From a virus (lineage: Duplodnaviria > Heunggongvirae > Uroviricota > Caudoviricetes), in the IMG/VR virus record IMGVR_UViG_2913177423_000001, positions 1 to 64,000 of that record: a stretch of DNA of 64,000 nucleotides. The stretch is one strand, 5' to 3'. Positions within the stretch are counted from its first letter, which is position 1. The number at the start of each line of letters is the position of its first letter. Below are positions 1-64,000 of the stretch, piece after piece. The notes under the pieces were generated by a model that saw only the letters and a list, made by a program, of their open reading frames with translations, was not told the origin of the DNA and did not search any database. The position numbers were made by a program, and so were the translations under genes.

Positions 1-4
1 CGAG

Positions 5-30
5 TTCTCTTAAACCAAGGTTTAAGATTA
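5..30. other. hix/gix/cix-like DNA-invertase crossover site
   Basis: 26-bp near-palindrome TTCTCTTAAACCAAGGTTTAAGATTA with AAACC-AA-GGTTT core typical of hix/gix sites; overlaps the stop codon of the adjacent invertase gene. Confidence 0.5.
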
Positions 31-609
31 AAAGGATGATGCCGGAAACTTTTTATAAAGCGTGGATACAGCAACATCATAGATAATTGCAATCTGCTTA
101 CGTGAGATGCCATTTTCCAGTAAACGGCGCATTTGCTGCCATGTTTCCTCTGGATATTTAGGCCGACGGCCTCCTATTCGGCCCTCTGCGCGAGCTGCAT
201 CAAGCCCGGCGCGAGTGCGCTCAATGATTAGTTCGCGCTCCATTTCAGCCAAGGCACCCATAACATGGAAGAAAAAACGCCCCATTGGTGTGCTGGTATC
301 GATGGAATCAGTGAGACTACGGAAATTAATGCCTCTGTCACGCAACTCTTCAACCAGCACAACCAGGTGGCGCATACTGCGCCCAAGCCTATCCAGCTTC
401 CAGACAACCAAAGTATCTCCTTCCGATAGTGTGCGTAGAACCTTTTTTAAACCAGGTCGATCGGCATTTTTCCCACTCGCCTTGTCCTCGAAAATTAGCT
501 CACATCCTGCGCATTCAAGCGCATTTCTCTGTAAGGCGGTGTTTTGGTCATTTGTTGATACGCGGATGTAACCAATAAGCATGTGCCTCCCCTTATATAT
601 GAACGGCAT
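28..609 (-). CDS. cin: serine recombinase, Hin/Gin/Cin-family DNA invertase
   Basis: 193-aa ORF; N-terminal GYIRVSTNDQ catalytic-serine motif, resolvase core VWKLDRLGRS, C-terminal HTH; close resemblance to P1 Cin and Mu Gin. Confidence 0.9.
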   Translation of the reverse strand: MPFIYKGRHMLIGYIRVSTNDQNTALQRNALECAGCELIFEDKASGKNADRPGLKKVLRTLSEGDTLVVWKLDRLGRSMRHLVVLVEELRDRGINFRSLTDSIDTSTPMGRFFFHVMGALAEMERELIIERTRAGLDAARAEGRIGGRRPKYPEETWQQMRRLLENGISRKQIAIIYDVAVSTLYKKFPASSF

Positions 610-672
610 TTTAGTTGGGAAATAACAAACTGGATAAGTTTAAGCGGCGTTAAACGTCATTTCTGGAGGGGT

Positions 673-999
673 ATGTTTGCAGATTATGAAAATCTGGCTG
701 TAGCAGTCATAACATCCCTGCTAAGTGGAACCGGTGTATTCCTTCTCGGGGTTAGGGACGGACGTATTTCTGCGTCACTGCTCAATCTCGCGAGTGAATT
801 GTTTACTGCGGTGACTGCCGGGCTTGCGGGGTTTTGGGTGGCGGATAGCTATGAATGGCCTGAAGGCATCATTTACTGCGTTGTTCTGATTGCCAGTAAC
901 AACGGTAGTGAAATTTTACAGGGCTTGAAGTCCAGAGCTAGCAACGTTTTGAATCTCTTAAGCGTAATAGCGAATGGGGGAAAAGGTGGAGAGAAATAA
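673..999 (+). CDS. small membrane protein, holin-like (position comparable to P1 lydA)
   Basis: ATG at 673 preceded by GGAGG; hydrophobic segments and charged C-terminus; the track start at 583 would overlap the invertase gene. Confidence 0.4.
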   Translation: MFADYENLAVAVITSLLSGTGVFLLGVRDGRISASLLNLASELFTAVTAGLAGFWVADSYEWPEGIIYCVVLIASNNGSEILQGLKSRASNVLNLLSVIANGGKGGEK

Positions 1000-1445
1000 T
1001 GGGTAACTTTGGGAATTATTTCATTTTTATCATGGCGTTTGTTGCCATCATTGACCGTTTCATTTTTCGTCGCAAGAGTGTTGAAATTTTGAGTATTGGT
1101 GACGCTGTAGTGAAAGAATCTGCTATCGCATTTCCTGTTTCGCTACGTGTTAAGCGAAGCTGGGTTAGCAATGCTCAAATCGAATATTGGCTGCAAGACC
1201 TGAAAAATCCATCTGTGGTTATTTCAGGGAAAACGCGACCAGTTGACGCTTCAAAACGCGGGGAGAGAGAAGAGTATTTGCTCATTGATACGAAATATCT
1301 TGAGCCAACGAAGTGGGATCTGAAAGTCACATTGACTAACGGTAACTGCCGACTGAATCCGCTTTATCGCATTTTCCCTATCAATGACTGCATAGAGCGC
1401 CAGTTTACGATCGAAAAACGTGAAGGAGACTGGAATGTCGAATAA
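999..1445 (+). CDS. hypothetical membrane-anchored protein (antiholin-like position)
   Basis: 148-aa ORF with N-terminal hydrophobic helix; start overlaps upstream stop. Confidence 0.4.
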   Translation: MGNFGNYFIFIMAFVAIIDRFIFRRKSVEILSIGDAVVKESAIAFPVSLRVKRSWVSNAQIEYWLQDLKNPSVVISGKTRPVDASKRGEREEYLLIDTKYLEPTKWDLKVTLTNGNCRLNPLYRIFPINDCIERQFTIEKREGDWNVE

Positions 1446-2052
1446 GGCTAATTATGTTCTTCTTAATTATGATGAGTTAAACGAAAAGGGACTGGCAAAA
1501 CTCGTCAAAGAAATCAGCAAAGGTGGTTACAAGATAGCGAGGGTGATCCCTGCCAGCAATGGCAGGAAGAAAGATGGGATCATGACACGCACGTTTACCC
1601 TTGTTGGTATTGATGAACAGACAATGGAAGTCCAGGTTAACGATACCGGAGATATATCTGGGATAAAACTGAACGGTAAAACAGTACCGTTCAAGCCAGT
1701 AAAAACAATGGCGGCTTTGGGGCAGTCTCTCGCGGCTTTATTTAATCGCGGAGCAACATCTTTCCAGAAATCATTAGCTCGAAAACTTGCTCGTGCAGCA
1801 AAAAATATTGATGAAGGAAATAAGAAGCGACAAGGGGTTAAATCCAACGCTCAGAAGTTAGCTGAAGCGAAAGAATCACGTGATGCGCTTCGTGAAGATA
1901 TCGCTAATGCTAACGACAAACTGGCTAAGATCCAAAGCAAGTCAGACAAGGCAATGCAAGATGCGGATAACGTTAAAGCGGCATTGTCTCAGGAACAAGC
2001 TAAGACGCGTGCGCTTAAAGAAGAAATCGCGCGTCTGGAGGATGAAGCATGA
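1435..2052 (+). CDS. hypothetical protein with C-terminal coiled coil
   Basis: ATG at 1435 with AAGGAG 6 nt upstream; Lys/Ala/Glu-rich C-terminus; stop overlaps next gene. Confidence 0.55.
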   Translation: MSNKANYVLLNYDELNEKGLAKLVKEISKGGYKIARVIPASNGRKKDGIMTRTFTLVGIDEQTMEVQVNDTGDISGIKLNGKTVPFKPVKTMAALGQSLAALFNRGATSFQKSLARKLARAAKNIDEGNKKRQGVKSNAQKLAEAKESRDALREDIANANDKLAKIQSKSDKAMQDADNVKAALSQEQAKTRALKEEIARLEDEA

Positions 2053-3998
2053 TTAAGAATCCCATACGGATCAATATTCAATCTACTTTCGCTGATACGA
2101 TTCCCGGTTATACACCGAGCCGCTGGTCTTCGGAGGATTTAAGTGAAGATGATCTGATTTTTGAAGCGGCTACATTAGAAGATATCGAGCTTGCCTATAT
2201 GGGCAATGAAATTCTTGTTGTGTCCGACGAAGCTATGTTTGAGGCCATTACTACGACCAGAATTAGGCTTGCACAAACAATGCGGGCTTTCGTGCGTGCG
2301 CTAAATCGTGGCTTGAATGGAACGAATATATCAGCAGGAACTGATGAAGCCGGGGCGGATGAAAATGGTCGGAATTGTATTGGCGGAGCAATTATCGGGC
2401 GTGTTCGTCGCGTAGCTAATATTCCTGTTTTAACAGCACAGATACCACTGACTGATGGGCAAAGCACAAGTATCATCTTCCACTCTCCAACCGCCGATGG
2501 CGCGAAAATCAAGAGTAATGATGAACTGGTTGCATTTCAGTTTTTACTTAATAAGCGTAACGTAACTCACGTTGTTGCCCCGATCGGCGGGAGAGATGTT
2601 TCTTTAAGCCAGGTTTGCCAGGCGCTTTCTAATTTGATTGAGCGTAACAGCGCAAAATTCAAGAAGGCAAAAGAGCGACAGGACAAAATGAAGGCGGATA
2701 TTGAGAGTTATCTCAATGAAGCTGATAAGCTGGCTGAAGAACGGTCAATGATGATTGAGCGGGTGGAAGTAGCGCAGCGTGGACTGACAGAAAAGCGCAA
2801 TGCCCTCGCGGAAATGCAGAAACAACTTGATGCACAGAAAGTCCTTAACGCAGAGTTGCAGGAAAAACGAGATAAGTTGCTGTCTTATAAAAAGAATAAA
2901 GCAAAAGAAAGAACTTTTAATGACCAACTTCGACACGTAAAACATAACCTTGCCACTGATGGTAAAACTACGCTGGATAACGGCGCTGTTGTAAATTATG
3001 TGACGTTAGATGGTGATAGCTTCGTTACGATCGCGGCACCAGAAGGTAATTTCAGTATTGATGTCGGTGACGTCAAAGGTGGCAGCCTGGCAGACGCGGC
3101 AACCAAACTACTTAAAGCCTATCGAGAACATAATGCTGATAAATACAAAGTAGATGTGTTGCCAGGACAGCCGGAGCCAACTGTTCAGTCACAGCCAGAA
3201 TTACAACAAGATTCTGATCCACAACCAGCATCTCCGCAAGATACTCAGCATGTAGGCAAATACCGCTATGCTCTTCAATCGCGCCCGGCGGGGGTTGGTG
3301 CGGTGCCGGATGGAAATACAGCCGTGCTTGACCGTCCCGACCAGGCTGACCCGTATTACGAGTATGCTCGTTACGGGATCATTACGTATGACCGTAAACT
3401 GACAGATGAAGAAGTCAGTCAGTATGAATTACGCTATCTACCTGATGACGATGAACTGAAAAATATGGCGGGGGAACTGGTTGCGTCCAGCATGGCAAAA
3501 CACATTGATGGCTATGTAGACCTGTTTGGCAGTGACTTGAAAACATTCAAGGCGCAAGTAAAAATTCTTTTCCGCAAAGAGTTTCCGAACGTGGCTTATC
3601 CGCTTGGTGATGGGGAGAACCTTTTCATTATGGACGTATATAACGCCCTTCAAAATCATTCAAACGAAGCAACGCCAGAGCCTGAATTAGCACCTGTAGT
3701 TGAGCCAGAATCACACCCACAAACAGAACCAGAGCAACAGCCAACGCCGGAAGATGCTGGAGAAGCGGCAACTGAAGCTGATCAGGAAGCAGATAAAGCG
3801 TTGGAGTACCTTAAATCCGTCCCGGTGCAGTTTACATCCCGCGATCTGACGGTAATCAGTGCCGAACTTGACCATGTGCAGGAAGCTGCAAACGCTCTTA
3901 TCAGTGCTGGTCGATACGACGAGAACGAATCAACGGTTGGCGCAGCAGTTGACTACCTGATCAACATTCTGGCTGAAATTCAGCAGGGAGGTGCTTAA
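2049..3998 (+). CDS. large acidic coiled-coil protein, possible DarA-like head-internal protein
   Basis: 649-aa ORF coupled to upstream gene; size and position after invertase and lysis-like genes recall the P1 darA operon; no motif-level confirmation. Confidence 0.5.
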   Translation: MIKNPIRINIQSTFADTIPGYTPSRWSSEDLSEDDLIFEAATLEDIELAYMGNEILVVSDEAMFEAITTTRIRLAQTMRAFVRALNRGLNGTNISAGTDEAGADENGRNCIGGAIIGRVRRVANIPVLTAQIPLTDGQSTSIIFHSPTADGAKIKSNDELVAFQFLLNKRNVTHVVAPIGGRDVSLSQVCQALSNLIERNSAKFKKAKERQDKMKADIESYLNEADKLAEERSMMIERVEVAQRGLTEKRNALAEMQKQLDAQKVLNAELQEKRDKLLSYKKNKAKERTFNDQLRHVKHNLATDGKTTLDNGAVVNYVTLDGDSFVTIAAPEGNFSIDVGDVKGGSLADAATKLLKAYREHNADKYKVDVLPGQPEPTVQSQPELQQDSDPQPASPQDTQHVGKYRYALQSRPAGVGAVPDGNTAVLDRPDQADPYYEYARYGIITYDRKLTDEEVSQYELRYLPDDDELKNMAGELVASSMAKHIDGYVDLFGSDLKTFKAQVKILFRKEFPNVAYPLGDGENLFIMDVYNALQNHSNEATPEPELAPVVEPESHPQTEPEQQPTPEDAGEAATEADQEADKALEYLKSVPVQFTSRDLTVISAELDHVQEAANALISAGRYDENESTVGAAVDYLINILAEIQQGGA

Positions 3999-4366
3999 TG
4001 ACTATCTCTGTTTTAGACCGTCTGAAATTGGGTAAAGAGCTATCAGATTTAATGCAGGCGCAGAAAACCGCGCCAGTATTACAACGCGTCGCAATTGGTA
4101 AGCAGATTGTTGATCTGATGCTTAAGCTGGGGCTGGGTGCTGCCGCTCAACCGATATCGGAACCGCAACCACAGTCTGATCCTGTTGCAGATGAAGTTCC
4201 TAAGATAGTGACTGACTTCTTGGGCGGTGTGTTCACAAAGTCGACACAAATGGAATTTATTGATGCGCTGCGTGGGATCTCAAACTATGTTGGCGAGTTC
4301 CTTACGTTGGAGCAGGCTAAAGAGCAGACCATCGGTTGGGTTAAAGCCAACGGATATGCCGGGTAA
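3998..4366 (+). CDS. hypothetical protein (122 aa)
   Basis: ATGA-coupled to the upstream gene; same operon. Confidence 0.55.
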   Translation: MTISVLDRLKLGKELSDLMQAQKTAPVLQRVAIGKQIVDLMLKLGLGAAAQPISEPQPQSDPVADEVPKIVTDFLGGVFTKSTQMEFIDALRGISNYVGEFLTLEQAKEQTIGWVKANGYAG

Positions 4367-4370
4367 TCAA

Positions 4371-4392
4371 AAGGGGCTGAAATGCCCCTTTC
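4371..4392 (+). terminator. putative intrinsic terminator or attenuator
   Basis: hairpin AAGGGGC-tgaaat-GCCCCTT just after stop of 3998..4366; weak U-tract. Confidence 0.4.
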
Positions 4393-4460
4393 ACTTATCT
4401 GTTCTCACATAAATCACACACTTTTTACACTTCCAGCTTTCTCTATAGGGGGAGTGTATT

Positions 4461-5846
4461 TTGAACAAGTCAGTTACTTCTGCGCTTTCCGAGGCCGCAG
4501 ACATTAACAGCGTCATTGCTCTGGTTTCTTCATTAGAGAGGAAGGAAACACGCCTGGGGCGAAGTAGCTACGTAGTCACCAGCAAAGGCGCAGAGGTAAA
4601 GACAGCTTTTAAGGTTGTTGATGCCAGTAGCCTAATCATTTCGAATAACCTTGACGGTACGATTAACACTGCATTCCCGGAAGAACTCCAGCCACGTGAT
4701 CGTACACGTCTATCTAGCAAACTTCAGGTTAACCGTATTGCCTCCAATTTACGCCCAGCACAATTAACGGATTCAGGAATGAGTAGCCACGGAGCGCCAA
4801 TAGTTGGGCCTGACAACGTTGTTGAATCTGGTAATGGAAGGAGTATGGGGATCTGGCGCGCCTATGAGCAAGGACAGGCAGATGAATATCGCCAGTACCT
4901 GATCGACCATGCGAAAGAGTTTGGTCTGAATCCTGACGAAATTTCGCAAATGTCTATGCCCGTACTGGTGCGTGAAAGACTCACTGATGTAGATCGTGCG
5001 CAGTTCGCTCGCGATTCCAACATAAGTGATCTGCAAGAGATGGCGGCGAGTGAGAAAGCGTATGCTGATGCGCAATTCCTCACTGAGAGCGTCATGGCGC
5101 TATTTAATCCTTCAGAAGATGGAAATCTACTGGCGCGGTCCAATGATGCTTTTATTCGTGCGTTTTTGCGCGAAATAGGCGATACCGCGACGGCGGGTTT
5201 GCTTACTGCCGATGGGCGCCCTACGAAACAGCTGATCGACCGCATCCAGAATGCGATTTTTGCCAAAGCCTACAAAGATGAGCGACTGGTCCGGTTGGTG
5301 GCGGAAGAGCCAGATCCGGAAATGCGTAACATCCTGACCGCACTCAATACGGCAGCCAGCGATTTTGCGCAAATGCAGTCGCTGTCTGGCGACGTTCACC
5401 ATGACGCCGTAACTGGTTTAGTGGACGGTATAGAGCAGGTTAACGGTCTGGATACACAGGCAATTGCGGCACTCCAGGAAGCAATCAATCTTGTTCGTGA
5501 AGCCAAAGACAACGGTCAGGCCGTTGAAGAAGTGATCGCCCAAAGGGGGTTATTCGGCGACAGCACGCCAGAAGCAGAGGCGTTGGCGCTATTCATCGTA
5601 GCAAATAATCGTAGCGCGAAGCGTATGGGGGCAGCATTCAAAAAAATGGCGCAAAAAATCAACGACGAGCTGATTCATAAACAACAGGCGCTTGGCGATA
5701 TGTTCGGTGGTGAAGAAGTCGATTTGCGCAGTATTTTGTCTGTTGTTTCTGATGAAATTGAGGCTGAGTTTGGTGAAGGGAAAGGTCTGAACTTTGCTAT
5801 GTTCGAAAATTCTACAGCCCTAAATAATTGCAGTACGGAAAACTAA
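4461..5846 (+). CDS. hypothetical protein (461 aa), possible virion-associated protein
   Basis: long ORF; TTG start at 4461 preceded by GGGGGAG; no recognisable catalytic motif. Confidence 0.55.
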   Translation: MNKSVTSALSEAADINSVIALVSSLERKETRLGRSSYVVTSKGAEVKTAFKVVDASSLIISNNLDGTINTAFPEELQPRDRTRLSSKLQVNRIASNLRPAQLTDSGMSSHGAPIVGPDNVVESGNGRSMGIWRAYEQGQADEYRQYLIDHAKEFGLNPDEISQMSMPVLVRERLTDVDRAQFARDSNISDLQEMAASEKAYADAQFLTESVMALFNPSEDGNLLARSNDAFIRAFLREIGDTATAGLLTADGRPTKQLIDRIQNAIFAKAYKDERLVRLVAEEPDPEMRNILTALNTAASDFAQMQSLSGDVHHDAVTGLVDGIEQVNGLDTQAIAALQEAINLVREAKDNGQAVEEVIAQRGLFGDSTPEAEALALFIVANNRSAKRMGAAFKKMAQKINDELIHKQQALGDMFGGEEVDLRSILSVVSDEIEAEFGEGKGLNFAMFENSTALNNCSTEN

Positions 5847-5910
5847 ACCAACCGCTGAAATCACATACTGATTATGCTGCCGCGAAACTGGAAACAATTC
5901 GCGGTGATTC

Positions 5911-7593
5911 ATGGCAACGAAAGACAAAAACAAAGGTTTTCTGTCGGCATTGAAGAAAGCCTTCAACGGTGGTGATGTTACGCCCGCCGATCCGGTCGTT
6001 TTTACGAGCGGGCATAGTGTCGTTGCTCGTTCCGGCCTGTCCGCTTTACGTCCAGGCATCCTGGGGGGCAACAGCGATGGCATGACGAGTGCAGCAGATT
6101 CAATTTCTTTATCCGCTGAACTGCCCGGCGAGCGCCTGCAAAAGTACAACATCCTGGAAACGATGGCTAAAAGCCCGACTATCTCGACGGCTTTAAACAT
6201 TCACATTGCACATGCGCTTGCGCCTTCAAAAAAAACCGGGCTGGCATTCACGCTTTCGCCAAAAGATGGTTCCGATGCCGAGGCGGTAAGTAGATGTGAA
6301 GAGTTAACCGCAGATTTAGGGGCGATGATTAATGACGGTCTGCCTTCATGGGCCATGATTATGGCGATCTTTGGGGTGTCTTATGTCCGACCTTATGCTG
6401 AACAGGGCAGAGGGATAACTGGCATTGAATCCAGTTATTACACTCTTCCACACTTCGTCCAGGAATTTTATCGCGGTAGCCAGCTGGTCGGTTTCAGTGG
6501 TGATTACATTCTGGATACGCATAGTTTGCGCAGGGTAATAACCGAACCGTGGAATCTTGTTTCCATGAAAAACCCGTATTGGACGCCGCAGCATAAGGTT
6601 ATTCCGGTTAGCTACGGTACAAAAGGGTATTCACTGTTAAGTGATCAGGCTGATAAGCCGTTAATGGAGACGCAGAATTACGGAACTTCATTCCTGGAAT
6701 ACAGTTATGAACCCTACCTGAATTTATGTGCTGCGCTCGCCGCGCTGAAATCAACTCGAAATAATGCAGCCAAAATTGACCGTCTGATTGCTCTTACGAC
6801 GAACACACTGGACCCAGTTAATGCGGCTAACTATACGCGTGGCGTCAGCCAGGCATTGAAGCGTCATAGTGACCTGGTGGCACAAAGATCGATTAATGCC
6901 AACGCTATTCCTACGGTGCTTAACCATCTGATACCAGTTATGGGCGATGGGAAGAACGGCATCACTATTGATACGCAGTCTATACCCGCAGATATCAGCG
7001 GAATTGAAGACGTTATGTTTCATCTTCGTCAGTTAGCGGCCAGTTTAGGCATTGACGCCACGATGCTCGGTTGGGCAGATCAAATGAGTGGCGGGCTTGG
7101 AGAGGGAGGATGGCAACAAACTGCTATCCAAGCTGCATTACGTGCGAACTGGATCAGACAGGCCGCCCAGCGAACTATTTATCGGCTTCATGACATTCAC
7201 CTCGCCTACAAATACGGGAAGGTTTACACCGAAACAAACCGCCCGTATGACGTGCAATTCAACTCAATGAACACGGCTATCCAGGAGGAAGAAAACCGAG
7301 AACTGGATGCGCGCGCCAACTTTGTAGCTGTCATCTCGCAAATTATGGACCAGGTCCAGAACAACCCGAAACTGGCTGGTAGCGACGCGTTTATGCGCTA
7401 TCTGTTCACCGAACAGCTGCACATCGACGATGACACTCTCAATACCATGATCAAAGAGTTTAAGGCGAATGAATCAGAGCAAAACAACGAGCATGGCATG
7501 TACGAATCCGCGCCGTTGTCGTCAGGCGACAATCCAGAAAACTGGACGCTAGAGCAGTTAATCAACTTTGCAAAATTTGTGATGAGCAATTAA
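5911..7593 (+). CDS. hypothetical 560-aa protein, portal-protein candidate by size and context only
   Basis: ATG at 5911; long ORF in same rightward operon; no diagnostic motif seen. Confidence 0.4.
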   Translation: MATKDKNKGFLSALKKAFNGGDVTPADPVVFTSGHSVVARSGLSALRPGILGGNSDGMTSAADSISLSAELPGERLQKYNILETMAKSPTISTALNIHIAHALAPSKKTGLAFTLSPKDGSDAEAVSRCEELTADLGAMINDGLPSWAMIMAIFGVSYVRPYAEQGRGITGIESSYYTLPHFVQEFYRGSQLVGFSGDYILDTHSLRRVITEPWNLVSMKNPYWTPQHKVIPVSYGTKGYSLLSDQADKPLMETQNYGTSFLEYSYEPYLNLCAALAALKSTRNNAAKIDRLIALTTNTLDPVNAANYTRGVSQALKRHSDLVAQRSINANAIPTVLNHLIPVMGDGKNGITIDTQSIPADISGIEDVMFHLRQLAASLGIDATMLGWADQMSGGLGEGGWQQTAIQAALRANWIRQAAQRTIYRLHDIHLAYKYGKVYTETNRPYDVQFNSMNTAIQEEENRELDARANFVAVISQIMDQVQNNPKLAGSDAFMRYLFTEQLHIDDDTLNTMIKEFKANESEQNNEHGMYESAPLSSGDNPENWTLEQLINFAKFVMSN

Positions 7594-7606
7594 CCGGAGG
7601 GAAATA

Positions 7607-8605
7607 ATGCAATCACTGAACACTGTTACGGATCGCTTCTCCCTGGTAGAGAAAATCCGCAAACACACACCGCAGAACAATCGAAATTACGTTATTCAGT
7701 CGGTGCGAGACACATTCAACTCCCCAGAAACAAAAGAGCGTATCGCACTTGGTGAGATGTATGGCTATTACGGACATGGTCGCCGGGCGATGCACTATAA
7801 CAAAACGAAAAGCCTGAACCTGCCGGAAGTCTCTGTTGTGATGGTTGATGGGAAACCTGTTGTATTGGAGAACGTGCCATCAAACAGGACTATCGACATT
7901 TCGATTGACGACAACGGCATTGTTACCCATACGCAGGAAATACTGGATACAGACACCGGGCGTATTGTACAGGGAATGATTAATTCTGGTGCGGGTGGTT
8001 GGTCGTGGGCTACATCTGGCCCAGATTCATCTGTATCTCTGGTAAAGTCTTTTCACGGCTTTGATTACGTAACTGTGCCTAACTATATCAGTCTGGACAA
8101 GAAAAGCCTGATGCTGGAATCAGCAGAAGAGCGCGACGCGGCTATTCATGCGGCACTTATCGAACAAGGTTTTACCGATAACGCGGCTACGGATCTTGTT
8201 CACCACTTTTCAGCAATGAAGAATCAGCAGGCTATTTTCGAGTCAGCACAGCGTGAAGCCCTTGAGTCAGAATTGATGCTCCTTGAAGTGGAAAATATGC
8301 AACTTCGCGACAAATTACGCAACCAGGCCGAAATGATGGAAAGCCAAGGCGAAGATGCGAAGAAATGCCGTAGGATTTTGCGTGATGCTATCCAGGAAAT
8401 GCCTGTTTTTATCAGCGCAGAACAGCGCCGGGCGCTCTGCCGTATGCAGTCTGAAGATGATGCTCGCATAGTGGCTGCGATGCTTGAATCTCTGGGGGCA
8501 AATGCGACTTATGGCTTGCCGATATCAGGCAAGAAAGAGCCGGAGTTATCGCCGAAGGAGAGCAAAAATACTACCCCATTACTCTTCGTTTCGCGACGGG
8601 CATAA
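7607..8605 (+). CDS. hypothetical 332-aa protein with C-terminal coiled coil
   Basis: ORF 13 bp downstream of preceding gene; last gene of the block before a terminator. Confidence 0.5.
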   Translation: MQSLNTVTDRFSLVEKIRKHTPQNNRNYVIQSVRDTFNSPETKERIALGEMYGYYGHGRRAMHYNKTKSLNLPEVSVVMVDGKPVVLENVPSNRTIDISIDDNGIVTHTQEILDTDTGRIVQGMINSGAGGWSWATSGPDSSVSLVKSFHGFDYVTVPNYISLDKKSLMLESAEERDAAIHAALIEQGFTDNAATDLVHHFSAMKNQQAIFESAQREALESELMLLEVENMQLRDKLRNQAEMMESQGEDAKKCRRILRDAIQEMPVFISAEQRRALCRMQSEDDARIVAAMLESLGANATYGLPISGKKEPELSPKESKNTTPLLFVSRRA

Positions 8606-8615
8606 CTGCCATATG

Positions 8616-8632
8616 AAATTAAATTTCTAACA
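8616..8632 (-). promoter_or_regulatory. C1-like operator motif copy
   Basis: AAATTAAATTTCTAACA, reverse complement of the recurrent TGTTAGAAAATTAATTT motif. Confidence 0.5.
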
Positions 8633-8720
8633 TAGTGTATTTATATACACTGTTGATCCTGTCCGATGTGATCGAGTAGGATCGCGGTCACTGCTCCGGT
8701 AGCGACTGCCAAAAAAAAGC

Positions 8721-8746
8721 AAAAGCCGCTGAGAAGCGGCTTTTTG
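8721..8746. terminator. bidirectional intrinsic terminator
   Basis: GCCGCT-gaga-AGCGGC hairpin flanked by A-run upstream and T-run downstream. Confidence 0.7.
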
Positions 8747-8748
8747 GT

Positions 8749-8776
8749 GTATAAATCTACGGACATAGATTTATAC
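8749..8776. promoter_or_regulatory. perfect 11-bp inverted repeat, candidate operator
   Basis: GTATAAATCTA-cggaca-TAGATTTATAC immediately upstream of gene 8806..9768. Confidence 0.4.
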
Positions 8777-8805
8777 GGTAGATAGATTTTTCACGGAACT
8801 ATCTG

Positions 8806-9768
8806 GTGAATATTTTAAATTCAGTTTCAGTAACTTTCAACACTTCTGAGTATAAAAACAACACTGAATACCACAAAAAAATCAAAGGTCATCAGTTGAG
8901 TTTTTTTGCTCGCCACTGTGGTTTTCTTTCCCCTTCACATAGCGCCATTATTGCCGAGTTCGCCAACCTGGCAGGGGCTACCGATGAATACATGATCCGT
9001 CGCTCATATGCCGATATGTCAGATATTACGGGACGCAGTATTTCAACTGTACGCCGGGCATTTGCTGAAGCGACGAAGTGTGGAATGCTTGTTAAACAAC
9101 ACCAGGTGGCGAATAACAATGCCCAGGTTTGTAACGTATATCGGTTTACAACACAATTTCTCCACTTCATTCATGTTGCAATGGAGATCGGGGGTAAGCA
9201 GGGCATTAAATTTGCCAACGCAACAAAACTGGTTAAGCAGTTGATTTCAAAGGTTCGTTATTTTTTTGAAACTGGGAACCCCCTGTTCAAATTGAACAAG
9301 TCCCCCCATGTTCAAAATGAACAGCCAATAGAAAATAAGAGTAAACCCATAACCAAAAGAAGAGAAAGATCATGCGCGGTTCAGCCGAAGGCTTCACCAG
9401 CAGATAGTTCTCAAGCGGGTAATGGCTTACTGGATAAAAAACCAGTGATTAGAGAAGAGCATGTCAACCACAGCCTGGCTGCGGCAAAAGCGAGAGCTGC
9501 AAAGCGTCGTTCAGACGAGGGCTATGCAAAACAACAGGCTCTGTATCGTACCGCTGAAAAGCTGGCAAAAAAATTTGCATGGATACGTAATGCAGCTGCC
9601 GCAGTGAATAAGCCCAAACCATCCAGTGCTCTGGATTTCTCTATGGATTATTCTGGCTATCAGGGATGTAAAACAGTTGCTGAAGCCTTTGAACTGATGA
9701 AACAGCGTGGCTATCAGTCTGAATTTGACCGTGAAGATTGGTCAGTTCCAGCGGGCTTCAGAGGATGA
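8806..9768 (+). CDS. winged-helix DNA-binding protein, possible regulator or replication initiator
   Basis: 320-aa ORF with GTG start; HTH-like segment DITGRSISTVRRAFAEATKCGMLVK; basic C-terminal region. Confidence 0.4.
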   Translation: MNILNSVSVTFNTSEYKNNTEYHKKIKGHQLSFFARHCGFLSPSHSAIIAEFANLAGATDEYMIRRSYADMSDITGRSISTVRRAFAEATKCGMLVKQHQVANNNAQVCNVYRFTTQFLHFIHVAMEIGGKQGIKFANATKLVKQLISKVRYFFETGNPLFKLNKSPHVQNEQPIENKSKPITKRRERSCAVQPKASPADSSQAGNGLLDKKPVIREEHVNHSLAAAKARAAKRRSDEGYAKQQALYRTAEKLAKKFAWIRNAAAAVNKPKPSSALDFSMDYSGYQGCKTVAEAFELMKQRGYQSEFDREDWSVPAGFRG

Positions 9769-9824
9769 CTCGCGAGTGCCTACAAAATATCCCAATGACC
9801 GGAAAATGTTCGCTCGGAAATTTG

Positions 9825-9841
9825 TGTTAGAAAATTAATTT
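9825..9841 (+). promoter_or_regulatory. C1-like operator motif copy
   Basis: TGTTAGAAAATTAATTT, exact match to the inferred consensus. Confidence 0.5.
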
Positions 9842-10183
9842 GCTGTTGCTAAATCGCAATGTATGATCTGCATCATCGACTGAAATCATCCATTGCTGAA
9901 ATTTTTAGTTGATCTTCCTAATGTTCAGGCTTATATTCACGTCGTCGTAGCAAATTCTGCGACCAGGTTTGACAGCCTGAATGTTAGTGCGGACAACCGC
10001 AGATTTCCGATATTGCGGTATTTTTGTGTCCGTAAACCGCGTTACGCCCGAATTATGGTGGGGCGTGATGGGGAGGCTTCGGCCTGCTGGTTTCACTAAC
10101 GCCAGTCTGTCAACCCTGTCACGTCCTGCCACCTGTTTGACAGCGGGTAGCAGGTTGTTAAACCTGTTAGTGAGGCCGTAACT

Positions 10184-10408
10184 ATGGTTAATGCCAATCC
10201 TTGCTCACGTCCAGAATTCATCTGGCGTTTCCACTCCCTGCAAAAACACTGCGATCACTTCGCAATTGCCGCAACCGAAAAAGAAGCCCGTTCTCTGATC
10301 CCTGATCAGTATGGTGTTCTTACTGGTCGTTTCTCTACTTCCCAACAACCAAACACTAATCCCTGGTATCGCAATATTACCAATCCCGGCATTGCGGAGG
10401 CACACTGA
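10184..10408 (+). CDS. hypothetical 74-aa protein, paralog of 46953..47168
   Basis: ATG with GTGAGG upstream; shares EFIWRF and AATE-EAR motifs with ORF 46953. Confidence 0.5.
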   Translation: MVNANPCSRPEFIWRFHSLQKHCDHFAIAATEKEARSLIPDQYGVLTGRFSTSQQPNTNPWYRNITNPGIAEAH

Positions 10409-11115
10409 TGGATATCTGCATTCTTGAAAAGCCATCAATGACCAGCATTGAGATCGCGGAGCTGGTGGGAAGTCGTCCAGATAACGTAAAAATATCAATA
10501 GAGCGCCTGGCTAAATCTGGAGTTATTCAACTTCCTGCATTGCAGGTTTTCGAAAAAATCAATAACTTAGGACTACGCCGTAGTGTCGAGGCTTACGTCT
10601 TCGAAGGCGAGCAAGGCAAACGAGACAGCATTATTGTCGTTGCGCAGCTCTCTCCCGAATTCACCGCCCGGCTGGTGGACCGCTGGCGCGAACTGGAAGA
10701 ACAAGCACGCCAGCCGTTGACCGAAATAGAGATGATCGCCGCAATGGCTGCAAATGCAGTTCAGCAACAAAAGCGGCTTCATGTTGTTGAGTCAAAGGTT
10801 AGCCAGGTGGTAGAAACCGTCGAGCAAATCAAGAAGGGCAACATGCCAGATGGTTACATTGGCTACCGCCAGCTGGCGGCGAAATGTGGCCTGACCGAAG
10901 CCAAATGTCGCAACCTGGTTAACGCTTACCGGATTCCCACCGATACGCATGAGTTTTTAACGCCAGAGGGGATATTGTCGCGTCGTTCTATTGTGGCCTT
11001 ATTTCCCTTTATGAACGCTTTTACCCTGATGATGTCGGAGGCCGAGCGCCGCGGGAAACGCTGGTATCACCCAAGAATGGGCCAATTCCAGGTGATCGGT
11101 TGGGGAGGTGAGTGA
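10408..11115 (+). CDS. Rha-family phage regulatory protein
   Basis: N-terminal MTSIEIAELVGSRPDNV motif typical of Rha proteins; ATGA coupling; paralog of 47168..48094. Confidence 0.6.
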   Translation: MDICILEKPSMTSIEIAELVGSRPDNVKISIERLAKSGVIQLPALQVFEKINNLGLRRSVEAYVFEGEQGKRDSIIVVAQLSPEFTARLVDRWRELEEQARQPLTEIEMIAAMAANAVQQQKRLHVVESKVSQVVETVEQIKKGNMPDGYIGYRQLAAKCGLTEAKCRNLVNAYRIPTDTHEFLTPEGILSRRSIVALFPFMNAFTLMMSEAERRGKRWYHPRMGQFQVIGWGGE

Positions 11116-11312
11116 TGGACATCATGCAGGCGGTAAAAAATATCAGGGAAGGACGGGCTGAAGTGTGCCGCCGCAAAGCATGGAATATTGGTGTATGGGC
11201 ATGGCCTGATAATTGCTCTACAACCGGATGGTTTTGTATTAACGGACACCAGATCCGGGAAGTTGATTTATCGACGGCTGATATAGTCGGTAATGATTGG
11301 ATCGCGACTTGA
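11112..11312 (+). CDS. hypothetical 66-aa protein, homologous to the C-terminus of 47168..48094
   Basis: shares VCRR, GVW-WP and DWI motifs with the C-terminal part of the fused paralog. Confidence 0.45.
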   Translation: MMDIMQAVKNIREGRAEVCRRKAWNIGVWAWPDNCSTTGWFCINGHQIREVDLSTADIVGNDWIAT

Positions 11313-11320
11313 AGCGTGAT

Positions 11321-11346
11321 GCCCCGGCCTGGCCGGGGCTTTTTTC
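11321..11346. terminator. bidirectional intrinsic terminator
   Basis: GCCCCGGCC-tg-GCCGGGGC hairpin followed by TTTTTT; lies between convergent genes. Confidence 0.7.
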
Positions 11347-11830
11347 ATGCCTCATTGGTTGAGGTTGCTGCATCTCCGACTGGTAACAGAGCTGTATTGC
11401 GTGGCTCGCCAGCAGGCCAGCGATAGCCCGACACTCTTGATGTCGGGAATGCACGAATATTCACCGCATCCCCCTGGTTCCCACCCAGGACAAGCAGATC
11501 GCCATTGGCGCGGCGTCCGACGATGAAGCCTACATGCCCACCGCCTACGCGGGTAAATACAACGATACATCCGTATGCTGGTGTATCCAGTTTCTCGCCC
11601 CAATCCAGATAGGATTTTGCCGACTCAAATCTTGTTGAGCGGATACCCACACGCTCTAACATTGCGCCAACAAATGCTGCGCACCACGGAGTTTCATCGT
11701 CTTTAATTCCGCCGCGTTTAATATCCCTCCAGAACTGGACGATTTCTGGATTGTGTTTAGCCCCTTTGATTTCAGTCAGGCCAATATGTTTACGGGCTTC
11801 CATCAGCCAACGAGGATCGGAACTTACCAT
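11345..11830 (-). CDS. CHAP/TIGR02594-like peptidoglycan hydrolase, endolysin candidate
   Basis: ATG with GAGGGG upstream; Cys motif TPWCAAFV and His motif GGHVGFIVG typical of CHAP-type hydrolases. Confidence 0.5.
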   Translation of the reverse strand: MVSSDPRWLMEARKHIGLTEIKGAKHNPEIVQFWRDIKRGGIKDDETPWCAAFVGAMLERVGIRSTRFESAKSYLDWGEKLDTPAYGCIVVFTRVGGGHVGFIVGRRANGDLLVLGGNQGDAVNIRAFPTSRVSGYRWPAGEPRNTALLPVGDAATSTNEA

Positions 11831-12021
11831 AACTACCCCTCTGATTAACAAACGAACATAAACTATGGGGAGTATGTGATTTTCATGGCAGCAATTTTCT
11901 TATCCCGGTACGCCCATAAGCCTTCCTTGTCCGTGGCATGTTGAGTGTTAACCGTATACTGAATGTTTGAGCTTTCTCATTAATTAACTATATGATTTAA
12001 ATCATAAATGTTGTTACGTTT

Positions 12022-12053
12022 CTTATTGTAGGATAGAACTGTCCCACAATAAG
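12022..12053. promoter_or_regulatory. imperfect 12-bp inverted repeat, candidate operator
   Basis: CTTATTGTAGGA-N8-TCCCACAATAAG just upstream of gene 12065..12436. Confidence 0.35.
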
Positions 12054-12064
12054 AGATTGCAAAC

Positions 12065-12436
12065 ATGAGACTGACAAGAAGAAAAAAAGAGATACTCAGC
12101 TACTTTGAACCGGATAACCGTGAGTGGGTGACAATGGAGATTGGATCGCCTCCGTTTGATGTGTCCGGGGTGGCTTACTTGCTGCATAGTACGGATGCAA
12201 TCGACAAACAGTATTATCTCGAATCAACAAGGCGAACACTTGAGGCTATGGTGCGTGATGGCCTGCTTGAACGGGTAAAATCGTATGAGAGGCGACAGAA
12301 CAGGACTCAGAGCGGTTGTGGCGATGGTGTTCGTTGTATGGTTGTTCGTTATGGCCTTCCAGGTCAGTGTGCTGTTATGCGAGATGATGCCGGGGGTGAA
12401 CACGCAATAGACGGTGAGTTCGTTCGTATCGCCTGA
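12065..12436 (+). CDS. hypothetical 123-aa protein upstream of darB-like gene (Ulx position)
   Basis: ATG at 12065; stop abuts the giant ORF; function inferred only from position. Confidence 0.45.
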   Translation: MRLTRRKKEILSYFEPDNREWVTMEIGSPPFDVSGVAYLLHSTDAIDKQYYLESTRRTLEAMVRDGLLERVKSYERRQNRTQSGCGDGVRCMVVRYGLPGQCAVMRDDAGGEHAIDGEFVRIA

Positions 12437-15400
12437 CCTTTTCCGCTCTTATTCTTCCAAATTAACACACTCCATACCCTTTCAAACCGTACCGCTACAG
12501 GCGGATTTAACGGTTTTGAGGGGGCTTCCTTTGGACAAAATAATTGATTCAATTAGCCAGGCCACCAGCATTGGGGCGCTGATTGAAATTGTTAGTCGGT
12601 TGCATAAACCGCGATCTGTTGCGACCTTTGGCGTTAAGAAAGTCGATGGTGTCAGCATTCAAAAAACACGGCGGGCAGCAAACAACGCCGCAGTAGAGCT
12701 TCTTAATTCCCTTCCGCCCGGATTCGATGGGGCGAAATTAACTGAAGAACAGCGTCAGATTCTCGCCGGGTATACAGGTGAAGGCGGCCTTACTGACGGC
12801 GAGGGCAGCCAATACGAATACTACACACCACAGTTTATGGCTGAAGGTATATGGGATCTGTTTGCTGACTACGGTATTGATGGGGGTCATGTACTGGAAC
12901 CATCAGCTGGCACGGGTATTTTCCAGGAGACAAAACGGCAGGGAATGATAATGACCAGCGCCGAGCTGTCTCCGATCTCCGGTCGAATCAACCAGCTGTT
13001 GCACCCGGAAGACGATGTGAACATTGGGGCGTTCGAGGCTCTGGCGGCGAAAGACGCAATGTATGACCACGCTGTTGGTAACGTACCGTTTGGCGAAGGC
13101 CGTTCCGGCGTTGCAGGGCTTGATCCGGCATATGCAAACGAGAAGAACGTTGGCAATTACTTTGTGCTGCGCACGATCGACAAGGTTAAACCTGGTGGGC
13201 TTATCGTATTGGTGGTGCCGAATGGCATGACTGATGGTACGAAATACAAAAAATTGCGCGATAAAGTCAGCCGTAAAGCGGAATTTTTGGGCGCGCATCG
13301 TATGCCTTCCGGTACGTTCAGTGAATCAGGTACAGATACCGTGGTGGACGTATGGGTATTGCGTAAACATCCAGAAGCCTTCCTGGAGATGATCCCCGAT
13401 ACGGACGATTCGACGCTCAAATCGGCAAACGTCCTTTGGGATACCTTTCTCAAAGGGAAATGGTTCACTACGGAAGGAAAACGCTTTGTTTACGGCGATA
13501 TGGAGCGTACCAGCTTCCGCAATACCCTGGTGGTGAAAAAGGACGGTCGTGTATCCAATGAGTCGATGAAAACCGCGCTATCTCGTCGCTTTGATAGTCG
13601 CATCAATTGGGATTTGCTCGGCGTAACTACTCAGGCATGGCAGGGCGCGAAAGTGGGCGATAAACGCCTTGTAGGCGGCATCTGGCATGAGTTTGATGGC
13701 CTGAAATGGGTCAAGGACACGACAACCAAATCCTCCGCGCTTGATGTAAGCCGATATGGTGTTTCGACGTTTGGCGATCTGCAGATCGCGTTTCAGTCAA
13801 CAAATGGCATTCTGGCGTTGTCATGGGACCAGATATCGGCGATCGCGTCCGACTATCCATCGGTTATCAGTGATGAAGTAGCTGCAATGATTCGCTTTGC
13901 AGGCAAGCAGCGAGAAAAAGACAGAGAGCGCGTTATGCGCGGCGCACTGATAGGGCAGTTGATCAACAAGGCGCTTGATTTGCGTAACCTGGGGGTGAAT
14001 GTTGATGACAAACTGGCAGATGCATCCCGCCTGGCGGCAGCAGAAGTTGCGAAGTATGGACCACCGCACGCGATTAAGCTGAATGGGATTGTTGAAGCTG
14101 GCGCTAAAAACTGGATGACGTTCACTGGGAACGTGAAACAGGATGGCTCTACTTCGGACCTTCTTGCCGGACGACTTGATGTAACTAATGGCGCATCAGG
14201 TATCGACTTTGCTCGCCCGGAACAGGTTGTTACACACCTTTTCAGCGATGTGGCCCTTAATCCGATAACACTGGACGATTTCCGTGAGGCGTTTACTGGC
14301 GAACTGCCAGAAGACGACGATGCCGCTCTGGAATACCTGGCTAAATTTGAAGATATCGCTATTGATGGGTATGGCTGCCTGCTACCAATGGACCGCGCCA
14401 CCAGCGGCGACATTGCAACCAAAACAGCATTGCTGGTGGGCTGGCGTGATGCAGCAACAGGTGAGCAGAAAGCGAACTTTGAGCGCCAGTTGGCGAAAAT
14501 CGAAGAGAAACGCATTTTCACGCCACTAAATAAAGTCACCGTTAATCTGAATGCCCGCTGGCTGGACCGCCGCTTGATAAAAGAGTTCCTGGCAGAACAG
14601 GGCTATGACGAGTTTAAGTACACAGAACCTGATCTGAAGGTCGTCGATGGCATTCTGGTATCCCCGGACGATTACGAAGGTAAGGACGGGGTATTTACTG
14701 GCTATCAGCTACGAACCGTAAACGGCAAAAACGGGAATGAGTTCAAGAAGGCCAACAATAAAGACGGCTTCCTGAACCAGTTAGAAAACTACCTGAACGG
14801 CGTCAAACCGCGAGGGCAGAACGCTAACGAGTACCTGGATAAGATTGCTCAACTTGAAGTTAGCTTTAACGACTGGTTACGCACTCACCCGCAGGCTGAT
14901 CAGATAGCCCGCGACTATAACGACGCATTCAATGGCTTCATCCCGTTTACACATTCTGACGCACCGCTTGGCCTGGAAGGGATTAGTGGGAAGCGCATTC
15001 CTCTGACTTATCAGAATGAGGAAGTTCGTCGCTTGTCAGAAGATGGGCGCGGCATCATGGGATTTGGCACCGGGCTTGGTAAAACCACGACTGCGCTTGC
15101 ACTTGAGGCGTATAACTTCGAAACAGGCCGAACTAAACGCACCTGTATTGTTGTCCCGAAAGCGGTTTATCAGAACTGGTATCACGAGGCTCAGAGCTTC
15201 TACAGTCCAGAAGCCTTCTCAAATATGATGTTTATCGGGCTTGATGAAGTTCGTGATGACGGCGGCAATATTCTTACCGCGCCAGTGCTTGATGAAAATG
15301 GTGAACCACGTCTGGACAGAAACGGTCAGCCTCTTACCCGCAATGTGGTGAAAGAGTCCTCCAGTGCCGTTATCGTTCAGCGCATGAACATGATCCCGTC

Positions 15401-18400
15401 GTCAAATTGGCGAACGGTCATCATGACAAAAGAACAATTCGCGTCTATCCCGCTACGAGAAAAAACCATCGAGGAGAACTCACAGCAAGCTGTCTTTAAT
15501 GCTGTTGAAATGGGGCGTCTTGACCTGGCGTCTGGCAAGCACCGTGACGCGCAGAAGAAGAACAAGATTAAGGACCAGGCCGCAAATACCGGGACCACGA
15601 AGAAGCAGAATATCCCGTACTTTGAGGATATGAACTTCGATAGCGTGATTGCCGACGAAGGGCATAACTACCGCAACTCATTTAATGCCGGGCGTGAAGC
15701 GGGGCAGATGGCATATTTGCCTAACCCGGCAGTATCCAAAATGGCCCGCGACATGGCTGTAAAAGCTGCGTACATGATGAAACGCAACAACGGGCGCGGA
15801 GTAGTTATGCTGACGGCAACACCGCTGGTGAACAGTCCGATTGATGCTTTCAACATGCTGTCTACTGTTATTCCGCAGGAAGAGTGGATGCGCATGGGCA
15901 TTATTACGCCGGATGATTTCGTTCGTGTGTTTGGCAAAACTGCCACCGTTCAGGTCCAGAAAATTTCCGGGGAAGTGGAAGAGAAGCAGGGGCTGGTGGG
16001 CTTCCAGAACCTTGATGGTCTGCGTGGTATTTTCCACCGTTGGACCACTCTGAAGACTGCTGCGGATGTTGGAGCGACGGTCAAAATCCCCGACATCATC
16101 GAGAATACCTTGCAGATCCCGATGACAGGGGAGCAGGAGGCTGCTTATGAAGAGCTTCGCAAGCGTGCACAAGAATTAAGTCGTAAAGATGCGCTGACAG
16201 TCGATGAAAGCGGGCATATCACAAGCGAAAAGCCGGATGACTTCATCTTCTCCATCATCCGCGACATGGATAAGGTTGCTATAGATCCGGATCTGTATGC
16301 CAGTGCGATTACATTCCAGTTCCCCGTTGAGCTTGCAGACAAGGTAAAAGCTATTGCTGATGGCCTGCCAAAAGTAGCTGGCGGTAAAGTGGCAGATGAT
16401 GCAGACGAGGCCGAGGAAGACGGCGCTGGCGGGCTGGTTAGTACGCGTACCAGCAAGGTAGTGAAGACCACCTTTAGTGAACATCCGGCGCATGTTGAAA
16501 TACGTGCCAGCATTGAACTGGAGGCTGAAATACTGAAGGCCATTGCTGCCGCCGGGATTGATATGCAGCAGGTATCACACCCCATCCCGCCGAAGTATGC
16601 CGCGCTGATCGAAAACCTTCGTGAAGGCCTGAAGAACGGTAAACAAATCGTCTTCATTGATGAAAAAGCCCAGCACCAGAAGCTGCGCCGTATTATCGCC
16701 AGTGCACTGCAAATGCCGGAGCAGGAGATAGGCATTATCAATGCGACGACCGTTAGCCAGGCTGGCGGCATCAAGCTGAAGAAGGTGAATAAGCCGACCG
16801 AACCTACTCCGAATAAAAACGGTGAATACAAAGAAGGGGCATGGGAAACCTACTACAGCAAACTTGCCCAATATGAGGATTATCTCTCAGCTAAAAATGA
16901 TGCTGGCCTTGAGGGTATGGAAGGCATTGCCGCCGACTATAACGAAGGTCGCACGCGCATCATTATCTGTAACAAGAAGGCTGAAGTAGGTATTAACCTG
17001 CATATCGGGACAACCGATATCCACCACCTGACACTACCCTGGACACCAGCCAGTATCGACCAACGAAATGGGCGCGGTGCGCGCGTAGGTTCACCGCAAG
17101 AGAAGGTCAATGTTCACTACTATTGTGGCAAAGGCACATTCGACGACTTCCGTCTGGATACGCTGAAACGTAAGAAAGACTGGATCAAGATGGTGATGAC
17201 CTCCGACATGTCAGAGATCGCCAATGGTGATGCGGATGATGCTGATGAACGCGCCATTATGCTGGCGGCAAACCCGGAAGAACGCCGCGCAATCATGGCT
17301 CGCCAGGCGCAAGAGCGTGAAGAACGTCTGAAACTGAAAGCACAGCGCGAGGCCAACAATGCTCTCGATATCTACCTGAAAGCGGCAAACGCCGCCGGAA
17401 AAGATATCGGCATGATGGAGACAGAACTGAAAAGCGCGATGGAACAGATAGAGTATTACCAGCGAAATCTTGACGACCTGATAAAAGCGGGTACGAACAG
17501 GAATGGGCAAAAATACGCGCTTGAGCAGTTGAGTAGCTACAGAAAACGTGCGCGGGTGCTGCGGTTTGCGATCACCAGGGCAAAAGACGCGGATACCATA
17601 ATGAAACGCTCTCGTGGTGATGTGGAGCGCGCTATTAAGTCTGGTGTGCTGGATATCAGTATCGATGTTATTCAGAACCCACAGGAATATATGCGCACTG
17701 ACAAGAATATCCTGTTGCATAAAGGTAGTTATTACCGTGCAGTCATTGATGATCGCGAAACAACAGCGATTGTCCGGGTGGAAAAAATTGACGGTGAAAA
17801 AGCACAATACCTCTGCCGTATCGCCTGGCTGGATAGAGCAAGTCGTTACGCTCGATCACCGGGGTCTATCGTTACATTGCCGTTTGACTCTGTGATTGAA
17901 GCGGTAACTTTTGAAGAGGGGGTAGCTGAATCGCGCGCAACGGCTGCGCGTGGTGTTCAGTGCCACCAGCTATCAACAATACTTACTCGCGATCAGTTCT
18001 ATGATGCTATTCGCAATGGGGTAATGAATGTTATTGCTGGTAAACCTGGTAATGCATGGGGCGGTGGGTCAGCTATTAAATACTGGGCATATCGCACAGA
18101 TGATGGTCAGATCGCGCTGTCATCGGCCTATGATGGCGTGATAGGCCAAAAAATCGGGCGAGCATCGGATATAGCACCTGAGCGATGGATATATCCTGAT
18201 GGCAACGACGAGGCGCTGAAGCGTGAAGTGGCAAAAATACAAGCCAGTGATAACCCGCTGAATATCGTGGACGGCGAGGGATTCCTCCAGGCATTGTATG
18301 GGTATGATTACATCCAGGGAATGCAGGCATGGGGCGCACAGGCAACGATGGATGATGTTGCCCAGGAGTTCGAAAACTGGATGGCTGGGCGTGGTCTGTC

Positions 18401-19367
18401 AGGTCGCTCGCTTAATAAAGTCACTTCTGAAGATATTCTTAGCTTGTTCCGCAAACCGTCCGGAGAAGGTCTGGAATCATTCTGGAGGACCGTGCTGGCA
18501 TACCGTTTATTCAAGGGCAGGATGAAAGCCTTTAGCAATATCGATGATATTGAACGGATGTTTAATCAGGTCAAGATCGCGAAAATTAAGACGAAGATCG
18601 AAAAGACACGTTCTGCGCTGGTGGCCTGGCGCGATGCATTGTTTGAGCAATATAAATCACTCAGTGATGCAGATGGATGGGCGGCACTGGAACAGTTGGC
18701 GAATAATGGGGTAGATGGAGCGAAACTCGCCATAGTCCAGGCTGATAACCCCCTGGAATCACCGGCAGCACAGTGGATTAAGGTGGGTGCTGTCATCAAT
18801 GCCTTTGATGAAAAACACATCAGTAAGGACGATTTTGCTGATGCTGTTTCCCTTAATCGCCTGGTAGAAATGGCTGTCCGCCGCGCTCGTGAGTTGAAAG
18901 ACGGTGACTATGTGAATGAGTTGCCAGATGCGCTCAAATCGGCAACGTGGCAAGACTATGTATCGCTGAAAAACGGCGGGGCCACTGAATCAGAGATCGC
19001 GGAAAGGCTTGAGCAGGCTGAAAGCAAAAGAGAAGAGCAGGCGGCAGAGGCTGAAGCCAGGGCTGATGAAGCGGCGAATGATGACTATATCATTGTGGTT
19101 AATGATAAGCCGATTCGCGCTAAGGCACGTGTTCGCGGGCGCTGGTGGAGTGTCAGCGAGGACGTTGGCGCGGTTTATCTCATTGCCGATCAGCCAGGTT
19201 CCTCGACAATACGGAACGCCAAAGACGCCATTAAGAAGATTGGCGGGCGTTTCTGGAATTTTGAAGCAAACCCGGTTGCTGATGTGAACTTTGACCGTCC
19301 GGCATGGATGGTATCTACGCGTTACTCGGTAGATGAACTGCGTAAAATAATAACCAACGCGGCCTAA
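12414..19367 (+). CDS. darB: DarB-like giant methyltransferase-helicase, putative anti-restriction protein
   Basis: 2317-aa ORF; SAM-MTase motifs LEPSAGTGIF and NVPFGE, helicase motifs GFGTGLGKTT, DEGH and QRNGRGARVGS; true start probably TTG near 12531 after GAGGGG. Confidence 0.8.
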   Translation: MSSFVSPDLFRSYSSKLTHSIPFQTVPLQADLTVLRGLPLDKIIDSISQATSIGALIEIVSRLHKPRSVATFGVKKVDGVSIQKTRRAANNAAVELLNSLPPGFDGAKLTEEQRQILAGYTGEGGLTDGEGSQYEYYTPQFMAEGIWDLFADYGIDGGHVLEPSAGTGIFQETKRQGMIMTSAELSPISGRINQLLHPEDDVNIGAFEALAAKDAMYDHAVGNVPFGEGRSGVAGLDPAYANEKNVGNYFVLRTIDKVKPGGLIVLVVPNGMTDGTKYKKLRDKVSRKAEFLGAHRMPSGTFSESGTDTVVDVWVLRKHPEAFLEMIPDTDDSTLKSANVLWDTFLKGKWFTTEGKRFVYGDMERTSFRNTLVVKKDGRVSNESMKTALSRRFDSRINWDLLGVTTQAWQGAKVGDKRLVGGIWHEFDGLKWVKDTTTKSSALDVSRYGVSTFGDLQIAFQSTNGILALSWDQISAIASDYPSVISDEVAAMIRFAGKQREKDRERVMRGALIGQLINKALDLRNLGVNVDDKLADASRLAAAEVAKYGPPHAIKLNGIVEAGAKNWMTFTGNVKQDGSTSDLLAGRLDVTNGASGIDFARPEQVVTHLFSDVALNPITLDDFREAFTGELPEDDDAALEYLAKFEDIAIDGYGCLLPMDRATSGDIATKTALLVGWRDAATGEQKANFERQLAKIEEKRIFTPLNKVTVNLNARWLDRRLIKEFLAEQGYDEFKYTEPDLKVVDGILVSPDDYEGKDGVFTGYQLRTVNGKNGNEFKKANNKDGFLNQLENYLNGVKPRGQNANEYLDKIAQLEVSFNDWLRTHPQADQIARDYNDAFNGFIPFTHSDAPLGLEGISGKRIPLTYQNEEVRRLSEDGRGIMGFGTGLGKTTTALALEAYNFETGRTKRTCIVVPKAVYQNWYHEAQSFYSPEAFSNMMFIGLDEVRDDGGNILTAPVLDENGEPRLDRNGQPLTRNVVKESSSAVIVQRMNMIPSSNWRTVIMTKEQFASIPLREKTIEENSQQAVFNAVEMGRLDLASGKHRDAQKKNKIKDQAANTGTTKKQNIPYFEDMNFDSVIADEGHNYRNSFNAGREAGQMAYLPNPAVSKMARDMAVKAAYMMKRNNGRGVVMLTATPLVNSPIDAFNMLSTVIPQEEWMRMGIITPDDFVRVFGKTATVQVQKISGEVEEKQGLVGFQNLDGLRGIFHRWTTLKTAADVGATVKIPDIIENTLQIPMTGEQEAAYEELRKRAQELSRKDALTVDESGHITSEKPDDFIFSIIRDMDKVAIDPDLYASAITFQFPVELADKVKAIADGLPKVAGGKVADDADEAEEDGAGGLVSTRTSKVVKTTFSEHPAHVEIRASIELEAEILKAIAAAGIDMQQVSHPIPPKYAALIENLREGLKNGKQIVFIDEKAQHQKLRRIIASALQMPEQEIGIINATTVSQAGGIKLKKVNKPTEPTPNKNGEYKEGAWETYYSKLAQYEDYLSAKNDAGLEGMEGIAADYNEGRTRIIICNKKAEVGINLHIGTTDIHHLTLPWTPASIDQRNGRGARVGSPQEKVNVHYYCGKGTFDDFRLDTLKRKKDWIKMVMTSDMSEIANGDADDADERAIMLAANPEERRAIMARQAQEREERLKLKAQREANNALDIYLKAANAAGKDIGMMETELKSAMEQIEYYQRNLDDLIKAGTNRNGQKYALEQLSSYRKRARVLRFAITRAKDADTIMKRSRGDVERAIKSGVLDISIDVIQNPQEYMRTDKNILLHKGSYYRAVIDDRETTAIVRVEKIDGEKAQYLCRIAWLDRASRYARSPGSIVTLPFDSVIEAVTFEEGVAESRATAARGVQCHQLSTILTRDQFYDAIRNGVMNVIAGKPGNAWGGGSAIKYWAYRTDDGQIALSSAYDGVIGQKIGRASDIAPERWIYPDGNDEALKREVAKIQASDNPLNIVDGEGFLQALYGYDYIQGMQAWGAQATMDDVAQEFENWMAGRGLSGRSLNKVTSEDILSLFRKPSGEGLESFWRTVLAYRLFKGRMKAFSNIDDIERMFNQVKIAKIKTKIEKTRSALVAWRDALFEQYKSLSDADGWAALEQLANNGVDGAKLAIVQADNPLESPAAQWIKVGAVINAFDEKHISKDDFADAVSLNRLVEMAVRRARELKDGDYVNELPDALKSATWQDYVSLKNGGATESEIAERLEQAESKREEQAAEAEARADEAANDDYIIVVNDKPIRAKARVRGRWWSVSEDVGAVYLIADQPGSSTIRNAKDAIKKIGGRFWNFEANPVADVNFDRPAWMVSTRYSVDELRKIITNAA

Positions 19368-19403
19368 CTAATAAGGAGCGGCCCCGGTTGGGGCCGAATT
19401 AAA

Positions 19404-19838
19404 ATGACGACATTAATCGATACCGTTAAACCGACAGAATCTTACCTTGAAGAAATTTTGCCGCAGGCGCTCAATGGCAGGAGTGAAGACGAGTTCCTGA
19501 CAGTATATCTTGCTGGGATGGTTGAAAGGCTAAAGAAAGATCCACAGCTTTATCACCTTTATGGTCCGTGGTGGCCTGCGCTTAAAACGATATTGCTGGA
19601 GCGCGGCGACACATCATTTGGACAGGTTGTAGATAGCGATGTGGCAGAGATCTACAGAATGAGTCGCCCGGCGCTTACGGTTTTAGCCGGGCATCTGTAT
19701 TCGAGCGAGCGCCTGGAAAATGACGCGGTATACAATCCAGTTCATGCTCTGGAAGTTGCACCTTATGCTGATGATACAGAGCCATACGTATACACTAGTT
19801 ACGACGAGTCTATAGAGAAATATCGAATTATGGGGTAG
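19404..19838 (+). CDS. hypothetical protein (144 aa)
   Basis: ORF following a GC hairpin after darB-like gene. Confidence 0.5.
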   Translation: MTTLIDTVKPTESYLEEILPQALNGRSEDEFLTVYLAGMVERLKKDPQLYHLYGPWWPALKTILLERGDTSFGQVVDSDVAEIYRMSRPALTVLAGHLYSSERLENDAVYNPVHALEVAPYADDTEPYVYTSYDESIEKYRIMG

Positions 19839-19840
19839 TC

Positions 19841-20101
19841 ATGCGAAAGAACCGTCGGTTTACGCTCGAAGACCTAAAGGAATATTCCATATCGAAGGGG
19901 TATGTCCTTGAGTTCCACCGTTACAAGAAGGTTTTTACGCTGCGAAAAGCAGAAAAACCAGCGAGCTGGAGCTGGGTATACTTCCCTCATACAGAAGACA
20001 AACTGGTAGAGCTTGTTGACGATTTGACCTATGAAGGTTGGCTAATCGCAATCGACAAGACAATCACAGAAATATCCGAACCGGATAAAATAAATCTTTA
20101 A
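19841..20101 (+). CDS. hypothetical protein (86 aa)
   Basis: tightly spaced after the preceding ORF. Confidence 0.45.
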   Translation: MRKNRRFTLEDLKEYSISKGYVLEFHRYKKVFTLRKAEKPASWSWVYFPHTEDKLVELVDDLTYEGWLIAIDKTITEISEPDKINL

Positions 20102-20240
20102 AAATAACAGGTTGGGTAAATGCCATGCGATTTACCCGCCTTGTTGATTAAGGTCACTCTTTACTCTAAAAGCAAATCCGACCTGTTGCATATAGCCCAG
20201 CCTTGAGTAGTATCTCTCTTGTTTTACAAATCTAACGTAG

Positions 20241-20732
20241 TTGTTATTATTTCGCTTATTTACTATCAATGGGTGTGTTAGAAAAATAGCGCGAAAAAGA
20301 AGGCGTCGCAGTGAATATTCTGAAACATCCCCACATGCCGCAGCTCTCAGAGAACTGGAGAAAAACCCAGATCTAATCAAAAGGAACCATGAGCATTACG
20401 AGCAGGTTCGCGTCCTGGACTGGTTGTATCGCAATATGCGCTATGTGTATGAGCATACTCACGCCACTCCAAACGGCGGTCTGCGAGGCATAAGGACGGC
20501 AATAAAGATGGTGGCAGAAGGCCAAAAGAAGGGATATCCCGATCTTTCTATAGACCTTGCTTGCGGGGGATACCACGGAATGCGCATTGAGATGAAACAT
20601 GGGAGAAATCGCCTGACTCCCGAACAACTCGTCTGGATGACTCGCCTCACTGAAGCAGGTTACTACTGCTTTGAGGCGCGCAGTGCCGCTGAAGCCATAA
20701 AAGCTATCACGGAATATGTTTGTCTTGATTAA
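20241..20732 (+). CDS. VRR-NUC domain nuclease-like protein, start uncertain
   Basis: C-terminal KGYPDLSIDL, GYHGMRIEMKHG and LTPEQLVWMTRLTEAGY resemble VRR-NUC; first in-frame ATG is at 20436; track start is TTG. Confidence 0.5.
   Translation: MLLFRLFTINGCVRKIARKRRRRSEYSETSPHAAALRELEKNPDLIKRNHEHYEQVRVLDWLYRNMRYVYEHTHATPNGGLRGIRTAIKMVAEGQKKGYPDLSIDLACGGYHGMRIEMKHGRNRLTPEQLVWMTRLTEAGYYCFEARSAAEAIKAITEYVCLD
20276..20292 (+). promoter_or_regulatory. weak C1-like operator motif copy
   Basis: TGTTAGAAAAATAGCGC matches the left 11 positions of the motif. Confidence 0.3.
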
Positions 20733-20746
20733 ACGGAGAAATCGTT

Positions 20747-20947
20747 TTGCGTTTACTTAACGTGGCTGAACTTATCCCTGCTGGTGCTAACGTTGTTGCT
20801 CGCCGTCGGTCCTGGCAGCAACCATTGTGTGTTGAGTTGTCGAAACACAGCAATGGAACAATAGAGGCTCGCAATATTGTTACTGGTGATAAGGTTCACA
20901 TTACCCCGGAAAGTACAGGCGCTGATGATTGGGAGTTTGTACATTGA
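20747..20947 (+). CDS. hypothetical protein (66 aa)
   Basis: TTG start with GGAG upstream. Confidence 0.35.
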   Translation: MRLLNVAELIPAGANVVARRRSWQQPLCVELSKHSNGTIEARNIVTGDKVHITPESTGADDWEFVH

Positions 20948-21243
20948 GCAAAAAACATTATGTGAACCTGACGTTTGCTGATGACGCCGGGAGAACGCGG
21001 AGCATAACGCTCAACACTGCCCGCAAGGTGGTAACCGCGCCGTTAATCCGTGAAGCCCTCAGGGAGCTGGATATGGGTGAGAACTCGGCCCTGTTGTCGG
21101 TTAGCTGGCTAGGGAAAATGTCAGAGAAAGAATACGTAGACGGACTTACTCCAATAACAGCTATGAGACTGCTTTCATTGTTGCAATGGGCTATCGTGCC
21201 TTTATGCATCGTGTATTTTATCTACCAGGCAATGACACAATAA
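20929..21243 (+). CDS. hypothetical protein with C-terminal transmembrane helix
   Basis: hydrophobic C-terminus LLSLLQWAIVPLCIVYFIY; start uncertain. Confidence 0.4.
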   Translation: MGVCTLSKKHYVNLTFADDAGRTRSITLNTARKVVTAPLIREALRELDMGENSALLSVSWLGKMSEKEYVDGLTPITAMRLLSLLQWAIVPLCIVYFIYQAMTQ

Positions 21244-21250
21244 CCGCTCA

Positions 21251-21277
21251 AAAACCCGCCGACTAGCGGGTTTTTTG
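21251..21277 (+). terminator. intrinsic terminator
   Basis: CCCGCC-gacta-GCGGG hairpin followed by TTTTTTG. Confidence 0.7.
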
Positions 21278-21318
21278 TTTATCACATCTTTCGCTCTTGT
21301 TCTCATGCTAATAAAATG

Positions 21319-21335
21319 TGTTAGAAAACTAATTT
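21319..21335 (+). promoter_or_regulatory. C1-like operator motif copy
   Basis: TGTTAGAAAACTAATTT, one mismatch to consensus; directly upstream of gene 21346. Confidence 0.5.
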
Positions 21336-21345
21336 TGCAAAAGTA

Positions 21346-22566
21346 ATGGGAACTGCAATGAGTCAACAAACTGATACTTCTAATCTGGAAATCATCTCAG
21401 CCGCGATTGAAACGCTGCGGACACAGATCGCCCTTATTCAAAAGCGGAATCCGGGGGATGACCTGTCTAGGCGACTACATGAGAGCGTCATTGCCACTAC
21501 TGATAACCTGGTCGCGGAGATCAACCAGCTACTTGAGGAAGGGACGGTTGATTACAACAAGCTGGTGGATCAGTTTGAGGAATATCAGCAAGCTGTTAAT
21601 GATGGCCTGATTCGTTTTTCACAAGTCACAGGCGTATCAGCGACAGTTGAAAGCCTGGGCGATGCAGTTAATCAATTTGCCGCTAATATGCGTAGTGAGA
21701 TCGGCAATCTGGAAGCGCGTCTTGAACAGGCAAATACACTGCGCAAATCTGCTGAAGCCGATTTGAGCCGTTACAAAAAAGACTATCCGCCCAGCCTGTC
21801 AAAACGTCTGGATGTTGCGGAGAAGGATAACCGCGCACTGAAAAGAGAGCGCCGGGAGCTGAAAGAGCGTTTAACAGAGCTGAATCAGCAATGTATTAAG
21901 TATCAAGGTGAAGGCGTCACTCTGCGTAAGAAGTTAGCAGCTGCGCAGAACATTATTGAAACTCTGAAACGAGAGTGCTCACAGCTTGGGCATGATCTGA
22001 ATCGCGCTTGTGGCATGGGGCAAAGACCAGAGACATTTCCGCTTATGTATGATGGGAGGGAAGCTATTGCCTATATCCATGAGTTTCCGCATGGCCTGGT
22101 CGCGGAGACTGGGCAGCGAGGAGAAGCATTACTGACGGCTAATTACCATCAGCAAATCAGAACTAGCCGCCTGCTGACTATGGATGTGATCCCATCTGTA
22201 TGGGGAACGCCGCTTTACTATCGCCTCCCCGGCTTCGAAAAGGACTGGAACAACGACATAGACGAATGTCTGGCAGATAAAATAATGGCGTACCTGGAGA
22301 CTGATTTCCCACGCCTGCATCGCCGGATTATGGACTCTAAGGACGCGCCGATCGATGAATTGAAAATGCGCCCAGAGACGCTGGAGGCAATCAAGCAGAC
22401 GGAGTTTGACACTGTATTCAGTGTGGCCTGCATTCCAAGCTGTTTCCATGAAAGTATCCCGTTCATGCAAGGCGATCGTCGTCAGGAAATCATTGATGCT
22501 TGTCGCGTATGGGCGAACGAATGGGACAAGAAGAATGGGGGAGTAGAAGATCTTTACGGGAAATAA
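21346..22566 (+). CDS. hypothetical coiled-coil protein (406 aa)
   Basis: long ORF with heptad-rich N-terminal half; no catalytic motif recognised. Confidence 0.55.
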   Translation: MGTAMSQQTDTSNLEIISAAIETLRTQIALIQKRNPGDDLSRRLHESVIATTDNLVAEINQLLEEGTVDYNKLVDQFEEYQQAVNDGLIRFSQVTGVSATVESLGDAVNQFAANMRSEIGNLEARLEQANTLRKSAEADLSRYKKDYPPSLSKRLDVAEKDNRALKRERRELKERLTELNQQCIKYQGEGVTLRKKLAAAQNIIETLKRECSQLGHDLNRACGMGQRPETFPLMYDGREAIAYIHEFPHGLVAETGQRGEALLTANYHQQIRTSRLLTMDVIPSVWGTPLYYRLPGFEKDWNNDIDECLADKIMAYLETDFPRLHRRIMDSKDAPIDELKMRPETLEAIKQTEFDTVFSVACIPSCFHESIPFMQGDRRQEIIDACRVWANEWDKKNGGVEDLYGK

Positions 22567-22568
22567 TG

Positions 22569-22585
22569 TGTTAGAAATTTAATTT
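22569..22585 (+). promoter_or_regulatory. C1-like operator motif copy
   Basis: TGTTAGAAATTTAATTT, one mismatch. Confidence 0.5.
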
Positions 22586-22600
22586 CAACATACGAACATG

Positions 22601-22629
22601 TTGATTGTAGGTGTAACATAACATAGAAT
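22601..22629 (+). promoter_or_regulatory. sigma70-like promoter
   Basis: TTGATT, 17-nt spacer, TAGAAT; downstream of operator copy and heading a non-coding region. Confidence 0.4.
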
Positions 22630-22724
22630 TTTCCTTGCTGGTGGAGCGTTGCCACATTTCGCTTGCTGGGCTTGATAGTCACTTATTGGTTGTTGTTCGC
22701 CCACCAGCAAATAACAAATTAAAG

Positions 22725-22741
22725 TGTTAGAAAATTACAGG
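22725..22741 (+). promoter_or_regulatory. C1-like operator motif copy
   Basis: TGTTAGAAAATTACAGG matches first 14 positions. Confidence 0.4.
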
Positions 22742-23326
22742 TATACAGGGACTCGCTTTGGCACCGAGCAAGCCAAAGTTCGGCAGGTTTAGTGCGTAAA
22801 GTGGTTTCAGAGAGAGCACTTTACGGAGTAAACGACAAGACATGTTGAGCCACGGAAGGTCTTTTTAAGATGTTCATTGATGATGGTCCGGAAGAGAGTA
22901 ACGGGACTCACCGCATCGAATCATCATCAATGCACATCCTCAACATTAAGGAGGCGCAGGGTTGGTTTTGTGCTCGCTTTTTTACTGACTCTGAGTCTCC
23001 TTAATGTTGCGGTAATGCACCTATGCGGATGCGGCCTTGCATTGTGTCTTGAAAGAATGGGGTAAGGCCGGGGATATCCCCAGGGGGAGGCACCCCCGCC
23101 GCAACGAACAGCCATAGACGGCAGTCGAGTGATGAAAACGTGAAAAGACTTTAAACCTCGTTACGGCTGGCGTGGCAAACGCGACAACCGGGATAGGACG
23201 GTGACGGGCGGAGAGAGTGCCGCATCAAGAAAGAAGCCGACTTGTGATTACTTTCTGCGGGCCTTTGAAAGTGAATCCAGCTCAGGCAGTCGGCTTCTTT
23301 CTTGTGTGAGATGTAGTAGCGTGTTT

Positions 23327-23352
23327 GCCCATCTTCGGGTGGGCTTTTTTAG
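23327..23352 (+). terminator. intrinsic terminator
   Basis: GCCCA-tcttcggg-TGGGC hairpin followed by TTTTTT. Confidence 0.6.
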
Positions 23353-23533
23353 GGTTTTCGTCATTGTTAGCGACTTTGCGGCTGTTTATAAACTGACCAT
23401 TAAAGTAAATGCAAACGATGATCTGATGATGGTAGCGGCCTAATAAGCCTGACGCCACGGGGTATGAGTCGTCCCCCGTCAAAAAATCGACCACAGAGTG
23501 TCCCCGTCTGTGTATTAGGGAACGGGGAGGCAT

Positions 23534-23610
23534 AACAGGCAAGGGCGCTGGTGTGATTAACCAGATGAATGAGAAGGGTCAGGTCTTTCTGGTCAGCGCC
23601 CTTACCTGTT
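23534..23610 (+). repeat. structured hairpin element of the tRNA island (copy 1)
   Basis: 17-bp arms AACAGGCAAGGGCGCTG and CAGCGCCCTTACCTGTT around a 43-nt loop; shares the ACAGG-AAGGGC motif with the other copies. Confidence 0.45.
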
Positions 23611-23811
23611 ACGTCCCTCCCGCGTAACAGCCATTGCTTGATGGTATAGGGGAAAGTTTGTTGGTTACGGGTATATCCCGTCATGCTGAAGGCGCTAATC
23701 ACGCTGGAAGCCAGGGTTATGCATCCCCTGTTACCGAATTGCAGCCAGGGCGCGTTGCGCCGAAAAGCATACGGAGGTGGAAGCCCTCGCCGGAGACGTA
23801 CCCGGCACAAT

Positions 23812-23888
23812 GGTGGTGTAGCTCAGTAGGATAGAGCAGCAGCCTTCTAAGCTGTCGGTCGGTGGTTCGAATCCACTCACCATCGCCA
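23812..23888 (+). tRNA. tRNA-Arg (anticodon UCU)
   Basis: cloverleaf readable by eye: acceptor GGTGGTG/CACCATC, D-arm GCTC-AGTAGGATA-GAGC, anticodon loop CTTCTAA, T-loop TTCGAAT, encoded CCA. Confidence 0.8.
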
Positions 23889-23892
23889 AATT

Positions 23893-23968
23893 GCCGATTT
23901 AGCTCAGTTGGTAGAGCAGTCGCTTTGTAAGCGAATGGTCAGCGGTTCGATCCCGTTAATCGGCACCA
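23893..23968 (+). tRNA. tRNA-Thr (anticodon UGU)
   Basis: acceptor GCCGATT/AATCGGC, D-arm GCTC-AGTTGGTA-GAGC, anticodon loop TTTGTAA, T-loop TTCGATC, encoded CCA. Confidence 0.8.
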
Positions 23969-23970
23969 AC

Positions 23971-24036
23971 ACAACAGGTAAGGGCATTCTCCCTTATGGG
24001 GCTTGGCTTAAATGCATCGAGTGCTCTTACCGTTGT
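23971..24036 (+). repeat. structured hairpin element of the tRNA island (copy 2)
   Basis: arms ACAACAGGTAAGGGCA and TGCTCTTACCGTTGT directly after tRNA-Thr. Confidence 0.45.
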
Positions 24037-24182
24037 GATGAAGTGCAGCTCTTTGAAGCAACCAGAAGATAAGCATCTGGCTTCACAACATAAACCGCAG
24101 GAACGACCAATAAACGGTAGTCCGTATGGCGAACACCCCGTTGAGGAAGAGGCCTGGCCGGAACCGTAACCGGCACTACAAC

Positions 24183-24260
24183 GTTGAGAGCATTGGCGTA
24201 ACGGGGTCATATCCCAATCTATGAATAAATGTTGCGTTGCAGCGTGACAACCAGTGTTTT
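24183..24260 (+). repeat. degenerate copy of tRNA-island element with T-arm-like minihelix
   Basis: GGGGTCATATCCCAATCTA and TTGTGGTGAATGC shared with the copy at 24854. Confidence 0.35.
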
Positions 24261-24386
24261 CAACATTGTGGTGAATGCACAGGCTGATGTGCCGCAACTA
24301 CAGTAGTGCGCGCTTTGCGGGGCTTGCTACAACCCTGTGTCGGAGTTCAGCGCCGACCATCACAATTTATTTAGAAACTGTCATCC

Positions 24387-24800
24387 ATGAGCGCGAGAAC
24401 AGTAATTATGCAGAAAGAGCAGTTTGTTATTTCTCTAGTGGTTAGCACCAGTTATCAGGTCGATAAAGTTTCGAAAGAAAGCGTACCTGAAATTGATGTT
24501 GTCGATGTGTTCGGCAATGAACTCAAAATACCACTTCGTGAATTTAATGAAATAGCAGCTCCGTTGGGCAAAATTGAAGGCCTGGAAGAATACCACAAGC
24601 GGATGATTATCGAGCGCGCCCAACTATGCCAGCGCATAAATAAGCTGGTTAGATTTATCGGAACAGATAACTTTCTCGCCATCGGCTTGGACAGTCAGTT
24701 GGAATTACAAAATCAGCTCGAAAGCATGATTGAGTATCGAAAAGCTCTTGATTCGCGGTTGATTAAATTAACCGAATATGACCCATCAGTAAGCGGTTAA
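24387..24800 (+). CDS. hypothetical protein (137 aa)
   Basis: ATG at 24387; AT-rich ORF embedded in the tRNA island. Confidence 0.45.
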   Translation: MSARTVIMQKEQFVISLVVSTSYQVDKVSKESVPEIDVVDVFGNELKIPLREFNEIAAPLGKIEGLEEYHKRMIIERAQLCQRINKLVRFIGTDNFLAIGLDSQLELQNQLESMIEYRKALDSRLIKLTEYDPSVSG

Positions 24801-24853
24801 TTATAAATTTGGGGCGGATGGTTAGTCCGCCGTTAACTCCATGAAACGGAGTA

Positions 24854-24932
24854 CGCAACAGGTAAGAGCATTCTCCTGTAACGGGTTCATATCCCAATCT
24901 ACAGGTCCACCAAGAATGCTCTTTCCGTTGCG
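24854..24932 (+). repeat. structured hairpin element of the tRNA island (copy 3)
   Basis: 20-bp arms CGCAACAGGTAAGAGCATTCT and AGAATGCTCTTTCCGTTGCG; loop carries GGGTTCATATCCC. Confidence 0.45.
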
Positions 24933-24979
24933 GTGAATGCGGCTAAGCGCACGCGGAACAGTTAAAACAATCTTCCTTA

Positions 24980-25303
24980 ATGTTTAAGTCAAACATCCCG
25001 GCGTTAATTGTTAACTGGTTAACGTCACCTGGAGGCACCAGGCACCGCAATCTAATAAAGTTTCAAGCAATGGAGTTTTTGTTGTCAGACTACAGATATA
25101 GATGGTTGTGGAAGAATATCCTGTCCATATTCAAGTTTTTTCTTCCGCTATTTGTCTGCTTTGTCATGCTTCCTGAGCTGAAATACGCAATTTCAGACAC
25201 CTTAAGCACTATCGTTACTTTTGTGTTTTATCTTTACTTTGATTACTTATTGAGCACTAAAATCTATGAATTATCCGATGAAATGCAAGGTGGCTGTAAG
25301 TGA
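24980..25303 (+). CDS. small hydrophobic protein (107 aa)
   Basis: ATG at 24980; predicted TM helices; AT-rich. Confidence 0.35.
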   Translation: MFKSNIPALIVNWLTSPGGTRHRNLIKFQAMEFLLSDYRYRWLWKNILSIFKFFLPLFVCFVMLPELKYAISDTLSTIVTFVFYLYFDYLLSTKIYELSDEMQGGCK

Positions 25304-25440
25304 TGAATTTTTGGGCGTTTGCCGATAAGAACCCTGGTTGGACATTTTTATTTCTGCTGGTGGTTGCATATGGGGTCGAGCAAGCGGCAAAAGCCTTACG
25401 CGGTTCTGGCAAAAAGCGTAAGCGGAATTGACAGTAATCT

Positions 25441-25516
25441 GGCCCCTTAGCTCAGTGGTTAGAGCTGGCGACTCATAATCGCACGGCCATCGGTTCAAAT
25501 CCGGTAGGGGCCACCA
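25441..25516 (+). tRNA. tRNA with CAU anticodon, probably tRNA-Ile2 (lysidine) rather than Met
   Basis: acceptor GGCCCCT/AGGGGCC, D-arm GCTC-AGTGGTTA-GAGC, anticodon loop CTCATAA, T-loop TTCAAAT, CCA; 5-prime half resembles enterobacterial ileX as recalled. Confidence 0.75.
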
Positions 25517-25702
25517 TATTTGGTTGTAACACGGCGTCTGGCACATGCGTCGTTAGCGGTCTGGTGACGTTAAAGGGATTCCCTCCCTCGCTTAGGCAAA
25601 CAAATCAGGTAGCCGGAATGTGCAAGCCACCGTTTAGTTCTTTCTCGGATAAAGGGGCTCACCACCCTGGCGACGCGGTGTGACAGCCGGAAGAGCACGG
25701 CG

Positions 25703-25750
25703 CACAACAGGAAAAGGCGTTTAATTAGCGTGAGCGCCGTTTCCGTTGTG
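25703..25750 (+). repeat. structured hairpin element of the tRNA island (copy 4)
   Basis: arms CACAACAGGAAAAGGCG and CGCCGTTTCCGTTGTG. Confidence 0.4.
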
Positions 25751-25972
25751 GTAATTGCGGCTATGCGCTCGTGACGAAGCCATTTTCATTCATTGCGGTT
25801 CTGATAAGTGTCGTCGCCGGGCGTGGCTGACCTGGCAGGTGGAGGCACCACCGCCACAACTCCTTTCAATTCATCATATAGCCGCTCAGGCTGTAACCCT
25901 TAATTAATACGAAGTTTCGACATCTCTATCGGTTTAACCGAGGGATGGTCGCGCGTGTAAAAAGGAGACGTT

Positions 25973-26548
25973 ATGTTAACGGCGAACGATAACGCGTATG
26001 CAGAAGCAGATCTCATATTGAGTGACTTCATCGGTCAGCGGGAACGCTGGACACAAAAGCGAGAGGAACTTTATGCCTCGTTAGTTCGCAAAGGTGTCAA
26101 CATTGAAACCGCTCAAAGCGGCGATATGACGGTAGTCAGTGTTGGATTACATGGTGTGAGCGTGTCCGCAGCCAATCATGAGCCATACGTAGCGTTATCC
26201 GAGTCGATGGCAAGGCTAATTAAGTTTCTGAAGCAAACAGAAGCCAATAATGTTTTCATCGCCAAAAAGAACATCAATTTTTCTGCCGCCGTGTTCTGGA
26301 TGATGAAGGGGCTTGACGCCCGCCGGGCATCATGGCCTAAAGGGAGCTATATGTCGATGTTCCGTGGCAGTATTGGCAGTAAAGAAAAGCTCGTCGAATT
26401 CCTGCCGGAAGAAGCATTCGATATTGTGGAAGGGTGCGATGTGATGGTTATGCCTCGCCTGGTAATGATGAATGGAGATTTACAGGCACAGACAGACTGG
26501 TTCGCCACTGGCGTGGATATTATCGCGACTGACTGGGAGGCATTCTGA
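25973..26548 (+). CDS. protein with C-terminal DUF2829-like (Tad2-like) domain
   Basis: ATG with AAGGAG upstream; C-terminal AAVFWMMKGLDARRASWPKG and DWFATGVDIIATDW fit the DUF2829 pattern. Confidence 0.45.
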   Translation: MLTANDNAYAEADLILSDFIGQRERWTQKREELYASLVRKGVNIETAQSGDMTVVSVGLHGVSVSAANHEPYVALSESMARLIKFLKQTEANNVFIAKKNINFSAAVFWMMKGLDARRASWPKGSYMSMFRGSIGSKEKLVEFLPEEAFDIVEGCDVMVMPRLVMMNGDLQAQTDWFATGVDIIATDWEAF

Positions 26549-26940
26549 TGTACGAGACTACAAAATTAAGCATTCATGAAGCCACCAATATGGAGTGGAA
26601 TATCGTCACCTGTAAGATTGTATCGTGTAATGCTGCGCGTACTGATGCAGGCCATAAGAGCACGATAACAGGCTACATGGTAATGGCTTATAGGGGATTG
26701 AGAGTTCGCTTTATCTGGAAAGCTCGGCAATTGACACCATTCAGAGAGCCGTCAATGCCATTAGAGGTAGAACAGGATTATTTAAGCCTGCCGGAAATAG
26801 ACGGTGCAACGCTGGTGGATTCTGATGGTCGTAAGGCTGATTTTGAAGTCAGCTTAAAGGTGGCGCAGGCCGTAATTAATAACTCACGTGGTAAGTGGAT
26901 CGCTAAGGTAAAACACGTCGTTCGCTTATCTCGCTGGTAA
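26548..26940 (+). CDS. hypothetical protein (130 aa)
   Basis: ATGA-coupled to the upstream gene. Confidence 0.5.
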   Translation: MYETTKLSIHEATNMEWNIVTCKIVSCNAARTDAGHKSTITGYMVMAYRGLRVRFIWKARQLTPFREPSMPLEVEQDYLSLPEIDGATLVDSDGRKADFEVSLKVAQAVINNSRGKWIAKVKHVVRLSRW

Positions 26941-26970
26941 TGTTAGATAAATGGAATTAATTTTCTAATA
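26941..26970. promoter_or_regulatory. overlapping inverted pair of C1-like operator motifs
   Basis: TGTTAGATAAATGGAAT on plus strand overlapping GAATTAATTTTCTAATA on minus strand; upstream of gene 27049 and the terminase genes. Confidence 0.5.
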
Positions 26971-27048
26971 TAGCTAACTTTTTGCCAGTCTATACAGAAA
27001 TAACATTCTCATTATCATCCCCTCGGTCATTTCCTGCCTGGGGGATTA

Positions 27049-27441
27049 ATGGAGCATATCAGCAGCGCAGAAATTGCGGATATCATGATTAGGGCTGACT
27101 GCTATCTGACAGTCACCGAAATCACCACTCTCGCTAAAGAAAAATATCCTCACCTTCATGTTTCACGCGTAAGTGTAACCAACATCATTCGGCATTTTGT
27201 GCGGTCAAGCCGAGCTATTTGTGAGCTTGATGATCGTGTTTACCCACGGAAATACTGGTTGCATGGCCTGAACGGATATCAGTTCAAGGTGCGCGGGCGT
27301 ACCCCTGAATACGGCAGTTTGCTGGTTAAAAACTGTAGCAGGAAGTCTGCCGAACTGGCGCGACAAGAGCAGCGCGAGCTGGTGGACATGGCTAATAAGC
27401 TGTGGAATGCCGCAGTTAAAAAGCGTGGTGTTGCTTTATGA
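27049..27441 (+). CDS. hypothetical protein, late-promoter-activator (Lpa) candidate by position only
   Basis: 130-aa ORF directly upstream of small terminase gene and downstream of an operator pair. Confidence 0.35.
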   Translation: MEHISSAEIADIMIRADCYLTVTEITTLAKEKYPHLHVSRVSVTNIIRHFVRSSRAICELDDRVYPRKYWLHGLNGYQFKVRGRTPEYGSLLVKNCSRKSAELARQEQRELVDMANKLWNAAVKKRGVAL

Positions 27442-28802
27442 GCCTGGTTAATTGGGAAGAGCACCGCGCCAAATTTATAGCGTTGCGTGAAGAAAAAGGG
27501 ATCACCGTAAAGGAATACTGCGAGCAACACGACCTTAGCTTCAATACCGCCAGAAAGCATCTCAATATGAAAAAAAATGAGGTGCGGTCGCAGGTGAAGA
27601 CTACAAAAAAAAGCACCAAATCACCTGAAAAAAAACGGGCAGGAAGAGCAAAAAAAAGGCCAGAAGAGGGTACAGAAACAACAAAATTTACAGAAACTGA
27701 CAATTCACAGAGCGGAAGTTCTTTCCGGAGCATGCCGAGAAAGAAAACTTCGGATCATAAAAATAACGACAATAATAACAATGAGATAAAAGAATCTGTC
27801 AGGAGATCATTGCGCGAAAAAATGGCGAAAATGATCCCCGCCGAAGATAAATGCGCCTCAAAAACCGAGGGATCTTCAGCAATGATCCCTGGCGGTGCTG
27901 TGCAGCGTGCCACGTTGCCCACTACGAGTGTGGCTCGCGACATGATGAAGAACGGCGCAGAAGAGCACCTGCGGTTAGCAATTCAAATGGCGCAAGAACG
28001 CGCACTTCAGTACCAAAGCATTGTTGATCAGGAGGCCGAACGCCTACAGGCGGAGATAGACGCCCTGGGTGATGAACAGCCAGAAGGAATGCACCCTGGG
28101 CAGCGACTTCTCGGTCTAATCAGTGACGCGGCCTACTACATGAACGATTTTATCAGTAGGTTGGCAGCGATATATCAGTCCGAACAAAAGCTGCGACAGG
28201 GTGATGAAAAACTTCGTCAGGGTGCTCGCCAGCAAGCATTCAGAGAGGCCGAGGCCAGAGAAAAACTCGAATTAGCACGCCTACAGGCCGAACAGCGCGG
28301 CAAAGAGATTGAATATCGAATTGGCGCTGACGCACGCGCAGCCAGAGTTATCGCCGCCGCTATACGTATGCGTGAGCGCGAGGAACTGGACGATATCGGT
28401 GTTGCTGAATACATCGAGCGTCAGGGTGTCAGTGTCCCGGCTATCCTCGCGGCGCGCGCGGCAAAAGCTATCGATCTTCTCGAACCGCCAGTTTCTGACA
28501 TCAATGATGTTGATGATGAACAGCTGGACAAAGAGGCAAGGGAGTATGCATTGCTTCAGGCAAACCATTCTCAATGGCTGGCAGAGCGCCGGGCAGATGT
28601 GGCTACCATTGTTGAAGACCTGGGGTGCGGAGATTACGACAGCAATGGCGAGCGTAAGGCTGGGGAATTCGAGGCCAACGACGAAGAGTTAGATATTGAC
28701 CCTTCGGCAACGGCTGAAATTTACGGTGATTATGATGCATCAGACGTAGGGTATGACGCCGGAGATGATGATATCGCGATAGAACCTCCGGAGGACGATT
28801 AA
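27438..28802 (+). CDS. terminase small subunit, PacA-like
   Basis: 454-aa ORF ATGA-coupled to the large terminase; N-terminal HTH-like region, basic low-complexity stretch and acidic C-terminus. Confidence 0.6.
   Translation: MSLVNWEEHRAKFIALREEKGITVKEYCEQHDLSFNTARKHLNMKKNEVRSQVKTTKKSTKSPEKKRAGRAKKRPEEGTETTKFTETDNSQSGSSFRSMPRKKTSDHKNNDNNNNEIKESVRRSLREKMAKMIPAEDKCASKTEGSSAMIPGGAVQRATLPTTSVARDMMKNGAEEHLRLAIQMAQERALQYQSIVDQEAERLQAEIDALGDEQPEGMHPGQRLLGLISDAAYYMNDFISRLAAIYQSEQKLRQGDEKLRQGARQQAFREAEAREKLELARLQAEQRGKEIEYRIGADARAARVIAAAIRMREREELDDIGVAEYIERQGVSVPAILAARAAKAIDLLEPPVSDINDVDDEQLDKEAREYALLQANHSQWLAERRADVATIVEDLGCGDYDSNGERKAGEFEANDEELDIDPSATAEIYGDYDASDVGYDAGDDDIAIEPPEDD
27753..27887. other. 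candidate pac site (GATC cluster inside small terminase gene)
   Basis: five GATC sites within 135 bp (27753, 27805, 27833, 27871, 27884), analogous to the methylation-sensitive hexamer repeats of the P1 pac site. Confidence 0.35.
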
Positions 28803-30310
28803 TGGCTGGCGGGCGCAAGATTAAATGCGTCACCAGCGATCCACGCTGGCGCGATTGGGTAATCAAATACCGCTACAACTTTACCAAGGCTGTTATTGAT
28901 ATTTTTGGATTGTTTCCCTCACCTCAGCAGCAGGAGATTATCCAGTCCGTACAGCAAAAAGGGAGCAGAACCACTGTTACCTCTGGTCACGGTACAGGGA
29001 AATCGTCGTTAACGGCTATGTTGTTGCTGATTTATTTGATTCTGTTCCCCGATGCCCGTGTCATCATTGTTGCTAACAAGATAGGCCAGGTTAAAACAGG
29101 CGTATTCAAATACGTTAAACAGTATTGGGCGAATGCAGTTAAGCGTCACGGGTGGTTACAGACCTATTTTGTCCTGTCTGACACCATGTTTTATGAACGT
29201 TCCCGCAAAGGGATCTGGGAAGTTCTCTGCAAAGGTTATCGACTCGGTAACGAAGAAGCACTGGCGGGGGAGCACGCGGCACATTTGCTTCTAATTCTGG
29301 ATGAAGCATCAGGTATATCTGATAAAGCGATCGGCGTAATGACTGGCGCTCTGACTGAAGAAGATAACCGAATGTTGATGCTATCCCAGCCAACAAGGCC
29401 AAGTGGTTATTTCTACGATTCGCACCATTCTCAAGCTAAAACCCCAGACAACCCGAAAGGGATCTGGACAGCAATTGTTCTTAACTCAGAAGAATCACCG
29501 TTCGTCACACCACAATTCATCAGGCAGAAACTCCTGGAATATGGCGGTCGCGATTCTATTGAGTACATGGTTAAGGTGCTTGGTCAGTTCCCTCGGGAGA
29601 TTAACGGCTATTTGCTTGGTCGTGATGAATGCGATCGCGCAGCGCGGCGCAAGGTGTTGTTGGAGAAAAACTGGGGATGGGTGGCAACAGCTGACGTTGG
29701 TAACGGGCGAGACAAGTCAGTTCTTAATATCTGTAAAGTGTCTGGTCACCGGGAAAAGCGGCGTGTTGTTAACTTTAAGATAATGGAAATGCCAGGGACT
29801 ATGGACCCGCTGGCTTTTGCTGACTTTATATACAACGAATGCACGCCGGATAAATACCCGAATATTACAATCGCGGTTGACGCTGATGGTTTTGGTTCAG
29901 ATACCTGTGCGCAGTTGGTGCGCCGTGGTGCTAATCCGGTACGTATTCGGTGGGGGAAACCCATGTTTTCGAACAAAGACAAGGAGCGTTTTGTTAACCA
30001 GCGTGCCTACGCAAATATTATGGCTCGTGATGCCATAAAGTCAGGCCGTATGCGTATAGACAGTGACCCTAAAACGGCAGAGCAAGCGTCAAAAATCCCT
30101 TTTTTACTGAATGAAGAAGGGAAGATGGCGATGATGCGCAAAGAGCACATGCGGCAAAAGCTAAACATCAAATCGCCTGACCGATGGGATACCTACTGCT
30201 TCACTATGCTGGTGGACTATGTGCCTGCAAATGAAGATATCGGTGCGGAAATGGCTACCTTCCGCGACCAGGTTCTTGCAGACATAGAAATGCCGGATCT
30301 GGATATATAA
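28802..30310 (+). CDS. pacB: terminase large subunit, PacB-like
   Basis: Walker A TSGHGTGKSS, Walker B LLLILDEAS, 502 aa with C-terminal nuclease-size domain. Confidence 0.85.
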   Translation: MAGGRKIKCVTSDPRWRDWVIKYRYNFTKAVIDIFGLFPSPQQQEIIQSVQQKGSRTTVTSGHGTGKSSLTAMLLLIYLILFPDARVIIVANKIGQVKTGVFKYVKQYWANAVKRHGWLQTYFVLSDTMFYERSRKGIWEVLCKGYRLGNEEALAGEHAAHLLLILDEASGISDKAIGVMTGALTEEDNRMLMLSQPTRPSGYFYDSHHSQAKTPDNPKGIWTAIVLNSEESPFVTPQFIRQKLLEYGGRDSIEYMVKVLGQFPREINGYLLGRDECDRAARRKVLLEKNWGWVATADVGNGRDKSVLNICKVSGHREKRRVVNFKIMEMPGTMDPLAFADFIYNECTPDKYPNITIAVDADGFGSDTCAQLVRRGANPVRIRWGKPMFSNKDKERFVNQRAYANIMARDAIKSGRMRIDSDPKTAEQASKIPFLLNEEGKMAMMRKEHMRQKLNIKSPDRWDTYCFTMLVDYVPANEDIGAEMATFRDQVLADIEMPDLDI

Positions 30311-30335
30311 AGCCCCGGCGATGCGGGGCTTGTGA

Positions 30336-31373
30336 TTACCAGAGTTTGGCGGCGCGCTGTGTTTGGGAGAAAGTGAACCCGTAACGTTCTTCTATGGTTT
30401 TACCGTATCTTTTACGGGCATCTGTCAGTTTTATGCCCGTAAGGTCATCTCCGGACATCATCATTACGTCTATTAACTCCAGATCCATTTTATTCAGTCT
30501 CGCCATTGCTTCGCGCGCAGTTTGTATTTTACGCTCAATGATATGGCGAATAGCCGGATCGGCTTCTTCAAGCATTTTGGTCGATTTGTTCTTTAAGCTC
30601 TCACTGCGGATATCGATGTTCCGCAAGATGTATGACTTCGCAACATAGCTTGGTTGGTGCTTCTCCAGATCGCGAACGCGATAAAGACTAAAATCACCAA
30701 TCAGGCCACAAGGTATCGACTCGACCCCAGAATAAATAGTAATGCTGCGACGTTCGCCGACATTATTAACAACGGGTACTGTGGTATCCGGAAGTTTTGC
30801 GAAAACTAAGGCGCCATGTGCGCCGACCCTGAATCGTGACAGAGTATTGCTGTCTTCGATGTTTGTTGTCAGCACGACATCTGTATATCCCTCTTTGCGC
30901 GCCCGGTAAATTTCACCTTCAGGTTCCGCCGCAAAAAAGCGGCGCTCTTCTTCAAGCGCCCCAACAATTTGTGAAAAAATCTTGTTTTTCAGGCTCTTCT
31001 TAATAATTGCGTCATACTTTTTGAGCAAATTTTCGCGTGTAAATGAGCGAGTAGTAGTCGCGCTTTGCACAACAATATGCGTGCTTTGATTCGTGTCCTC
31101 TATGATGATTGGGATCGGAGAATATACAGACTCAACAATGTTAGACGCTTTGCCGTCGGCATTACGGCACAAGTCAACAAAGGCTTTCCATTCTGCGAGG
31201 CACTTTTCAGCTTCTTCTAGTACATTCTGGTCATGCGTTAGTGCAACGTGGCGGAATTCCTCGCCAGCATAACTGGTATCATGGAAAACAGAGTTTGCGA
31301 CCACCAGCTCTTTCCACCGTTCAGCGGTTTGCAGGAACCGTTTGTACTCTTTCTCGATCGACTTCTTACTCAT
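30336..31373 (-). CDS. hypothetical 345-aa protein; C1-like immunity repressor candidate by position
   Basis: convergent with large terminase and preceded by operator-like motifs, as for P1 c1; no sequence-level confirmation. Confidence 0.35.
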   Translation of the reverse strand: MSKKSIEKEYKRFLQTAERWKELVVANSVFHDTSYAGEEFRHVALTHDQNVLEEAEKCLAEWKAFVDLCRNADGKASNIVESVYSPIPIIIEDTNQSTHIVVQSATTTRSFTRENLLKKYDAIIKKSLKNKIFSQIVGALEEERRFFAAEPEGEIYRARKEGYTDVVLTTNIEDSNTLSRFRVGAHGALVFAKLPDTTVPVVNNVGERRSITIYSGVESIPCGLIGDFSLYRVRDLEKHQPSYVAKSYILRNIDIRSESLKNKSTKMLEEADPAIRHIIERKIQTAREAMARLNKMDLELIDVMMMSGDDLTGIKLTDARKRYGKTIEERYGFTFSQTQRAAKLW

Positions 31374-31384
31374 TATTCCTACTC

Positions 31385-31401
31385 GATTTAGTTTTCTAAC
31401 A
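31385..31401 (-). promoter_or_regulatory. C1-like operator motif copy
   Basis: GATTTAGTTTTCTAACA on plus strand, 12 bp upstream of the start of gene 30336..31373. Confidence 0.45.
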
Positions 31402-31562
31402 TAAAATTACTATGACAAATCTATGTCGAATAACAGGGTGAGTAAAGGATCAAGATGCGTTTTTTTATCATCAAATTTAGAAAATTCTGCTTAAAAACTG
31501 CCAGGCATAACTTAAAGCCCACGCCAGCAATGCATTGCCCATCTACGCGGGAAGGAAAAAAA

Positions 31563-31579
31563 TTCCTAATTTTCTAACT
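31563..31579 (-). promoter_or_regulatory. C1-like operator motif copy
   Basis: TAATTTTCTAAC core within the intergenic region between the repressor candidate and cre-like gene. Confidence 0.4.
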
Positions 31580-31758
31580 TTAGATAATTGGCATTATTTA
31601 AAGTTAGTATATAATAATGATCAAACGATCAGTATTGACAGACTCAAAAAGTCATGGTTCGAATCAAGGGCTTAAATTTTAAATTCTCACGGATAACTAG
31701 CCTGTCATTTTTTGTTTTTTCGCGTAGCGACACCAATTTATAGAGGTGAAATGATTAC

Positions 31759-32787
31759 ATGAGTAAACTTATTATCTCCGGTAATCCTGGCATGTTTCTT
31801 CGTGATATTGGTGCTGAGTACCAGGAAGCCGCCAAAAATTTCATGCAGTTCCTTAATGACCAGGGCGCTTACTCACCTAATACACTGCGCGATCTGCGCC
31901 TGGTCTTTCACTCCTGGGCGCGTTGGTGCCACGCTCGTGGTCTTGCGTGGTTTCCGATCTCCCCGGAAGCTGCCCGCGAATACCTGCTTCAACTGCATGA
32001 TGCGGATCTGGCTTCAACCACCATTGAAAAGCATTACGCCATGCTCAATATGCTGTTGTCACAATGCGGACTGCCGCAACTCTCTGATGACAAAAGCGTA
32101 TCCCTGGCGATGCGGCGCATCCGGCGCGAAGCTGCAACCGAAAAAGGCGAACGCACAGGCCAGGCTATACCGTTGCGGTGGAATGATCTGAAATGGCTCG
32201 ACGTGTTGCTGTCCCGTTCCGAGCGGCTGGTGGACCTGCGCAACCGGGCGTTTCTCTTCGTGGCATACAATACCCTGTTGCGTATGGCTGAAATGTCCCG
32301 CGTGCGTGTTCGCGATCTGGAACAGACTGGTGACACTGTAACGCTTCACGTATCCCACACCAAAACCATCACGACCGCCGCCGGACTTGATAAGGTGCTC
32401 TCCCTCCGGACAACTGCGGTTCTCAATGACTGGCTGGACGAGTCCGGACTACGTGATCACCCGGATGCGATACTTTTCCCGCCAGTACACCGGAGCAACA
32501 AAGCGCGGATCACCACCACGCCACTAACCGCGCCCGCGATGGAGAAGATTTTCAGTGACGCCTGGGCGCTGCTGGGTAAGAGTGATGCCACCCCAAATAA
32601 AGGCCGTTACCGGACGTGGACAGGCCACAGTGCGCGTGTTGGTGCCGCCATAGATATGGCTGAAAAACAGGTGTCTTTGGTTGAAATTATGCAGGAAGGT
32701 ACATGGAAGAAGCCCGAAACACTGATGCGTTATCTTCGTCGTGGCGGTGTGACAGCAGGTGCCAATAGCCGCCTCATGGATTCATGA
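31759..32787 (+). CDS. cre: Cre-like tyrosine site-specific recombinase
   Basis: 342 aa; near-colinear with P1 Cre including SWARWC, AMLNMLLSQCGLP, SLAMRRIRRE, AYNTLLRMAEMSRVRVRD and WTGHSARVGAA motifs. Confidence 0.9.
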   Translation: MSKLIISGNPGMFLRDIGAEYQEAAKNFMQFLNDQGAYSPNTLRDLRLVFHSWARWCHARGLAWFPISPEAAREYLLQLHDADLASTTIEKHYAMLNMLLSQCGLPQLSDDKSVSLAMRRIRREAATEKGERTGQAIPLRWNDLKWLDVLLSRSERLVDLRNRAFLFVAYNTLLRMAEMSRVRVRDLEQTGDTVTLHVSHTKTITTAAGLDKVLSLRTTAVLNDWLDESGLRDHPDAILFPPVHRSNKARITTTPLTAPAMEKIFSDAWALLGKSDATPNKGRYRTWTGHSARVGAAIDMAEKQVSLVEIMQEGTWKKPETLMRYLRRGGVTAGANSRLMDS

Positions 32788-32803
32788 GATTAAATTTCTA
32801 ACA
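32787..32803 (-). promoter_or_regulatory. C1-like operator motif copy
   Basis: AGATTAAATTTCTAACA overlapping the cre stop codon. Confidence 0.5.
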
Positions 32804-32861
32804 CACCTTTTTAGATTGTTATCTTTGCTGTAAAGTACCCTCTCCTATTTCGGAGGGTGCT

Positions 32862-33206
32862 TTGCAGAGTCAAATCACGGAATCAAGACGCTTTAAGGTT
32901 GATGGTTACACCGTAACCTTCGCCGCTGGTGTTAAGAACAGTCATGCTGTCGTTGTATTTGGCATCATGACCGGACTTGAGGCCGTCCCTGTGTTTACCC
33001 TCGAAAAAAACTGGCGAAATCTGGAGGAAGCGGAAAGCTACGTCCGGAGAGTAACCATCGCTGCCGCCGAAAAACTCCTGTCCCACTATCAGGAAAATTA
33101 TCGCACTATGGTCGAGAAGATTAATCTCGCTTTCACTCGCCCCACTACAGGCTTTATCGCCCCGGAGACTAATGCAGGTCGCTATCCTGCAAGGGGGCGT
33201 CGGTGA
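32862..33206 (+). CDS. hypothetical protein (114 aa), cra-like position
   Basis: TTG start with GGAGGG upstream; downstream of cre as cra is in P1. Confidence 0.45.
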   Translation: MQSQITESRRFKVDGYTVTFAAGVKNSHAVVVFGIMTGLEAVPVFTLEKNWRNLEEAESYVRRVTIAAAEKLLSHYQENYRTMVEKINLAFTRPTTGFIAPETNAGRYPARGRR

Positions 33207-33679
33207 AAAATTATTACCCATCTCTGAATTGTTACCCGTCTTCGTATCCGGAATTGTCCGGGAAGCTGTTAGCTCTATTGGCTAAATCACCAACTGAATG
33301 GTTTAGGCCAGTCGTTATCAATCCGCACTTCCTGGATTACGGATCTGTTCGCACTCGTAACGAACTCAAAAACCTGCTGGCGCATGGATTCATTCGACAT
33401 CGCGCCGGGAAAGGCTATCAGTTAGCGATTGCGCCAGAAGAGGCCGTGCGGCTATTCGCATATCGTGACAGCCAGACAAAAGCGCGGGTAATAGCTCAAA
33501 TACTTCATAACGGCAGCACCTATGCCCGCCAGTTTGGCGGCGACACGTCGCAGTTCTTGCGGGCTGTGCGATCGCTGGAAGAACAAGGAGTTATTGAAAG
33601 TTCCTGTCTTCCTGTTCCTACCGTTCCACATATCAAACGTCGGGTTTACACCTTCACGCAGAGAGCAAAAAAACAATGA
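33203..33679 (+). CDS. hypothetical protein (158 aa)
   Basis: GTG start with AAGGGGG upstream; coupled to flanking genes. Confidence 0.45.
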   Translation: MKNYYPSLNCYPSSYPELSGKLLALLAKSPTEWFRPVVINPHFLDYGSVRTRNELKNLLAHGFIRHRAGKGYQLAIAPEEAVRLFAYRDSQTKARVIAQILHNGSTYARQFGGDTSQFLRAVRSLEEQGVIESSCLPVPTVPHIKRRVYTFTQRAKKQ

Positions 33680-34170
33680 TTTACGTAAAAGTGAAACGCC
33701 TACATCCGGCAGCGAAACTTCCAGCTTATGCCACTGCCGGATCGGCGGCGATGGATTTTGAGGCTGTTGAAATAACACCGTGCGTCGATAGCAATGGTGC
33801 AATTTCCTCAAGCTGGTGGGTGCATACCGGGCTGGCTATGGAGATCCCGCCCGGCTGGTGTCTGAAACTCTATCCGCGTTCCGGATTGGGCTGCAAAAAA
33901 CATACTCGCCTGGCTAACTGTGTAGGAATTATCGACTCCGATTATCGCGGTGAAATCATGGCAAAACTGATTACTGATCCCGGCGGTGAAGGCGTTTGCC
34001 TCAAGCCAGGAATGGCGGTCATGCAAGGCATTTTTGAGCGTGTTGAACAAGTCTCTCTTGTCGAAGTTGAGGAACTCAACGAAACGGAACGTGGTGCTGG
34101 TGGCTTTGGTAGCACATCAGAAGGCCGCTTTGAAATTAAGCGTTCACCGCTTCAGTACGAAAAGTTATAA
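33676..34170 (+). CDS. dut: dUTP diphosphatase (dUTPase)
   Basis: trimeric dUTPase motifs RSGLG, GIIDSDYRGE and GGFGSTSEG. Confidence 0.85.
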   Translation: MIYVKVKRLHPAAKLPAYATAGSAAMDFEAVEITPCVDSNGAISSSWWVHTGLAMEIPPGWCLKLYPRSGLGCKKHTRLANCVGIIDSDYRGEIMAKLITDPGGEGVCLKPGMAVMQGIFERVEQVSLVEVEELNETERGAGGFGSTSEGRFEIKRSPLQYEKL

Positions 34171-34184
34171 GCAGAGGGACAACT

Positions 34185-34871
34185 ATGAAGGAAAAGCTTT
34201 TGAAGACGCTCCCTGAGTACAAATACCACGGAACCATTCGCGCATCGAAAATCAAAAAGATCAAGCCTATTGGCGGATTAATTCCTCTCTGGGGTGATAT
34301 TGAGGTCACCGAACCAAAAGGGGTAACGATTCGTGTTGATTTAATGTTTTTACAAAAATACCGACCACAAATTGGCGGGTATTTGGTCGTTCATGAGGAC
34401 GGATATTTGTCCTATTTATCAGAAAAAACATTTAAAGAGGGCTTTAGTCGAATTGATGACATCTCAGAAAATGAAACAACAGTCATCATTGCCGATGACA
34501 AAGGCATGATGATTAATCTTGCCGGGATCGTATCTATTTATGCTGATGACATCACTAACCAACAAGAAGAAATCGACCTTGAGGCAGCCGACTTTTCTGA
34601 CGCGCTGATGTGGCTGAAGGATGGCAAGAAAGTTGCTCGACGCGGGTGGAACGGCGAAAACCAATTCTGCTGGCTGGTTCCTGACAAACAGGGCGCTTCA
34701 AGACTAACCCCTATAAAACATGCCGCAAGCGGAGAGCTTGAAATCAATTTCGGCTCGCCCCTTGCTCCTTATGGAGAGCATTTCACTTTGAAAAATGCAC
34801 AAGGTGTCTTTCTTCCGTGGCTACCTTCTGTCGGCGACCTGCTGGCATGTGACTGGTTTGTAGTGGAGTGA
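34185..34871 (+). CDS. protein with C-terminal DUF2829 (Tad2-like) domain
   Basis: C-terminal ALMWLKDGKKVARRGWNGENQF and WLPSVGDLLACDWFVV are a strong DUF2829 signature; unique 130-aa N-terminal domain. Confidence 0.6.
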   Translation: MKEKLLKTLPEYKYHGTIRASKIKKIKPIGGLIPLWGDIEVTEPKGVTIRVDLMFLQKYRPQIGGYLVVHEDGYLSYLSEKTFKEGFSRIDDISENETTVIIADDKGMMINLAGIVSIYADDITNQQEEIDLEAADFSDALMWLKDGKKVARRGWNGENQFCWLVPDKQGASRLTPIKHAASGELEINFGSPLAPYGEHFTLKNAQGVFLPWLPSVGDLLACDWFVVE

Positions 34872-34877
34872 TTTGAC

Positions 34878-35651
34878 ATGGAAAGCACCAAAACAACTCA
34901 ATACCGCTTGCGTAATGGCCTGCTGGTGGCTGTTAACGCCGACATGTCACTGCCGTTTGACACGATAGAACGCACTATCATGACGTATCTCGGCTTTAAT
35001 GAAGAGCTGAATGAAGAGCATGGCGTAGCTATATGGAGTGATGCAGACAGCGGCGTTCGTCGTTACATCACTGCCAGAGGCAAAGACTACTCTCTGGAAG
35101 AACTGTTTACCCTTGCGCAGTCTTTCGAATGTGTAGCATTGGACCTGTTTAATGATCCTGCTATAGCGCAACGACTTATCCGCGAGCTTGGGCTGTCGGT
35201 TACCCCAATTATCTTTAAAAATGGCAGCCTGACTGGCACATGGCGCGTAGAGCGCATCTCAAACTACCTTCCATATAACCGCCAGTTAAACGGGGTAATT
35301 TCCGGCGTCAATCAGCCTGTAGCGTGTGAAAACGCAAACCTGGTTGTCGCTGTTTTGGCAACTGCATGTCGCGTTATTGGTTTGACTAAACAGGCATTTA
35401 TCCATTTTCCCAATGGTGCAGAAGGTGGCGTAGAAATTATCGCGTGTGATTTCGAATTTACCTGGATGCTTCGTGAATATCTGGACCGAACAGTGTTCCG
35501 CGCCGAAGAACTGGATCTGTATATCACGTCAACGATTCCTGATGATGTGCGAGCTGAAGCAATCGCTACAGCCAGAGCGAAATGCCGTGCGTCGATTGCA
35601 GAACAAGCCAAAGAAGAAGTTACAGTTAAGGAAGTGGCAGATGGTAACTAA
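34878..35651 (+). CDS. hypothetical protein (257 aa)
   Basis: ATG at 34878; stop overlaps start of next gene. Confidence 0.5.
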   Translation: MESTKTTQYRLRNGLLVAVNADMSLPFDTIERTIMTYLGFNEELNEEHGVAIWSDADSGVRRYITARGKDYSLEELFTLAQSFECVALDLFNDPAIAQRLIRELGLSVTPIIFKNGSLTGTWRVERISNYLPYNRQLNGVISGVNQPVACENANLVVAVLATACRVIGLTKQAFIHFPNGAEGGVEIIACDFEFTWMLREYLDRTVFRAEELDLYITSTIPDDVRAEAIATARAKCRASIAEQAKEEVTVKEVADGN

Positions 35652-36735
35652 GAGCAATATTTATAAAGATCCGCGCTGGCTGTCGCTGGTGGAGAAATAT
35701 AAAGACAATTGGGTACTGGCAGCAAAAGAATTGTTTGATATTGATTTAAGCCACCAGCAACAACAAATTGTTGAAGCTATACAGCCCAATAATGCAAAAG
35801 CTACTGTCACCACTCCGCATGGGATCGGACGACCGCAAGTGCTTGCTGTTATTAGTACCCTTTATACGATTATGTATCCTGATTCCCGGACAGTAATTGT
35901 TTATCCAAAATCAAATGCTTGCAAAAGAGGAATTGTTGCATATGTGTGGCAATGTTGGGAGGCATTGCTGAAAAAACAACCTTTTATCATTGAGTATTTT
36001 AAGGTCGGTGATAGCGGTCTGATGTTCAATGAATTTTGGGGAATGTGCTTTTGTAACTACCGCCTTAACTATGAAGATAGCATTGCAGGTCACTACGCCG
36101 ACCATCTTTTATTCATTATTGTGGATTCCGCACATATCAGCGATCGGGCATACAGTATTGTGTGGGCAAGCATGACTAGTGGTGATTCACGCATATTGCT
36201 CACTTCAATTCCGTCACCAGAGGAAATAGGCTTTTTTTATGATTCACATCATGGACGTGCTTTAGCTGAAGATAATCCGAGTGGTGTCTATAAAGCCATT
36301 AAGCTGAGTGCTGAGGATTCACCATTTATTACCCAAGAATATCTTGATCATTTTGCCGAAAGGTATGGCGGGCGAAATAGTGATGACTATCGTCGTATGA
36401 TTCTTGGTGAGTTCCCTGGTATTAGGGAGGCTGTTCTTGAATCAGATATGCCGAAGACAATGCGCTTTTCGATGCCTGATGGTAGTGAATGGACAATGCC
36501 ATTACGAGTGATAGCCCGGCATCATGCGCAGCACCACGCCAAAAAACATAGCGTCACGACATTAGAATGGTTGAAATCGCACACTATTCCACTCTTCACT
36601 GCAGATCACAATGCTATCGTTGAGTGGGCCAAAACAATTCCGTGGGAGCATGTCGCTGAATACGCTCACATGCTAAAACCGCCGAAAGACAGACACGAAA
36701 TTAGCTGGCTGACAGCCGAAAAAATCATTGAATGA
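35641..36735 (+). CDS. terminase large-subunit ATPase-domain paralog with degenerate Walker motifs
   Basis: ATG at 35641 overlapping upstream stop; aligns to PacB-like N-terminus (DPRW, QQQ-I, GFFYDSHH, DNP-G, SPF-T) but Walker A is PHGIGRPQ and Walker B IIVDSAH; no nuclease domain. Confidence 0.6.
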   Translation: MVTKSNIYKDPRWLSLVEKYKDNWVLAAKELFDIDLSHQQQQIVEAIQPNNAKATVTTPHGIGRPQVLAVISTLYTIMYPDSRTVIVYPKSNACKRGIVAYVWQCWEALLKKQPFIIEYFKVGDSGLMFNEFWGMCFCNYRLNYEDSIAGHYADHLLFIIVDSAHISDRAYSIVWASMTSGDSRILLTSIPSPEEIGFFYDSHHGRALAEDNPSGVYKAIKLSAEDSPFITQEYLDHFAERYGGRNSDDYRRMILGEFPGIREAVLESDMPKTMRFSMPDGSEWTMPLRVIARHHAQHHAKKHSVTTLEWLKSHTIPLFTADHNAIVEWAKTIPWEHVAEYAHMLKPPKDRHEISWLTAEKIIE

Positions 36736-36743
36736 TATCAACA

Positions 36744-36775
36744 AAAAGCCCGCCTGGTCTGGCGGGCTTCTTTTC
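36744..36775. terminator. bidirectional intrinsic terminator
   Basis: GCCCGCC-tggtct-GGCGGGC hairpin with A-run before and T-run after, between convergent genes. Confidence 0.7.
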
Positions 36776-37163
36776 ATAACACAGGGCAATCGTCAAATTC
36801 CCCACTCCGGGCATCATTGATGATGTGGGTGATCACGCCAAACACAGCATTGCTGCCTGTATATCCATCGTCATCCTTCGGCAACGCTTCCTTCTTGCCG
36901 GATCTTAAATCCTCCAGGTGCTGATGCGGATGCTTCCGGTATCTCTTTACGCGATATTCCCCCTCTATAGCACATACAAGCAGCGAACCATCAACTGGAG
37001 TGAGTGAGGAATCGACCACAAGCAACGCTCCTTGCAATATGCCTTCGCGGTAATGGCTGTCAGCCGCCCGCATGAAGTAGGTGGCTGATGGATGCCTGAT
37101 TAGGTGCTGATCAAGAGATATGCGGCGTTCAGCGTAATCCGCCGCAGGAGAAGGGAAGCCCAT
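36774..37163 (-). CDS. humD: UmuD-prime-like protein (HumD-like)
   Basis: 129 aa; S24 peptidase core LLVVDSSLTPVDGSLLVCAIEGEYRVKRY lacking the UmuD N-terminal arm, as in P1 HumD. Confidence 0.8.
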   Translation of the reverse strand: MGFPSPAADYAERRISLDQHLIRHPSATYFMRAADSHYREGILQGALLVVDSSLTPVDGSLLVCAIEGEYRVKRYRKHPHQHLEDLRSGKKEALPKDDDGYTGSNAVFGVITHIINDARSGEFDDCPVL

Positions 37164-37181
37164 AGCGTTTTCACCTCTAAA

Positions 37182-37201
37182 TACTGTTTATATATACAGT
37201 A
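37182..37201. promoter_or_regulatory. LexA (SOS) box
   Basis: TACTGTTTATATATACAGTA, perfect CTGT-N8-ACAG, about 20 bp upstream of humD start. Confidence 0.8.
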
Positions 37202-37261
37202 TACATTAAAGAGGCTTGAAGTGTGCAATAGAGCGATGCTTTGCGCTCGCCTGGTGGCGCG

Positions 37262-37513
37262 TTATTTTTTGGCTATATCATCTTTCTGATATACCGGATC
37301 GTTCCCTTTTGGCAGCTGGAGGCTTAACTGCCGGTAGTGCCGTAGCCGTTCCATGAAATAGGTGCGCAGGTTCTCCGGCTGCTCACGGGCTACCTGTTCC
37401 GCTATGACGGGTATGTTCAATCGCTCTTTGTAGGCTACGCCGCTGGCAGCAAGATCTACGTTTACCTTGTCTCGCTCTTCCTGATTTTTAGCCGCAATAT
37501 TCCAGTCTGACAT
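37262..37513 (-). CDS. hot: DNA polymerase III theta-subunit homolog (Hot-like)
   Basis: 83 aa; [36 protein letters not shown] closely matches HolE. Confidence 0.8.
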
Positions 37514-37534
37514 AAAATAGCCCTAATTTATTGA

Positions 37535-37948
37535 TTAGTGTTCATCCCAGGGAGACATATCCGGAAGGGTATCAACAATACGGAATTTACCGGGATAACG
37601 GTATCTACAGCCCGCCTGAGTCCATACAGTAACGACAAATCCCCCGCCCTGTTCATCTTCAGGTAGCAGGCGATCTGCTTGCTCGGAAACCATGTGGACC
37701 ACAAAAGGAGCATCACTACCGTCTTCGAATAGCACCTCAAGGGCGTCCCGGCCTTCCAGGCTACCTCTGCTGATGATGACATATTCTGCACCGCGCATTT
37801 CTTTCAACAAATGCTTTGCGGAGTCAGGCACAAGCAACCTGGCTGCGCCAGCGTTCCACGAGAGATACACATATCCAGCTCGTGCATTTTCTGACTTCCA
37901 GTAGTCAGTTTCCTTTAACGCCTGACCTTCGTTCTTAATGAAAAACAT
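37535..37948 (-). CDS. hypothetical protein (137 aa)
   Basis: ATG at 37948 preceded by AAGGGAG; track start lies further upstream. Confidence 0.5.
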   Translation of the reverse strand: MFFIKNEGQALKETDYWKSENARAGYVYLSWNAGAARLLVPDSAKHLLKEMRGAEYVIISRGSLEGRDALEVLFEDGSDAPFVVHMVSEQADRLLPEDEQGGGFVVTVWTQAGCRYRYPGKFRIVDTLPDMSPWDEH

Positions 37949-38030
37949 AAAAACTCCCTTTTCAAATTTTCGAGTAAACAACTTAGCGCGGAATCAGTAT
38001 TCGCCCCAAGATGTAAAAAGTCCACCAGCG

Positions 38031-38297
38031 TTATGGTTCGCATTTCCATATGGTGTTCTGAACGCCAGTACCGGGCGCGAGATGGGGGTTAGCGTTCGCG
38101 CTATGCTGATATACGGCTTTAGACTTTCCATATTGCTGACAGGCTTTATCTGCGGTTTTTTGCAGGCTATCCAGCCCATACCAGCCATCTGACTGAATGC
38201 TTACCTTTTCACCGTCGTTGTATTGCACCATCGCACACCCGGACATAGCCAACATCGCACCGACAATAACGCTTTTCCATAAAACTCTATGCAACAT
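38031..38297 (-). CDS. small lipoprotein
   Basis: signal peptide with lipobox LAMSGC; ATG at 38297 after GAGGGGA. Confidence 0.5.
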   Translation of the reverse strand: MLHRVLWKSVIVGAMLAMSGCAMVQYNDGEKVSIQSDGWYGLDSLQKTADKACQQYGKSKAVYQHSANANPHLAPGTGVQNTIWKCEP

Positions 38298-38366
38298 ATA
38301 CAAAAATCCCCTCTGTGAATTAAGGGGATTTTAACATGGTGATCGGATATCAGCTTTATCCGGAAT

Positions 38367-39119
38367 TTAATCAGCCTCCAGTGGCAATAACGCCTTAGCC
38401 ATTTCATGAATCAGCATGGCATCAATGACGCCTAGCGTATGGCCCGGCTTAATCTTTAATGCGGCCTCAAGATAGCCTCTTTCCAGAGTGGTTTTTACGC
38501 TTTTCCTGGGCGCTTGTTGGGGACTATCCGGAAGATCCGGATGGTTGCCAGCCTCATAAGCTACCCGCAACCAGTGCATGAATGTTTCCGCAGACACACA
38601 ACCACAGTCCACATCGATTTTCCCGCGTTGCTGTTCCAGCCATTGCTCAAAATCTAACTTGCAAGCCTTACTTTCAAGTTCATCACCATTGAACTCGACT
38701 TTCTGCGACGCTATGAGAGCGGCTTCGTACTGTTCGCGAGAGACAACTGACTGGTATTCATCGCTATCAAGGTCACGAATTGGAAGCTCAATCTCACGAC
38801 AAAAATTCCGCCCATAGAACTGGTCTTTTTTGTGGTCTGAGCCAAAAGCAAAAGTCGCGCATGGCGCCATTAAATTGACACTGAGTATGTGACAATAACT
38901 CATGCCATCAGGCCATCCGCCGCACTTAGGCAACTCCTTCACTAATAAGTCGATCAGCTTCATTGTTTTACCATCTTTGCAAGTCGCCAAAGCCATTTGA
39001 GCAAGCGCCAATACTTCATCTGCCGTATATCCAGCACCGTGACCATACATTTCTATTCGGGAAATAATCTCTGATATACGCTCTTTATTGATTCTGATCA
39101 TAGTTCTATTTCCTTGCAT
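38367..39119 (-). CDS. hypothetical protein (250 aa)
   Basis: long ORF in leftward operon; Cys-rich; no motif recognised. Confidence 0.5.
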   Translation of the reverse strand: MQGNRTMIRINKERISEIISRIEMYGHGAGYTADEVLALAQMALATCKDGKTMKLIDLLVKELPKCGGWPDGMSYCHILSVNLMAPCATFAFGSDHKKDQFYGRNFCREIELPIRDLDSDEYQSVVSREQYEAALIASQKVEFNGDELESKACKLDFEQWLEQQRGKIDVDCGCVSAETFMHWLRVAYEAGNHPDLPDSPQQAPRKSVKTTLERGYLEAALKIKPGHTLGVIDAMLIHEMAKALLPLEAD

Positions 39120-39322
39120 GGTTCGCCTTTACGGCACACAGTAGCGCGATCATTTCTCACATTAACCACTGTCACCGTCCCATCATCACATTGAGTAACA
39201 ATGAAAGGGTATTCGCTCTCTTTTATGCAATGTTGCTGTTCTCCAGCCGTTACAACAAAGGGGATTAATAAAGTCAAAAGCACTGCTAATTTACTAAATG
39301 TAGCCATAGCGATCGTTACCAT
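39098..39322 (-). CDS. small secreted Cys-containing protein
   Basis: N-terminal signal-like hydrophobic segment then four Cys. Confidence 0.4.
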   Translation of the reverse strand: MVTIAMATFSKLAVLLTLLIPFVVTAGEQQHCIKESEYPFIVTQCDDGTVTVVNVRNDRATVCRKGEPCKEIEL

Positions 39323-39522
39323 AACTTTCCTCCTGACTCAAAGTCAGCTATAAGCCAGGCTGCAAAAAGCGGAAACCCGCTCCAAAAACCACACGCCTCC
39401 GTACCCCATGTCACACCACCAGCCAACAAAACAAATAAACCGCAAAAGCATACAAACAAAAAAGTAATCCAAATTTCTTTCTGTTTTTCATTATGGTTGA
39501 CTCCAGTTATCTTCAATAACAA
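39316..39522 (-). CDS. small membrane protein (68 aa)
   Basis: two hydrophobic helices. Confidence 0.35.
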   Translation of the reverse strand: MLLKITGVNHNEKQKEIWITFLFVCFCGLFVLLAGGVTWGTEACGFWSGFPLFAAWLIADFESGGKLW

Positions 39523-39784
39523 TACTTAACCTCTGAAGCCATTCAGCTAATTTCAACATGGCTTCTCTTTCGCTTAAACCACGCGGAAAATCATCAAGCG
39601 AAATTGCTGGCTTGATGATCCCCGAATTATCCATTTCAACGGTCAGATTTTGCTCCAGCACGGTATTCCTTACGCGGCTATTGTGCCGAAGCAAATATAC
39701 TGAACGTGATTTATTGGTTTTGTGGTCGAACGTATATTCGGTAAGTATCATCTGGCTTCCGCCATGATTATTACCGCGCCACAT
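39491..39784 (-). CDS. hypothetical protein (97 aa)
   Basis: ORF in leftward operon. Confidence 0.4.
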   Translation of the reverse strand: MWRGNNHGGSQMILTEYTFDHKTNKSRSVYLLRHNSRVRNTVLEQNLTVEMDNSGIIKPAISLDDFPRGLSEREAMLKLAEWLQRLSIVIEDNWSQP

Positions 39785-39796
39785 AATTACTCCGTG

Positions 39797-40213
39797 TTAA
39801 TAAGAGAAATAGACCGTTGCAACACTGTTATATTGGTCGAACGAAATAGCATTTACTTCATAGCTGGTGGGCAGCTTCTTACCAAGAATGTAGCCTGGCC
39901 ATGAGTTCCACGGAATTTCTGCACGGTCGTCGTCTTGCCACATTACGCAACCAAGAGAGCCAACCATTTCACCATATCGCTTGCCACAAGTAACAAAGCC
40001 GATATTCGGCTTTTCTTGTGTTACTGATACCGTGGTGGTATTGGCAGATGCATTGATTGCAGTACGCCGCGCTTGCTCGCTAGCGATAGAAGCATTTACT
40101 GCCGCCGTGGTCGCTGCTGTTGCCGCCGCTCCAGCGGCAATAACTGACGCGTGGGATAAATGACTGGCTGATAACATAGCCAGAAAAATAATAGCTCTTT
40201 GAAATTTAGCCAT
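39797..40213 (-). CDS. secreted protein with signal peptide (138 aa)
   Basis: N-terminal signal sequence MAKFQRAIIFLAMLSASHLSHA followed by Ala/Thr-rich region. Confidence 0.45.
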   Translation of the reverse strand: MAKFQRAIIFLAMLSASHLSHASVIAAGAAATAATTAAVNASIASEQARRTAINASANTTTVSVTQEKPNIGFVTCGKRYGEMVGSLGCVMWQDDDRAEIPWNSWPGYILGKKLPTSYEVNAISFDQYNSVATVYFSY

Positions 40214-40487
40214 TGATATTCACCTTTATTGCGTACACCTTTACCGGATTCTCTCCAAAGTGCGGATGTGTAATTGTCTTTATTTCATACCCTTCATACG
40301 GGACGTCTATTCTGCGACTGGAGTCGTCGCGCTTCGGATATCCCCTTGTGATAATCAGGCGGTCATACTCCCGGAACATAATTCGCTTATTCCAGTAGTC
40401 ATTACACAGGCGATACTCTTCCGTTTTCTCTCCGCGAATGATGGCATCGAAGTATTCACCTTTAACGGCAAGTTGCAGGTTAGCCAC
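40206..40487 (-). CDS. ASCH/PUA-like small protein
   Basis: GTG at 40487 preceded by AAGGAG; GEYFDAIIRGEKTEEYRL pattern resembles ASCH domain proteins. Confidence 0.4.
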   Translation of the reverse strand: MANLQLAVKGEYFDAIIRGEKTEEYRLCNDYWNKRIMFREYDRLIITRGYPKRDDSSRRIDVPYEGYEIKTITHPHFGENPVKVYAIKVNING

Positions 40488-40989
40488 GGTTAACTCCTTG
40501 CTGTGTGGCGTCGAGTAATAAATCCCACAACCGCTGAGAGCAATTTCCGCATGTACAGCGTTGACCCACAACGTTTATCGCGTTGCTGATTTCCGGCGTT
40601 ACCTGTTTAGGAACCATAACCCAACCATCCGGAGTTACCGGAGAGTTGCGCATTGCGACCTTTAATGCCTCATAGAAGCAACTTTTCAGATTGTTGAACT
40701 GACGCCCATTTAGAGGGCCGTGTTCAGTCAGCATGTTGTGTAATTTCCATGCCGCGTCGTTTACTTCGTTGGATGACAGGGGAGGCAGCTTGTAAGCCTG
40801 GCTTACAGGCTCGTCACCATTAAGCATGGCAGCGCGGAGTTTCTGTATCTCCCGTGCCATTATTGCGTCCTGACGAGGAGTGAACATATCACCTGCAATA
40901 ATTCTGTTTAGTTCCTCGTCAGTGAACTCATAATCATCAGGAACATTGTTAACCTCAGCATAAAGAGGCTTTTTGGTAGAAATGGTCAT
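40480..40989 (-). CDS. hypothetical protein (169 aa)
   Basis: ORF in leftward operon. Confidence 0.5.
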   Translation of the reverse strand: MTISTKKPLYAEVNNVPDDYEFTDEELNRIIAGDMFTPRQDAIMAREIQKLRAAMLNGDEPVSQAYKLPPLSSNEVNDAAWKLHNMLTEHGPLNGRQFNNLKSCFYEALKVAMRNSPVTPDGWVMVPKQVTPEISNAINVVGQRCTCGNCSQRLWDLLLDATQQGVNRG

Positions 40990-41612
40990 CGTAAAACACC
41001 CTCCACACTTACCAGTCCGTTCCGCAAAAGATAATCCATCGCCCTATCTGGTAATTTGCAATCAGGTTTTGCTTTTTTCAGTTGGCTGACCAATTGTTTA
41101 ACCAGCATTGTTAATTCGATAACCTGGTAGCGCGGCAATGGTGAATTATCGGATTTGTCCTGACTGTCTGCGCTGCATGAATGCCCTTCCAGCCAAGCCA
41201 ATGCTTGTCGCATGAAATACGCAATATGTTTGCCGTGGTAATCGTCTTCATCGATGTGAAAAGCGATACTGCGGATGTATTCAATTGCGTTTTCAATGGC
41301 CTCCGGCGTTATCGGCGCTGACATATTTTGATTTTGGAATGCCAAGACGCGGCTGGCATCCTCAACACCTTTAACTGCATCTGCGCAGTAGTTATAGCGA
41401 TTGCATTCCACTAACTTCTGCTTGAGATTTTCAATTGCTTGCGCGATTTTATCCGGCACTGGCGGTTCTGCCCGGCCTTTCCAGCCTTCCCACATGGCAG
41501 CCATCATCACGAACCAGGTGTTTCCACAGCCATCTTTTTTGTTATCAAAGAACCAGTCAGCGAACTCTAGGCTCATGCCATTTTGTTCTGCTATTTCATA
41601 TCGATTATCCAT
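40986..41612 (-). CDS. hypothetical protein (208 aa)
   Basis: ATGA-coupled ORF. Confidence 0.5.
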   Translation of the reverse strand: MDNRYEIAEQNGMSLEFADWFFDNKKDGCGNTWFVMMAAMWEGWKGRAEPPVPDKIAQAIENLKQKLVECNRYNYCADAVKGVEDASRVLAFQNQNMSAPITPEAIENAIEYIRSIAFHIDEDDYHGKHIAYFMRQALAWLEGHSCSADSQDKSDNSPLPRYQVIELTMLVKQLVSQLKKAKPDCKLPDRAMDYLLRNGLVSVEGVLR

Positions 41613-41627
41613 TGTTCATCTCCTTGT

Positions 41628-41909
41628 TTAGCATGGCGGCGCGGCGTATAGCTTACGGGTCTGAACGCCTTCCCCAAGGCGTTTCTCTCCCTCGGCAAAC
41701 CATTCGAAAGCACATTCCCCGCAATCTTCCCATTCCCCCCATTCATCATTTTCTGCATCCCACTGGCGATACTGATATGCCACAGGCTCTGCTCCCAGCG
41801 ATGCCAGCGCAATTTCATAAGCACGGCGCTCAATATTGTCTCTAACGTCCAGGCTACCGATTCGCTCTTTGATTTCTTTAATCAGTTCTTTGTCTGTAAA
41901 AGTGTTCAT
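41628..41909 (-). CDS. hypothetical acidic Trp-rich protein (93 aa)
   Basis: ORF in leftward operon. Confidence 0.45.
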   Translation of the reverse strand: MNTFTDKELIKEIKERIGSLDVRDNIERRAYEIALASLGAEPVAYQYRQWDAENDEWGEWEDCGECAFEWFAEGEKRLGEGVQTRKLYAAPPC

Positions 41910-41912
41910 AGG

Positions 41913-42101
41913 TTATCCTCTAAGTGCCACAACGCGCACTTCCGGGTCAAAGGATGATGAATTTTCATCTGTAATATCAGCGACATGGACTACGAAATCG
42001 TTATAGTCACCCTCTGATTGGTCATAGCCCTGCCAGACCACGACAGCCTCAGGAGGCATTTTTCTGAGCTTGCTGATTAACTGCCTCACTGTCAGTGACA
42101 T
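41913..42101 (-). CDS. hypothetical small protein (62 aa)
   Basis: internal ATG at 42101 removes overlap with the upstream gene. Confidence 0.35.
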   Translation of the reverse strand: MSLTVRQLISKLRKMPPEAVVVWQGYDQSEGDYNDFVVHVADITDENSSSFDPEVRVVALRG

Positions 42102-42102
42102 A

Positions 42103-42657
42103 TCACTCTCCTTTGATGCGAATGCCAGCGGCGCGGATAGATTTCCATTGTTCCCACATTCGGTTGAAGTCTGTGCCTGATAAGGTTGCGTTACGGTATC
42201 CAGTTTCGGTACGCAATCCTTCAAGCGTCGATTTGGAGATACAAATTGAATGCATTACCCATGATTCAAACAAATCACGCTCCCGAGCTTCGCAACTTTG
42301 CTTACTCATATATTCGATACGATCAGCCATCGCAGCGCACTCTTCAAAGTTGCTAAATGCCTTTCGCTCCCATTCAGCGCATTGTTTTCTAAGCTCTGCA
42401 ATCAGCTTGTCTTTGCCTTCCAGCTCAACGCGCAGCTTCCCTACCGTTAGCGCAATATCCTCATTCTCCTGATCGCGGTGTTTGATGTATTGCTGGTTTC
42501 TTTCCCGTTCATCCAGAAGCGCTAGCACAATGTGTGGCGTTATCAAGGACTCAAATTCGGTAACAGCTTGCTCACCTCGCTTGTAATTCTTAATCCCACC
42601 TAAATTTTTCGCGTTCTGTGCCGCCTCACGCAGTGCCTGGTAATTAATTTCGCTCAC
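42103..42657 (-). CDS. coiled-coil protein, member of a three-gene paralog family
   Basis: shares the L-VELE-K-IAEL coiled-coil motif with 42654..43361 and 43681..44382. Confidence 0.5.
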   Translation of the reverse strand: MSEINYQALREAAQNAKNLGGIKNYKRGEQAVTEFESLITPHIVLALLDERERNQQYIKHRDQENEDIALTVGKLRVELEGKDKLIAELRKQCAEWERKAFSNFEECAAMADRIEYMSKQSCEARERDLFESWVMHSICISKSTLEGLRTETGYRNATLSGTDFNRMWEQWKSIRAAGIRIKGE

Positions 42658-43361
42658 TGGCTGCCTCCTTTGCGAAGCTCTGCGGCAAAGTCAGTGGCAT
42701 GTTCACCGAGTAGTTTCCAGTTATCGCGTATATCAGATGCAAGCGACTGTTCGGATTTTGAGTTACATTTCTGTGCAAACATCTCCACCCCCTGCGCCCG
42801 CACTTCAGCCAGGAAAGCGCCAGTAGCAGGAGTGTCAATGCAAACACTGTCACGAAGGATGAAGAACGCATTAAGCATTCCTCTTTCTGGTACATCGTCC
42901 TGGCATTCCTCATATGCAGCCAATGCATCCATCATTTTCTGACCGAATTGCGGAGGTTGTGCAGATTTCAGTGCTATATTCTCCGCCGCCAGCGTCGCGC
43001 GATTGCTCTCCAGTTCTGCAATGCGCTGTTTTGCGGCATCAAGTTCAATCGACAATTTTTCCAACTGCTCTTTATGCTTTTTGTATGCCTGATATGCGTG
43101 CCAGGACTGTCCTTTGCGCACACTTTCAGTAATATCAGAAATCTGTTCTGGTGTTAGCGTGGTCAGTGGCTGCGCCGGGAAAATCAGCACTTTCCCGGCA
43201 TCCCAATCAAAACCCGCCTGAATTGACTGAACCTCAACTGATGGTGTTGAACCAATGCTACCTGGTGAATGGATAACAATCGCCATGTCCATATCACGAT
43301 GCTGGCAGTGTTTGTTGGACAAGATACGATTCACCAACTCAGAAAATTTGGAAAATTTCAT
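42654..43361 (-). CDS. coiled-coil protein, member of a three-gene paralog family
   Basis: [20 protein letters not shown] and C-terminal [15 protein letters not shown] match the paralogs; start likely ATG at 43361. Confidence 0.5.
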
Positions 43362-43684
43362 GCTGATTCCCTTTGCTCTTCTTGGATAATGTTGTTGCAA
43401 TCTTTCACGCACTCGTCACAGATGAAAACGTTGTCCCCGGCAATTAACTTTTTGACGGTGTGCTGGGATTTATTGCAGAAGCTGCAATAAAGCGTTGGAC
43501 TGGCTGATACGGATGGTGCTCCGGATGTCAGCCGCGCGATGTCGTCCTTGCGGCGCAACATCACACGGCAGCACTCAGCAAGTTTCTCCGGGGAGATTCC
43601 TTCCTCCGTGGCGAGTGCCTCCAGTCGTTCAAGCACGTGGAAGGCTTTTTCCTGGGTAAATGCAGAATGTGATATGGCCATCAT
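43358..43684 (-). CDS. ClpX-type zinc-binding-domain protein
   Basis: C-terminal [39 protein letters not shown] is near-identical in pattern to the ClpX N-terminal C4 zinc finger. Confidence 0.65.
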
Positions 43685-44382
43685 CTCTCCCCTTCAAAGT
43701 TCGGGCGCAGGCAGGATTGTCCTTTACGAAGCAGGGCTGCGAACCTGTCAGCCGCATCCGCGCAAGCAGAAGCAACGGAATCAAAAAATGGATCATCTCC
43801 GGTATCGCGCATCGTCAAAGCGAATGCCTCCAATCCCTGAGCCTGTATTTCTACAAGATAAGCCTCAGATATAGTGCTTTTCGCTTCACCTAACTCGTTA
43901 TGAGCTATGTTCGCTACACATGCGATGTCTATATCTGGATGATTAATTGGGAGATGGCTAAGAATTGCCTCAAGTGCTGCTTTTTTGTTTTGGCATTCCG
44001 CCACCAGCGCCCCGCTATTGCTTTCCAGCTCTGCAATACACTTTTTAGCGGCCTCCAGCTCAACACGCAGCTTCTCAAGCGTTAGGGCCATCTCCACTTT
44101 CTCGTCCAGCAGTTCAATCACATCAGGATCGCTACCATCAACTACTGATATGCGCGAATTTTTGTAATGCTCGTCAGCATAAGTTCGTCCAGTTTTGAAG
44201 CGTCCGTCAGCCTCCATGCCGGAACAGGCATAAACAACATGTGATCCAGATATGCGTTCCATTGACATTTCCTCGCCACAAACAGAGCATTTAGGCGCTG
44301 GTTTCGGTGAATAACGTTCACGTAACGGATAGTAAAGCTCGATCTCCGCCAGTTGCTCTGGCGTTAAACCTTCAGACTTCAT
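43681..44382 (-). CDS. coiled-coil protein with N-terminal Cys cluster, member of a three-gene paralog family
   Basis: [20 protein letters not shown] and [16 protein letters not shown] shared with paralogs. Confidence 0.5.
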
Positions 44383-44689
44383 GCACTCTCCTTTCGAAAT
44401 AAACGTACTGATTAATCATGCCCAGGGGCATTTCGAGTTTTTCCGCGATCTCACGGCGGGGAACGCCACACTGATGAAGCTGCCGCGCCAGCTCTATATC
44501 GCTCTGCCGATATTTGGCTGACTGGTGAAAGTCACCTTTCAGAATCATTCTGATCCCCAGTTCCCGCGCTTTAGTCCTGACAGCATCTCCGGTACGCCCG
44601 ATCAGCCTCCCGATACTCTCGACTGTCATAGTTCCGGCGCACTGGCGGAGTATCATGATTTCTGCCCTTCTCCATCCCCGCCATCTCAC
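44372..44689 (-). CDS. small HTH DNA-binding protein
   Basis: C-terminal HTH-like segment RREIAEKLEMPLGMINQY. Confidence 0.4.
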   Translation of the reverse strand: MRWRGWRRAEIMILRQCAGTMTVESIGRLIGRTGDAVRTKARELGIRMILKGDFHQSAKYRQSDIELARQLHQCGVPRREIAEKLEMPLGMINQYVYFERRVHEV

Positions 44690-45309
44690 GCTGACATCCT
44701 CTGAGACATAAACTCCACAAAACGAACTGCATCTTCAGAAACAACGCCGCATGACTTCAGATAATTCATTGCGTCATTAGGTAGCGGATTAGTTGGTTCG
44801 GCATTTGCCAGGGGTTGAGATAAACGCGTGATTAATTTGACCATTCTCCGCTGCCGGAGGTTGTATCCTTCAGCTAAAGACAGGTAACTGGAAAGGGTAT
44901 TGCTTAAGCGGGCGCGAAGCTGATCCGTGCCGTGACATTCAATAGCAACATCACGTAACGCATCGACCAGTTCACGGTAAATATGCGCAGCCATTCTGCA
45001 ATCTGAGTCAGACGGCGCTTCATAAATTACCGTCAGCTCCAGTTTTTCAGCCAGGGCGTGTTCTGCTCGTGCTCCTGCGGACGCTTCCCAGCCATTAAGC
45101 AGATAGATAGCATCAGCAGAACGCACCATTGCCAGGCAAATATCCATGTATTCGCTCTGACAAAGGCCACCAGGTAATACCGCCGGATTAAGAACGATAT
45201 GCCCTTCAGCCATCAGCTCGCTCGCTTTCGCATTAAACGCCGCGCGGTTGTAATCTGGATAACCAGTCATCGGACCCGCGATGTAAATTTTCAAAACACG
45301 TTTCACCAT
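44686..45309 (-). CDS. DUF4406 / nucleoside 2-deoxyribosyltransferase-like protein
   Basis: N-terminal KIYIAGPMTGYPDYN motif; ATG at 45309 after GGGGAA. Confidence 0.5.
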   Translation of the reverse strand: MVKRVLKIYIAGPMTGYPDYNRAAFNAKASELMAEGHIVLNPAVLPGGLCQSEYMDICLAMVRSADAIYLLNGWEASAGARAEHALAEKLELTVIYEAPSDSDCRMAAHIYRELVDALRDVAIECHGTDQLRARLSNTLSSYLSLAEGYNLRQRRMVKLITRLSQPLANAEPTNPLPNDAMNYLKSCGVVSEDAVRFVEFMSQRMSA

Positions 45310-45504
45310 CAAAATTTCCCCAGCATCGTGACGCAAAACATAAGCACTGCAAAAAGCTCAATACCAAGCTCAAGTAGCGCCAACGCGCCGAAAAACAGCA
45401 CATAAAACAGGCCGATCTCATTCACAGGTGGCTGGTGGATCGCACTTAAGGCTATAAGCATCATGTCCTCCAAACAGTAAACAGCGACTGATATTAATGT
45501 TTTG

Positions 45505-45534
45505 TGTTAGAAAATCAATTTTGAATATCTAACA
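45505..45534. promoter_or_regulatory. inverted pair of C1-like operator motifs
   Basis: TGTTAGAAAATCAATTT on plus strand overlapping TGTTAGATATTCAAAAT on minus strand, in the divergent region upstream of the ref-like gene. Confidence 0.5.
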
Positions 45535-45582
45535 AATATGATCAATCATAAAAAAATCGCTGATAAGTAAGAGGCAGCCAAC

Positions 45583-46161
45583 ATGCAGAGACAGAGTTAT
45601 TGGGAGAAACAGAGACAAAAAGCCATGCAAAAACTGGCTGATCCGGAATGGCGGGAAGAGCAAAGGGCAAAACGTCTTCAGCAGGCTCAACGCCAGCAGC
45701 AACGCGCAAGGGAAAAAGCCGCATCGCCTGAATATCGTCAAAAGAAACTTGAAAAAGTGAGGCAAAGTGAACAGCGCAGAAGAGAGAGGGCGGCGTCAGC
45801 CCTCCCCAAAAAAACGCGCCCGTCACGCGGATTAAAAGGGAGATCACTCACAGCAGAAGAGCGCCGGATACAGGAGGCTATAGGCAAACTCCCCTGTATT
45901 GCCTGCCATCTTCACGGGAAGCATAGCCCTGTCGTATCTCTCCACCACATATTTGGCAGAACGGCTAAAGATGCCCATAAATACGTTCTCCCTTTGTGTA
46001 AATGGCACCACCAGCACGCAGCGCCAGCAGAGATCCGCGAACAATATCCCTGGTTGGTTCCTGTTCATGCTGATGGAAAAATAGGCGGGAAAGCAGATTT
46101 TATACGGCACAATGCCGAAGAGATGACGCTCTATCAGACGGTGCAAGAAATGGTGAATTAA
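45583..46161 (+). CDS. ref: Ref-like HNH endonuclease
   Basis: 192 aa; highly charged disordered N-terminus followed by HNH-like Cys/His cluster CIACHLHGKH and CKWHHQ, as in P1 Ref. Confidence 0.7.
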   Translation: MQRQSYWEKQRQKAMQKLADPEWREEQRAKRLQQAQRQQQRAREKAASPEYRQKKLEKVRQSEQRRRERAASALPKKTRPSRGLKGRSLTAEERRIQEAIGKLPCIACHLHGKHSPVVSLHHIFGRTAKDAHKYVLPLCKWHHQHAAPAEIREQYPWLVPVHADGKIGGKADFIRHNAEEMTLYQTVQEMVN

Positions 46162-46171
46162 TTTTCTAACA
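46155..46171 (-). promoter_or_regulatory. C1-like operator motif copy
   Basis: GAATTAATTTTCTAACA, 16 of 17 to consensus, overlapping the ref-like stop. Confidence 0.5.
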
Positions 46172-46952
46172 TTTTATGTTGAGTTTGAAATTTACTGATT
46201 GTACATTTTGATTAGATTGGTTCACCGCTCGACGCAACGAGACAAATCCTCAAGGATTTCGTATGATTGCCAATGTCATAGTTATGGCAGCGCAATACAG
46301 GTGGCTAAAAGCCCCCGTTGACTCACGGTGTTCCAACCTGTATTGCGCCGCCACCAGACCGTGGAACAGTCTGTGACGGCTTCGAAAGCAAGGAGTCACT
46401 ATGAACAATTACAAACTTTTCCCATCACTCACCGTCTACTCACGCAATAACCTGCGTTCTTTGCTCCCATCAAAACTGGAGGGAGTATCAAAATGACCGT
46501 TCGCTACCTGAATTATCAAATCCAGAACATCACTGGCGGTTGCTATGACTGGTTTGTCACTCTTGGTAAAGAAGTGATCACCGGGAAGCTGGATGAAGTG
46601 AAAGCTAAAGCAATGGCCTACGCCTGCAAGCAAGCCCAAAAGAAGAAAAGAAAAGCATAAGAAAACACACTGTTGCGCCCTGGCATTATCGTGGGGTATA
46701 TTTCTACGGCACCTTAGAAAAACGGGTGCCGGGATTGGTCTCCCGGTAATGTCAAAGGCGACACATAGACGCCGCAAGCGTCTTTTTTGTTGTCGGCGCA
46801 CTCGCACACCTATCAATGGTGGGCTGTGTGGTGGCTTCCTCGGAAGCGCCGGTTCCCTTTGACGCCGGTAAGACCAACTCCACACAGTCCACCGCCAGTA
46901 AGATTGGTCTCTTCGGCGGTGGTATCGTTCACTGTCAAAGGAGGCTGCCAAT

Positions 46953-47168
46953 ATGGCTACTACCCCTACCCCAACTCATTCTGAATTTATCTGGCGTTTC
47001 TATTCCTGCCAAAAACACCTGTATATCTGCGTAATGGCTGCTACCGAAGCAGAAGCTCGCTCATACCTTCCTGATACTCCCTGCATTTTTGCTGCCCGCT
47101 TCACTCTTGATGCGATGGAGATCCTCAATTACTGGAATCTGCCGATGAACTGCGTGGAGGTGCACTGA
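46953..47168 (+). CDS. hypothetical 71-aa protein, paralog of 10184..10408
   Basis: ATG with AAAGGAGG upstream; shares EFIWRF and AATEAEAR motifs. Confidence 0.5.
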   Translation: MATTPTPTHSEFIWRFYSCQKHLYICVMAATEAEARSYLPDTPCIFAARFTLDAMEILNYWNLPMNCVEVH

Positions 47169-48094
47169 TGAATCTGTCCATCTCTCAAAAAGCGACAATG
47201 ACCAGCATTGAGATCGCGGAGCTGGTAGGTAAGCGTCCTGATAACGTTAAACGCACCATTGAACACCTAGCGGAACGGGGCGTAATATCTTTTCCTCAAA
47301 TTGAGGAAAAGCCCACCGCAGGGCGCCCGGCGAGCTATTACGTCTTCGAAGGCGAGCAAGGCAAGCGCGACAGCATTATTGTCGTCGCACAGCTTTCTCC
47401 TGAATTTACCGCCCGGCTGGTGGACCGCTGGCGCGAACTGGAGAATGCCAGGGGACCGTTAAAAACAAAGGCCGAAATTCTGGCTGAAATGGCGCAAATG
47501 CATCTTGAGCATGAACGCAGGATCAACGCCGTAAATGCCCAGGTAGCCGAAGTTTCGGCACAAGTGTCCAGGGTCGCTGAAACCGTCGAGCAAATAAAGA
47601 AAGGCAATATGCCGGAAGGTTACATTGGCTACCGCCAGCTGGCGGCGAAATGTGGCTTGACTGAAGCCAAATGTCGCAACCTGGTCAACGCTTACCGTAT
47701 CCCCACCGATACGCATGAGTTTTTAACGCCCGATGGTTTGCTTGCCCGACGCTCCATTGTGGCCCTGGCCCCCTTCCGGAAAGCCTTTAAGCAGGTTATG
47801 TCGGAGGCCGAACCACGTAATAAACGCTGGTATCATCCAAAAATGGGCCTCTTTCAGGCAATCCACCATCCTTTACCGAAAATCCCAAAAGATAATCTGT
47901 CACTGCATACAGCCAGAGAGAAGATCAGAAGTGGATATGCAACGGTATGCCGTCGTGCCTCATGGTCTGAAGGTGTATGGGTATGGCCCGAAGGCGGATC
48001 AAGGAAGCACTGGCGCACTATCCGAGATGGTAAAATTCATGCTATTGATTTAGCGCCAGAGGATATGGTTGCTATGGACTGGATTGTTAGTTAA
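47168..48094 (+). CDS. Rha-family phage regulatory protein fused to a C-terminal small domain
   Basis: N-terminal MTSIEIAELVGKRPDNV; colinear with 10408..11115 plus 11112..11312 combined. Confidence 0.6.
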   Translation: MNLSISQKATMTSIEIAELVGKRPDNVKRTIEHLAERGVISFPQIEEKPTAGRPASYYVFEGEQGKRDSIIVVAQLSPEFTARLVDRWRELENARGPLKTKAEILAEMAQMHLEHERRINAVNAQVAEVSAQVSRVAETVEQIKKGNMPEGYIGYRQLAAKCGLTEAKCRNLVNAYRIPTDTHEFLTPDGLLARRSIVALAPFRKAFKQVMSEAEPRNKRWYHPKMGLFQAIHHPLPKIPKDNLSLHTAREKIRSGYATVCRRASWSEGVWVWPEGGSRKHWRTIRDGKIHAIDLAPEDMVAMDWIVS

Positions 48095-48102
48095 TTACTG
48101 TT

Positions 48103-48124
48103 GCCCCGGCCTGTCCGGGGCTTT
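48103..48124 (+). terminator. putative terminator hairpin (paralogous to 11321-11346)
   Basis: GCCCCGGCC-tgt-CCGGGGC followed by a short TTT. Confidence 0.4.
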
Positions 48125-48153
48125 AACTGCTAAATAATCGGATTCTCCGCACG

Positions 48154-48465
48154 ATGAAGAAAATAGATTTCACTTACTCTGCCGCCACAGTCCAGCGACG
48201 TTTCAGTCTCATAAGGGAAGTGGAACTATCAAAAACCGGGTATCAGGTTCTGTTGGATGAAGAGTTATCACTGATGGTAATAGCAGAAAAATTGGCTATG
48301 CCGAATGATCGGCACAAAGTCATTGCAAGCCTTGACCTGGTAACAAACAGATACTGGGAAGCAGAGGGACCACATGGAGATGGTGTAATACGCGAAATGA
48401 TTGAACAAGCGACGCCCCTACGCTATCGGATACGAAATGAAGTCACCATAATTGAAAGGTCTTAA
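48154..48465 (+). CDS. hypothetical protein (103 aa)
   Basis: ATG at 48154. Confidence 0.45.
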   Translation: MKKIDFTYSAATVQRRFSLIREVELSKTGYQVLLDEELSLMVIAEKLAMPNDRHKVIASLDLVTNRYWEAEGPHGDGVIREMIEQATPLRYRIRNEVTIIERS

Positions 48466-48596
48466 CGATAGTCTGCCACGAATAGTAACTTCCACTGCCT
48501 TAAGTTATTTAATTGCATTACAAAGTGTAAATTAGTAATATTAGAGTCTCACACAGCACTATAACTATATGTTTTTTATGTAAAAGGACGATAATT

Positions 48597-48947
48597 TTGG
48601 CTACTAAAGTTAAACTAGAAAATCCGCAAACTGGCGAGTCAATAACAGGTTTTTATGGCTTTTCCTGGACTACATTCTTGTTTGGCGCTTTTCCAGCTTT
48701 GTTCAGGAAAGACTTTATAACTTTTGTTGGGGTATTCGTTGTGATGCTGATACTGGCATGCCTCACATTCGGAATTGGCCCTTGGATAGCCTCGTTTATC
48801 TGGGCGTTCATGTACAATAAATATTTCACCGTAAATAAGATAAAACAAGGATTCGTATTTGCTAGTTCTCACACAGAAAATGAGTTAGCCGCCAGCAAAC
48901 TTGGATTAGCCTTAAATCAAAACAACTGCAAAACTATTACCGCGTGA
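48597..48947 (+). CDS. small membrane protein (116 aa)
   Basis: TTG start, two or three hydrophobic helices, AT-rich. Confidence 0.4.
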   Translation: MATKVKLENPQTGESITGFYGFSWTTFLFGAFPALFRKDFITFVGVFVVMLILACLTFGIGPWIASFIWAFMYNKYFTVNKIKQGFVFASSHTENELAASKLGLALNQNNCKTITA

Positions 48948-48951
48948 AACC

Positions 48952-48983
48952 AAAAAAGCAGGCTTATTTTAAGCCTGCTTTTT
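48952..48983. terminator. bidirectional intrinsic terminator
   Basis: AAGCAGGCTT-atttt-AAGCCTGCTT with flanking A and T runs between convergent genes. Confidence 0.7.
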
Positions 48984-48989
48984 CGATTA

Positions 48990-49865
48990 CTAGTCCTGCT
49001 GACAATTAAGGAACATAAACGCACGTTTGTCCGTTAAATCAGTAACATAATATTCACGAATACCATTCGGTTTTATGCGGCGAGCATACACAAACTTATG
49101 AACTGGCTGGTCGCTGCCATAACTAACCTCAGTGCGAAATTCATCGACCGTGCTACCATCCTTTTCTGTCTCTTTGCGTATCAGTTTATTGTTCAGATCT
49201 GGCTGAGTCTCATCCATTCCGCTAAATGCATCTTGCCCGGTACTATTACCCCGGTTGCCACGTGGTAAATCCCACGAAAAATAAGTCCCATAGTCTGTAA
49301 TTACCTGATCCCACGCCCCGGTTTCATCCATATAATGACTACGCTTCCCTTGGTATGTTACGTCAACCTTACAGGAAAACGTTGGCGCGCTATTACTTGC
49401 AGCTGAGGCCGTTGAAGATTGTGTAACACTGCCATTGTTGGCATTTCCATAGTTCCAGCCATCATGCAACGCTTTAACCCACAGATTAGTCAGGGATAGC
49501 GTAACATCATTCCCCAACGCCTGGCTGATTCGAAGCCTCTGTATCCGGCGTAACCCATACTCATAGGCTTCATCGTCATTAATCACTCGCCCACGTTGAG
49601 CGGCTACCACCCCAGATTGCCACGCACGATTAATTTCACGAATAAGATACACTTGTGGATCAACGCCGTATCTGTTGTATTCATAGTAAAGGCTCATTGC
49701 GCCGTGTTGGCTCTGGTATTCATTAGCCCATGATATAACCGCGTTTCTTCCATAATCCGCGAGCGCAGAATGACTTGACAGAAGAAGAGCAACGCCAACA
49801 GTCTTCAGTAATTTGAATCGGCACAACTTTTTAATAATACGATTGGGAAATGTTTTTTTGCTCAC
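48990..49865 (-). CDS. secreted protein with signal peptide (291 aa)
   Basis: N-terminal signal sequence ending ALA-DY; Asn/Gly/Ser-rich mature region. Confidence 0.5.
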   Translation of the reverse strand: MSKKTFPNRIIKKLCRFKLLKTVGVALLLSSHSALADYGRNAVISWANEYQSQHGAMSLYYEYNRYGVDPQVYLIREINRAWQSGVVAAQRGRVINDDEAYEYGLRRIQRLRISQALGNDVTLSLTNLWVKALHDGWNYGNANNGSVTQSSTASAASNSAPTFSCKVDVTYQGKRSHYMDETGAWDQVITDYGTYFSWDLPRGNRGNSTGQDAFSGMDETQPDLNNKLIRKETEKDGSTVDEFRTEVSYGSDQPVHKFVYARRIKPNGIREYYVTDLTDKRAFMFLNCQQD

Positions 49866-50095
49866 TTTTCAACCTTTTGCCACAAATCCAGACCAACTAC
49901 CTAATAATAATAACTAACCACTCTGTTTTTTTGATAAGCACCAAATCGTTTACAAAAAAAATAGCAAATGACTATTGACACTATTCTGGAAATCACAAAC
50001 TGCACATAATCCATCGCGCTAACGGCTCCCGTTGAAGGTTCTTTTGACGATTAACTTTCAGCCGAAGCGCGGTAGGGAGTCATAACGCCAAAGCA

Positions 50096-50119
50096 GGCCG
50101 CCATGTGCGGCCTTTTTTT
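50096..50119 (+). terminator. intrinsic terminator-like hairpin upstream of gene 50147
   Basis: GGCCGC-catgt-GCGGCC followed by TTTTTTT. Confidence 0.5.
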
Positions 50120-50146
50120 GTATCCGTCATCCGTGGAGGAAGGACA

Positions 50147-50800
50147 ATGGAAAAGATCGCAATATTCAGCCTGACCACCAGCAAACCGCAAATGCTCACT
50201 GCAATACTGAAAGACGGCGCTCTCGTGATTAACGAAGTAAAACCCCTTCCCGCGTCAGCATTGGAACAAAAGCAAAAAATTCCTCCAGCTATAGCAGCCC
50301 TGCGGAAAAGCAAATTTAAGGTGCTGGTTGACGAAATTACGCCAACGATCTCCGCTGGCACCGGAGCAAGCCAGGTAACACTCAAGACACGTCATGCCGA
50401 CGGCAGAGCTGCGATCATCGTAGGGATGGAAAGATACAGAGAGCTAAAACTCCAGAAGCTATTATCCCTGCCGCAAAATAACAAAGGAGCTTTCGAAATC
50501 CCCGACTCCATCGTTGACACCGAATACAACGGTAACGGAGAAGAAGTCTACCGAGTGAACTGGCAGGATATCAGGCCGGAACATATTCTGATGATCCTGT
50601 GTTGCTACGCGACCGTATACCACAACGTTGCCAGCGCGGATTACGTGGAACAGATGACAGGCACAGTCGAGAAAGAGCACAAAACAGGCATCCTCGCTTC
50701 GTTCCTGTCCATTATTGGGCATGAAAAGGTTAAAGCAGGCACCTCCCAGCCAAAGTCACTGGCTGGGAAAGAAGTTGATGAAGATACCGTGATACTTTGA
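50147..50800 (+). CDS. hypothetical protein (217 aa)
   Basis: ATG at 50147 preceded by GGAGGAAGG. Confidence 0.5.
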   Translation: MEKIAIFSLTTSKPQMLTAILKDGALVINEVKPLPASALEQKQKIPPAIAALRKSKFKVLVDEITPTISAGTGASQVTLKTRHADGRAAIIVGMERYRELKLQKLLSLPQNNKGAFEIPDSIVDTEYNGNGEEVYRVNWQDIRPEHILMILCCYATVYHNVASADYVEQMTGTVEKEHKTGILASFLSIIGHEKVKAGTSQPKSLAGKEVDEDTVIL

Positions 50801-51129
50801 TCACATCAGTAGCTTTGTTAACTCCCTCAATACCAGGTAGAAGAGTAACAAAAATACTGACGCCAGTATTTGCGTGGTCAATGAAGCGTTCATAAACAGA
50901 TCAATTAGCATTATTAATTCGAAAATAACATCCATGTCATTCGCTCAGTTTAATTTTTAATCTACTGCCAGTAAGTAATGAAGCTGGCCCCGCATAAAGA
51001 TTAATGAAAGTCACTTGTCACCAGTGAGGGGATTTATGAATCACATCTCCCTGAGCTGGTGGCCTGTCTGTTTCTCGCATTTCACACCCTGCATACAGTT
51101 TCCCCAGGTTATGACTGAGGATTTTTGTT

Positions 51130-51459
51130 ATGGGCTATAGCAGACTCGACGATCGATACATTGAAGACGATATTCTGCGCGCACTGTTCCACCAGGAGAT
51201 GATTAAACGGGTATCGGAATATCACCCGGATAACTTCCAGTACACGATAAAAATTGATGAAGTCTATCGTTCAGACCTGGCTGCCTACCGGGCGTATGGG
51301 AACGCAGATTTACGCTGGGTATTCAGAGTGCTGGTGGGGCATGAATCAGAAATGGAAGAAATGCCCGCCGGGACCACGTTAACTCTCCCTGATGTGGCAT
51401 GGCTGAGAAACAAGATCCGTGATTATGCTGGCGCTGAACCGGAGATAAAAAATGCCTGA
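51130..51459 (+). CDS. hypothetical protein (109 aa)
   Basis: ATG at 51130; overlaps start of next gene. Confidence 0.45.
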   Translation: MGYSRLDDRYIEDDILRALFHQEMIKRVSEYHPDNFQYTIKIDEVYRSDLAAYRAYGNADLRWVFRVLVGHESEMEEMPAGTTLTLPDVAWLRNKIRDYAGAEPEIKNA

Positions 51460-52648
51460 TTTCCTGAAAAACCAGGACGGGCGCTATATCACTGACGGCC
51501 TGTCCTCTAAGGACTTCACGCGTATATTCGACCTTATCAGGAAAGAACAAACCCGTAAGCGCCGACAAGCTCACCGAACGCTTACACCTGGCAGACTGAG
51601 GAACAAATCCGCCGAAGATATTCTCAAGTTAGGGAAGAAGAAAGGCGGCACGTTCTTTACGCGAGACGATCTGAAAGGTTTCGAAAAGCTACGGAGTAAA
51701 ACGCGCGAAAAATATGACAGCAAGACGGCTGGCATTACATACGCCCAGCTGGTGGCGTCCAGCCAGGCTATCGATATTAAGCGTGCAAATAACGCCGTAG
51801 ACGACGGTTCCGGTATCAAAAGAGCTACGCCCGTATCTCTTCGCCACAACGTGATTAATATCCGCGTAGAAGCATCAGATATATCCGTCCACCAGCATCA
51901 TATCGTCCGGATACGCTTTGAAGAATGGGATCAGATGGTCGATGACATCGCAGAAGACGATAAATCAGCCCTGAAAGTCACTAAATCACTGTGTGCTGGG
52001 CGGGTATCTTTCGATTGTGACTGTGGTCGTCATCAATACTGGTATCGTTACATCGCCACTGCGGGTAACTTTGCCCTGGCACCGCCAAAAGAATACGCCT
52101 ATCCAAAAGTTCGCAACCCGAAGCTGCAAGGCGTCGCCTGTAAACACGTGATCCACTCAATGACGCGGTTACAGTCCGCCAGTTGGCAAATGAGTATTGC
52201 TCGTGCGCTACAAAAGGCTGCAACGCAAATTGCATTTGGTGACGATCGCCGCCGTACAACCAAACACTTCTCAAAAGAAGACGAGAAGGAGTTTAATCGC
52301 AATCGTAGCAGTAAAACGAACGTTGAAGCCGCCAAACGCGAATGGAGGCTCTATCAGAAACGCCAGGCCGCTTTAAGCACAAAACTGGCAAAGGACAACG
52401 GCAAGATTGACATGCTACGTGACCAGCTGACCAGGGCCAGAAAGTTGTCAGACGCACAGAAAAAACGAGCGGCAGCAAAAGAAGCGGCCTTGCAACGCGA
52501 GAAACAGAAAAACAAGGAGCTTCAGCAACGCCTTGCCGATCAGTTCGCACTGAAGAAGCAGGCGTTCATTGATGCGCTTGTCATGGCAGGAACGTCACCT
52601 GAGCAAGCTGAAAAAATGTTTATGGAGTATGTGAAGAAAGGTTCTTAA
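51452..52648 (+). CDS. SWIM zinc-finger protein with basic coiled-coil C-terminus
   Basis: CxC-Xn-CxH pattern FDCDCGRHQ ... VACKHVIH; Lys/Arg/Gln-rich C-terminal third. Confidence 0.5.
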   Translation: MPDFLKNQDGRYITDGLSSKDFTRIFDLIRKEQTRKRRQAHRTLTPGRLRNKSAEDILKLGKKKGGTFFTRDDLKGFEKLRSKTREKYDSKTAGITYAQLVASSQAIDIKRANNAVDDGSGIKRATPVSLRHNVINIRVEASDISVHQHHIVRIRFEEWDQMVDDIAEDDKSALKVTKSLCAGRVSFDCDCGRHQYWYRYIATAGNFALAPPKEYAYPKVRNPKLQGVACKHVIHSMTRLQSASWQMSIARALQKAATQIAFGDDRRRTTKHFSKEDEKEFNRNRSSKTNVEAAKREWRLYQKRQAALSTKLAKDNGKIDMLRDQLTRARKLSDAQKKRAAAKEAALQREKQKNKELQQRLADQFALKKQAFIDALVMAGTSPEQAEKMFMEYVKKGS

Positions 52649-52656
52649 TTTACAAC

Positions 52657-52680
52657 AAAGGCGGTTATCCCGCCTTTTAT
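52657..52680. terminator. bidirectional intrinsic terminator
   Basis: AAAGGCGG-ttatc-CCGCCTTT between convergent genes. Confidence 0.7.
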
Positions 52681-52681
52681 A

Positions 52682-53419
52682 TTACTTGTCCTTTGATGTC
52701 GATTGAGACTCATATATTGCCTCTACGTCATCTATTAGTTTATTAATACCCCACAATCCAGTGTCTTTATAAAAATCGCTTTCTTCAATTGCTTTTAATA
52801 AATCGGCAAAATCTTCTTGGGTGGAAATTCTTTTCTTTTTTGCTTTATATACATCGACAATTACTTTTATGCCGTGATACAGAGCCACTCTGGCACTCTC
52901 AATCTCTCTCTTCTTCTCTTCAATTGCAGACAATAATTTATATTGATCTTCTGTTTGCTTTTCTAGACTTAAAAGCTTGTTCTCTTTTTGCTTCAGGTTG
53001 ATCTGCAATTCTTTTATTCTTGCTCTCTCTTCTAAATCAAACTCATAGTCAATGTATCTGATTCTTGCATAGTTCCTCCCTGTTGCTTTTGATATACACA
53101 TTGTTATATAAGGCATTACCACTGACGCAGTGGTTCCATATATAAATGGCATAACAAAATGAGCCACAAACGGAGATACAACGATGGGACCAATATAAGG
53201 AAAGTGATATTTCTCGCCAACCCATACTATAGACAATGTTGTATATATATCGTACTTTGATTTAAATAAAATAATAATATCCTGCCAGTTAACGACAAAA
53301 AAAGAAACCACAACATATGCAAACAACTTATTAAATAACTTGTCTCTTATGGCTTCTTCGATTGTGTTCTTGACTGTGACATTTTCATCTTTATTTTCTA
53401 GTGATGAATCTTTGCTCAT
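52682..53419 (-). CDS. membrane protein with cytoplasmic coiled coil; abortive-infection or exclusion candidate
   Basis: markedly AT-rich ORF; two hydrophobic segments then heptad-rich C-terminus; single-gene unit with its own terminator. Confidence 0.4.
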   Translation of the reverse strand: MSKDSSLENKDENVTVKNTIEEAIRDKLFNKLFAYVVVSFFVVNWQDIIILFKSKYDIYTTLSIVWVGEKYHFPYIGPIVVSPFVAHFVMPFIYGTTASVVMPYITMCISKATGRNYARIRYIDYEFDLEERARIKELQINLKQKENKLLSLEKQTEDQYKLLSAIEEKKREIESARVALYHGIKVIVDVYKAKKKRISTQEDFADLLKAIEESDFYKDTGLWGINKLIDDVEAIYESQSTSKDK

Positions 53420-53480
53420 ATAAACAATCAAACCTTCTTATCTTTATTTTTGGTAAAGGCGGTCATCCAGACCGCCAAAC

Positions 53481-53840
53481 TCAAACACCAACCAGGCTTT
53501 CAAGAGGAATACCAAACTGGGAATGTAAACGACGAATCATAGGTAACGTCAAATTTCGTGTCCCATTAAGCACTTCGTAAACACGGTTTGACTTACCAAT
53601 TGCCGGTTCCAGATCCTTCACTGTCAGCCCTTGCTGTTCCATACGAAACTTAATGGCTTCAATAGGTGATGGTGGCTCTATTGGGTAATGCTTTTTCTCG
53701 TACTCTTCAATGAGCAGGCACATTACTTCAAAGAAATCGCCTTCCGGTGTGTTCATTTCCGGTTCGTTATCGAACATCGGTTCGACCGCACGCAGTGCGG
53801 CCTCATAATCTTGTTCTGTACGGATAGGTTTAATGTTCAT
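53481..53840 (-). CDS. higA: HigA-family antitoxin (HTH)
   Basis: 119 aa; C-terminal HTH LTVKDLEPAIGKSNRVYEVLNG; located 3 bp downstream of the toxin gene. Confidence 0.75.
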   Translation of the reverse strand: MNIKPIRTEQDYEAALRAVEPMFDNEPEMNTPEGDFFEVMCLLIEEYEKKHYPIEPPSPIEAIKFRMEQQGLTVKDLEPAIGKSNRVYEVLNGTRNLTLPMIRRLHSQFGIPLESLVGV

Positions 53841-53843
53841 GAT

Positions 53844-54146
53844 TTACTCCAGTTCTATTGTATCCGCTTCAATGGCATCGTATTCCTTATGTGTTCCAAT
53901 AAACTTAACGAACATCCATCCTCGCTGATAAGCAATTGCGACAATTAACCTGTAATCATTTCCCTTAATATTGAACACCACGCGCCTGTTTTTAAGGATG
54001 CTGGCTGTCCGGTACTGTTCTTTGATCTCAGCCGGATTTTTCCAGTCAGCCTTTGTTGCTTCATCAACCCATGCCTTTAATGGCTGTTCTGCATCGGGAT
54101 TCTTCGCCCAGAAATCCCTTAGTGTTTTTACCGAAATTATTTTCAT
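53844..54146 (-). CDS. higB: HigB-family (RelE/ParE superfamily) toxin
   Basis: ATG at 54146 after AAGGA; about 100 aa, toxin-first gene order typical of higBA. Confidence 0.7.
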   Translation of the reverse strand: MKIISVKTLRDFWAKNPDAEQPLKAWVDEATKADWKNPAEIKEQYRTASILKNRRVVFNIKGNDYRLIVAIAYQRGWMFVKFIGTHKEYDAIEADTIELE

Positions 54147-54176
54147 CACAGATTCCTTCTCTCTGAAAGCAGAGTA

Positions 54177-54222
54177 GTCCCAATATGGGACAATGTAAAG
54201 CACTTTAGTCCCATGCTGGGAT
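54177..54222. promoter_or_regulatory. tandem palindromes, candidate HigA operators
   Basis: GTCCCAATATGGGAC and GTCCCATGCTGGGAT directly upstream of higB. Confidence 0.45.
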
Positions 54223-54291
54223 ATGAATTGAAATCACAATCTCCAGACAATGCACCTTCGATACCTGATACATCGACCTTTGAGGATGCTT

Positions 54292-55083
54292 ATGGGCCGT
54301 TTTGACGAATGGTTTGCTGACGATGCAAACCTGGTAAGTAAGGAGTCAGAACATGACAGCACGCAGAGAGAAACGCCAGCGCCGATTGAAGAGGATGCAG
54401 GAGGCGCGCCGGAACATGGCAATACCGGATCGGATTCATTCAGCATTCTGGAAGAGCAATCCACCGCCGAAGCTGATCGCCATGATAATTTCCCTGGTAG
54501 CGGCGGTAGTTTTACTCCGGACACTGGAGAACCTGATATAGCCATTCTGCCATCTTCCCTGGCAGGCAGAGAACCAACTCCACAGCTAAAAACACGCTAT
54601 AACGGGCATAAAGCCTTTAACGACCAGATCCGTGCTGACTGGATGTTAATTATTGAATCCAGCCCAGACGCGTTCCAGGCGCTCTTATACCGACCTGATG
54701 TCGGCACATATGGCGTGGTCAGCGACGAAACTGGAGAAGAGTCATTCACTGAACTGGATAACAACCAGCGCGAACTGACTTACCAGGAACCTGAAATCGT
54801 TTATGTGCTGGATAACCCTGATGGGCGTGACTCTTTCCATGCTCTTGACTCAGACGGTGAGCAGGACGGTCTGACTGATGACGTCCTTATTCTGCGAATC
54901 GCCGCAAATAACGTACCCGTCGGCTCAATTCTTGAGTGGAATGAAGAGATGGCAAATGGTGTAGCTCGCCGCTGGTGGTATGTACACCGTATTTTCAGTT
55001 ACGGCACACAGCATGTCGGCTCGCTTTACTACTGCATACCCGCAAGAAACTTTGATACGACTCAGAATGGGGTGATCGAGTAA
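54292..55083 (+). CDS. hypothetical acidic protein
   Basis: ATG at 54292 after GAGGA; Asp/Glu-rich; first gene of a rightward structural-like block. Confidence 0.45.
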   Translation: MGRFDEWFADDANLVSKESEHDSTQRETPAPIEEDAGGAPEHGNTGSDSFSILEEQSTAEADRHDNFPGSGGSFTPDTGEPDIAILPSSLAGREPTPQLKTRYNGHKAFNDQIRADWMLIIESSPDAFQALLYRPDVGTYGVVSDETGEESFTELDNNQRELTYQEPEIVYVLDNPDGRDSFHALDSDGEQDGLTDDVLILRIAANNVPVGSILEWNEEMANGVARRWWYVHRIFSYGTQHVGSLYYCIPARNFDTTQNGVIE

Positions 55084-55847
55084 TGTCAAACAATACCCTC
55101 CTGGCGCGGATCGGCGAATGGCAGACAACACGCACAGGGAAATTCCAGACTACTGGCCTTGAGAGCGTGGATAACGCGTTCGCTTCGCTCATTAGCAACA
55201 TTTTTTCAGATATCTTGCTGGTGGAACCTACGCGAGAAGAAAAGCGTTTTGCATCGTTTCTGAATCGCCCACCAGCCGAACGTGTTTACGTGGCTCGTTT
55301 CGATAATGCTATTGAGTTTCTTAAAGCCGTGCGCCGCGCAAATGCCGGGCAAGGAAGAAAACCGGAAAACCAGAACATTAATCGCGATGCCTTGCCGTTG
55401 ATCAACATCTCCCGGTCTATGGATATCAGCTATATCAATGATGATCAGCAGATAGACCGCAGGCAAACTGCCAGTTTTTGCAACCCGGATACTGGAATGC
55501 CTTTAGCGACTCTGGAATACACCCAGGCTATCCTGACTTATGACGTTACGTTAATGGCTACTGATAAAGCAACCATGAGTCTGATGTGTAATTCGCTGGG
55601 CGCGCGGCTCCGCCTGATGACCGGAACACAATTTGAGGCAAACACTAACCTGGTGCGTGTTCCTGTTCCTCTGATTTGCTCCATTCAGGATGCTAAAGAC
55701 GTTGGATTTACGGATGTTTCGGCACCCGTGGGAGAAGAGAGGATTTATGCTACTCAGGCACCTGTAAGCGTCATTGCGGATGTAATCACAGCCTGGGAAT
55801 TGGACGCGAAACGCGTTGTTACTGAAACCTCGCTGGCTATGGGGTAA
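55083..55847 (+). CDS. hypothetical protein, possible tail/baseplate component
   Basis: ATGA-coupled within the same block as the spike-like gene. Confidence 0.4.
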   Translation: MSNNTLLARIGEWQTTRTGKFQTTGLESVDNAFASLISNIFSDILLVEPTREEKRFASFLNRPPAERVYVARFDNAIEFLKAVRRANAGQGRKPENQNINRDALPLINISRSMDISYINDDQQIDRRQTASFCNPDTGMPLATLEYTQAILTYDVTLMATDKATMSLMCNSLGARLRLMTGTQFEANTNLVRVPVPLICSIQDAKDVGFTDVSAPVGEERIYATQAPVSVIADVITAWELDAKRVVTETSLAMG

Positions 55848-55850
55848 TCA

Positions 55851-56831
55851 ATGTCCCAGGAGTTACAACAATACTTCCTCCAGTCAGTCACAATTAACGA
55901 TAACAAAGTGCCACGAGACTGGATTTTTACCGCAGTGTACGTGGAAAAGAGCAGCCTTAAAGCGCCGTTATTGAAGCTGGAAATTCATGACATGACAGGC
56001 ACCATAATTGATGACTGGAAAGCTAAATACGGTGCATCGCTGGTGGCTGAAATGGGCGATCCAAACGGTAATGCTGGCACTTTTAAAACAACTTTTTTTG
56101 TTACGTCAGCAATGCTGGCTGGGGATGTAGTTACCGTTATTGCGGTCAGTGAAGACGTGCATCGGTTTAAGATCCCCTCCCCTCGCACCAATCTACACAC
56201 GAACAAAACGCCGGACACCATATTCAAGGCGTATAGCGGCAATCTTAAAATTTCCAGCAGTGTCCTAAAGCGTGCGGTTACATATCACCTGAACGCAGGC
56301 GACAAGCCGTCAAAAATGCTCTCAGAGATAGCACGCGACAAAGGTGCATTGTGTTGGGTCTGCCGGGGAGAATTTAACTTTTACACCCTGGCTGATCTGA
56401 TGAAGCAAACTCCATCCTTCACCTACGAAGGTAATAATCCACAAGCGAAATACACCTTGTCAAAAATGCGCATGATTCAACAGGAACATGCGACAACAGC
56501 AAAGAATCAGTACCGTTTTGTGGGCTATTCCATGACTGATGGTTATATCGAATATGGCGATAGTTCCCTGCCTGTACGTTACATATCCGATTCCGATATG
56601 GAAACTCTTCGCAATATGCAGCTGTCTCTCGTCCCCAAAATGGATATAGAAGTTGCAGGCAATCCGGATATAAAGCCAGGAATGCTGATAGAGATTCTTG
56701 TATACCGTTATGATCAAGAAAACCGTATCGATGAATCAATGCCACGTAAGCTCATAGTGAAAAACGTCGCTCACTTTGAAGATCGTATAGGCTACACAAC
56801 CAGAATGATATTAGGAGTGCCAAATAAGTGA
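55851..56831 (+). CDS. putative baseplate hub protein (gpD/Mu gp44-like position)
   Basis: 326-aa ORF immediately upstream of and overlapping the gpV-like spike gene. Confidence 0.35.
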   Translation: MSQELQQYFLQSVTINDNKVPRDWIFTAVYVEKSSLKAPLLKLEIHDMTGTIIDDWKAKYGASLVAEMGDPNGNAGTFKTTFFVTSAMLAGDVVTVIAVSEDVHRFKIPSPRTNLHTNKTPDTIFKAYSGNLKISSSVLKRAVTYHLNAGDKPSKMLSEIARDKGALCWVCRGEFNFYTLADLMKQTPSFTYEGNNPQAKYTLSKMRMIQQEHATTAKNQYRFVGYSMTDGYIEYGDSSLPVRYISDSDMETLRNMQLSLVPKMDIEVAGNPDIKPGMLIEILVYRYDQENRIDESMPRKLIVKNVAHFEDRIGYTTRMILGVPNK

Positions 56832-57481
56832 AGCGTAGAGCGCAGATAGTAGGAACCGAACACCCGGCAGGACTCATGCGCGCTCAGGTTCGAATTTTAC
56901 CTGACTGGAATGGAGTTCCCGACGATGATCTCCCCTGGGCAGAATACCAGTTACCCATAGGTAACGCGTTTGTACCTACAGTAAAAGGCGACCTGGTATG
57001 GGTAGAGTTTCCTTATCTGGATGTTAATGGTCGAATTGATACCAGACGCCCAATGATAGTTGGCGCGGCTCAGGATGCGCCTGGTGGAGTACCAAACGTC
57101 GCGCCGGAGGCGTCAGGCAATGGTAGCGGCTGGACGCCACCTGAAGTAGACGGAGCGCCTCCCCGCCCGCAATTTTCGGCGACAAAAGATTTCGTTATTC
57201 ACCGCAACAATGTGCTCGAAGTGCGAACGGTTGGCGGTGGATATGAAATAGCGAATACGGCAGCAGGCTCAAGGATAGGAATGAATGAATCAGGGCAGAT
57301 ATACATCATTGGCCCGGCTGATGTAGTAGTGAATGCGGGAGGGAGTGTTAACGTCAAATCAGCCGATAACATCAGCGTTAATGGCAAAAACATTTCTGTG
57401 ACAGCCGACGAAAATATTGATTTCAAGGCAGGAGGCACCTTCCAGGCTATCGCAAGCAACTTTGATTTCAAGAAGGGATAG
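56828..57481 (+). CDS. baseplate spike protein, gpV-like
   Basis: N-terminal OB-fold pattern QVRILPDWNGVPDDDLPWAEYQLPIGNAFVPTVKGDLVWVEFPYLDVNGR typical of phage baseplate assembly protein V. Confidence 0.5.
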   Translation: MKRRAQIVGTEHPAGLMRAQVRILPDWNGVPDDDLPWAEYQLPIGNAFVPTVKGDLVWVEFPYLDVNGRIDTRRPMIVGAAQDAPGGVPNVAPEASGNGSGWTPPEVDGAPPRPQFSATKDFVIHRNNVLEVRTVGGGYEIANTAAGSRIGMNESGQIYIIGPADVVVNAGGSVNVKSADNISVNGKNISVTADENIDFKAGGTFQAIASNFDFKKG

Positions 57482-57490
57482 AAAACACAT

Positions 57491-57536
57491 CCAATTGTGT
57501 TAGATAATTGAATAGAATTTTCTAACACAATTGGTG
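57491..57536. promoter_or_regulatory. large palindrome containing an inverted pair of C1-like operator motifs
   Basis: CCAATTGTGTTAGATAATTGAATAGAATTTTCTAACACAATTGG directly upstream of rdgC-like gene. Confidence 0.55.
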
Positions 57537-57540
57537 AAAC

Positions 57541-58446
57541 ATGAGATCTGTCGCTTTCAAAAACATCTTCATCTATCGTCTTTCACGTGAAGTTAACTGG
57601 AGTGCCGCAGAAGTATCCGATGCTCTTAGCAAATTCGTGTTTACTCCTTGCGGTTCTCAGGACACAGCTAAAGTCGGTTGGACACCTGTTCTTGGTGACA
57701 ACCTCACCCATGAATACCAGGGTTTTCTGCTAATACAGCATAAGCGAGAAGAAAAAATTCTCCCTTCGCAGGTGCTCAAGGAAGAGTTGCAGAAAAAAGT
57801 CCTGAAACTCGAAGAAGAGCAAGCACGCAAGCTGAAGAAAACGGAAAGAGACAGTCTTAAAGATGAAGTCCTGCATTCCCTTTTGCCTCGCGCGTTCACG
57901 AGAAAATCACTCGCCAAAATCCTGATCGACCGCAGCAACCATCTGGTATTCGTTGAGGCAAGCAGCGCCAAAAAGGCAGAGGATCAGCTGGCTTTATTGC
58001 GAAAATCGCTCGGCAGCCTGCCCGTCATTCCATTCACACCACGCGAACCGCTGGAAATCACAATGACCGAGTGGTTTAAAAACGGCTTCCCTGCCGGATT
58101 CACAGCAGGTGAAGATGCCACATTAAAGGCTCTGTTTGATGATGGTGGTGCCGTTCGCTGCAACAAAGTTGATCTACAGTCCGACGAGATTATGTCTCAC
58201 ATTGAGGCGGGGAAAGTAGCTACGACCGTTGCAATTAACTGGATGGACCGCGCGTCGTTCAGAGTAAACGATGATATGAGTATCAAAGCCCTGACATTCT
58301 GTGATGATCTCTATGACCAGAATGACGATATCGACCGGGAGGATGTAGCACAACGATTTGATGCTGATTTCGTGCTCTTTACGGGCGAATTATCTGCACT
58401 GTTTAACGCGCTGGTGGAGGCCATTGGCGGTGAAGCAGAACGATAA
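57541..58446 (+). CDS. rdgC: RdgC-like recombination-associated protein
   Basis: 301 aa; colinear with bacterial RdgC including [33 protein letters not shown] and [20 protein letters not shown]. Confidence 0.8.
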
Positions 58447-59110
58447 TAACCGACCGCTTGTTGTGAGTGTGTGTGATTTTACGGGGGGAATGGTTGCCCC
58501 CTGGCTGGAATACGGTGTCGATGCCGCTATCGTCGATCCACAGCACTTATCGACCAGTGACGAGCTGATGCAATCAGGTGCCGTTCTGACGCGTATTAGT
58601 GCGATCATCGATAGCGATGAAGTATACGCTTTTCTCCGTAAGAATTTGCAGCGCATCGTGTTTCTGGCCGGGTTCCCACCGTGTACTGACCTGGCTGTTT
58701 CCGGCGCGCGCTGGTTTTCGGACAAGGCTAATAAAGATCCGGTCTTCCAGTTCAAAGCAATGCAGGTTGTCTGGCAGTGTTATGACATTGCAAAGATGAT
58801 CGGTTGTCCGTACATGATTGAAAATCCGGTCAGCAAAATATCGACATTCTGGCGTAAGCCAGATCACATCTTTCACCCTTACTTCTTCACTGCATATTGT
58901 CAGGAAGATAACTACACCAAAAAAACATGCCTCTGGAGCGGCCAGGGCTTTGTCATGCCTGATGCCCTAATGGACGAATCATTAGGCAAGCCAGATAACA
59001 GAATCCATGCCGCGCCACCAGGGCCTGACAGGGCTAATTTTAGAAGTGCTACTCCACATGGATTCGCAAAGGCAGTTTTCGAAGCGAATAAGGGGGTGCT
59101 CTATGAGTAA
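58430..59110 (+). CDS. short C5-cytosine methyltransferase-like protein
   Basis: GTG at 58430 after GGAGG; motif I-like CDFTGGM, catalytic PPC motif [15 protein letters not shown]-like MIENP; lacks a normal target-recognition domain. Confidence 0.5.
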
Positions 59111-60008
59111 ATCTATAGCAAGCATAGCCATAGAAAAACGGGATACGATGGCTGAAATTAGCTATATGCGCACCATTCGGACTCCGGATGAATATGAGCG
59201 TCCGATCTTCAAATGGGTAGGTGGTAAATTCTCAGAATTGCCTACAGTGCTTGAGCATCTACCACACGGCAAGCGGTTAATAGAACCGTTCGTTGGTGGC
59301 GGTTCCGTATTTACGAATGCAGGATTTCGCCACAACCTGCTTAATGATATTAACGGTGACCTGATTAACTTCTATCAGACATTGCAGCGGGAAGGACATT
59401 CGCTCGTCACGCTGTCATATAGTTTTTTCAAAAATTACAACAACGCTGACGCTTACCTCGAAGTGCGTGAGGCATTTAACAGAGGAAAGTATGACCAGCT
59501 ACATCATGCTGCCGCCTTTTTGTACCTTAATCGGCACTGTTTTAATGGCGTAACACGGTACAACCAAAATGGCGATTTCAACGTGGGGTATGGCAAATAC
59601 AAAGCGCCCTACTTCCCACATGCAGAGATGGAGGCGTTTTTGGCTGATGACGTACTCAAAAACACATCCTTTGTATCAGGTGACTTTGCTGGCGTCATCG
59701 AGGCGGCTGGTGAAGACGATGTGATTTTTTGCGATCCGCCGTATGAACCGCTGCCGGATACAGAGGGATTTACCAGCTATTCAGGAAATAGCTTCCGTTT
59801 CGATGAACAAAAAAGGCTTGTATCACTGTTGGTGGCTGCCCACCAGCGCGGCGCGAAGGTAGTGATAACAAACAGTGGCGCGCCCAAAATTCGCGAATTG
59901 TACGAAAGAAACGGTTTTAAGCTGTACCACATGCCAGCCAGACGGTCCGTGTCATGCAAAGCATCCACGCGAATAGTCGCTAACGATATCATTGCAACGC
60001 TCAAATAG
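59103..60008 (+). CDS. dam: Dam-family N6-adenine DNA methyltransferase
   Basis: ATG at 59103 overlapping upstream stop; FKWVGGK, FVGGGSV and DPPY motifs. Confidence 0.85.
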   Translation: MSKSIASIAIEKRDTMAEISYMRTIRTPDEYERPIFKWVGGKFSELPTVLEHLPHGKRLIEPFVGGGSVFTNAGFRHNLLNDINGDLINFYQTLQREGHSLVTLSYSFFKNYNNADAYLEVREAFNRGKYDQLHHAAAFLYLNRHCFNGVTRYNQNGDFNVGYGKYKAPYFPHAEMEAFLADDVLKNTSFVSGDFAGVIEAAGEDDVIFCDPPYEPLPDTEGFTSYSGNSFRFDEQKRLVSLLVAAHQRGAKVVITNSGAPKIRELYERNGFKLYHMPARRSVSCKASTRIVANDIIATLK

Positions 60009-60031
60009 AAAAAGCCCCAGGCGGGGCTTTT
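60009..60031. terminator. bidirectional intrinsic terminator
   Basis: GCCCC-agg-CGGGGC flanked by A-run and T-run between convergent operons. Confidence 0.7.
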
Positions 60032-60069
60032 GATGCCGATACAGTGTCAATTTGATATCAATATGGTTG

Positions 60070-60135
60070 TATATTAACACCATTACGGCACCACTTTGAC
60101 ACCATTATTGCACCGGTACATGATAGACACCAATG
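60070..60135. repeat. iteron-like ACACCA/GCACCA repeats downstream of ParA/RHH cassette
   Basis: AACACCATT, GGCACCACT, GACACCATT, GCACCGG, GACACCAAT within 65 bp. Confidence 0.45.
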
Positions 60136-60151
60136 AGGCATCAAATCGGTA

Positions 60152-60436
60152 TCATTTTGCATCCTCTGACTCAGCAAGCATGAGGATGGCATGTCGAATC
60201 AGGTTCAATTTGCTGCGGTTAAGCTTTTTGCTTAACGCATCGAGCACCCCGTACTCATATTCATTAAAGCTCACGCGTATGGATTTAAAGTCACGCGGCG
60301 CATCTTTATCTGGAGTTTGAGTTGCAGCCTCAACGCCCGGCACCAAATCGGCTTTAATGGCGAACTCTTCAATGCGGCGCTCTAGTTCAGGGTCTTTTAC
60401 AGCTTGTGCATTCACTGGCTCACGGCGCTTAATCAC
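60152..60436 (-). CDS. ribbon-helix-helix partition protein, ParG-like
   Basis: 94 aa; flexible N-terminus then RHH-like KSIRVSFNEYEYGVLDA; coupled downstream of ParA-like gene. Confidence 0.55.
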   Translation of the reverse strand: MIKRREPVNAQAVKDPELERRIEEFAIKADLVPGVEAATQTPDKDAPRDFKSIRVSFNEYEYGVLDALSKKLNRSKLNLIRHAILMLAESEDAK

Positions 60437-61065
60437 GATAACAACTCCTTAATCAACATCTGGATCTCGCCCTTTGCTTTCCCGTTGTCCATTTCAACAA
60501 CACCCTTCCCTTCTGCCATGCAGTCACGATAAATCTTACGGTCACGGACGACAGTTTTCAGGAGTTCAAGTTGCGGGTATTCAGCAAGATATTCCCTTGC
60601 CTCATTGGCTTCGTTAACGACCGGGTTGGATGGTGCCATAGTCAGCATGGCATACGCCTTAAGTTTAGGGTTGAAATCCATCGCCTCAGCTATAACCTCA
60701 ACAAGGTGCGGTAGAGTATCCAGATCCGGCTGGGAAGGACGGAACGGCACCAGAAGCACATCTGCCGCTGTCATGCCTGTACGCATCTCACGACTGTCGC
60801 GACCAGCAGTATCGACGACAACGTACTCGTAACGTTTATCCAGATCGAGCAGCGTCTCACGAATATTATCGAACTTCTGCACGCAGTGAATGACAGGGGC
60901 AACCTCACCTGCATTACGGTCTGACGCCCATCGAGCTGCCGTTCCCTGTTTATCAGCATCAATCAAGACGACATCTTTGTTTTTTCGGGCCAGCTCGGCA
61001 CAAATATTGACGCTGGTGGTTGACTTGCCACAGCCTCCCTTTTGACTTGCTACCAGGATAATCAT
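60433..61065 (-). CDS. small ParA-family partition ATPase
   Basis: deviant Walker A KGGCGKST at N-terminus; 210 aa. Confidence 0.8.
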   Translation of the reverse strand: MIILVASQKGGCGKSTTSVNICAELARKNKDVVLIDADKQGTAARWASDRNAGEVAPVIHCVQKFDNIRETLLDLDKRYEYVVVDTAGRDSREMRTGMTAADVLLVPFRPSQPDLDTLPHLVEVIAEAMDFNPKLKAYAMLTMAPSNPVVNEANEAREYLAEYPQLELLKTVVRDRKIYRDCMAEGKGVVEMDNGKAKGEIQMLIKELLS

Positions 61066-61142
61066 GTCCGCACCTCGGCTTTATTACGGCTCTATTTTCA
61101 CACTAAAACAGTACCGATTTAACACATCAACGGTACAGCAAT

Positions 61143-61305
61143 AGCACCATTCTTAATGCCAGGAGTATAACATCAAATCCGATGGATACTGGTACACGTT
61201 TTGCGCCTGAATAGCACTAAATTAGCACCAAATATGCACCAGTACATTAACAACACCAATTCGGCGTTGTTTTGGTGCCACTTCAACACCATTTTGACAC
61301 CAAAA
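61143..61305. repeat. iteron-like GCACCA/ACACCA repeat array upstream of ParA-like gene, candidate centromere
   Basis: at least seven copies of (A/G)(G/A)CACCA(A/T)T in direct and inverted orientation. Confidence 0.5.
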
Positions 61306-61310
61306 CTGAA

Positions 61311-61336
61311 CAAAAAAGGCTGCAATTTGCAGCCTT
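61311..61336 (-). terminator. intrinsic terminator of parMR operon
   Basis: GGCTGCAA-t-TTGCAGCC palindrome followed on the minus strand by TTTTTT. Confidence 0.6.
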
Positions 61337-61354
61337 AAGATAGTGTATGAACCG

Positions 61355-61699
61355 TCAATCAGGTAGAGAGTCAGCCAGATTGCGCGCCGACGCGCTTTTG
61401 GCAACAACTTGCTCCTTCACTGGCTCAATGGAGGCAGGTCGCTCTTCAACCGCAGCAGGTAGTTCCAGGAAGGACGCCAGCATTTTTCGGATCAGATCCG
61501 GGTTATTGTCTTCGGTTAGCAGGGAAGCCAGTAATCCTGGAAGCCTGCTATCGACTTCTCCCAGCGCAAGCCCTGCCAACAATGCAGTTCTTGCCATATC
61601 GCTATGTTTTTTTATCTTCTCGCTCGCCGCCTTTTCATTGGCATAAGCCTCTGGGCGAAGATAAATCATCACTTTCTTACGTTCCTGAGACATGGACAT
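61355..61699 (-). CDS. parR: ParR/StbB-like centromere-binding protein
   Basis: 114-aa ORF immediately downstream of parM-like gene. Confidence 0.55.
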   Translation of the reverse strand: MSMSQERKKVMIYLRPEAYANEKAASEKIKKHSDMARTALLAGLALGEVDSRLPGLLASLLTEDNNPDLIRKMLASFLELPAAVEERPASIEPVKEQVVAKSASARNLADSLPD

Positions 61700-61705
61700 A
61701 CCTCG

Positions 61706-62662
61706 TTAACCGATTGCTTTCAGGCCATGAACAAGAGCAAGTTGCGGGTCATCCGCCACGAAGAAACGGTCATCGCGAATATTAACTTGCTCGCGAATTG
61801 CATCAGCCACCAGTGGTGCGCCGCCACCGATCACCATGACATGCGTATATCCTTTAAAGTCGCCAATCACATCAAGAACGCGGGTACGCAGACGGTCAAT
61901 ACTTGCAGCAATGGCCTTTTTCACATCACCAATAGCTGATGGGTCATTGATATTGTCGTTCAGATAATCTTCATCGTGGCGGTTAATAATGAGCTGATCG
62001 ACATTGTAATTTGACGTTTCGGTATTGGCTCTGGCAAGTGCTTGCCTTACTTCCCTGGTAACCAGAGAGACGCCAAGATTCGAATCGCCAAAAACACGGG
62101 AAACTGCCGTCATTTGCCCGGCGACCATTGAAACATCAAGGGTAGTTCCACCCAAATCGACGATAAGAACAGAGTGGGCAGGGTTCAGATTGTCGCACAG
62201 GCCAATTCCTGCCGGAATAGACTCCGGGCGTACCGTAACTTTCTTAATCGTGAACACATTGCCTTTATTCAGCGTGACGGGGCGCATAAGGCTGGCTTTT
62301 TTGCGCTCGATGTTATCGAGATTGTATTGCGCGTCGTCGTCGTAAAACTCCGCCAGAGGCAGCGTGACCACGATTTCTACTTCCTGCGGCTCAATGCCAC
62401 TGGTCAGCAAAGCATGGTGAACAGCCAGGACGTTAAGCGGGCTGTATTGCCATTCCACGTTATTCGTCGGCAGAACATCTGGCGAGATCAAATCATACGA
62501 ATACTTTTCGTCGTCAATGACATAGTTAAACGGCTTGCCAGCACCAAATGTTGCGGACCAGCCGCGCTTAAAGCTGTTAGGACTGATGTGCGTGCGAGTT
62601 TCCCCGTCGTGTTCCCACAGCATTTTGATATTTGTTGAACCATCGTCGATAAAAATGCGCAT
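61706..62662 (-). CDS. parM: ParM/StbA actin-like partition ATPase
   Basis: MRIFIDDGSTNIKMLW phosphate-1 motif, DLGGTTLDVS, VMVIGGGA; ATG at 62662. Confidence 0.9.
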   Translation of the reverse strand: MRIFIDDGSTNIKMLWEHDGETRTHISPNSFKRGWSATFGAGKPFNYVIDDEKYSYDLISPDVLPTNNVEWQYSPLNVLAVHHALLTSGIEPQEVEIVVTLPLAEFYDDDAQYNLDNIERKKASLMRPVTLNKGNVFTIKKVTVRPESIPAGIGLCDNLNPAHSVLIVDLGGTTLDVSMVAGQMTAVSRVFGDSNLGVSLVTREVRQALARANTETSNYNVDQLIINRHDEDYLNDNINDPSAIGDVKKAIAASIDRLRTRVLDVIGDFKGYTHVMVIGGGAPLVADAIREQVNIRDDRFFVADDPQLALVHGLKAIG

Positions 62663-62687
62663 CTTCTTGCTCCACTTCTGAGACACA

Positions 62688-62850
62688 TTTGAGAATCAAA
62701 TCATGATTTTAAAAGAGAAGGAATCGAAAATCCACACAATTCGAGATGAAAGAGAGTCGTTATTGAGATTATTTTGAGAATATCTTTAACCACTTTCTGG
62801 GTTTGATGCAAAGGTGAGAACAATTCGAGAATAAAACGAGAATTTTAAAT
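62688..62850. repeat. parC-like centromere repeats upstream of parM
   Basis: five or more copies of TTYGAGAAT (TTTGAGAATC, ATTCGAGATG, TTTTGAGAAT, ATTCGAGAAT, ACGAGAATT). Confidence 0.5.
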
Positions 62851-62927
62851 ATTTCGTGATTTCACTCTCTCTTTGAGTGACGAAATAACAAAGTGATGAC
62901 AATAGGCGAATAACCAGGAGATGAAGA

Positions 62928-63212
62928 ATGAGCGCAATAGCCACCAGCGACACACTTTGTTCCGGTCACGGAGGATTCCCGCCGCGGCTGGTTGCTGAAA
63001 CCGTTCCCTGGTTCACCGTCAACGGTAAGCCAGTTGTTGTGGATGGTGCCATGTTCCCCAGCCATACAGACGGTAACAGCACACATCCGGGATCGGCTGT
63101 ATCGACGCGGGCATGGTATTCAATAGGTGGAAAGGGAGTCGTCTGCGTAGGCGATCCGCTTTCTTGTGGTTCTGTTATCGCCAACGGCGAGGATATTTTT
63201 CAGGTCGCATAA
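62928..63212 (+). CDS. PAAR-like spike-tip protein
   Basis: 94 aa, Gly/Cys/His-rich with GDPLSCGS motif resembling PAAR-repeat proteins. Confidence 0.4.
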   Translation: MSAIATSDTLCSGHGGFPPRLVAETVPWFTVNGKPVVVDGAMFPSHTDGNSTHPGSAVSTRAWYSIGGKGVVCVGDPLSCGSVIANGEDIFQVA

Positions 63213-64000
63213 TGCTTGATTCAATAGGTGAAGTTAAAGCCTTCCAAATTCTGTCCGGCGCTGGTGCCTCCACACCGGAATCAATATCCATAAGCCGGGC
63301 GGCTTCTTCAAAAGCTTCGTCACTCGCAAGCGACATACAGGAAATGGTTCATCCTGATAAAACCTATCCTGATTCAGTGTCTGCCTGGACGACTCAATTG
63401 CTTGGATTTTCCGAACAACTCAATGAGGCAAGCAAGGCATCATCAGCCCTGGCTGACTCTCTTTCCCCATACACGACGCCATCAGAGCTGTTACAGATGA
63501 AGATTGGCTGGGAGTGCCACGCAAAAGGTAATGAACTGATCCCCACGCCAGCGTTCGCCCTGGTTGAGGGGATGGGGAATGTTTCCATACCGCAATCACT
63601 AACGGACGCATTGGCGGCGCTGAAACTTGACGATCTGAATACCGCCATGAACGCCATAAACGCAAAAATTGAAGCTGCCGGGAGTGCTGGGGGTGATAGT
63701 GATGGTGGACAGGCTGGTGGTGGGGCAGCTCAGGCTCCGGACATTACTCAGGATGAAATTGATGATTTACGGGAAGCTGTAACAGTAGCTGAAGTTTCAC
63801 TCTCCGGGATTAATTCAGCAAGTGAGAGTGTCGTAGCCCTTGCTGACCGCATTAAAACGTCAACAACTCAGGCCGCCAAGGGGCTAGAGAACGCTGTAGC
63901 CATCACCTTAACAGGTTCTCTACTGGGCGATGCAGTAATGAGTCCGGCAATCAGTTTAATCATGCCACAAGGCGTTATCGATGCGCTCCAAAAGAGCACC
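63212..64000 (+). CDS. hypothetical protein, partial (runs off the window end)
   Basis: ATG overlapping upstream stop; open frame to position 64000 with no stop; not in the ORF track because incomplete. Confidence 0.5.
   Translation, partial: MLDSIGEVKAFQILSGAGASTPESISISRAASSKASSLASDIQEMVHPDKTYPDSVSAWTTQLLGFSEQLNEASKASSALADSLSPYTTPSELLQMKIGWECHAKGNELIPTPAFALVEGMGNVSIPQSLTDALAALKLDDLNTAMNAINAKIEAAGSAGGDSDGGQAGGGAAQAPDITQDEIDDLREAVTVAEVSLSGINSASESVVALADRIKTSTTQAAKGLENAVAITLTGSLLGDAVMSPAISLIMPQGVIDALQKST

Follow-up and report, generated by a model that had tools for sequence, protein, structure and literature searches.

P1-family genes in the gene order of phage D6 on a 64-kb phage-plasmid sequence

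Genes and features of the window

The stretch of DNA analysed here (64,000 nucleotides, referred to as the window) spans from cin, via the junction of rox and Dre, to upfB. The P1-family genes that had been named in the initial annotation, cin, darB, pacAB, cre, ref, hot, humD, dam and tRNA genes, were all located at or near the places given there by tblastn against P1 and D6 and by Pfam. The invertase, lysis, structural and packaging genes are the following (percentages in all lists are identities).

~8-27, at the window edge: cixL crossover site, near-identical to the P1 and D6 sites
28-609 (alignment 31-582), minus strand: cin DNA invertase, 93% to P1 Cin, 95% to D6 Cin
673-5846, plus strand: lydA, lydB, hdf, darA, ddrA and ddrB (lysis and anti-restriction Dar operon), 88-99% to D6, 34-64% to P1
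5911-8605, plus strand: prt (portal) and pro (head-processing protease), 97-99% to D6, 42-50% to P1
12414-19367 (D6 alignment from 12531), plus strand: darB, 97% to D6, 43% to P1
After darB within 12414-19838, plus strand: ulx (anti-restriction), 92% to D6, 49% to P1
20241-22566, plus strand: morphogenesis genes pmgM, orf11, pmgR and pmgS, 79-99% to D6
Within 27049-30310 (lpa-pac region, 93-97% to D6), plus strand: lpa late activator, 31% to P1
27438-28802, plus strand: pacA terminase, 20% to P1
28802-30310, plus strand: pacB terminase, 56% to P1
35641-36735, plus strand: PacB paralogue (phrog_5902), in which the ATPase-like domain of a terminase has degenerate Walker motifs and the nuclease domain is missing
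50105-52648, plus strand: mat and baseplate/tail genes 26 and 25, 96-99% to D6, 32-56% to P1
54250-57481, plus strand: tail/baseplate genes 7, 24, 6 and 5, 90-94% to D6, 23-46% to P1
62928-64000, plus strand: upfC (PAAR-like) and upfB (cut by the window end), 96% and 87% to D6

The orientation of prt and pro relative to the dar operon is opposite to that in P1, and darB lies at about 12 kb, where it had been placed initially. The PacB paralogue is 37% identical to residues 10-264 of the PacB of the window, occupies the same position in 16 IMG/VR contigs and has no close relative in the representative-genome collection; its ATPase, as read from the protein sequence, is probably dead. A D6-type late promoter was sought and none could be defined.

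The genes and sites for recombination, partition, addiction and methylation are as follows.

31575-31606: rox recombination site, 31 of 32 positions matching (one mismatch) the rox read from the D6 record
31759-32787, plus strand: Dre-type tyrosine recombinase (cre homologue; Pfam Phage_integrase), 89.5% to D6 Dre, 42% to P1 Cre
45583-46161, plus strand: ref, RecA-dependent nuclease, 84% to D6, 55% to P1
53481-53840, minus strand: HigA-type HTH antitoxin (HTH_3 match), 98% to D6 orf72
53844-54203, minus strand: HigB toxin (PF09907 HigB_toxin, E 5e-34), no D6 counterpart
From 57541, plus strand: hrdC (RdgC family), in the hrdC-methylase region 57541-60008, which is 95-98% identical to D6
58430-59110, plus strand: cytosine methylase, in the same region
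59103-60008, plus strand: Dam adenine methylase (D12 methylase PF02086, E 8e-56), 68% to the C-terminus of P1 Dmt
60152-60436, minus strand: 94-aa partner of the small ParA-type ATPase
60433-61065, minus strand: small ParA-type Walker ATPase (AAA_31, CbiA and ParA matches)
61355-61699, minus strand: ParR/StbB (Pfam Plasmid_stab_B)
61706-62686, minus strand: ParM/StbA (Pfam StbA_N, E 1e-69; ParM C-terminal domain, E 1e-55), 99.7% to D6 StbA
62687-62927: imperfect repeats upstream of parM, within the partition region 60152-62927

The distance between cre and ref amounts to 12.8 kb, in agreement with the 12 kb claimed before. The ParM/ParR (StbA/StbB) proteins are 98-99.7% identical to the D6 pair and, as in D6-like phage-plasmids, their genes lie apart from the replication gene; P1 parA and parB are matched by no ORF of the window. 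That partition relies on ParMR instead of ParAB is borne out for the presence of the former and the lack of the latter, but the small ParA-type ATPase adjoins and ParMR is not the sole partition-type system.

The regulatory genes comprise a repressor of D6 type, the lytic replication initiator and two immI-type modules.

8806-9768, plus strand: repL lytic replication initiator, 92% to D6 RepL, 30% to P1 RepL
9931-11115, plus strand: first immI-type module (c4-a1b1 target, C4 RNA, icd, antirepressor)
9931-9983, plus strand: c4-a1b1 target (Rfam RF03163, 52.6 bits)
10051-10136, plus strand: C4 antisense RNA (Rfam RF01695, 68.8 bits)
10184-10408, plus strand: icd, 99% to D6
10408-11115, plus strand: Rha/Roi-type antirepressor (Phage_pRha/HTH matches)
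30336-31373, minus strand: c1 prophage repressor of D6 type, 345 aa, 89% to D6 C1, 20% to P1 C1
46709-48094, plus strand: second immI-type module (isrK-like RNA, C4 RNA, icd, antirepressor)
46709-46788, plus strand: isrK-like RNA (Rfam RF01394, 61 bits)
46812-46899, plus strand: C4 RNA (Rfam RF01695, 73.7 bits)
46953-47168 and 47168-48094, plus strand: icd and Rha-type antirepressor, 83-93% to D6 orf82 and orf83

The match of C1 to the NCBIfam model phage_rep_C1 is weak (E 1.6e-5, far under the curated cut-off). The C1-type operators of the initial annotation are retained in part: a dispersed operator-like motif, TGTGTTAGAAAATTA, is present, but it is not the P1 C1 operator consensus ATTGCTCTAATAAATTT, which has no match in the window at up to three mismatches. 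The motif is found at 13 dispersed sites (0.22 expected), all but one of them intergenic, beside repL, c4, pmgS, lpa, c1, dre, ref and hrdC, genes whose P1 counterparts carry annotated C1 operators in the P1 record; in D6, it occurs 14 times. C1 probably acts at these approximately 13 dispersed and asymmetric candidate sites (consensus TGTGTTAGAAAATTAATTT) at early-gene promoters. The presence of two c4-icd-antirepressor modules together with the lack of lxc has been reported for D6-like plasmids (PMC6799933), and the window, with its two RF01695 matches and no ORF matching P1 lxc, displays this D6-like trait.

The tRNA genes, predicted by ARAGORN, Rfam and alignment to the P1 and D6 tRNAs, and the accessory and early genes complete the inventory.

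23812-23888, plus strand: tRNA-Arg(TCT)
23893-23968, plus strand: tRNA-Thr(TGT)
23956-24297, minus strand: plp, in the tRNA region
24387-24800: crAss001_48-like ORF (Pfam PF21825), window-specific
25441-25516, plus strand: tRNA-Met/Ile2(CAT)
From 32862, plus strand: orf117 and orf116, 94-97% to D6
33676-34170, plus strand: dut, 94-97% to D6
34185-34871, plus strand: Tad2-like-domain protein (PF11195, E 1e-20), 70% to D6 over the C-terminus
34878-35651, plus strand: isaA, 94-97% to D6
36774-37163, minus strand: humD, 89% to P1
37182-37201: perfect LexA box, TACTGT-N8-ACAGTA
37262-37513, minus strand: hot, 93% to P1
37535-45473, minus strand: mosaic block of small early and accessory genes (Ead/Ea22-like, ASCH-like, ClpX zinc-finger protein and others)

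The mosaic block is partly common to D6, with blastn blank over most of 37216-43375, and its Pfam and PHROGs matches are to families of unknown function. The tRNA-Asn scaffold reads here as tRNA-Arg(UCU), which would decode AGA.

Comparison with P1, P7 and D6

The resemblance to P1 and P7 (Punavirus) lies in lifestyle and gene set, including cin/cix, the dar operon, darB, prt/pro, repL, c4-icd-ant, lpa, pacAB, c1, a Cre-family recombinase, ref, hot, humD behind a LexA box, dam, tRNAs and the baseplate genes 5, 6, 7, 24, 25 and 26. On the other hand, ParM/ParR stands in place of ParA/ParB, rox/Dre in place of lox/Cre and the operator sequence is another one; equally, homologues of P1 res/mod, ban, ssb, lxc, kilA and simA/C were not found in the window. 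By blastn, 8,268 bases (13% of the window) align to P1 at 76% identity, as fits the proposed diverged relative that is neither P1 nor P7, and matches to P7 are confined to the same short segments. The 39 ORFs common to P1 fall into 19 collinear runs, about 15 without paralogue and spurious matches, which upholds a gene order unlike that of P1; most of the orthologues are 20-60% identical (mean 48.7%, median 43%), the moderate level anticipated.

Escherichia phage D6 (MF356679 / NC_050154) is aligned by blastn on a single collinear reverse-strand path which comprises 53,940 of the 64,000 bases (84%) at 89.7% identity.

Window 1-31484: D6 32165 to 116
Window 31591-49383: D6 91159 to 72746
Window 49975-64000: D6 72135 to 55798

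Among ORFs of at least 60 aa, 73 of 89 are shared with D6 (median protein identity 91.6%, mean 86.7%) and form one block after the cross-match of the PacB paralogue has been discounted, and by tblastn the D6 proteins map onto the window in order at 75-99.7% identity. Shared traits include Dre/rox, the 345-aa C1, two c4-icd-ant modules, ParM/ParR with the small ParA, Dcm and Dam methylases in split form and a repL gene flanked by pro and the immunity module. No D6 counterpart exists for about 16% of the window, chiefly at 35.6-43.4 kb. D6 genes absent from the window are tciAB, tRNA-Ser, orf23/24, glnS, relE-higA1, ppp, pdcB and phd/doc-pdcA (D6 Phd, Doc and PdcA gave no tblastn match within the window); the window has instead the HigB toxin, the PacB paralogue and tRNA-Arg(TCT) replacing tRNA-Asn, as well as a full-length hot and another set of small early genes at 37.5-43.4 kb. 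For the two P1 subgroups, PMC7969092 describes strong conservation of phd/doc, although this module does not strictly define membership.

Of the whole plasmids examined, pPSS-10_3 of E. coli (NZ_AP027688.1) comes closest, being collinear over 86% of the window at 92.4% identity. It shares with the window the PacB paralogue (WP_000201932.1) and a 123-aa ORF located upstream of darB; it keeps phd/doc and relE/higA, has a fused Dmt-like methylase and is without the cin end and several early cassettes of the window. In PLSDB, at least 96 plasmids cover at least 80% of window positions 1-25000, the best at 94-95% identity. Furthermore, comparisons of two loci recovered the local gene order of the window in 16 and in 17 IMG/VR contigs.

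Taxonomic placement and alternative explanations

By ICTV convention, members of one genus share at least 70% nucleotide similarity (aligned fraction x identity). Scored over the 64-kb window and not the whole genome, similarity to D6 amounts to 0.84 x 0.897 = 0.75 and thus lies at genus level, whereas the same-species level of at least 95% is reached neither with D6 (~75%) nor with pPSS-10_3 (0.86 x 0.924, ~79%). Similarity to P1 (13% aligned, 76%) falls short of the 70% that characterize Punavirus, and ParA/ParB-parS, Cre/lox and P1 gene order are all lacking. Gene-repertoire relatedness, a rough estimate from one-way best tblastn matches and not from the published bidirectional method, is ~0.71 to D6 and ~0.21 to P1; the published values for P1-g1 and P1-g2 are ~0.75 within and 0.23 between subgroups (PMC7969092).

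D6-like phage-plasmids were described in 2018 by Gilcrease & Casjens, as cited in PMC6799933 and PMC7969092; in 2021, subgroup P1-g2 was defined as 'closely related to D6' (Pfeifer et al., PMC7969092), and in 2025 a 'P1/D6 group' was surveyed in clinical isolates (bioRxiv 10.1101/2025.09.12.675607). The D6 type is the sister group of phage P1. We consider it almost certain, on comparative grounds, that the window represents approximately two thirds of a D6-like phage-plasmid of subgroup P1-g2 of the P1 community. The part of the element outside the window would be the ~24 kb with tail-fibre, baseplate, sheath, capsid and plasmid-replication genes (D6 32.2-55.8 kb).

The initial annotation had proposed a distinct phage-plasmid lineage, to be abandoned if some known genome of the P1 type proved both collinear and highly identical; D6 is such a genome, with collinearity over the full length of the window, and the proposal is therefore given up. 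What had seemed odd, namely the distant cre and ref, ParM/ParR and an immunity and repL block between pro and darB, equals the arrangement in the D6 annotation. The order that appears rearranged relative to P1 is the one ancestral to the D6 lineage and no element-specific rearrangement, which makes the element an ordinary further member of a described lineage. A lineage apart from P1, P7 and D6 alike might still be argued from the 88-95% nucleotide identity to the nearest records, the 16% of the window absent from D6 and the missing D6 genes phd/doc, glnS, tciAB, ppp and pdcB. However, perfect collinearity and 73 common genes, differences restricted to cassette-type accessory slots that vary also among other D6-like plasmids, and the recurrence of the window-specific cassettes in other D6-like contigs render it highly improbable. 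Even further from credible is a recently rearranged variant of P1 or P7: it could account for the 84-90% identity to P1 of cin, the c4 region, the tRNA-plp region and humD-hot, but not for the small aligned fraction, the divergence of most orthologues, the absence of P1 ParA/ParB homologues, a rox instead of a lox site and the lack of the P1 operator consensus.

Defective plasmids such as the p75 variant are on record in Salmonella ST213 (PMC6799933), and a truncated D6-like plasmid that no longer produces phage would be compatible with the location of the structural module beyond the window and with partial homologues of simB and pmgU. Against this unlikely explanation, the homologues of D6 genes for structure, packaging, lysis and regulation in the window all align over their full length without frameshifts, and the window begins precisely at cixL, which would be expected were the tail-fibre segment to come next. 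With no record more than ~95% identical to the window in the collections searched, from which the exact element is absent, it is a new member of the D6-like group, probably a species separate from D6.

Proposed life cycle and outlook

With high confidence, gene content and relatives point to a temperate myovirus that persists in Escherichia and Salmonella as a circular plasmid of low copy number. Dre would cyclise the incoming DNA at the predicted rox and also resolve plasmid dimers. Lysogeny would be kept by the distant C1-type repressor, opposed by two icd-antirepressor modules under control of C4 antisense RNA, with humD placed behind the LexA box. The plasmid would be segregated by ParM/ParR, possibly also by a second small ParA system, with HigBA in place of Phd/Doc as putative addiction module. 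The replication initiator (in D6 a RepB-family protein with iterons, D6 45841-46596) and the structural module lie beyond the window, so that plasmid maintenance and virion production are inferred from D6. In the lytic cycle, Lpa would turn on the late genes, DNA would be packaged by a headful mechanism through PacA and PacB, and host restriction would be countered by the Dar proteins together with the Dam and Dcm methylases.

A more speculative and rather doubtful extension is that the element belongs to a sub-lineage without phd/doc, with the remodelled Asn-to-Arg(UCU) tRNA and with a conserved terminase-ATPase paralogue devoid of the Walker A lysine and the nuclease, which may be a packaging regulator of a new kind or an exclusion factor. 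If an exclusion factor, such a 'pseudo-terminase' would act by poisoning the PacA/PacB complex of related phages entering the cell.

Relation to D6 and P1

Escherichia phage D6, a P1-related phage-plasmid (MF356679 / NC_050154; 91,159 bp, circular according to its record), was the single dominant match when the window was searched in three thirds by megablast against GenBank phage records, with P1, P7 and their close relatives matching in short segments only. In a more sensitive blastn comparison of the whole window with full D6 and P1, one collinear path along the D6 reverse strand covered 53,940 of the 64,000 bases at a mean identity of 89.7%, while P1 covered 8,268 bases at 76% identity. 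On account of this path, the window is the D6 genome in reverse, running from cixL/cin over the rox junction to upfB, and leaves out only D6 32.2-55.8 kb, with tail fibres, baseplate, sit, plasmid replication gene, tube, sheath and capsid.

Collinear blastn path of the window on the D6 reverse strand
1-31484: D6 32165 to 116
31591-49383: D6 91159 to 72746
49975-64000: D6 72135 to 55798

The same picture emerges from 89 non-overlapping window ORFs of at least 60 aa, 73 of which have D6 counterparts in effectively one run (mean identity 86.7%, median 91.6%). Counterparts in P1, required to cover at least half the ORF, number 39 of 89 at a mean identity of 48.7% and fall into 19 collinear runs, about 15 after removal of paralogue and spurious matches, so that P1 gene content in an order rearranged relative to P1 and with moderate identity had been correctly perceived in the initial annotation. 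The distinct phage-plasmid lineage proposed there is contradicted by the collinearity and high identity with D6, a described P1-like genome, an outcome the annotation itself had named as counting against its proposal. A diverged relative other than P1 or P7 it is indeed, but one that belongs to the described D6/P1-g2 lineage rather than to a new one.

Two subgroups of the P1 community have been defined, P1-g1 with P1 itself and P1-g2 with the close relatives of D6; relatedness is about 0.75 inside a subgroup and 0.23 from one to the other, and in P1-g2 partition and replication genes lie apart (PMC7969092). From the 89-ORF comparison, the relatedness of the window to D6 is roughly 0.71 and that to P1 roughly 0.21, and these values place it in P1-g2. 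Plasmid prophages like D6 form an established group, known in Salmonella Typhimurium ST213 (PMC6799933) and surveyed in clinical isolates as the "P1/D6 group" (bioRxiv 10.1101/2025.09.12.675607). Equally, window 1-25000 is covered to 80% or more by at least 96 PLSDB plasmids, hundreds of Escherichia coli and Salmonella plasmids match its middle part, and the E. coli D6-like plasmid pPSS-10_3 (NZ_AP027688.1) is collinear, covering 86% of the window at 92.4%. Among the GenBank phage records, PLSDB plasmids and IMG/VR contigs examined, relatives were found, none of them identical and none above about 95% identity, and a PacB paralogue encoded in the window has no close relative in the representative-genome collection; judged by these sequence comparisons, the element itself is thus a new member of the D6-like group. 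With species delimited at the usual 95%, it would count as a species different from D6 within the same would-be genus, D6 being listed in the NCBI taxonomy as an unclassified member of Caudoviricetes.

Gene inventory

Translated annotated D6 genes were mapped to the window and window ORFs to P1 and D6, and by this two-way mapping each gene named in the initial annotation was recovered.

Genes named in the initial annotation, with protein identities
28-609 (-): cin, 93% to P1
673-5846: dar operon, 88-99% to D6
12414/12531-19367: darB, 43% to P1, 97% to D6
23812-25516: three tRNAs
27438-30310: pacA and pacB, 20% and 56% to P1, respectively
30336-31373 (-): c1, 20% to P1, 89% to D6
31759-32787: Cre-family recombinase, 42% to P1 Cre, 89.5% to D6 Dre
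36774-37163 (-): humD, 89% to P1
37262-37513 (-): hot, 93% to P1
45583-46161: ref, 55% to P1
59103-60008: Dam methylase, Pfam D12 class, E 8e-56
61355-61699 (-): ParR
61706-62686 (-): ParM

The separation of cre and ref measures 12.8 kb, as had been noted. Partition by ParMR holds insofar as ParM/ParR are present, with imperfect repeats upstream, and is qualified by a small ATPase of the ParA type that lies alongside with its partner (60152-61065), a pair likewise annotated in the D6 record. As relayed in PMC6799933, the D6/P1 comparison of Gilcrease & Casjens (2018) describes for D6 two c4-icd regions, the absence of lxc, parM/stbB plus parA, higBA plus phd/doc, and glnS and tciAB as morons.

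Further working parts were assigned by homology or sequence match. Behind each of two C4 antisense RNAs (Rfam) come icd and a Rha/Roi-type antirepressor; the first RNA has an a1b1 target ahead (c4-a1b1) and the second an isrK-like RNA, the match to the isrK Hfq-binding RNA lying directly 5' of it at 46709-46788 (+) with 61 bits (Rfam). Homology to D6 equally identifies lpa, pacA and pacB. A rox site, in D6 the counterpart of P1 lox, lies at 31575-31606, one position off the rox read from the D6 record, with C for T in one arm, and 150 bp 5' of the Dre homologue; a perfect LexA box (TACTGTTTATATATACAGTA, 37182-37201) stands immediately upstream of humD, where P1 has an annotated LexA site as well; and a conserved cixL is found with cin at the window edge.

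C1 repressor and regulatory motifs

The window encodes, by homology, a distant C1 repressor of 345 aa. The C1-type operators of the initial annotation stand only in altered form: the P1 C1 operator consensus has no match in the window with up to three mismatches allowed, but another dispersed motif is present. Derived by a k-mer search from scratch that replaced the P1 consensus, the asymmetric motif TGTGTTAGAAAATTA, with the extended consensus TGTGTTAGAAAATTAATTT, also written TGTGTTAGAAAATTA(ATTT), occurs at 13 dispersed sites versus 0.22 expected, 12 of them intergenic.

Regulatory motif matches in the window
TGTGTTAGAAAATTA: 8620, 9823, 20274, 21317, 22567, 22723, 26958, 31389, 32791, 45503, 46159, 57496, 57515
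TGAAATCAC, exact: 5856, upstream of prt
TGAAATCAC, exact: 54229, upstream of gene 7
TGAAATCAC, exact: 62856, between parM and upfC

The intergenic TGTGTTAGAAAATTA sites are promoter-proximal and located upstream of repL and of the first c4, once before and twice behind pmgS in the stretch leading to the tRNAs, upstream of lpa and of c1, downstream of dre, upstream of ref and at the ref end, and as an overlapping inverted pair ahead of hrdC-dcm-dam. At corresponding genes the P1 record annotates the C1 operators OrepL, Oc4, OpmgR, Olpa and Oref, and further Omat (overlapping the ref end), Odmt and the divalent Oban; in D6 the motif has 14 copies. The D6-type C1 repressor probably uses TGTGTTAGAAAATTA as its operator and would act at the 13 dispersed sites as one regulon. 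Since the motif sites match the genes with P1 C1 operators and recur in D6, immunity in the style of P1, with a single repressor and many scattered asymmetric operators, appears to have been kept with a different recognition sequence.

A late-promoter consensus built from the 11 late promoters that the P1 record lists matched the window once versus 1.4 expected, that is, at chance level, and no D6-type late-promoter box could be defined in the window. The candidate box TGAAATCAC has three exact intergenic matches, and may be viewed as a weak lead because its one-mismatch matches are mostly intragenic. A P1-style cluster of TGATCA/G pac hexamers was not found in pacA, which has one such site.

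Cassette differences from D6

Genes of D6 without a match in the window are tciAB, tRNA-Ser, orf23, orf24, glnS, relE-higA1, ppp, pdcB and neighbouring genes, and phd/doc-pdcA. The phd/doc addiction module, highly conserved in both P1 subgroups (PMC7969092), was not found in the window, in which the D6 phd-doc-pdcA position corresponds to 35619-36773. A HigB toxin (53844-54203) absent from D6 is paired with a D6-type HigA2 antitoxin (53481-53840) where D6 has relE-higA1-higA2. Equally not in D6 are a crAss001_48-like ORF (24387-24800) also present in a few plasmids of E. albertii and E. coli, a 123-aa ORF ahead of darB shared with pPSS-10_3, and a mosaic run of small lambdoid "ea"-type early genes (37.5-43.4 kb); hot is full-length in the window, unlike in D6. 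The same slots are variable in further D6-like plasmids and in IMG/VR contigs, and the differences are the usual exchange of cassettes along a conserved backbone.

Two single proteins can be described in addition. A 228-aa protein (34185-34871, +) carries a C-terminal Tad2-like domain (Thoeris anti-defence 2 / DUF2829; E 1e-20), its N-terminal half differing from D6 orf114, and a 108-aa protein among the small early genes (43358-43684, -), 78% identical to D6 orf93, contains a ClpX-type C4 zinc finger (E 7e-18). Ten unassigned proteins gave no match to PADLOC defence models and NCBIfam except a very weak one for C1.

The tRNA at 23812-23888 (+) has acceptor, D and T arms in common with the tRNA-Asn(GTT) of P1 and D6 and a different anticodon arm, reading TCT (Arg). 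A 57-nt core that spans this arm was matched exactly in 17 IMG/VR contigs, and several of them carry the PacB paralogue too. The neighbouring tRNA-Thr shows compensatory changes in its anticodon stem.

A paralogue of the PacB ATPase domain

The PacB paralogue (35641-36735, +; 364 aa) is 37% identical to residues 10-264 of the window's own PacB and does not have the nuclease domain. Walker A GHGTGKS of PacB is replaced by PHGIGRP, relatives having Q or H for R, and Walker B LDEAS by IVDSA; with the Walker A lysine (GKS to GRP) and the Walker B glutamate both lost, the protein is probably ATPase-dead. Its position between isaA and humD is common to pPSS-10_3 and 16 IMG/VR D6-like contigs, where 12 copies show at least 97% and four 64% identity, and a 52% copy exists in two P1-like phages. 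It corresponds to phrog_5902, a PHROG of unknown function; Pfam, NCBIfam and PADLOC gave no match and a PDB sequence search nothing meaningful.

Significance

Beyond correct filing, with the label of a D6-like (P1-g2) phage-plasmid in place of a new lineage, the significance is small. Recognition of a D6-like element has some value for surveillance, though, because D6-type elements fall outside common plasmid detection and typing databases (bioRxiv 10.1101/2025.09.12.675607). Further work might pay only for the conserved, probably ATPase-dead PacB paralogue and the non-P1 motif, the putative operator, of the D6-type C1. For the D6-like group, the window adds one more data point on a backbone with slots that exchange cassettes, namely toxin-antitoxin genes, tRNAs and small early genes.

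What the first reader, a model, noticed from the sequence alone, without database searches (positions are those of the whole stretch)
5..30. hix-like crossover site at the 3-prime end of the invertase gene, partner site not in window
The sequence TTCTCTTAAACCAAGGTTTAAGATTA closely resembles known Hin/Gin crossover sites but overlaps the stop codon of the invertase gene rather than its promoter. No second matching site or leftward-reading tail-fibre ORFs were seen to the right of the invertase, so the invertible segment probably lies to the left, outside this window, or the arrangement is Hin-like with the invertase inside the segment.
Basis: partly seen in the sequence, partly recalled or inferred. 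Interest (0 to 1): 0.4.

Follow-up and report, generated by a model that had tools for sequence, protein, structure and literature searches.

The report
P1-type cixL inversion site, ordinary
The sequence is the left crossover site (cixL) of the well-known phage P1/D6 tail-fibre inversion switch; it overlaps the end of the invertase gene exactly as in P1, and its partner site sits at the other end of the same assembly contig, so this is an ordinary, already described arrangement.

Summary
The 26-bp site TTCTCTTAAACCAAGGTTTAAGATTA is at window 5-30. It is unique in the 64 kb and overlaps the stop codon (28-30, minus strand) of a 184-aa serine invertase.

It is the orthologue of cixL of phages P1, P7 and D6, matching in 24 of 26 positions. 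Those GenBank records annotate the same layout: the cin 3' end lies inside cixL, crossover is at the central AA, the invertible tail-fibre C segment lies beyond cixL, and cixR lies inside tail-fibre gene S.

The window is the first 64,000 nt of contig RHJQ01000032.1 (83,414 nt) of Escherichia sp. E14S1, a D6-like phage-plasmid. The contig starts 4 nt inside cixL. An independent assembly, identical over 20.7 kb, shows that it ends 4 nt inside an inverted cixR (record 83,385-83,410) within gene S. The missing DNA between the contig ends is therefore the invertible segment, where short-read assemblies break.

In close relatives the 4,455-bp segment between the two sites occurs in both orientations, as exact reverse complements.

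The Hin-like alternative is rejected.

The only peculiarity is two G>A changes in the outer half-site. One shortens Cin by 2 aa, and both make the site more symmetric. Low interest; already known.

The parts
5..30 (.). cixL: 26-bp Cin crossover site. The inner half-site TTCTCTTAAACC belongs to the invertible segment; the central dinucleotide is AA; the outer half-site GGTTTAAGATTA lies in the cin 3' end.
   Evidence: Sequence read and unique in the window. It aligns base for base with the annotated cixL of P1, P7 and D6, identical in 24/26 positions. The half-sites agree in 10/12 positions.
17..18 (.). Central AA dinucleotide: the predicted point of the 2-nt staggered cleavage and strand exchange, and the boundary of the invertible segment.
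   Evidence: P1 and P7 records annotate the crossover at the homologous position. In relatives the segment between the central dinucleotides of cixR and cixL is an exact reverse complement between assemblies, 4455/4455.
1..31 (.). Full Cin-binding region, by homology to the P1 'protein_bind Cin' feature. The contig, and so the window, begins at its first base.
   Evidence: The P1 protein_bind feature at L003 7001-7031 aligns with window 1-31. Window position 1 is record position 1 of RHJQ01000032.1.
28..582 (-). cin: serine DNA invertase, 184 aa, catalytic Ser9 in the YIRVSTNDQ motif. The stop TAA at 28-30 lies inside cixL, two codons earlier than in P1/D6.
   Evidence: Pfam Resolvase plus HTH_7. 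172/184 identical to P1 Cin and 175/184 to D6 Cin. The best solved relative is Mu Gin 3UJ3, E 1.7e-89. The exact protein is WP_130210525.1 of Escherichia sp. E14S1.
493..564 (-). Recombinational enhancer (Fis-binding, sis-type) inside the 5' coding part of cin, assigned by homology.
   Evidence: Aligns without gaps to the annotated 'enhancer of Cin-mediated C-segment inversion' of P1 (L003 7493-7564), 64/72 identical. Function is inferred, not tested.

Best explanation
Window 5-30 is cixL, one of the two crossover sites of a P1/D6-type Cin DNA-inversion switch carried by a D6-like phage-plasmid of Escherichia sp. E14S1. Mechanism, from established knowledge of the Hin/Gin/Cin/Pin invertases: Cin dimers bind cixL and the inverted partner cixR, which lies inside tail-fibre gene S. 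Together with the Fis-bound enhancer in the cin 5' coding region they form an invertasome. Both sites are cut with a 2-nt stagger at the central AA, one pair of subunits rotates 180 degrees, and the ends are rejoined. This flips the segment between the sites, so the constant 5' part of S (Sc) is joined to one of two alternative 3' ends (Sv or Sv') with its matching chaperone (U or U'), and host range changes. The outer half of cixL doubles as the last codons and stop codon of cin, as in P1. The partner is absent from the window because the contig is broken at both sites: it runs from cixL around the whole replicon to cixR, and the invertible segment with its inverted repeats was not joined by the short-read assembler. 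Shown here: the site, the invertase, the partner site and its orientation, the position in S, and natural inversion in relatives. Inferred: enhancer function, the activity of this particular allele, and the content of the unassembled segment.
For: The site is 24/26 identical to the annotated cixL of P1, P7 and D6, with the same register relative to cin. Cin is an intact serine invertase, 93-95% identical to P1 and D6 Cin. The enhancer is 64/72 identical to that of P1. The window is collinear with D6 from cixL around the genome. The window is the start of RHJQ01000032.1. The far end of that contig carries pmgB, sit, pmgA, bplA, gp16 and R, then S, which runs off the end after 410 codons. Logan contig SRR8068136_218 is identical to RHJQ over 20,708/20,708 nt. 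It shows cixR, TTCTCTTAAACCAAGGTATTGGATAA, at record 83,385-83,410, inverted relative to cixL and with the same central AA; the contig ends 4 nt inside it. Every relative with an intact cin has cixL plus an inverted cixR 3.5-5.9 kb away in S. In relatives L013/L014, L017/L018 and L010/L011 the 4,455-bp segment between the central dinucleotides is the reverse complement (4455/4455, 4454/4455, 4431/4455), with identical 300-nt flanks. Literature: the P1 C segment is flanked by cixL and cixR and inverted by Cin, switching S and S' (bioRxiv 10.1101/2022.07.24.501295). D6-like plasmids have a 'tail fiber gene inversion region' with a cin invertase (PMC6799933).
Against: The invertible segment of this isolate was not seen, so its length, gene content and number of sites are unknown. 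No read-level evidence of both orientations in this isolate could be examined. The cixL allele (A at site positions 21 and 26) and the 2-aa-shorter Cin are untested: the exact combination was found nowhere else, and the best of 223 PLSDB plasmid matches to window 1-80 is 74/80. Identity of the Logan contig with the far end of the RHJQ contig is shown up to record 82,819; the last 595 nt are extrapolated from it.
Confidence: 0.93

Rival explanations
1. Hin-like layout: the invertase gene itself lies inside the invertible segment, with the second site upstream of cin.
For: In Salmonella the hin gene is inside the H segment (own knowledge).
Against: There is no second site anywhere in 64 kb to the right of cin. 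The partner is found inside S at the other contig end, so that cin lies outside the segment. All homologous replicons have cin outside the segment.
Confidence: 0.01
2. Decayed or frozen switch: the site is a true cixL homologue, but the system no longer inverts in this replicon. The cause could be the premature stop in cin, the altered outer half-site, or a rearranged C segment.
For: Decay is common among relatives. cin is deleted or IS-disrupted in L015, L016, L019 and L023-L026. A 3'-truncated or fused cin lacking cixL occurs in L030-L035. This Cin lacks the last two residues (QS) found in P1/D6.
Against: Both sites are intact with matching central AA. Cin keeps Ser9 and both domains. Lengths of 181-186 aa occur among close homologues. 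The two substitutions make the outer half-site closer to the inner one, 10/12 versus 8/12 in P1. One of them (A at site position 21) is shared with E. ruysiae plasmids that have a complete cixL/cixR pair. The assembly breaks at exactly both sites, as expected when a repeat-bounded segment lies between them.
Confidence: 0.05
3. Chance resemblance or assembly artefact at a contig end.
For: The site sits within 4 nt of a contig end, where artefacts can occur.
Against: Zero matches are expected by chance. The site is at the orthologous position in P1, P7, D6 and dozens of plasmids. Closely related Logan contigs carry the one-step variant at the same place (L039, L040).
Confidence: 0.005

Closest known systems
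Phage P1 Cin/cix C-segment inversion system (also P7)
   Same: Same invertase (172/184 aa identical). Same 26-bp site (24/26) with identical inner half and central AA. Same overlap of the cin 3' end and stop codon with the outer half of cixL. Same enhancer position inside cin (64/72). Same partner position inside tail-fibre gene S. Same neighbours lydA, lydB, hdf, darA.
   Different: There are two G>A changes in the outer half-site, at window 25 and 30. The stop codon is two codons earlier, giving a Cin of 184 rather than 186 aa. There is no lydC gene and no C1 operator stretch between cin and lydA. The backbone is D6-like rather than P1-like.
Escherichia phage D6 and D6-like plasmid prophages (cin, cixL/cixR annotated in MF356679.1)
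   Same: The window is collinear with D6 over all 64 kb at about 84-95% nt identity. The same cin-cixL-C segment-cixR-S layout is annotated. Cin is 175/184 identical. [quoted passage not shown]
   Different: cin and cixL are among the more diverged parts, at about 85% nt identity over cin. The cixL allele is unique. Several regions, such as 35.6-43.4 kb, lack D6 homology.
Phage Mu Gin/gix G-segment inversion
   Same: Homologous invertase: Gin structure 3UJ3 is the best solved match, E 1.7e-89. Same type of 26-bp site, Fis-dependent enhancer in the invertase 5' coding region, and tail-fibre S/U switching (own knowledge).
   Different: Here, as in P1, the site overlaps the 3' end of the invertase gene.
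Salmonella Hin/hix flagellar phase variation
   Same: Same invertase family, same site anatomy, and same requirement for an enhancer and Fis (own knowledge).
   Different: hin lies inside the invertible segment, which carries a promoter rather than alternative gene ends. That layout was tested here and not found.
Plasmid p15B Min/mix multiple-inversion system
   Same: A P1-related plasmid with a homologous invertase that switches tail-fibre 3' ends (own knowledge; the P1 record notes p15B homology next to cin).
   Different: p15B has six crossover sites and complex inversions. Every relative examined here has only two sites. The segment of this isolate is unseen, so a multi-site version cannot be excluded.

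Membership tests
P1-type Cin/cix inversion system (Hin/Gin/Cin/Pin 'Din' invertase family) | Small serine recombinase with an N-terminal catalytic domain (active-site Ser9/10) and a C-terminal HTH | tested here: met
   Resolvase E 4.4e-51 and HTH_7 E 1e-17. YIRVSTNDQ motif with Ser9. 93% identical to P1 Cin. Gin 3UJ3 E 1.7e-89.
P1-type Cin/cix inversion system (Hin/Gin/Cin/Pin 'Din' invertase family) | 26-bp crossover site: two imperfectly symmetric 12-bp half-sites around a 2-bp core | tested here: met
   TTCTCTTAAACC-AA-GGTTTAAGATTA, half-sites 10/12. 24/26 identical to annotated P1/D6 cixL.
P1-type Cin/cix inversion system (Hin/Gin/Cin/Pin 'Din' invertase family) | A second site in inverted orientation on the same replicon, with the same central dinucleotide | tested here: met
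   cixR TTCTCTTAAACC-AA-GGTATTGGATAA lies at RHJQ01000032.1 83,385-83,410, inverted. It was read from Logan contig SRR8068136_218, which is identical to RHJQ over 20,708 nt. It is not inside the window.
P1-type Cin/cix inversion system (Hin/Gin/Cin/Pin 'Din' invertase family) | cin lies outside the segment, with its 3' end and stop codon inside cixL (the P1 hallmark) | tested here: met
   The stop is at window 28-30 inside site 5-30. In P1 the cin CDS 7022-7582 overlaps cixL 7008-7027.
P1-type Cin/cix inversion system (Hin/Gin/Cin/Pin 'Din' invertase family) | cis-acting Fis-dependent recombinational enhancer within the invertase 5' coding region | tested here: inconclusive
   Window 493-564 is 64/72 identical, without gaps, to the annotated P1 enhancer. 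Fis binding and enhancer activity cannot be tested with these tools.
P1-type Cin/cix inversion system (Hin/Gin/Cin/Pin 'Din' invertase family) | The invertible segment carries alternative tail-fibre 3' ends and chaperones (Sv/U and Sv'/U') in opposite orientation, bounded by inverted repeats | not testable with these tools
   The segment of this isolate lies between the contig ends and was not retrievable. It is present in every relative with an intact cin. Sc, with cixR 1.2 kb from its start, is present on this contig.
P1-type Cin/cix inversion system (Hin/Gin/Cin/Pin 'Din' invertase family) | The segment actually inverts (both orientations observed) | tested here: inconclusive
   Both orientations are seen between near-identical relatives, as exact reverse complements bounded by the central dinucleotides. 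For this isolate only the assembly break at both sites is seen; the reads could not be examined.
Hin-type layout (invertase inside the invertible segment) | Crossover sites flank the invertase gene | tested here: not met
   There is no site upstream of cin in 64 kb. The partner lies beyond the 3' end of cin, in S.

The most novel reading that the evidence does not exclude
The outer half of cixL is both Cin-binding DNA and the last codons of cin. In this allele a single G>A (window 30) both creates an earlier stop, shortening Cin by 2 aa, and makes the half-site more symmetric. A second G>A (window 25), shared with E. ruysiae plasmids, does the same for symmetry, giving 10/12 versus 8/12 in P1. 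This could be a tuned variant with altered, perhaps higher, inversion frequency. Separately, the unassembled segment of this isolate could be a multi-site, p15B Min-like shuffling region rather than a simple two-site C segment.
Probability: 0.08. Interest if true: 0.25.

Novelty: already known. Interest (0 to 1): 0.07.

Why it matters
It matters little beyond annotation. It identifies the window as a D6-like phage-plasmid of Escherichia sp. E14S1 with an apparently intact tail-fibre host-range switch. It also explains why the contig starts and ends where it does: short-read assemblers break at the cix sites and inverted repeats. The practical lesson for genome scans is that a lone invertase site at a contig end usually means the invertible segment was left out of the contig. 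The allele, in which one base change alters both the recombinase C-terminus and its own binding site, is a small curiosity about overlapping constraints.

Tried and rejected
1. Second site in the window: I searched with the full 26-mer (up to 3 mismatches), the 16-mer inner part (up to 3 mismatches) and the core AAACCNNGGTTT. Only the site itself was found, plus one chance-level 16-mer at 39569 with a central AC.

2. The exact cixL/cin-3' variant was not found in IMG/VR viral contigs (0 hits) or in PLSDB plasmids (best 74/80).

3. I looked up the closest Cin variants hoping for a left flank.
- P0002 (95% identical, 197 aa) turned out to be a 3'-deleted or fused cin lacking cixL.
- P0134, the closest 186-aa Cin, sits on Logan contigs that also stop 30 nt past the cin stop, inside the site.
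- P0122 (E. ruysiae) gave complete P1-like loci with the one-step variant cixL and a normal cixR.

I got round this with exact-sequence cluster look-ups.

5. The RHJQ contig itself was not displayed for the last 595 nt, so the identical Logan contig was used instead.

6. The Lobocka et al. 2004 P1 genome paper could not be read. The statement of Hiestand-Nauer and Iida (1983) that cin terminates at cixL is from memory; the NC_005856 annotation is the tool-based evidence for it.

7. The promoter scan of 1-1100 gave nothing above chance, so no cin promoter is claimed.

8. ORFs in the D6-unrelated region 35.5-43.4 kb gave no Pfam matches.

Full report
**Observation**

Window 5-30 reads TTCTCTTAAACCAAGGTTTAAGATTA. 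It is the only match in the 64-kb window with up to three mismatches, against 0.00 expected from shuffles. The family core AAACCNNGGTTT also occurs only here, against 0.05 expected. The site consists of two 12-bp half-sites that agree in 10 of 12 positions around a central AA.

On the minus strand, an ORF at 28-582 encodes a 184-aa protein with Resolvase and HTH_7 domains. Its stop codon occupies window 28-30, the last three bases of the site.

**What it is**

Window 1-3000 is 88.7% identical to Escherichia phage D6, a P1 relative. The D6 record annotates the homologous 20 bp as 'cixL; Cin mediated inversion site'.

The curated records of P1 (NC_005856) and P7 show the same anatomy in detail:
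- cixL, with the crossover between the two central bases.
- The cin CDS ending six bases into the annotated site.
- A Cin protein-binding region that aligns with window 1-31.
- An enhancer inside the 5' coding part of cin.
- The invertible C segment (Sv', U', U, Sv) beyond cixL.
- cixR 4.0-4.3 kb away, inside tail-fibre gene S.

A base-by-base alignment shows that the window site is identical to P1, P7 and D6 cixL except at window 25 and 30, both G>A. The invertase is 172/184 identical to P1 Cin and 175/184 to D6 Cin, with the catalytic serine motif intact. Its best solved relative is Mu Gin, 3UJ3, E 1.7e-89. The stretch homologous to the annotated P1 enhancer (window 493-564) is 64/72 identical.

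As I recall, Hiestand-Nauer and Iida described it in 1983; here it rests on the GenBank annotation.

**Where the partner is**

The exact Cin protein is encoded on NCBI contig RHJQ01000032.1 (83,414 nt) of Escherichia sp. E14S1, at record positions 28-582. The first 10,582 nt of that record are identical to the window, so the window is the first 64,000 nt of the contig and window position 1 is the contig end.

The window is collinear with D6 from cixL (D6 32,165) down through the origin to D6 55,798. The remaining 19,414 nt of the contig should therefore end near D6 36,384, and D6 cixR is at 36,404-36,423.

I walked along the contig using exact-protein look-ups. Record 62,112-82,819 carries tub, a Rep3 gene, pmgB, sit, pmgA, bplA, gene 16 and R. 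Then comes S, which starts at 82,184 and runs off the contig end after 410 codons.

An independent Logan assembly of run SRR8068136 (contig 218) is identical to RHJQ over 20,708/20,708 and 11,085/11,085 compared bases and extends nine bases further. It shows cixR, TTCTCTTAAACCAAGGTATTGGATAA, at record 83,385-83,410. This site is inverted relative to cixL, has the same central AA, and lies 1.2 kb into S.

The contig therefore begins four bases inside cixL and ends four bases inside cixR. Its two ends are the same 21 nt in inverted orientation. The contig is the whole replicon minus the invertible segment. Closely related Logan contigs break at the same places, with 30-nt overlaps (L039, L040, L045, L046, L048). 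This is what de Bruijn assemblers do at a repeat boundary.

**Evidence that such sites work**

Twenty relatives that share an identical LydA or LydB protein were fetched. Every one with an intact cin has cixL and an inverted cixR 3.5-5.9 kb away in S.

Between near-identical relatives, the 4,455 bp lying between the central dinucleotides of the two sites is an exact reverse complement, while the 300-nt flanks are identical. The counts are L013 vs L014 4455/4455, L017 vs L018 4454/4455 and L010 vs L011 4431/4455. That is natural inversion precisely at these sites.

The literature agrees. P1 C-segment inversion at cixL/cixR by Cin switches the S and S' fibres and host range (bioRxiv 10.1101/2022.07.24.501295). 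D6-like plasmid prophages carry a 'tail fiber gene inversion region' with cin (PMC6799933).

**Mechanism**

This is inferred from established knowledge of the family. Cin dimers bind cixL and cixR. With the Fis-bound enhancer they form an invertasome on supercoiled DNA. Ser9 cleaves both sites with a 2-nt stagger at the central AA, one subunit pair rotates 180 degrees, and the ends are religated. The constant part of S then reads into the other variable end, with its cognate chaperone.

**What is particular here**

The two substitutions lie in the outer half-site, which is also coding sequence for the Cin C-terminus.
- G>A at window 25 is shared with E. ruysiae P1-like plasmids that have a complete cixL/cixR pair (L036-L038), and with the closest Cin variant (L039, L040).
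- G>A at window 30 was found nowhere else. It turns CAA into TAA, so Cin ends ...PASSF instead of ...PASSFQS.

Both changes bring the outer half-site closer to the inner one, 10/12 against 8/12 in P1. Close homologues range from 181 to 186 aa. I therefore expect the allele to be functional, but this is untested.

**Rivals**

- A Hin-like layout is excluded by the absence of any site upstream of cin and by the position of cixR.
- A decayed switch is possible but unlikely, about 5%. Decay is frequent among relatives: cin is lost to IS elements or deletions in L015, L016, L019 and L023-L026, and is 3'-fused without cixL in L030-L035. In this replicon, however, all recognisable parts are intact.
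- Chance or artefact is excluded by conservation of both sequence and position.

**Verdict**

This is an orthologous copy of the well-characterised P1/D6 cixL. It is already known and of low interest.

Noticed in passing
window 1 (start of contig RHJQ01000032.1) and the contig's other end (record 83,414; seen through L046 11651-11689): The contig begins 4 nt inside cixL and ends 4 nt inside cixR, so its two ends are the same 21 nt in inverted orientation. Related Logan contigs (L039, L040, L045, L048, L049) stop at the same sites. This is an assembly break at the invertible segment, not a biological end.
   Followed up: yes
L013 vs L014, L017 vs L018, L010 vs L011 (locus positions 4549-9003): Near-identical D6-like plasmids from different assemblies carry the 4,455-bp C segment in opposite orientations, as exact reverse complements bounded by the central dinucleotides of cixR and cixL. 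This gives population-level evidence of active inversion.
   Followed up: yes
L015 8736-8761 and L030 10809-10834; compare L019 about 6952 and L024 about 7278: A hybrid site joins the cix inner half plus AA (..TTCTCTTAAACCAA) to CGGAAATGCGTGGG. In other relatives that sequence lies in the middle of a tail-fibre assembly (Caudo_TAP) gene, after ..GATTATCAGAAATGGGA. It looks like the product of Cin recombination between a cix site and a secondary (quasi) site, which would have fixed the tail-fibre region.
   Followed up: partly
L030-L035 (cin at L030 10001-10594): A 197-aa Cin variant (P0002, 95% identical; Shigella flexneri and others) has lost its last codons and cixL, so the ORF reads on into unrelated sequence. 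In L034 the S gene directly abuts and overlaps cin. These are switches frozen by deletion.
   Followed up: partly
L016, L019/L024, L012, L013, L047: IS elements sit in or next to the inversion and dar region of relatives: DDE_Tnp_1 or rve transposases replace cin, IS21 lies in ddrB, and IS605/TnpB-type genes are nearby. Loss of cin with retention of cixR is common.
   Followed up: no
window 9931-10136 and 46709-46899: There are two C4 antisense RNA loci (Rfam RF01695, 68.8 and 73.7 bits). The first follows a c4-a1b1 target element and the second follows an isrK-like RNA. Each is close to a Roi/Rha-type antirepressor homology (the regions 10550-11081 and 47156-47858 cross-match D6). So there are two immI-like immunity modules, as in D6.
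   Followed up: no
window 23812-23968 and 25441-25516: There are three tRNA genes (Arg-TCT, Thr-TGT, Met-CAT). The D6 record annotates Ser, Thr and Asn tRNAs at the corresponding place, so the tRNA set differs between these relatives.
   Followed up: no
window about 35,620-43,380: This stretch has almost no nucleotide homology to D6. Seven of its larger ORFs (for example 35446-36735, 429 aa) have no Pfam match. It is accessory cargo of unknown function.
   Followed up: partly
window 583-672: The cin-lydA intergenic region is short, 90 bp. It lacks the lydC gene and the C1-operator-bearing stretch present in P1 and P7. It shares a conserved GGAAATAACAAACTG motif with D6.
   Followed up: no

Follow-up and report, generated by a model that had tools for sequence, protein, structure and literature searches.

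A phage D6-like block of lysis, Dar-type internal head protein, portal and prohead protease genes in a probable P1-family plasmid prophage

The gene order at the left end of the 64-kb window (the whole stretch of DNA that was analysed) is cin, followed by lydA-lydB-hdf-darA-ddrA, by ddrB, and by prt-pro (Table 1). The six ORFs between positions 1435 and 8605 are real at the sizes listed in an earlier note on this DNA (210, 649, 122, 461, 560, and 332 aa), all on the plus strand, and a separate public gene call on an identical contig returned the same six genes; the note's counts of seven genes and of five consecutive ORFs clash with its own six sizes and have to be replaced by six. The two small membrane proteins and the invertase that it mentioned are present as lydA, lydB, and cin, upstream of position 1435. 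The hdf product has 205 aa when read from an ATG and 210 aa from an upstream GTG, and the lydA ORF can be extended upstream to position 583. The description of the ORFs as coupled fits the genes from lydA through ddrA, which overlap by 1 nt (lydA/lydB), 11 nt (lydB/hdf), 4 nt (hdf/darA), and 1 nt (darA/ddrA), and also prt and pro, which are 13 nt apart, but not ddrB, which is flanked by gaps of 94 nt before it and 64 nt before prt. Likewise, five of the six proteins are acidic (pI 4.7–5.7), as had been described, whereas Hdf has a pI of 9.70 and a net charge of +11.

Table 1. Features of the block and its surroundings; percentages are protein identities to the P1 or D6 namesakes.
Feature	Coordinates	Strand	Properties
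cin-type DNA invertase	28..582	-	93% P1 Cin over 184 aa; Pfam Resolvase + HTH_7; divergent from the block
Candidate Lpa-type late promoter of the lydA-dar unit	623..640	+	TAACAAACTG-GA-TAAGTT; ends 33 nt before lydA ATG
lydA, holin	673..999	+	108 aa; PHROG 1527 holin, E 2e-38; 41% P1 LydA; 94% D6 LydA
lydB, holin antagonist	999..1445	+	Pfam LydB 87 bits (cutoff 28); 34% P1 LydB; 99% D6
hdf, predicted internal head protein, basic, pairs with DarA in P1	1435..2052	+	Pfam DarA_N 66 bits; PHROG 1620 Hdf-like, E 9e-75; 40% P1 Hdf
darA, predicted antirestriction internal head protein and head-size determinant	2049..3998	+	649 aa; Pfam DarA_N 136.9 bits, DarA_C 67.8 bits; 39% P1 DarA over 624 aa, E 1e-141
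ddrA	3998..4366	+	122 aa; PHROG 1855 DdrA-like, E 1.5e-48; 34% P1 DdrA over 118 aa, E 2e-22; 96% D6
Stable hairpin just 3' of ddrA, possible attenuator or terminator	4360..4401	+	Fold of 4360-4465: -32.4 kcal/mol, z -4.38
ddrB, short form	4461..5846	+	461 aa, TTG start; ParB/Srx domain + helical region; 64% P1 DdrB
Empty cargo slot at the ddrB-prt junction	5807..5857	+	51 nt, versus 1110 nt in D6 with orf24 (DUF4145) + orf23
Candidate late promoter of prt-pro	5861..5878	+	TCACATACTG-AT-TATGCT; ends 33 nt before prt ATG
prt, portal protein	5911..7593	+	560 aa; 51% P1 Prt; PHROG 1497 portal, E 5e-228; weak Pfam Portal_T4 match
pro, predicted prohead (head-processing) serine protease with C-terminal long-helix domain	7607..8605	+	332 aa; 42% P1 Pro
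Likely bidirectional terminator closing the block	8721..8744	.	Hairpin between A-run and T-run; 10-bp stem; terminator scan call on minus strand
darB, further Dar-system gene beyond the block	12531..19367	+	43% P1 DarB over 2000 aa
ulx, further Dar-system gene beyond the block	19404..19838	+	49% P1 Ulx, E 4e-41

In phage D6, cin and cixL are annotated at the position equivalent to that of the invertase gene. The candidate late promoter ahead of lydA is similar to the TAACAAGTGA half of P1 LPpro and LPlyz, and occupies the same relative place as LPdar in P1; the candidate ahead of prt has the same geometry, is conserved in D6, and compares with LPpro, which is located upstream of prt in P1. The P1 late-promoter consensus is not literally transferable to the window, and a D6-type motif was instead derived from the window itself; it has four matches in the window against 0.1 expected, a statistic that is circular since the motif was defined after seeing those sites. 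Ahead of lydA and of prt, a generic sigma-70 scan found no convincing site, which is what late promoters that depend on an activator would be expected to give; the scan returned fewer sites than in shuffled sequence. The stem of the likely terminator downstream of pro is followed by TTTTTGG on the plus strand.

All six proteins from Hdf to Pro match their P1 namesakes in BLASTP searches, and DarA, Hdf, and Prt additionally match chains of the 2026 P1 virion cryo-EM structures. Hdf, a homologue of the N-terminal fragment of DarA, combines a DarA_N domain with a helical domain at the C-terminus within approximately 200 aa, as expected; its gene lies directly upstream of darA, and its residues 4–201 match chain H of PDB 9ukm (“Hdf”; E 1.4e-24). 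DarA combines the DarA_N and DarA_C domains, is similar to the characterised P1 DarA, matches chain I of PDB 9ukm (E 5.5e-123), and aligns over its full length (residues 2–649, profile positions 1–654) with the NCBIfam equivalog NF052326 (anti_RE_DarA), scoring 1150.9 bits against a cutoff of 350. A candidate cleavage site of DarA, FE65/AI, is aligned with LE68/AI of P1. DdrA, the approximately 120-aa product of the gene directly downstream of darA, is similar to P1 DdrA and has no match among Pfam or NCBIfam models. The claim that the proteins are rich in coiled coils holds in part: it fits the C-terminus of Hdf, DarA residues ~180–300, and Pro residues ~190–265, with weak SMC/MutS2 coil matches and a 74-residue helix in the Pro model, and DdrA was left unflagged by a crude heptad and composition screen, which is over-permissive, marks helical segments generally, and is not usable as evidence. 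The earlier proposal of proteins resembling P1 DarA and DdrA next to lydA/lydB and cin is borne out by these P1 matches, by the DarA equivalog, and by collinearity with D6; moreover, tblastn searches with the P1 proteins located all six Dar components (hdf, darA, ddrA, ddrB, darB, and ulx) in the window, with a TTG start and Shine-Dalgarno sequence giving a DarB of 2278 aa, as in D6.

The alternative suggestion, that the 560-aa protein is the portal, has also turned out to be correct, given that Prt resembles the P1 portal of known structure (PDB 9ums chain C, “Prt”; E 3.9e-169). The two readings are true together: positions 1435–5846 constitute the dar operon, and the last two genes account for the portal and the predicted prohead protease. 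Pro yielded nothing meaningful in sequence searches of Pfam (E up to 10), NCBIfam, and PDB, and was resolved only by a structure-based search, which assigned its predicted model to the gp21/assemblin fold; among 44 homologues, His57 and Ser133 are invariant and His108 is nearly so. The predicted fold and the conserved His and Ser support the identification of Pro as a prohead protease; judged from this model, PHROGs and RefSeq mislabel pro homologues as “tail fiber protein”.

DdrB carries an N-terminal DdrB-like ParB/Srx domain with the conserved active-site arginine; its ddrB-ParB Pfam score is above the cutoff, the motifs QPRDR and VESGNGR are invariant, and a PDB sequence search was empty. 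Pro and DdrB thus contradict the previous statement that enzymatic motifs are lacking. P1 DdrB has 995 aa and a C-terminal metallopeptidase (PMC5512222); the protein described here corresponds only to the N-terminal ~450 aa, the alignment ending at P1 residue 442, and the C-terminal half, with its zincin-like metallopeptidase (MPTase), gave no match when searched by tblastn across the 64-kb window. It therefore has the D6-type short form and is homologous to the DdrB core, as opposed to the complete P1-type protein. P1, D6, Vibrio phage-plasmids, and this element have a breakpoint at residue ~450 in common. The stable hairpin after ddrA and a second hairpin at ~4426–4458, over the ddrB ribosome-binding site, lie in the gap that separates ddrA from ddrB, a distance of only 12 nt in P1; the first of these weakens the case for co-transcription of ddrB with the dar genes, although ddrB is probably on that transcript. 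On the other side of ddrB, neither orf23 nor orf24 of D6 was found in the 64-kb window, and an IS200/IS605 element occupies the ddrB-prt junction in CP057755.1; cargo has thus entered at this junction repeatedly.

Escherichia phage D6 is collinear with window positions 1–31484 at 89–93% nucleotide identity, including the terminase, c1, and lpa neighbours, and with positions 1–9000 it shares 90.8% DNA identity across 99% of the length. The same block occurs on more than 100 Escherichia coli and Salmonella plasmids; among complete E. coli genomes and PLSDB plasmids, the best matches reach 96–97%, and none is identical to the window. With a high degree of confidence, the block comprises the late genes for lysis, Dar, and head morphogenesis of a D6-like plasmid prophage of the P1 family. 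The outcome mainly confirms the window as a D6-like phage-plasmid, with the consequence that the block can be annotated with confidence; it has been annotated before, and the finding is ordinary. Its support in this analysis comes from sequence homology, from the domains and predicted folds of the proteins, from the order of the genes, and from a full Dar gene set, and Dar function in this element and in D6 would follow by homology with P1.

Two other explanations have to be weighed. Proteins of the Hdf, DarA, and DdrA type could be purely structural or scaffolding components for head size and capsid stabilisation, with no anti-restriction activity in this lineage and with Dar names as inherited labels; P1 DarA and Hdf do have a morphogenetic role and bind the inner surface of the capsid (PMC12810830, PMC9024508), P1 seemingly has no separate scaffold protein, the identity of Hdf, DarA, and DdrA to P1 is only 34–40%, and residues 250–400 form the most variable part of DarA, only 60–75% identical even to D6. 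Yet the six-gene Dar set is complete and intact, including Ulx and the large DarB of methylase/helicase type, DarA exceeds its equivalog cutoff three-fold, and the block is conserved throughout the plasmids mentioned above, which makes a purely structural role very unlikely. That the block is degenerating within a defective plasmid prophage and has lost its expression or function might be suspected from IS insertions in the blocks of related plasmids (IS100 within darA in NZ_CP066033.1, and the ddrB-prt insertion in CP057755.1) and from a DdrB half as long as the P1 protein, but is improbable in the extreme, as all ORFs are intact and full length relative to the viable phage D6 (protein identity 88–99%), collinearity extends over 31 kb, and a short DdrB is normal for the D6 type, many phage-plasmid contigs of 85–95 kb carrying it.

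For the D6-like late block, a sequence of events can be proposed from P1. The P1 virion carries six Dar proteins that are loaded stepwise, and Pro is its protease (PMC9024508); 55 DarA-Hdf pairs are found on the inner capsid, DarA residues 1–69 are missing, and release occurs together with the DNA (PMC12810830); Dar protection is cis-acting against type I systems and BREX (PMC12707154). By analogy, the candidate late promoter upstream of lydA would drive lydA-lydB-hdf-darA-ddrA, and probably ddrB, during lytic growth, and the second late promoter would drive prt-pro. Prt would build a dodecameric portal. Hdf and DarA, paired via their helical domains, would coat the inside of the capsid at the junctions between pentons and hexons, touch the DNA, and determine the size of the head; both would be required to load DdrA, DdrB, Ulx, and lastly DarB into the procapsid. 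Pro, as a gp21/assemblin-fold Ser/His protease, would trim the major capsid protein and cut the first ~65 residues from DarA. During infection, the Dar proteins would exit the head with the DNA and shield it in cis from type I restriction; homology with P1 thus favours the earlier suggestion that the block encodes injected, head-internal anti-restriction proteins. As a caveat, head packaging, N-terminal processing, and the role in anti-restriction and head size are known for DarA only from P1 (PMC9024508, PMC12810830), and a DdrB without the C-terminal metallopeptidase half may differ from its P1 counterpart in processing and loading. The D6 lineage keeps the ~450-aa DdrB core without this half, which bears on the question of which part of P1 DdrB matters. 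It is possible, but rather doubtful, that the D6-type Dar module differs from that of P1 by one component, a stand-alone, conserved DdrB of ParB/sulfiredoxin fold that lacks the autoprocessing peptidase and, once injected, acts as an enzyme (a nuclease or an NTPase) on an anti-defence target of its own; in this reading, the ~450 breakpoint and the adjoining ddrB-prt slot could together serve to swap injected-effector domains and cargo genes.

Among known systems, the proteases T4 gp21, HK97 gp4, and herpesvirus assemblin have no sequence-level match to Pro in Pfam or PDB, and Pro is distinguished from them by a C-terminal helical extension of ~170 residues that includes a 74-residue helix in the predicted model. 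The T4 internal proteins IPI-III, which are packaged in the head, injected with the DNA, and counter restriction, have been regarded as analogous to Dar (PMC9024508, PMC12810830); they share no homology with Dar. The T4 proteins are small and block a type IV enzyme; Dar protection, in contrast, works in cis and is directed at type I systems. In phage P1, cin adjoins the same gene families, and their internal order is unchanged (cin, then lydC-lydA-lydB-hdf-darA-ddrA-ddrB), and both elements carry DarA_N/DarA_C, Hdf, and DdrB-ParB domains; yet identity across the products of hdf to pro is only 34–64%, and two further P1 genes, lydC upstream and hxr downstream, have no match in the 64-kb window. 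The arrangement also differs: in P1, prt-pro is ~4.5 kb away and convergent with the dar operon, and darB is divergent from prt, whereas prt-pro here follows directly after ddrB on the same strand, with darB-ulx ~4 kb farther downstream. The closest counterpart is D6 orf31-orf21 (MF356679/NC_050154), with the same genes, order, orientation, and overlaps, annotated by reference to P1 cin, lydA, lydB, hdf, darA, ddrA, ddrB, prt, and pro; D6 shares the short DdrB (~455 aa) and the 94-nt ddrA-ddrB gap, and differs in the cassette between ddrB and prt and in the last ~10 residues of DdrB.

The region at 1435-5846 encodes the Dar internal-head, anti-restriction proteins Hdf, DarA, DdrA and DdrB, and the adjoining region at 5911-8605 encodes the portal Prt and the prohead protease Pro. 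BLASTP against phage P1 proteins translated from NC_005856 matched every product to its P1 namesake (see table), as the earlier note had suspected when it compared the block to P1 darA and ddrA next to lydA, lydB and cin; its alternative, that the 560-aa protein is the portal, is likewise borne out, so that both of its readings hold. Pfam models for LydB, DarA_N (in Hdf and in DarA), DarA_C (in DarA) and ddrB-ParB all scored well over their cutoffs, the NCBIfam DarA equivalog reached 1151 bits (cutoff 350), and PHROGs matches comprised a holin, a lysis-determining protein, Hdf-like and DdrA-like proteins and a portal. Chains from P1 virion cryo-EM structures (9ukm, 9vz0, 9ums) were matched by DarA (E 5.5e-123), Hdf (1.4e-24) and Prt (3.9e-169, to 9ums). 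The remaining Dar genes, darB and ulx, lie downstream of the block.

Coordinates of the block, the downstream dar genes and the candidate promoter motif, with identities to P1 proteins (BLASTP for Cin to Pro)
Feature	Coordinates	Strand	Call	Identity to P1
cin				93%
lydA	673-999	+	ORF extendable to 583	41%
lydB	999-1445	+	ORF call	34%
hdf, 205/210 aa	1435/1420-2052	+	ORF call, two possible starts	40%
darA, 649 aa	2049-3998	+	ORF call	39% (624 aa aligned, E 1e-141)
ddrA, 122 aa	3998-4366	+	ORF call	34%
ddrB, 461 aa	4461-5846	+	ORF call, TTG start	64% (window residues 4-450 vs P1 2-442)
prt, 560 aa	5911-7593	+	ORF call	51%
pro, 332 aa	7607-8605	+	ORF call	42%
darB, 2278 aa	12531-19367		TTG start	43%
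ulx	19404-19838			49%
TMACAWASTG-NN-(T/C/G)ANNNT sites	623-640, 5861-5878, 49993-50010, 62886-62903		upstream of genes	

Eight successive plus-strand ORFs occupy 583-8605, downstream of the divergent invertase gene, and public annotation of a contig with an identical 649-aa protein calls the same eight genes. The ORFs listed in the earlier note are real, but its counts of seven genes and five ORFs are not, as 1435-8605 holds six genes; its description of them as acidic suits five of the proteins (pI 4.7-5.7) but not the basic 210-aa Hdf (pI 9.7). Coupling extends from lydA through ddrA, with overlaps of 1 nt (lydA/lydB), 11 nt (lydB/hdf), 4 nt (hdf/darA) and 1 nt (darA/ddrA), but gaps of 94 and 64 nt flank ddrB; prt and pro are spaced by 13 nt. 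The 94-nt gap contains a stable hairpin (-32.4 kcal/mol, z -4.4), whereas the corresponding P1 junction measures only 12 nt. Two hairpins are seen across the spacer (4360-4460): the first, G+C-rich, begins within the 3' end of ddrA and spans its stop codon, and the second occludes the GGGGGAG ribosome-binding site of ddrB, whose start codon is TTG; they may serve attenuation or translational control of ddrB.

In P1, the late promoters LPdar and LPpro lie upstream of lydA and prt, and an lpa homolog is present in Escherichia phage D6 (MF356679 / NC_050154), a P1-family relative of this element. The motif TMACAWASTG-NN-NANNNT ends 33 nt before the ATG of both lydA (623-640) and prt (5861-5878); it has four matches in the window against 0.1 expected, a circular comparison since the motif was defined from those very sites, and for this reason these two sites are only a lead toward late promoters. 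It may be the late promoter through which Lpa acts in D6-type elements, akin to the TAACAAGTGA half of P1 late promoters. A hairpin with flanking A and T runs (8721-8744) probably closes the block.

The proposal that the block lacks enzymatic motifs fails for two proteins. Pro had no match in Pfam, NCBIfam or PDB sequence searches, and PHROG 1801 and the RefSeq records of P1 and D6 label it "tail fiber protein"; this label is an annotation error. Its AlphaFold2 model (44 homologs, pLDDT 77.6) places a 74-residue helix after a β-rich domain (residues ~1-165), and His57 and Ser133 (in GGWSW) are invariant across the 44 homologs; because of this modeled fold and these invariant residues Pro is assigned as the prohead protease, the name also used in the GenBank D6 record, by PGAP and in the literature (PMC9024508). 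In DdrB (model from 34 homologs, pLDDT 74.2), QPRDR (77-81) and VESGNGR (121-127) are invariant among homologs. In contrast to P1 DdrB, the window version consists of the N-terminal ~450-aa core only; nothing in the 64-kb window matches the metallopeptidase half of the P1 protein, the presumed agent of DdrB autoprocessing (PMC5512222). The bare core (about 440-480 aa) occurs in many 85-95 kb contigs of Enterobacterales, Vibrio and Photobacterium, and in other homologs it is joined to different extra domains, for example PF18823.

The P1 virion contains six Dar proteins, which are loaded step by step; the other four, like normal head size, depend on DarA and Hdf (PMC9024508). By cryo-EM, 55 DarA-Hdf pairs sit on the inner capsid at penton-hexon junctions via a parallel helix bundle, touch the DNA and exit the head together with it; the structure lacks DarA residues 1-69, which fits Pro cleavage (PMC12810830). 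The packaged DNA is protected in cis, from both type I systems and BREX (PMC12707154). By homology, the block would most likely work in the same way, with head loading dependent on Hdf and DarA and cis protection after DNA entry. The alignment of P1 LLE68|AIS with MFE65|AIT suggests the latter as a candidate Pro cleavage site in the window DarA.

Relative to D6, window 1-9000 is 90.8% identical across 99% of its length, and window 1-31484 follows D6 collinearly from position 32165 down to position 116 (89-93% identity). The start of the window (1-27) falls approximately where cixL, the crossover site for Cin at the cin 3' end, is annotated in D6, which places the invertible tail-fiber segment just outside the window. 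DarA residues 250-400 share 62-74% identity with D6 per 50-aa block, against 88-100% elsewhere in DarA and 95-99% in neighboring genes; in P1 DarA the equivalent stretch covers the last part of the helix domain, the penton-binding domain and the PQ-rich linker. A ~640-bp segment before darB, where D6 has about 90 bp, is without counterpart there; it contains a 123-aa plus-strand ORF (12065-12436) with no PHROG match and is bordered by an orf16-like peptidoglycan hydrolase (11345-11851, minus strand).

Homology to D6 also stops within the last ~13 ddrB codons and resumes 53 nt before prt; since the breakpoint falls inside these codons, the DdrB C-terminal tail varies between elements. Where the window has 51 nt (5807-5857), D6 carries a 1110-nt cassette with DUF4145 orf24 and orf23 (locus L001, 8815-9924). 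The orf24-orf23 pair also occupies the junction in CP042620.1, and CP057755.1 carries an IS200/IS605 tnpA/tnpB element there (L007, 5894-7583). Cargo at the ddrB|prt junction thus varies between elements, and here the slot is empty. In the related E. coli plasmid NZ_CP066033.1 (L006, 2062-5958), IS100 (istA/istB) splits darA into two ORFs, which has probably disabled both the Dar system and the control of head size in that element.

P1 itself differs in layout: prt-pro directly follows ddrB here but lies ~4.5 kb off and convergent in P1, whose lydC and hxr are absent from the 64-kb window. The 9-kb query is covered to at least 80% by 115 PLSDB plasmids and by 96 complete E. coli genomes, nearly all on ~90 kb plasmids, with best identities of 96-97%. 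In D6, the corresponding genes were described by those who deposited the genome as similar to P1 cin, lydA, lydB, hdf, darA, ddrA, ddrB, prt, pro and repL; the block is thus already annotated in D6 and common in enterobacterial phage-plasmids, and therefore not novel.

Follow-up and report, generated by a model that had tools for sequence, protein, structure and literature searches.

A dispersed motif in a D6-like plasmid prophage

Does a short motif that recurs across a P1-like plasmid prophage constitute the operator set of its C1-type repressor, and what specificity would such a set have? In P1, C1 recognizes an asymmetric 17-bp operator that is dispersed over 22 sites and has the consensus ATTGCTCTAATAAATTT (PMC8546580). 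The window analyzed here, the whole stretch of 64,000 nt, comes from a D6-like plasmid prophage of the P1 family, bearing out the likeness to this family that the original prediction for the element had proposed. Phage D6 itself (MF356679, AY753669), the prototype of the subgroup, is ~93% identical to the window at the nucleotide level and carries the same motif at every corresponding site. It has further sites at 54201 and 72195 and a pair at 80709/80722, in regions that lie outside or differ from the window, and its two GenBank records contain no annotated operator features.

All 13 loci listed in the original prediction read as written there, and the motif half-sites over 13 loci in the window number 16. 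The 17-mer TGTTAGAAAATTAATTT yielded 10 matches at ≤3 mismatches in the 64,000-nt window as compared to 0.38 expected, a count attained in 0 of 100 shuffles. In the noncoding set (7.7 kb, 42.7% GC), the core TGTTAGAWA was observed 13 times versus 0.17 expected, none of 500 shuffles giving more than the 3 copies that were the highest count. By both counts the motif is thus above shuffled expectation, and the scan with a position weight matrix that had been suggested as a check placed 10 sites above 21 bits, separated by a gap from weaker half-sites at 12–13 bits. Placement is equally skewed, 12 of the 13 loci falling in noncoding DNA, which makes up 10.7% of the window (binomial P = 2.8e-11). 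Single sites and overlapping inverted pairs are both present, as in P1; the three pairs (26941, 45505 and 57498) have one common geometry, TGTTAGA-N16-TCTAACA, of 30 bp in total, compared to 28 bp in P1. Most of the information content resides at positions -2 to 13, tg-TGTTAGAAAAtTA, the right end being merely AT-rich, and the D6-type operator consensus is tg-TGTTAGAAAAtTAAttt with an invariant core TGTTAGAAAA. The right arm AAT-AATTT, originally regarded as common with P1, exists in the window but is not kept across the D6-type clade and hence may be no more than AT-richness. The strong sites face both directions relative to flanking genes, as suits an operator better than a promoter element.

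The motif switches with the type of C1 repressor

The candidate repressor gene c1 (30336..31373, minus strand) encodes 345 aa and lies in immC in the gene order pacA-pacB-c1-rox-dre, the same as in D6; in P1, too, the repressor gene resides in immC adjoining pac and a Cre-type recombinase. The product and its relatives match PF27008 (Phage_P7_repressor_C1), placing the ORF that had been singled out as candidate repressor in the C1 family. It is 89% identical to D6 C1 and 20% identical to P1 C1 over 244 aa (alignable from residue 7, E = 1e-8); compared to the 283-aa P1 protein, it is larger and has a helical C-terminal extension. The best structural match of its predicted model (pLDDT 85, pTM 0.54) was Tus, with TM-scores of about 0.3.

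Relatives with C1 proteins 44–96% identical retain the core upstream of c1, lpa and hrdC, after dre and around ref, while the flanks have diverged, and across 20 distinct c1-upstream sequences (C1 identity 44–100%) no invariant block is longer than TGTTAGAAAA. Conservation at orthologous positions is thus evident both in D6, where the same motif occupies the same places, and as footprints in relatives. All 34 D6-type loci contain TGTTAGAAAA, in 87 copies, and hold 0 copies of the P1 core in 595 kb, whereas P1 and three P1-type loci together contain 22 copies of the P1 core and 0 of the D6 core. The two cores, TGTTAGAAAA in the D6 type and ATTGCTCTAAT in P1, are unrelated and mutually exclusive across genomes, and the P1-type cores occupy equivalent positions before lpa, after cre and around ref. 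Exact TTGCTCTAAT occurred zero times in 750 kb of D6-type DNA. The P1/P7 consensus ATTGCTCTAATAAATTT had no match at ≤3 mismatches in the window or D6, 4-mismatch hits being at chance level only, which puts the window outside the P1/P7 specificity group. Since the D6 motif is in turn absent from P1, an operator specificity differing from that of P1 is well supported. The proposal of a distinct immunity specificity therefore stands with respect to P1, but the specificity is not peculiar to this element, being common to D6 and D6-type relatives down to 44% C1 identity.

From the motif, its enrichment and conservation and the positional match to P1 described below, we infer C1 binding, its stoichiometry and the identity of the repressed promoters. 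We read the motif as the operator set of the D6-type C1 encoded at 30336-31373, with a probability of about 0.85. Against this reading stand the merely 20% identity between the window and P1 C1 proteins and the lack of a detected Lxc or Coi homologue: tblastn gave none in the window and D6 (best E = 0.8), and an 86-aa ORF at the lxc position after ulx is without similarity to Lxc. Lxc likewise went undetected in a D6-like plasmid (PMC6799933).

Covariation of the motif with clade, moreover, does not single out C1 among regulators differing between P1 and D6 types, such as Lpa (31% identical), and would also suit sites bound by another factor, be it a second phage regulator, the RepL lytic initiator or a host nucleoid protein, with C1 acting elsewhere. 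The element has many small ORFs without known function, and two sites flank repL, which in P1 contains oriL. We nevertheless consider this explanation improbable, because the spread over at least 12 operons, including the c1 upstream region, mirrors the experimental P1 C1 network and not an origin or iteron array. In the c1-dre spacer of relatives, furthermore, the conserved blocks are rox, two motif copies and a -35-like CTTTAC, with no alternative repeated operator motif.

Candidate operators occupy the neighborhoods of P1 C1 operators

The network in the window and that of P1 have in common an asymmetric ~17-bp site, dispersed in a dozen or more copies over a plasmid prophage of roughly 90 kb. 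The shared neighborhoods comprise repL, c4, pmgM/R/S, the tRNA operon, lpa, c1, the cre/dre end, ref and the ref end, and hrdC-dmt, and the annotated P1 operators matched by position are Oref, Omat, Oc4, OrepL, Odmt, Obanab, OpmgR, Olpa and Oc1a-e. This agreement extends to the sites that the original prediction had placed near ref-like, rdgC-MTase and cre-proximal genes.

At the lytic replicon, a single operator at 8616..8632 (minus strand; 1 mismatch to the 17-mer, 28.1 bits) lies between pro, which ends at 8605, and repL, which starts at 8806, as the counterpart by neighborhood of P1 OrepL; 173 nt and a hairpin separate it from repL, and the D6 equivalent reads TGTTAGCAATTTAATTT. After repL, the single operator at 9825..9841 (plus strand), an exact 17-mer match identical in D6, is located 89 nt upstream of c4-a1b1 (9931-9983) and the module formed by C4 RNA, icd and ant, as the counterpart of P1 Oc4. 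As in P1, there are modules for C4 antisense RNA and anti-repressor, and Ant-family proteins are encoded in the window; unlike P1, it has two C4/icd/ant modules, with Rfam C4 RNAs at 10051-10136, in the immI-type module (C4 RNA, icd, anti-repressor) under operator 9825, and at 46812-46899 in the second.

In the pmg region, the weak operator at 20276..20292 (plus strand; TGTTAGAAAAATAGCGC), at the 5' end of the pmgM ORF, matches in its left arm alone. Relatives with flanks 71–75% identical keep this arm and have a right arm nearer to the consensus, and P1 has O26 and Oppp annotated around pmgL-pmgM. Between pmgR and pmgS, the single operator at 21319..21335 (plus strand; 1 mismatch) ends 10 nt before the pmgS ATG and is kept in 18 of 19 aligned relatives; L007, whose C1 is 52% identical, carries TATTAGAAAAATAGATT at the same junction, and OpmgRa/b are annotated in the P1 counterpart region. 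The single operator at 22569..22585 (plus strand; 1 mismatch) follows the pmgS stop by 2 nt and heads the tRNA-tciA region, with tRNAs downstream at 23812-23968 and 25441-25516, much as Obanab is found at the head of the P1 tRNA-tci-ban operon. Its left arm TGTTAGAAA is invariant in 21 relatives, the right arm being variable. A second, weaker operator 156 nt downstream, at 22725..22741 (plus strand; TGTTAGAAAATTACAGG, 12 bits), has its left arm kept in D6, L007 and nearly all of 21 relatives, with an insertion there in four. Given that the left arm is kept despite flanks only 71–88% identical, the weak sites 20276 and 22725, both of which had been predicted, are probably real.

Following directly on orf5, 78 nt before lpa, the bivalent operator at 26941..26970 (an inverted pair of 30 bp, unstranded like the other two) reads TGTTAGATAAATGGAATTAATTTTCTAATA and represents the counterpart of P1 Olpa. 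The pair is present in 22 of 22 distinct lpa-upstream sequences, cases with 44–52% identical C1 included, and contains TTAGAT-17-TAATAT.

Around c1, the proximal operator at 31385..31401 (minus strand; TGTTAGAAAACTAAATC) ends 11 nt before the c1 ATG and is presumed to be the autoregulation site of the gene. The original list of sites had overlooked a conserved c1-distal operator at 31475..31491 (plus strand; ATTTAGAAAATTCTGCT), which is inverted with respect to the proximal site and some 75 nt away from it; within the c1-dre spacer TTTTCTAA is near-invariant at this position, and L007 and L008 have a perfect TGTTAGAAAA and TGTTAGAA, respectively. The list had also included 31563..31579 (minus strand; AGTTAGAAAATTAGGAA), which overlaps an arm of rox (31575-31606) by 5 nt, its GTTA belonging to rox. 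D6 and most relatives have TATAA at this position, and the claimed site is probably not an operator. Beyond the recombinase gene, the single operator at 32787..32803 (minus strand; 2 mismatches) overlaps the dre stop codon and precedes the orf117-dut operon by 58 nt. It is kept in 31 of 31 aligned relatives; in L007 and L008 the site is downstream of dre at a shifted position, and P1-type relatives have a P1-type core just after the cre gene.

The bivalent operator at 45505..45534 (TGTTAGAAAATCAATTTTGAATATCTAACA), between a leftward operon ending at 45336 and ref starting at 45583, is the counterpart of P1 Oref. All of 26 distinct ref-upstream sequences of the D6 type retain it, including those with flanks that cannot be aligned (L059-L069, L074). 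At the other end of the gene, the single operator at 46155..46171 (minus strand; 1 mismatch) overlaps the last 7 nt of ref, just as its positional counterpart Omat overlaps the ref stop in P1; it is kept in 19 of 20 distinct ref-end sequences and is 537 nt from the next annotated feature. The P1-type relative L072 has a P1-type operator upstream of ref and a P1-type core at the ref end. Finally, the bivalent operator at 57498..57527, the counterpart of P1 Odmt, is 13 nt upstream of the hrdC (rdgC)-methylase genes, within a palindrome originally given as 46 bp that measures 44 bp (57491-57534; 19-nt arms, 6-nt spacer). Among 16 distinct sequences the half-sites are invariant and the central 6 nt variable, with compensatory changes among relatives in the flanking stem.

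Promoter-like features and a model of repression

Could the motif be a late-promoter element recognized by the activator Lpa rather than a repressor site, the opposing explanation named in the original prediction? Being only 31% identical to its P1 counterpart, Lpa could recognize a box other than the AAGTGACTT of P1, and two of the sites flank pmgS, annotated in D6 as a putative scaffold gene. We took an Lpa-dependent late promoter to consist of a -10 and a conserved box some 22 nt before the start, directly ahead of morphogenesis or lysis operons. A separate candidate late box, AAATCACA-N8-A-N3-T, is present just upstream of the late-type genes ddrB, prt, mat, gene 7 and a lysozyme-like gene, whereas the 17-mer was not found upstream of prt, ddrB, mat, gene 7, gene 26 or lydA. 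It precedes instead lpa itself, c1, repL, c4, ref and hrdC, which in P1 are C1-controlled early or lysogeny genes, and the strong sites 8616, 32787 and 46155 point away from the downstream gene. Recognition by Lpa is accordingly barely credible.

Alternatively, the motif might be a shared early-promoter element without a dedicated repressor, supplying TTAGAA as -35 and TAACAN as -10, or TGnTAGAAA as extended -10. The pairs indeed contain TTAGAW and TAAYAN separated by 17 bp, and a degenerate partner at this spacing accompanies three of the single sites. However, the hexamers match poorly (3–4 of 6), the 10-nt invariant block is conserved far beyond the needs of sigma-70 hexamers, and several strong sites are oriented into the 3' end of the gene that precedes them. 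The motif, moreover, switches cleanly with C1 type though the host RNA polymerase is the same, making this explanation very unlikely. As real P1 C1 operators overlap promoter hexamers likewise, promoter-likeness is no argument against operator function.

If the motif is the C1 operator, then in the plasmid-prophage state C1, probably a monomer when bound, as it is in P1, would occupy some dozen asymmetric sites, three of them being the 30-bp head-to-head pairs. Bound C1 would silence the lytic and early transcription of repL, c4-icd-ant, pmgM/R/S and the tRNA-tci operon, as well as the late activator lpa, the dre-distal operon, ref with its divergent operon, and hrdC with the methylases, and would control its own gene through the proximal and the distal site. 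The pair cores would provide -35-like TTAGAW and -10-like TAAYAN hexamers 17 bp apart, so that C1 binding would occlude the promoter directly, as at P1 Obanab; this bivalent architecture agrees with that of P1, placement of the promoter hexamers included. Sigma-70 promoters overlapping the sites amount to weak consensus matches only (8 of 12), and the sites 8616, 21319 (10 nt before the pmgS ATG) and 46155 are awkwardly placed for simple promoter occlusion.

Implications for the P1 family

Tus, of the E. coli Tus-Ter replication terminator, binds as a monomer, clamping onto an asymmetric site of ~21 bp. This mode of binding agrees with what is reported for P1 C1, the resemblance lying in the repressor fold only. 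By hhalign, there was no sequence similarity between C1 and Tus (probability 0.4%), and C1 had no PDB sequence hits at E ≤1. On structural modeling we lean slightly toward P1/D6-family C1 repressors being Tus-fold proteins, as a fold relationship alone. It is conceivable, though rather doubtful, that the dispersed operators also act as roadblocks to read-through transcription, and possibly to replication forks, in the prophage state. Many sites directly follow the stop codon of the preceding gene, and the lytic replicon repL/oriL has one on either side, but site orientation relative to flanking transcription is mixed (3 tail-first, 5 core-first), with no consistent polarity and no sign of polar arrest. 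If true, C1 would be a monomeric clamp on asymmetric DNA, and its operators would be more than promoter occluders. As for the network itself, the D6-type operator set would be the counterpart of the P1 C1 network with another recognition sequence, the kind of repressor and operator being already known.

The motif is enriched in noncoding DNA

The original prediction described a dispersed 17-bp operator-like motif marking a regulon of a C1-type repressor. On checking the sequence, each listed site read as stated; the motif proved real and its interpretation as an operator network is supported, with minor corrections. The 17-mer gave 10 matches at three or fewer mismatches against 0.38 expected, and a position weight matrix scan returned 10 sites above 21 bits, followed after a clear gap by partner half-sites at 12-13 bits. 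Because noncoding DNA is more AT-rich, we redid the enrichment test on noncoding DNA alone, where TGTTAGAWA occurred 13 times in 7.7 kb (0.17 expected; at most 3 in 500 dinucleotide shuffles). Noncoding DNA makes up 10.7% of the window and holds 12 of the 13 loci (P = 2.8e-11). Most information falls within positions -2 to 13 (tg-TGTTAGAAAAtTA), and the final four are AT-rich and no more. The three inverted pairs (26941-26970, 45505-45534 and 57498-57527) have one common geometry, TGTTAGA-N16-TCTAACA over 30 bp, and three apparently single sites are accompanied at that spacing by a degenerate partner. A weak site at 31563-31579(-) was rejected since it is not conserved and its GTTA belongs to the recombination site rox (31575-31606); D6 reads TATAA there.

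Site positions match the operator map of P1

Over the immC region (28000-34000), identity to Escherichia phage D6 is 88-90%, and many plasmids of E. coli, Shigella and Salmonella reach 92-93%; 196 PLSDB plasmids match this region. The stretch 8000-23000 aligns to D6 in reversed orientation, with 93% identity across 96% of the stretch. The window is accordingly a D6-like plasmid prophage, and its gene map was drawn by synteny with D6. D6 ranks as the nearest relative of the P1-like clade (PMC11165635), and the C1 repressor of P1 binds 22 dispersed sites, whose asymmetric consensus is ATTGCTCTAATAAATTT (PMC8546580). C1 operators annotated in the P1 RefSeq record are Oref, Omat, Ossb, Oc4, OrepL, Orlf, Odmt, Obanab, O26, Oppp, OpmgRa, OpmgRb, OpmgT, Olpa and Oc1a-e; among these, Omat overlaps the ref stop, Odmt lies upstream of uhr-hrdC-dmt, and the bivalent Obanab lies upstream of the tRNA-tci-ban operon. 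Both D6 GenBank records are devoid of operator features.

The window sites, named by their start coordinates, share gene neighbourhoods with these P1 operators: 8616 lies at repL, 9825 at c4 RNA-icd-ant, 20276 and 21319 at pmgM/R/S, 22569 and 22725 in the tRNA-tci region, pair 26941-26970 at lpa, 31385 and 31475 at c1, 32787 at the end of the Cre-type recombinase gene, pair 45505-45534 at ref, 46155 overlapping the ref stop, and pair 57498-57527 at hrdC and the methylases. At c1, the proximal and distal sites lie about 75 nt apart and recall the P1 Oc1 cluster. The words themselves are exclusive, as scans found no P1 consensus in the window or in D6, and no D6-type motif in P1. Homologues of Lxc and Coi were not detectable, in agreement with PMC6799933. 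Directly after ulx, where P1 has lxc (encoding an 82-aa C1 corepressor), the window has an 86-aa ORF (orf13, 19841-20101(+)) that lacks sequence similarity to Lxc and may be its functional analogue.

The probable operator core is conserved across distant relatives

In D6 the motif recurs at all corresponding places, which says little given that D6 is 93% identical; we therefore fetched more distant relatives, with C1 proteins at 96, 89, 80, 72, 52, 48 and 44% identity. A scan of species-representative genomes yielded no confirmed C1 relatives. Upstream of c1, TGTTAGAAAA is the sole long invariant block among 20 distinct sequences, immediately preceding the start of c1. Another block, TTTTCTAA, is near-invariant and marks an inverted distal site that the original prediction had missed (31475-31491 in the window, ATTTAGAAAATTCTGCT). 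The inverted pair upstream of lpa is kept in 22 of 22 distinct sequences, and the site after the recombinase gene dre is kept in 31 relatives, and the two most distant ones have it at a shifted position. Around ref, the upstream pair and the site at the gene's end persist even where the flanks cannot be aligned; at hrdC, both half-sites are kept and the 6 central bases vary. For the weak sites 20276 and 22725, the left arm is kept in relatives.

The probable operator word changes with repressor type

Grouping the loci by C1 separated two operator words. The 34 loci with a D6-type C1 (595 kb) contain 87 exact copies of the D6 core, TGTTAGAAAA, and none of the P1 core, TTGCTCTAAT, whereas P1 and three loci with divergent P1-type C1 proteins of 282-294 aa contain 22 P1 cores and no D6 core. 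In the P1-type loci, P1 cores occur upstream of lpa and just downstream of the recombinase gene; in the P1-type locus L072 they occur upstream of ref and at the ref end. That the word changes while positions stay is what a word recognised by the differing protein would be expected to show, and C1 (345 aa, 30336-31373(-)) is the obvious candidate for that protein. On sequence evidence, it seems improbable that another protein binds the sites while C1 acts elsewhere. The window protein and all its relatives belong to PF27008 (Phage_P7_repressor_C1); it can be aligned to P1 C1 starting at the N-terminus, with 20% identity, and differs by an extra helical C-terminal region. A third operator specificity was sought in distant Ref loci, of which L075 lacks intergenic DNA next to ref and L073 shows weak P1-like cores only.

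We also considered that the 17-mer might be a late-promoter element. This reading fails: the 17-mer sits upstream of lpa itself and of lysogeny genes, P1's late box AAGTGACTT is nearly absent from the window, and a different candidate late box, AAATCACA-N8-A-N3-T, closely precedes ddrB, prt, a lysozyme-like gene, mat and gene 7 (4411-4431(+), 5858-5878(+), 11862-11882(-), 49990-50010(+) and 54231-54251(+)). This box has 14 matches at one mismatch or fewer against 6.2 expected, 5 of them exact, and its dissimilarity to the P1 box fits the window Lpa being only 31% identical to P1 Lpa. Taken from sequence comparison, the evidence supports the motif as the D6-type form of P1's C1 operator network, with an operator word common to this element and phage D6.

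Paired sites may cover promoters

The outer cores of the inverted pairs contain TTAGAW and TAAYAN at a spacing of 17 bp; P1 Obanab likewise holds the -35 and -10 of P1ban. With both hexamers lying in outer cores, two bound C1 molecules would cover both. The built-in promoter scan placed no promoters on the sites, and since a relaxed scan gave matches of 8 of 12 at best, these promoter assignments are putative. Site polarity relative to transcription is mixed. A pure promoter element without a repressor is unlikely: the strong sites at 8616, 32787 and 46155 point into the gene upstream of them, sigma-70 hexamers are shorter and less well conserved than the invariant block, and the word changes with C1 type though hosts are the same.

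The pair upstream of hrdC lies inside a 44-bp palindrome (57491-57534), in which 7 of 19 predicted pairs are changed on both sides among relatives. The outer stem shows compensatory changes (CCAATTG/CAATTGG, CCATTTG/CAAATGG, AAAACTG/CAGTTTT), which suggests a hairpin or cruciform constraint besides protein binding; the late gene 7-24-6-5 transcript perhaps ends here.

Further features of the element

The rox site for the Dre recombinase (TAACTTTAAATAATGCCAATTATCTAAAGTTA) differs from D6's rox by one mismatch, T to C in the right arm, a variant also found in several relatives. P1 has one immI-like module and the window two, each with icd and an Ant-family gene next: the first comprises a C4 antisense RNA (10051-10136) and a1b1 targets (9931-9983), the second a C4 RNA (46812-46899) preceded by an isrK-like RNA (46709-46788). 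Between operator 8616 and repL lies a G+C-rich hairpin (8721-8744; 10-bp stem, AAAAGCCGC...GCGGCTTTT) with T runs, terminator-like on both strands. Downstream of operators 22569 and 22725 are three tRNA genes (23812-23968 and 25441-25516) for Arg(TCT), Thr(TGT) and a Met/Ile2-type (CAT), a set differing from that of D6, where Ser, Thr and Asn tRNAs are annotated at the corresponding place. The lpa leader (27010-27048) contains a conserved stem, CCCCTCGG...CC(T/C)GGGGG, within which the ribosome-binding site lies, and a late-box-like AAATAACATTCTCATTATCAT precedes it; both are kept in distant relatives. The window has 44 Chi sites (GCTGGTGG; 1.6 expected), all within 10461-63720, and its first 10.4 kb lack them; relatives are likewise rich in them, and Chi abundance is a known P1 trait.

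Implications for immunity in D6-like phage-plasmids

Modelling offers a possible Tus-like fold for C1 as a lead, and the operator shape would suit a protein that clamps an asymmetric site as a monomer. Sequence and profile comparison found no link between C1 and Tus, and none of the papers searched connects them. If true, a Tus-like fold would explain the long, asymmetric C1 operators and would connect a phage immunity repressor with a replication-terminator fold.

Full-text literature searches, whose coverage excluded the original D6 papers, returned no earlier description of D6 operators. The operator word allows annotation of the immunity regulon of D6-like phage-plasmids, which are frequent in E. 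coli, Salmonella and Shigella. It also allows mutually immune elements to be predicted, the core being the same in all D6-type C1 variants down to 44% identity, and it helps in designing virulent or inducible derivatives and repressor/operator pairs orthogonal to P1's. Within a single repressor family, specificity has been swapped naturally while genomic positions stayed fixed, which should be useful for understanding how C1 reads DNA.
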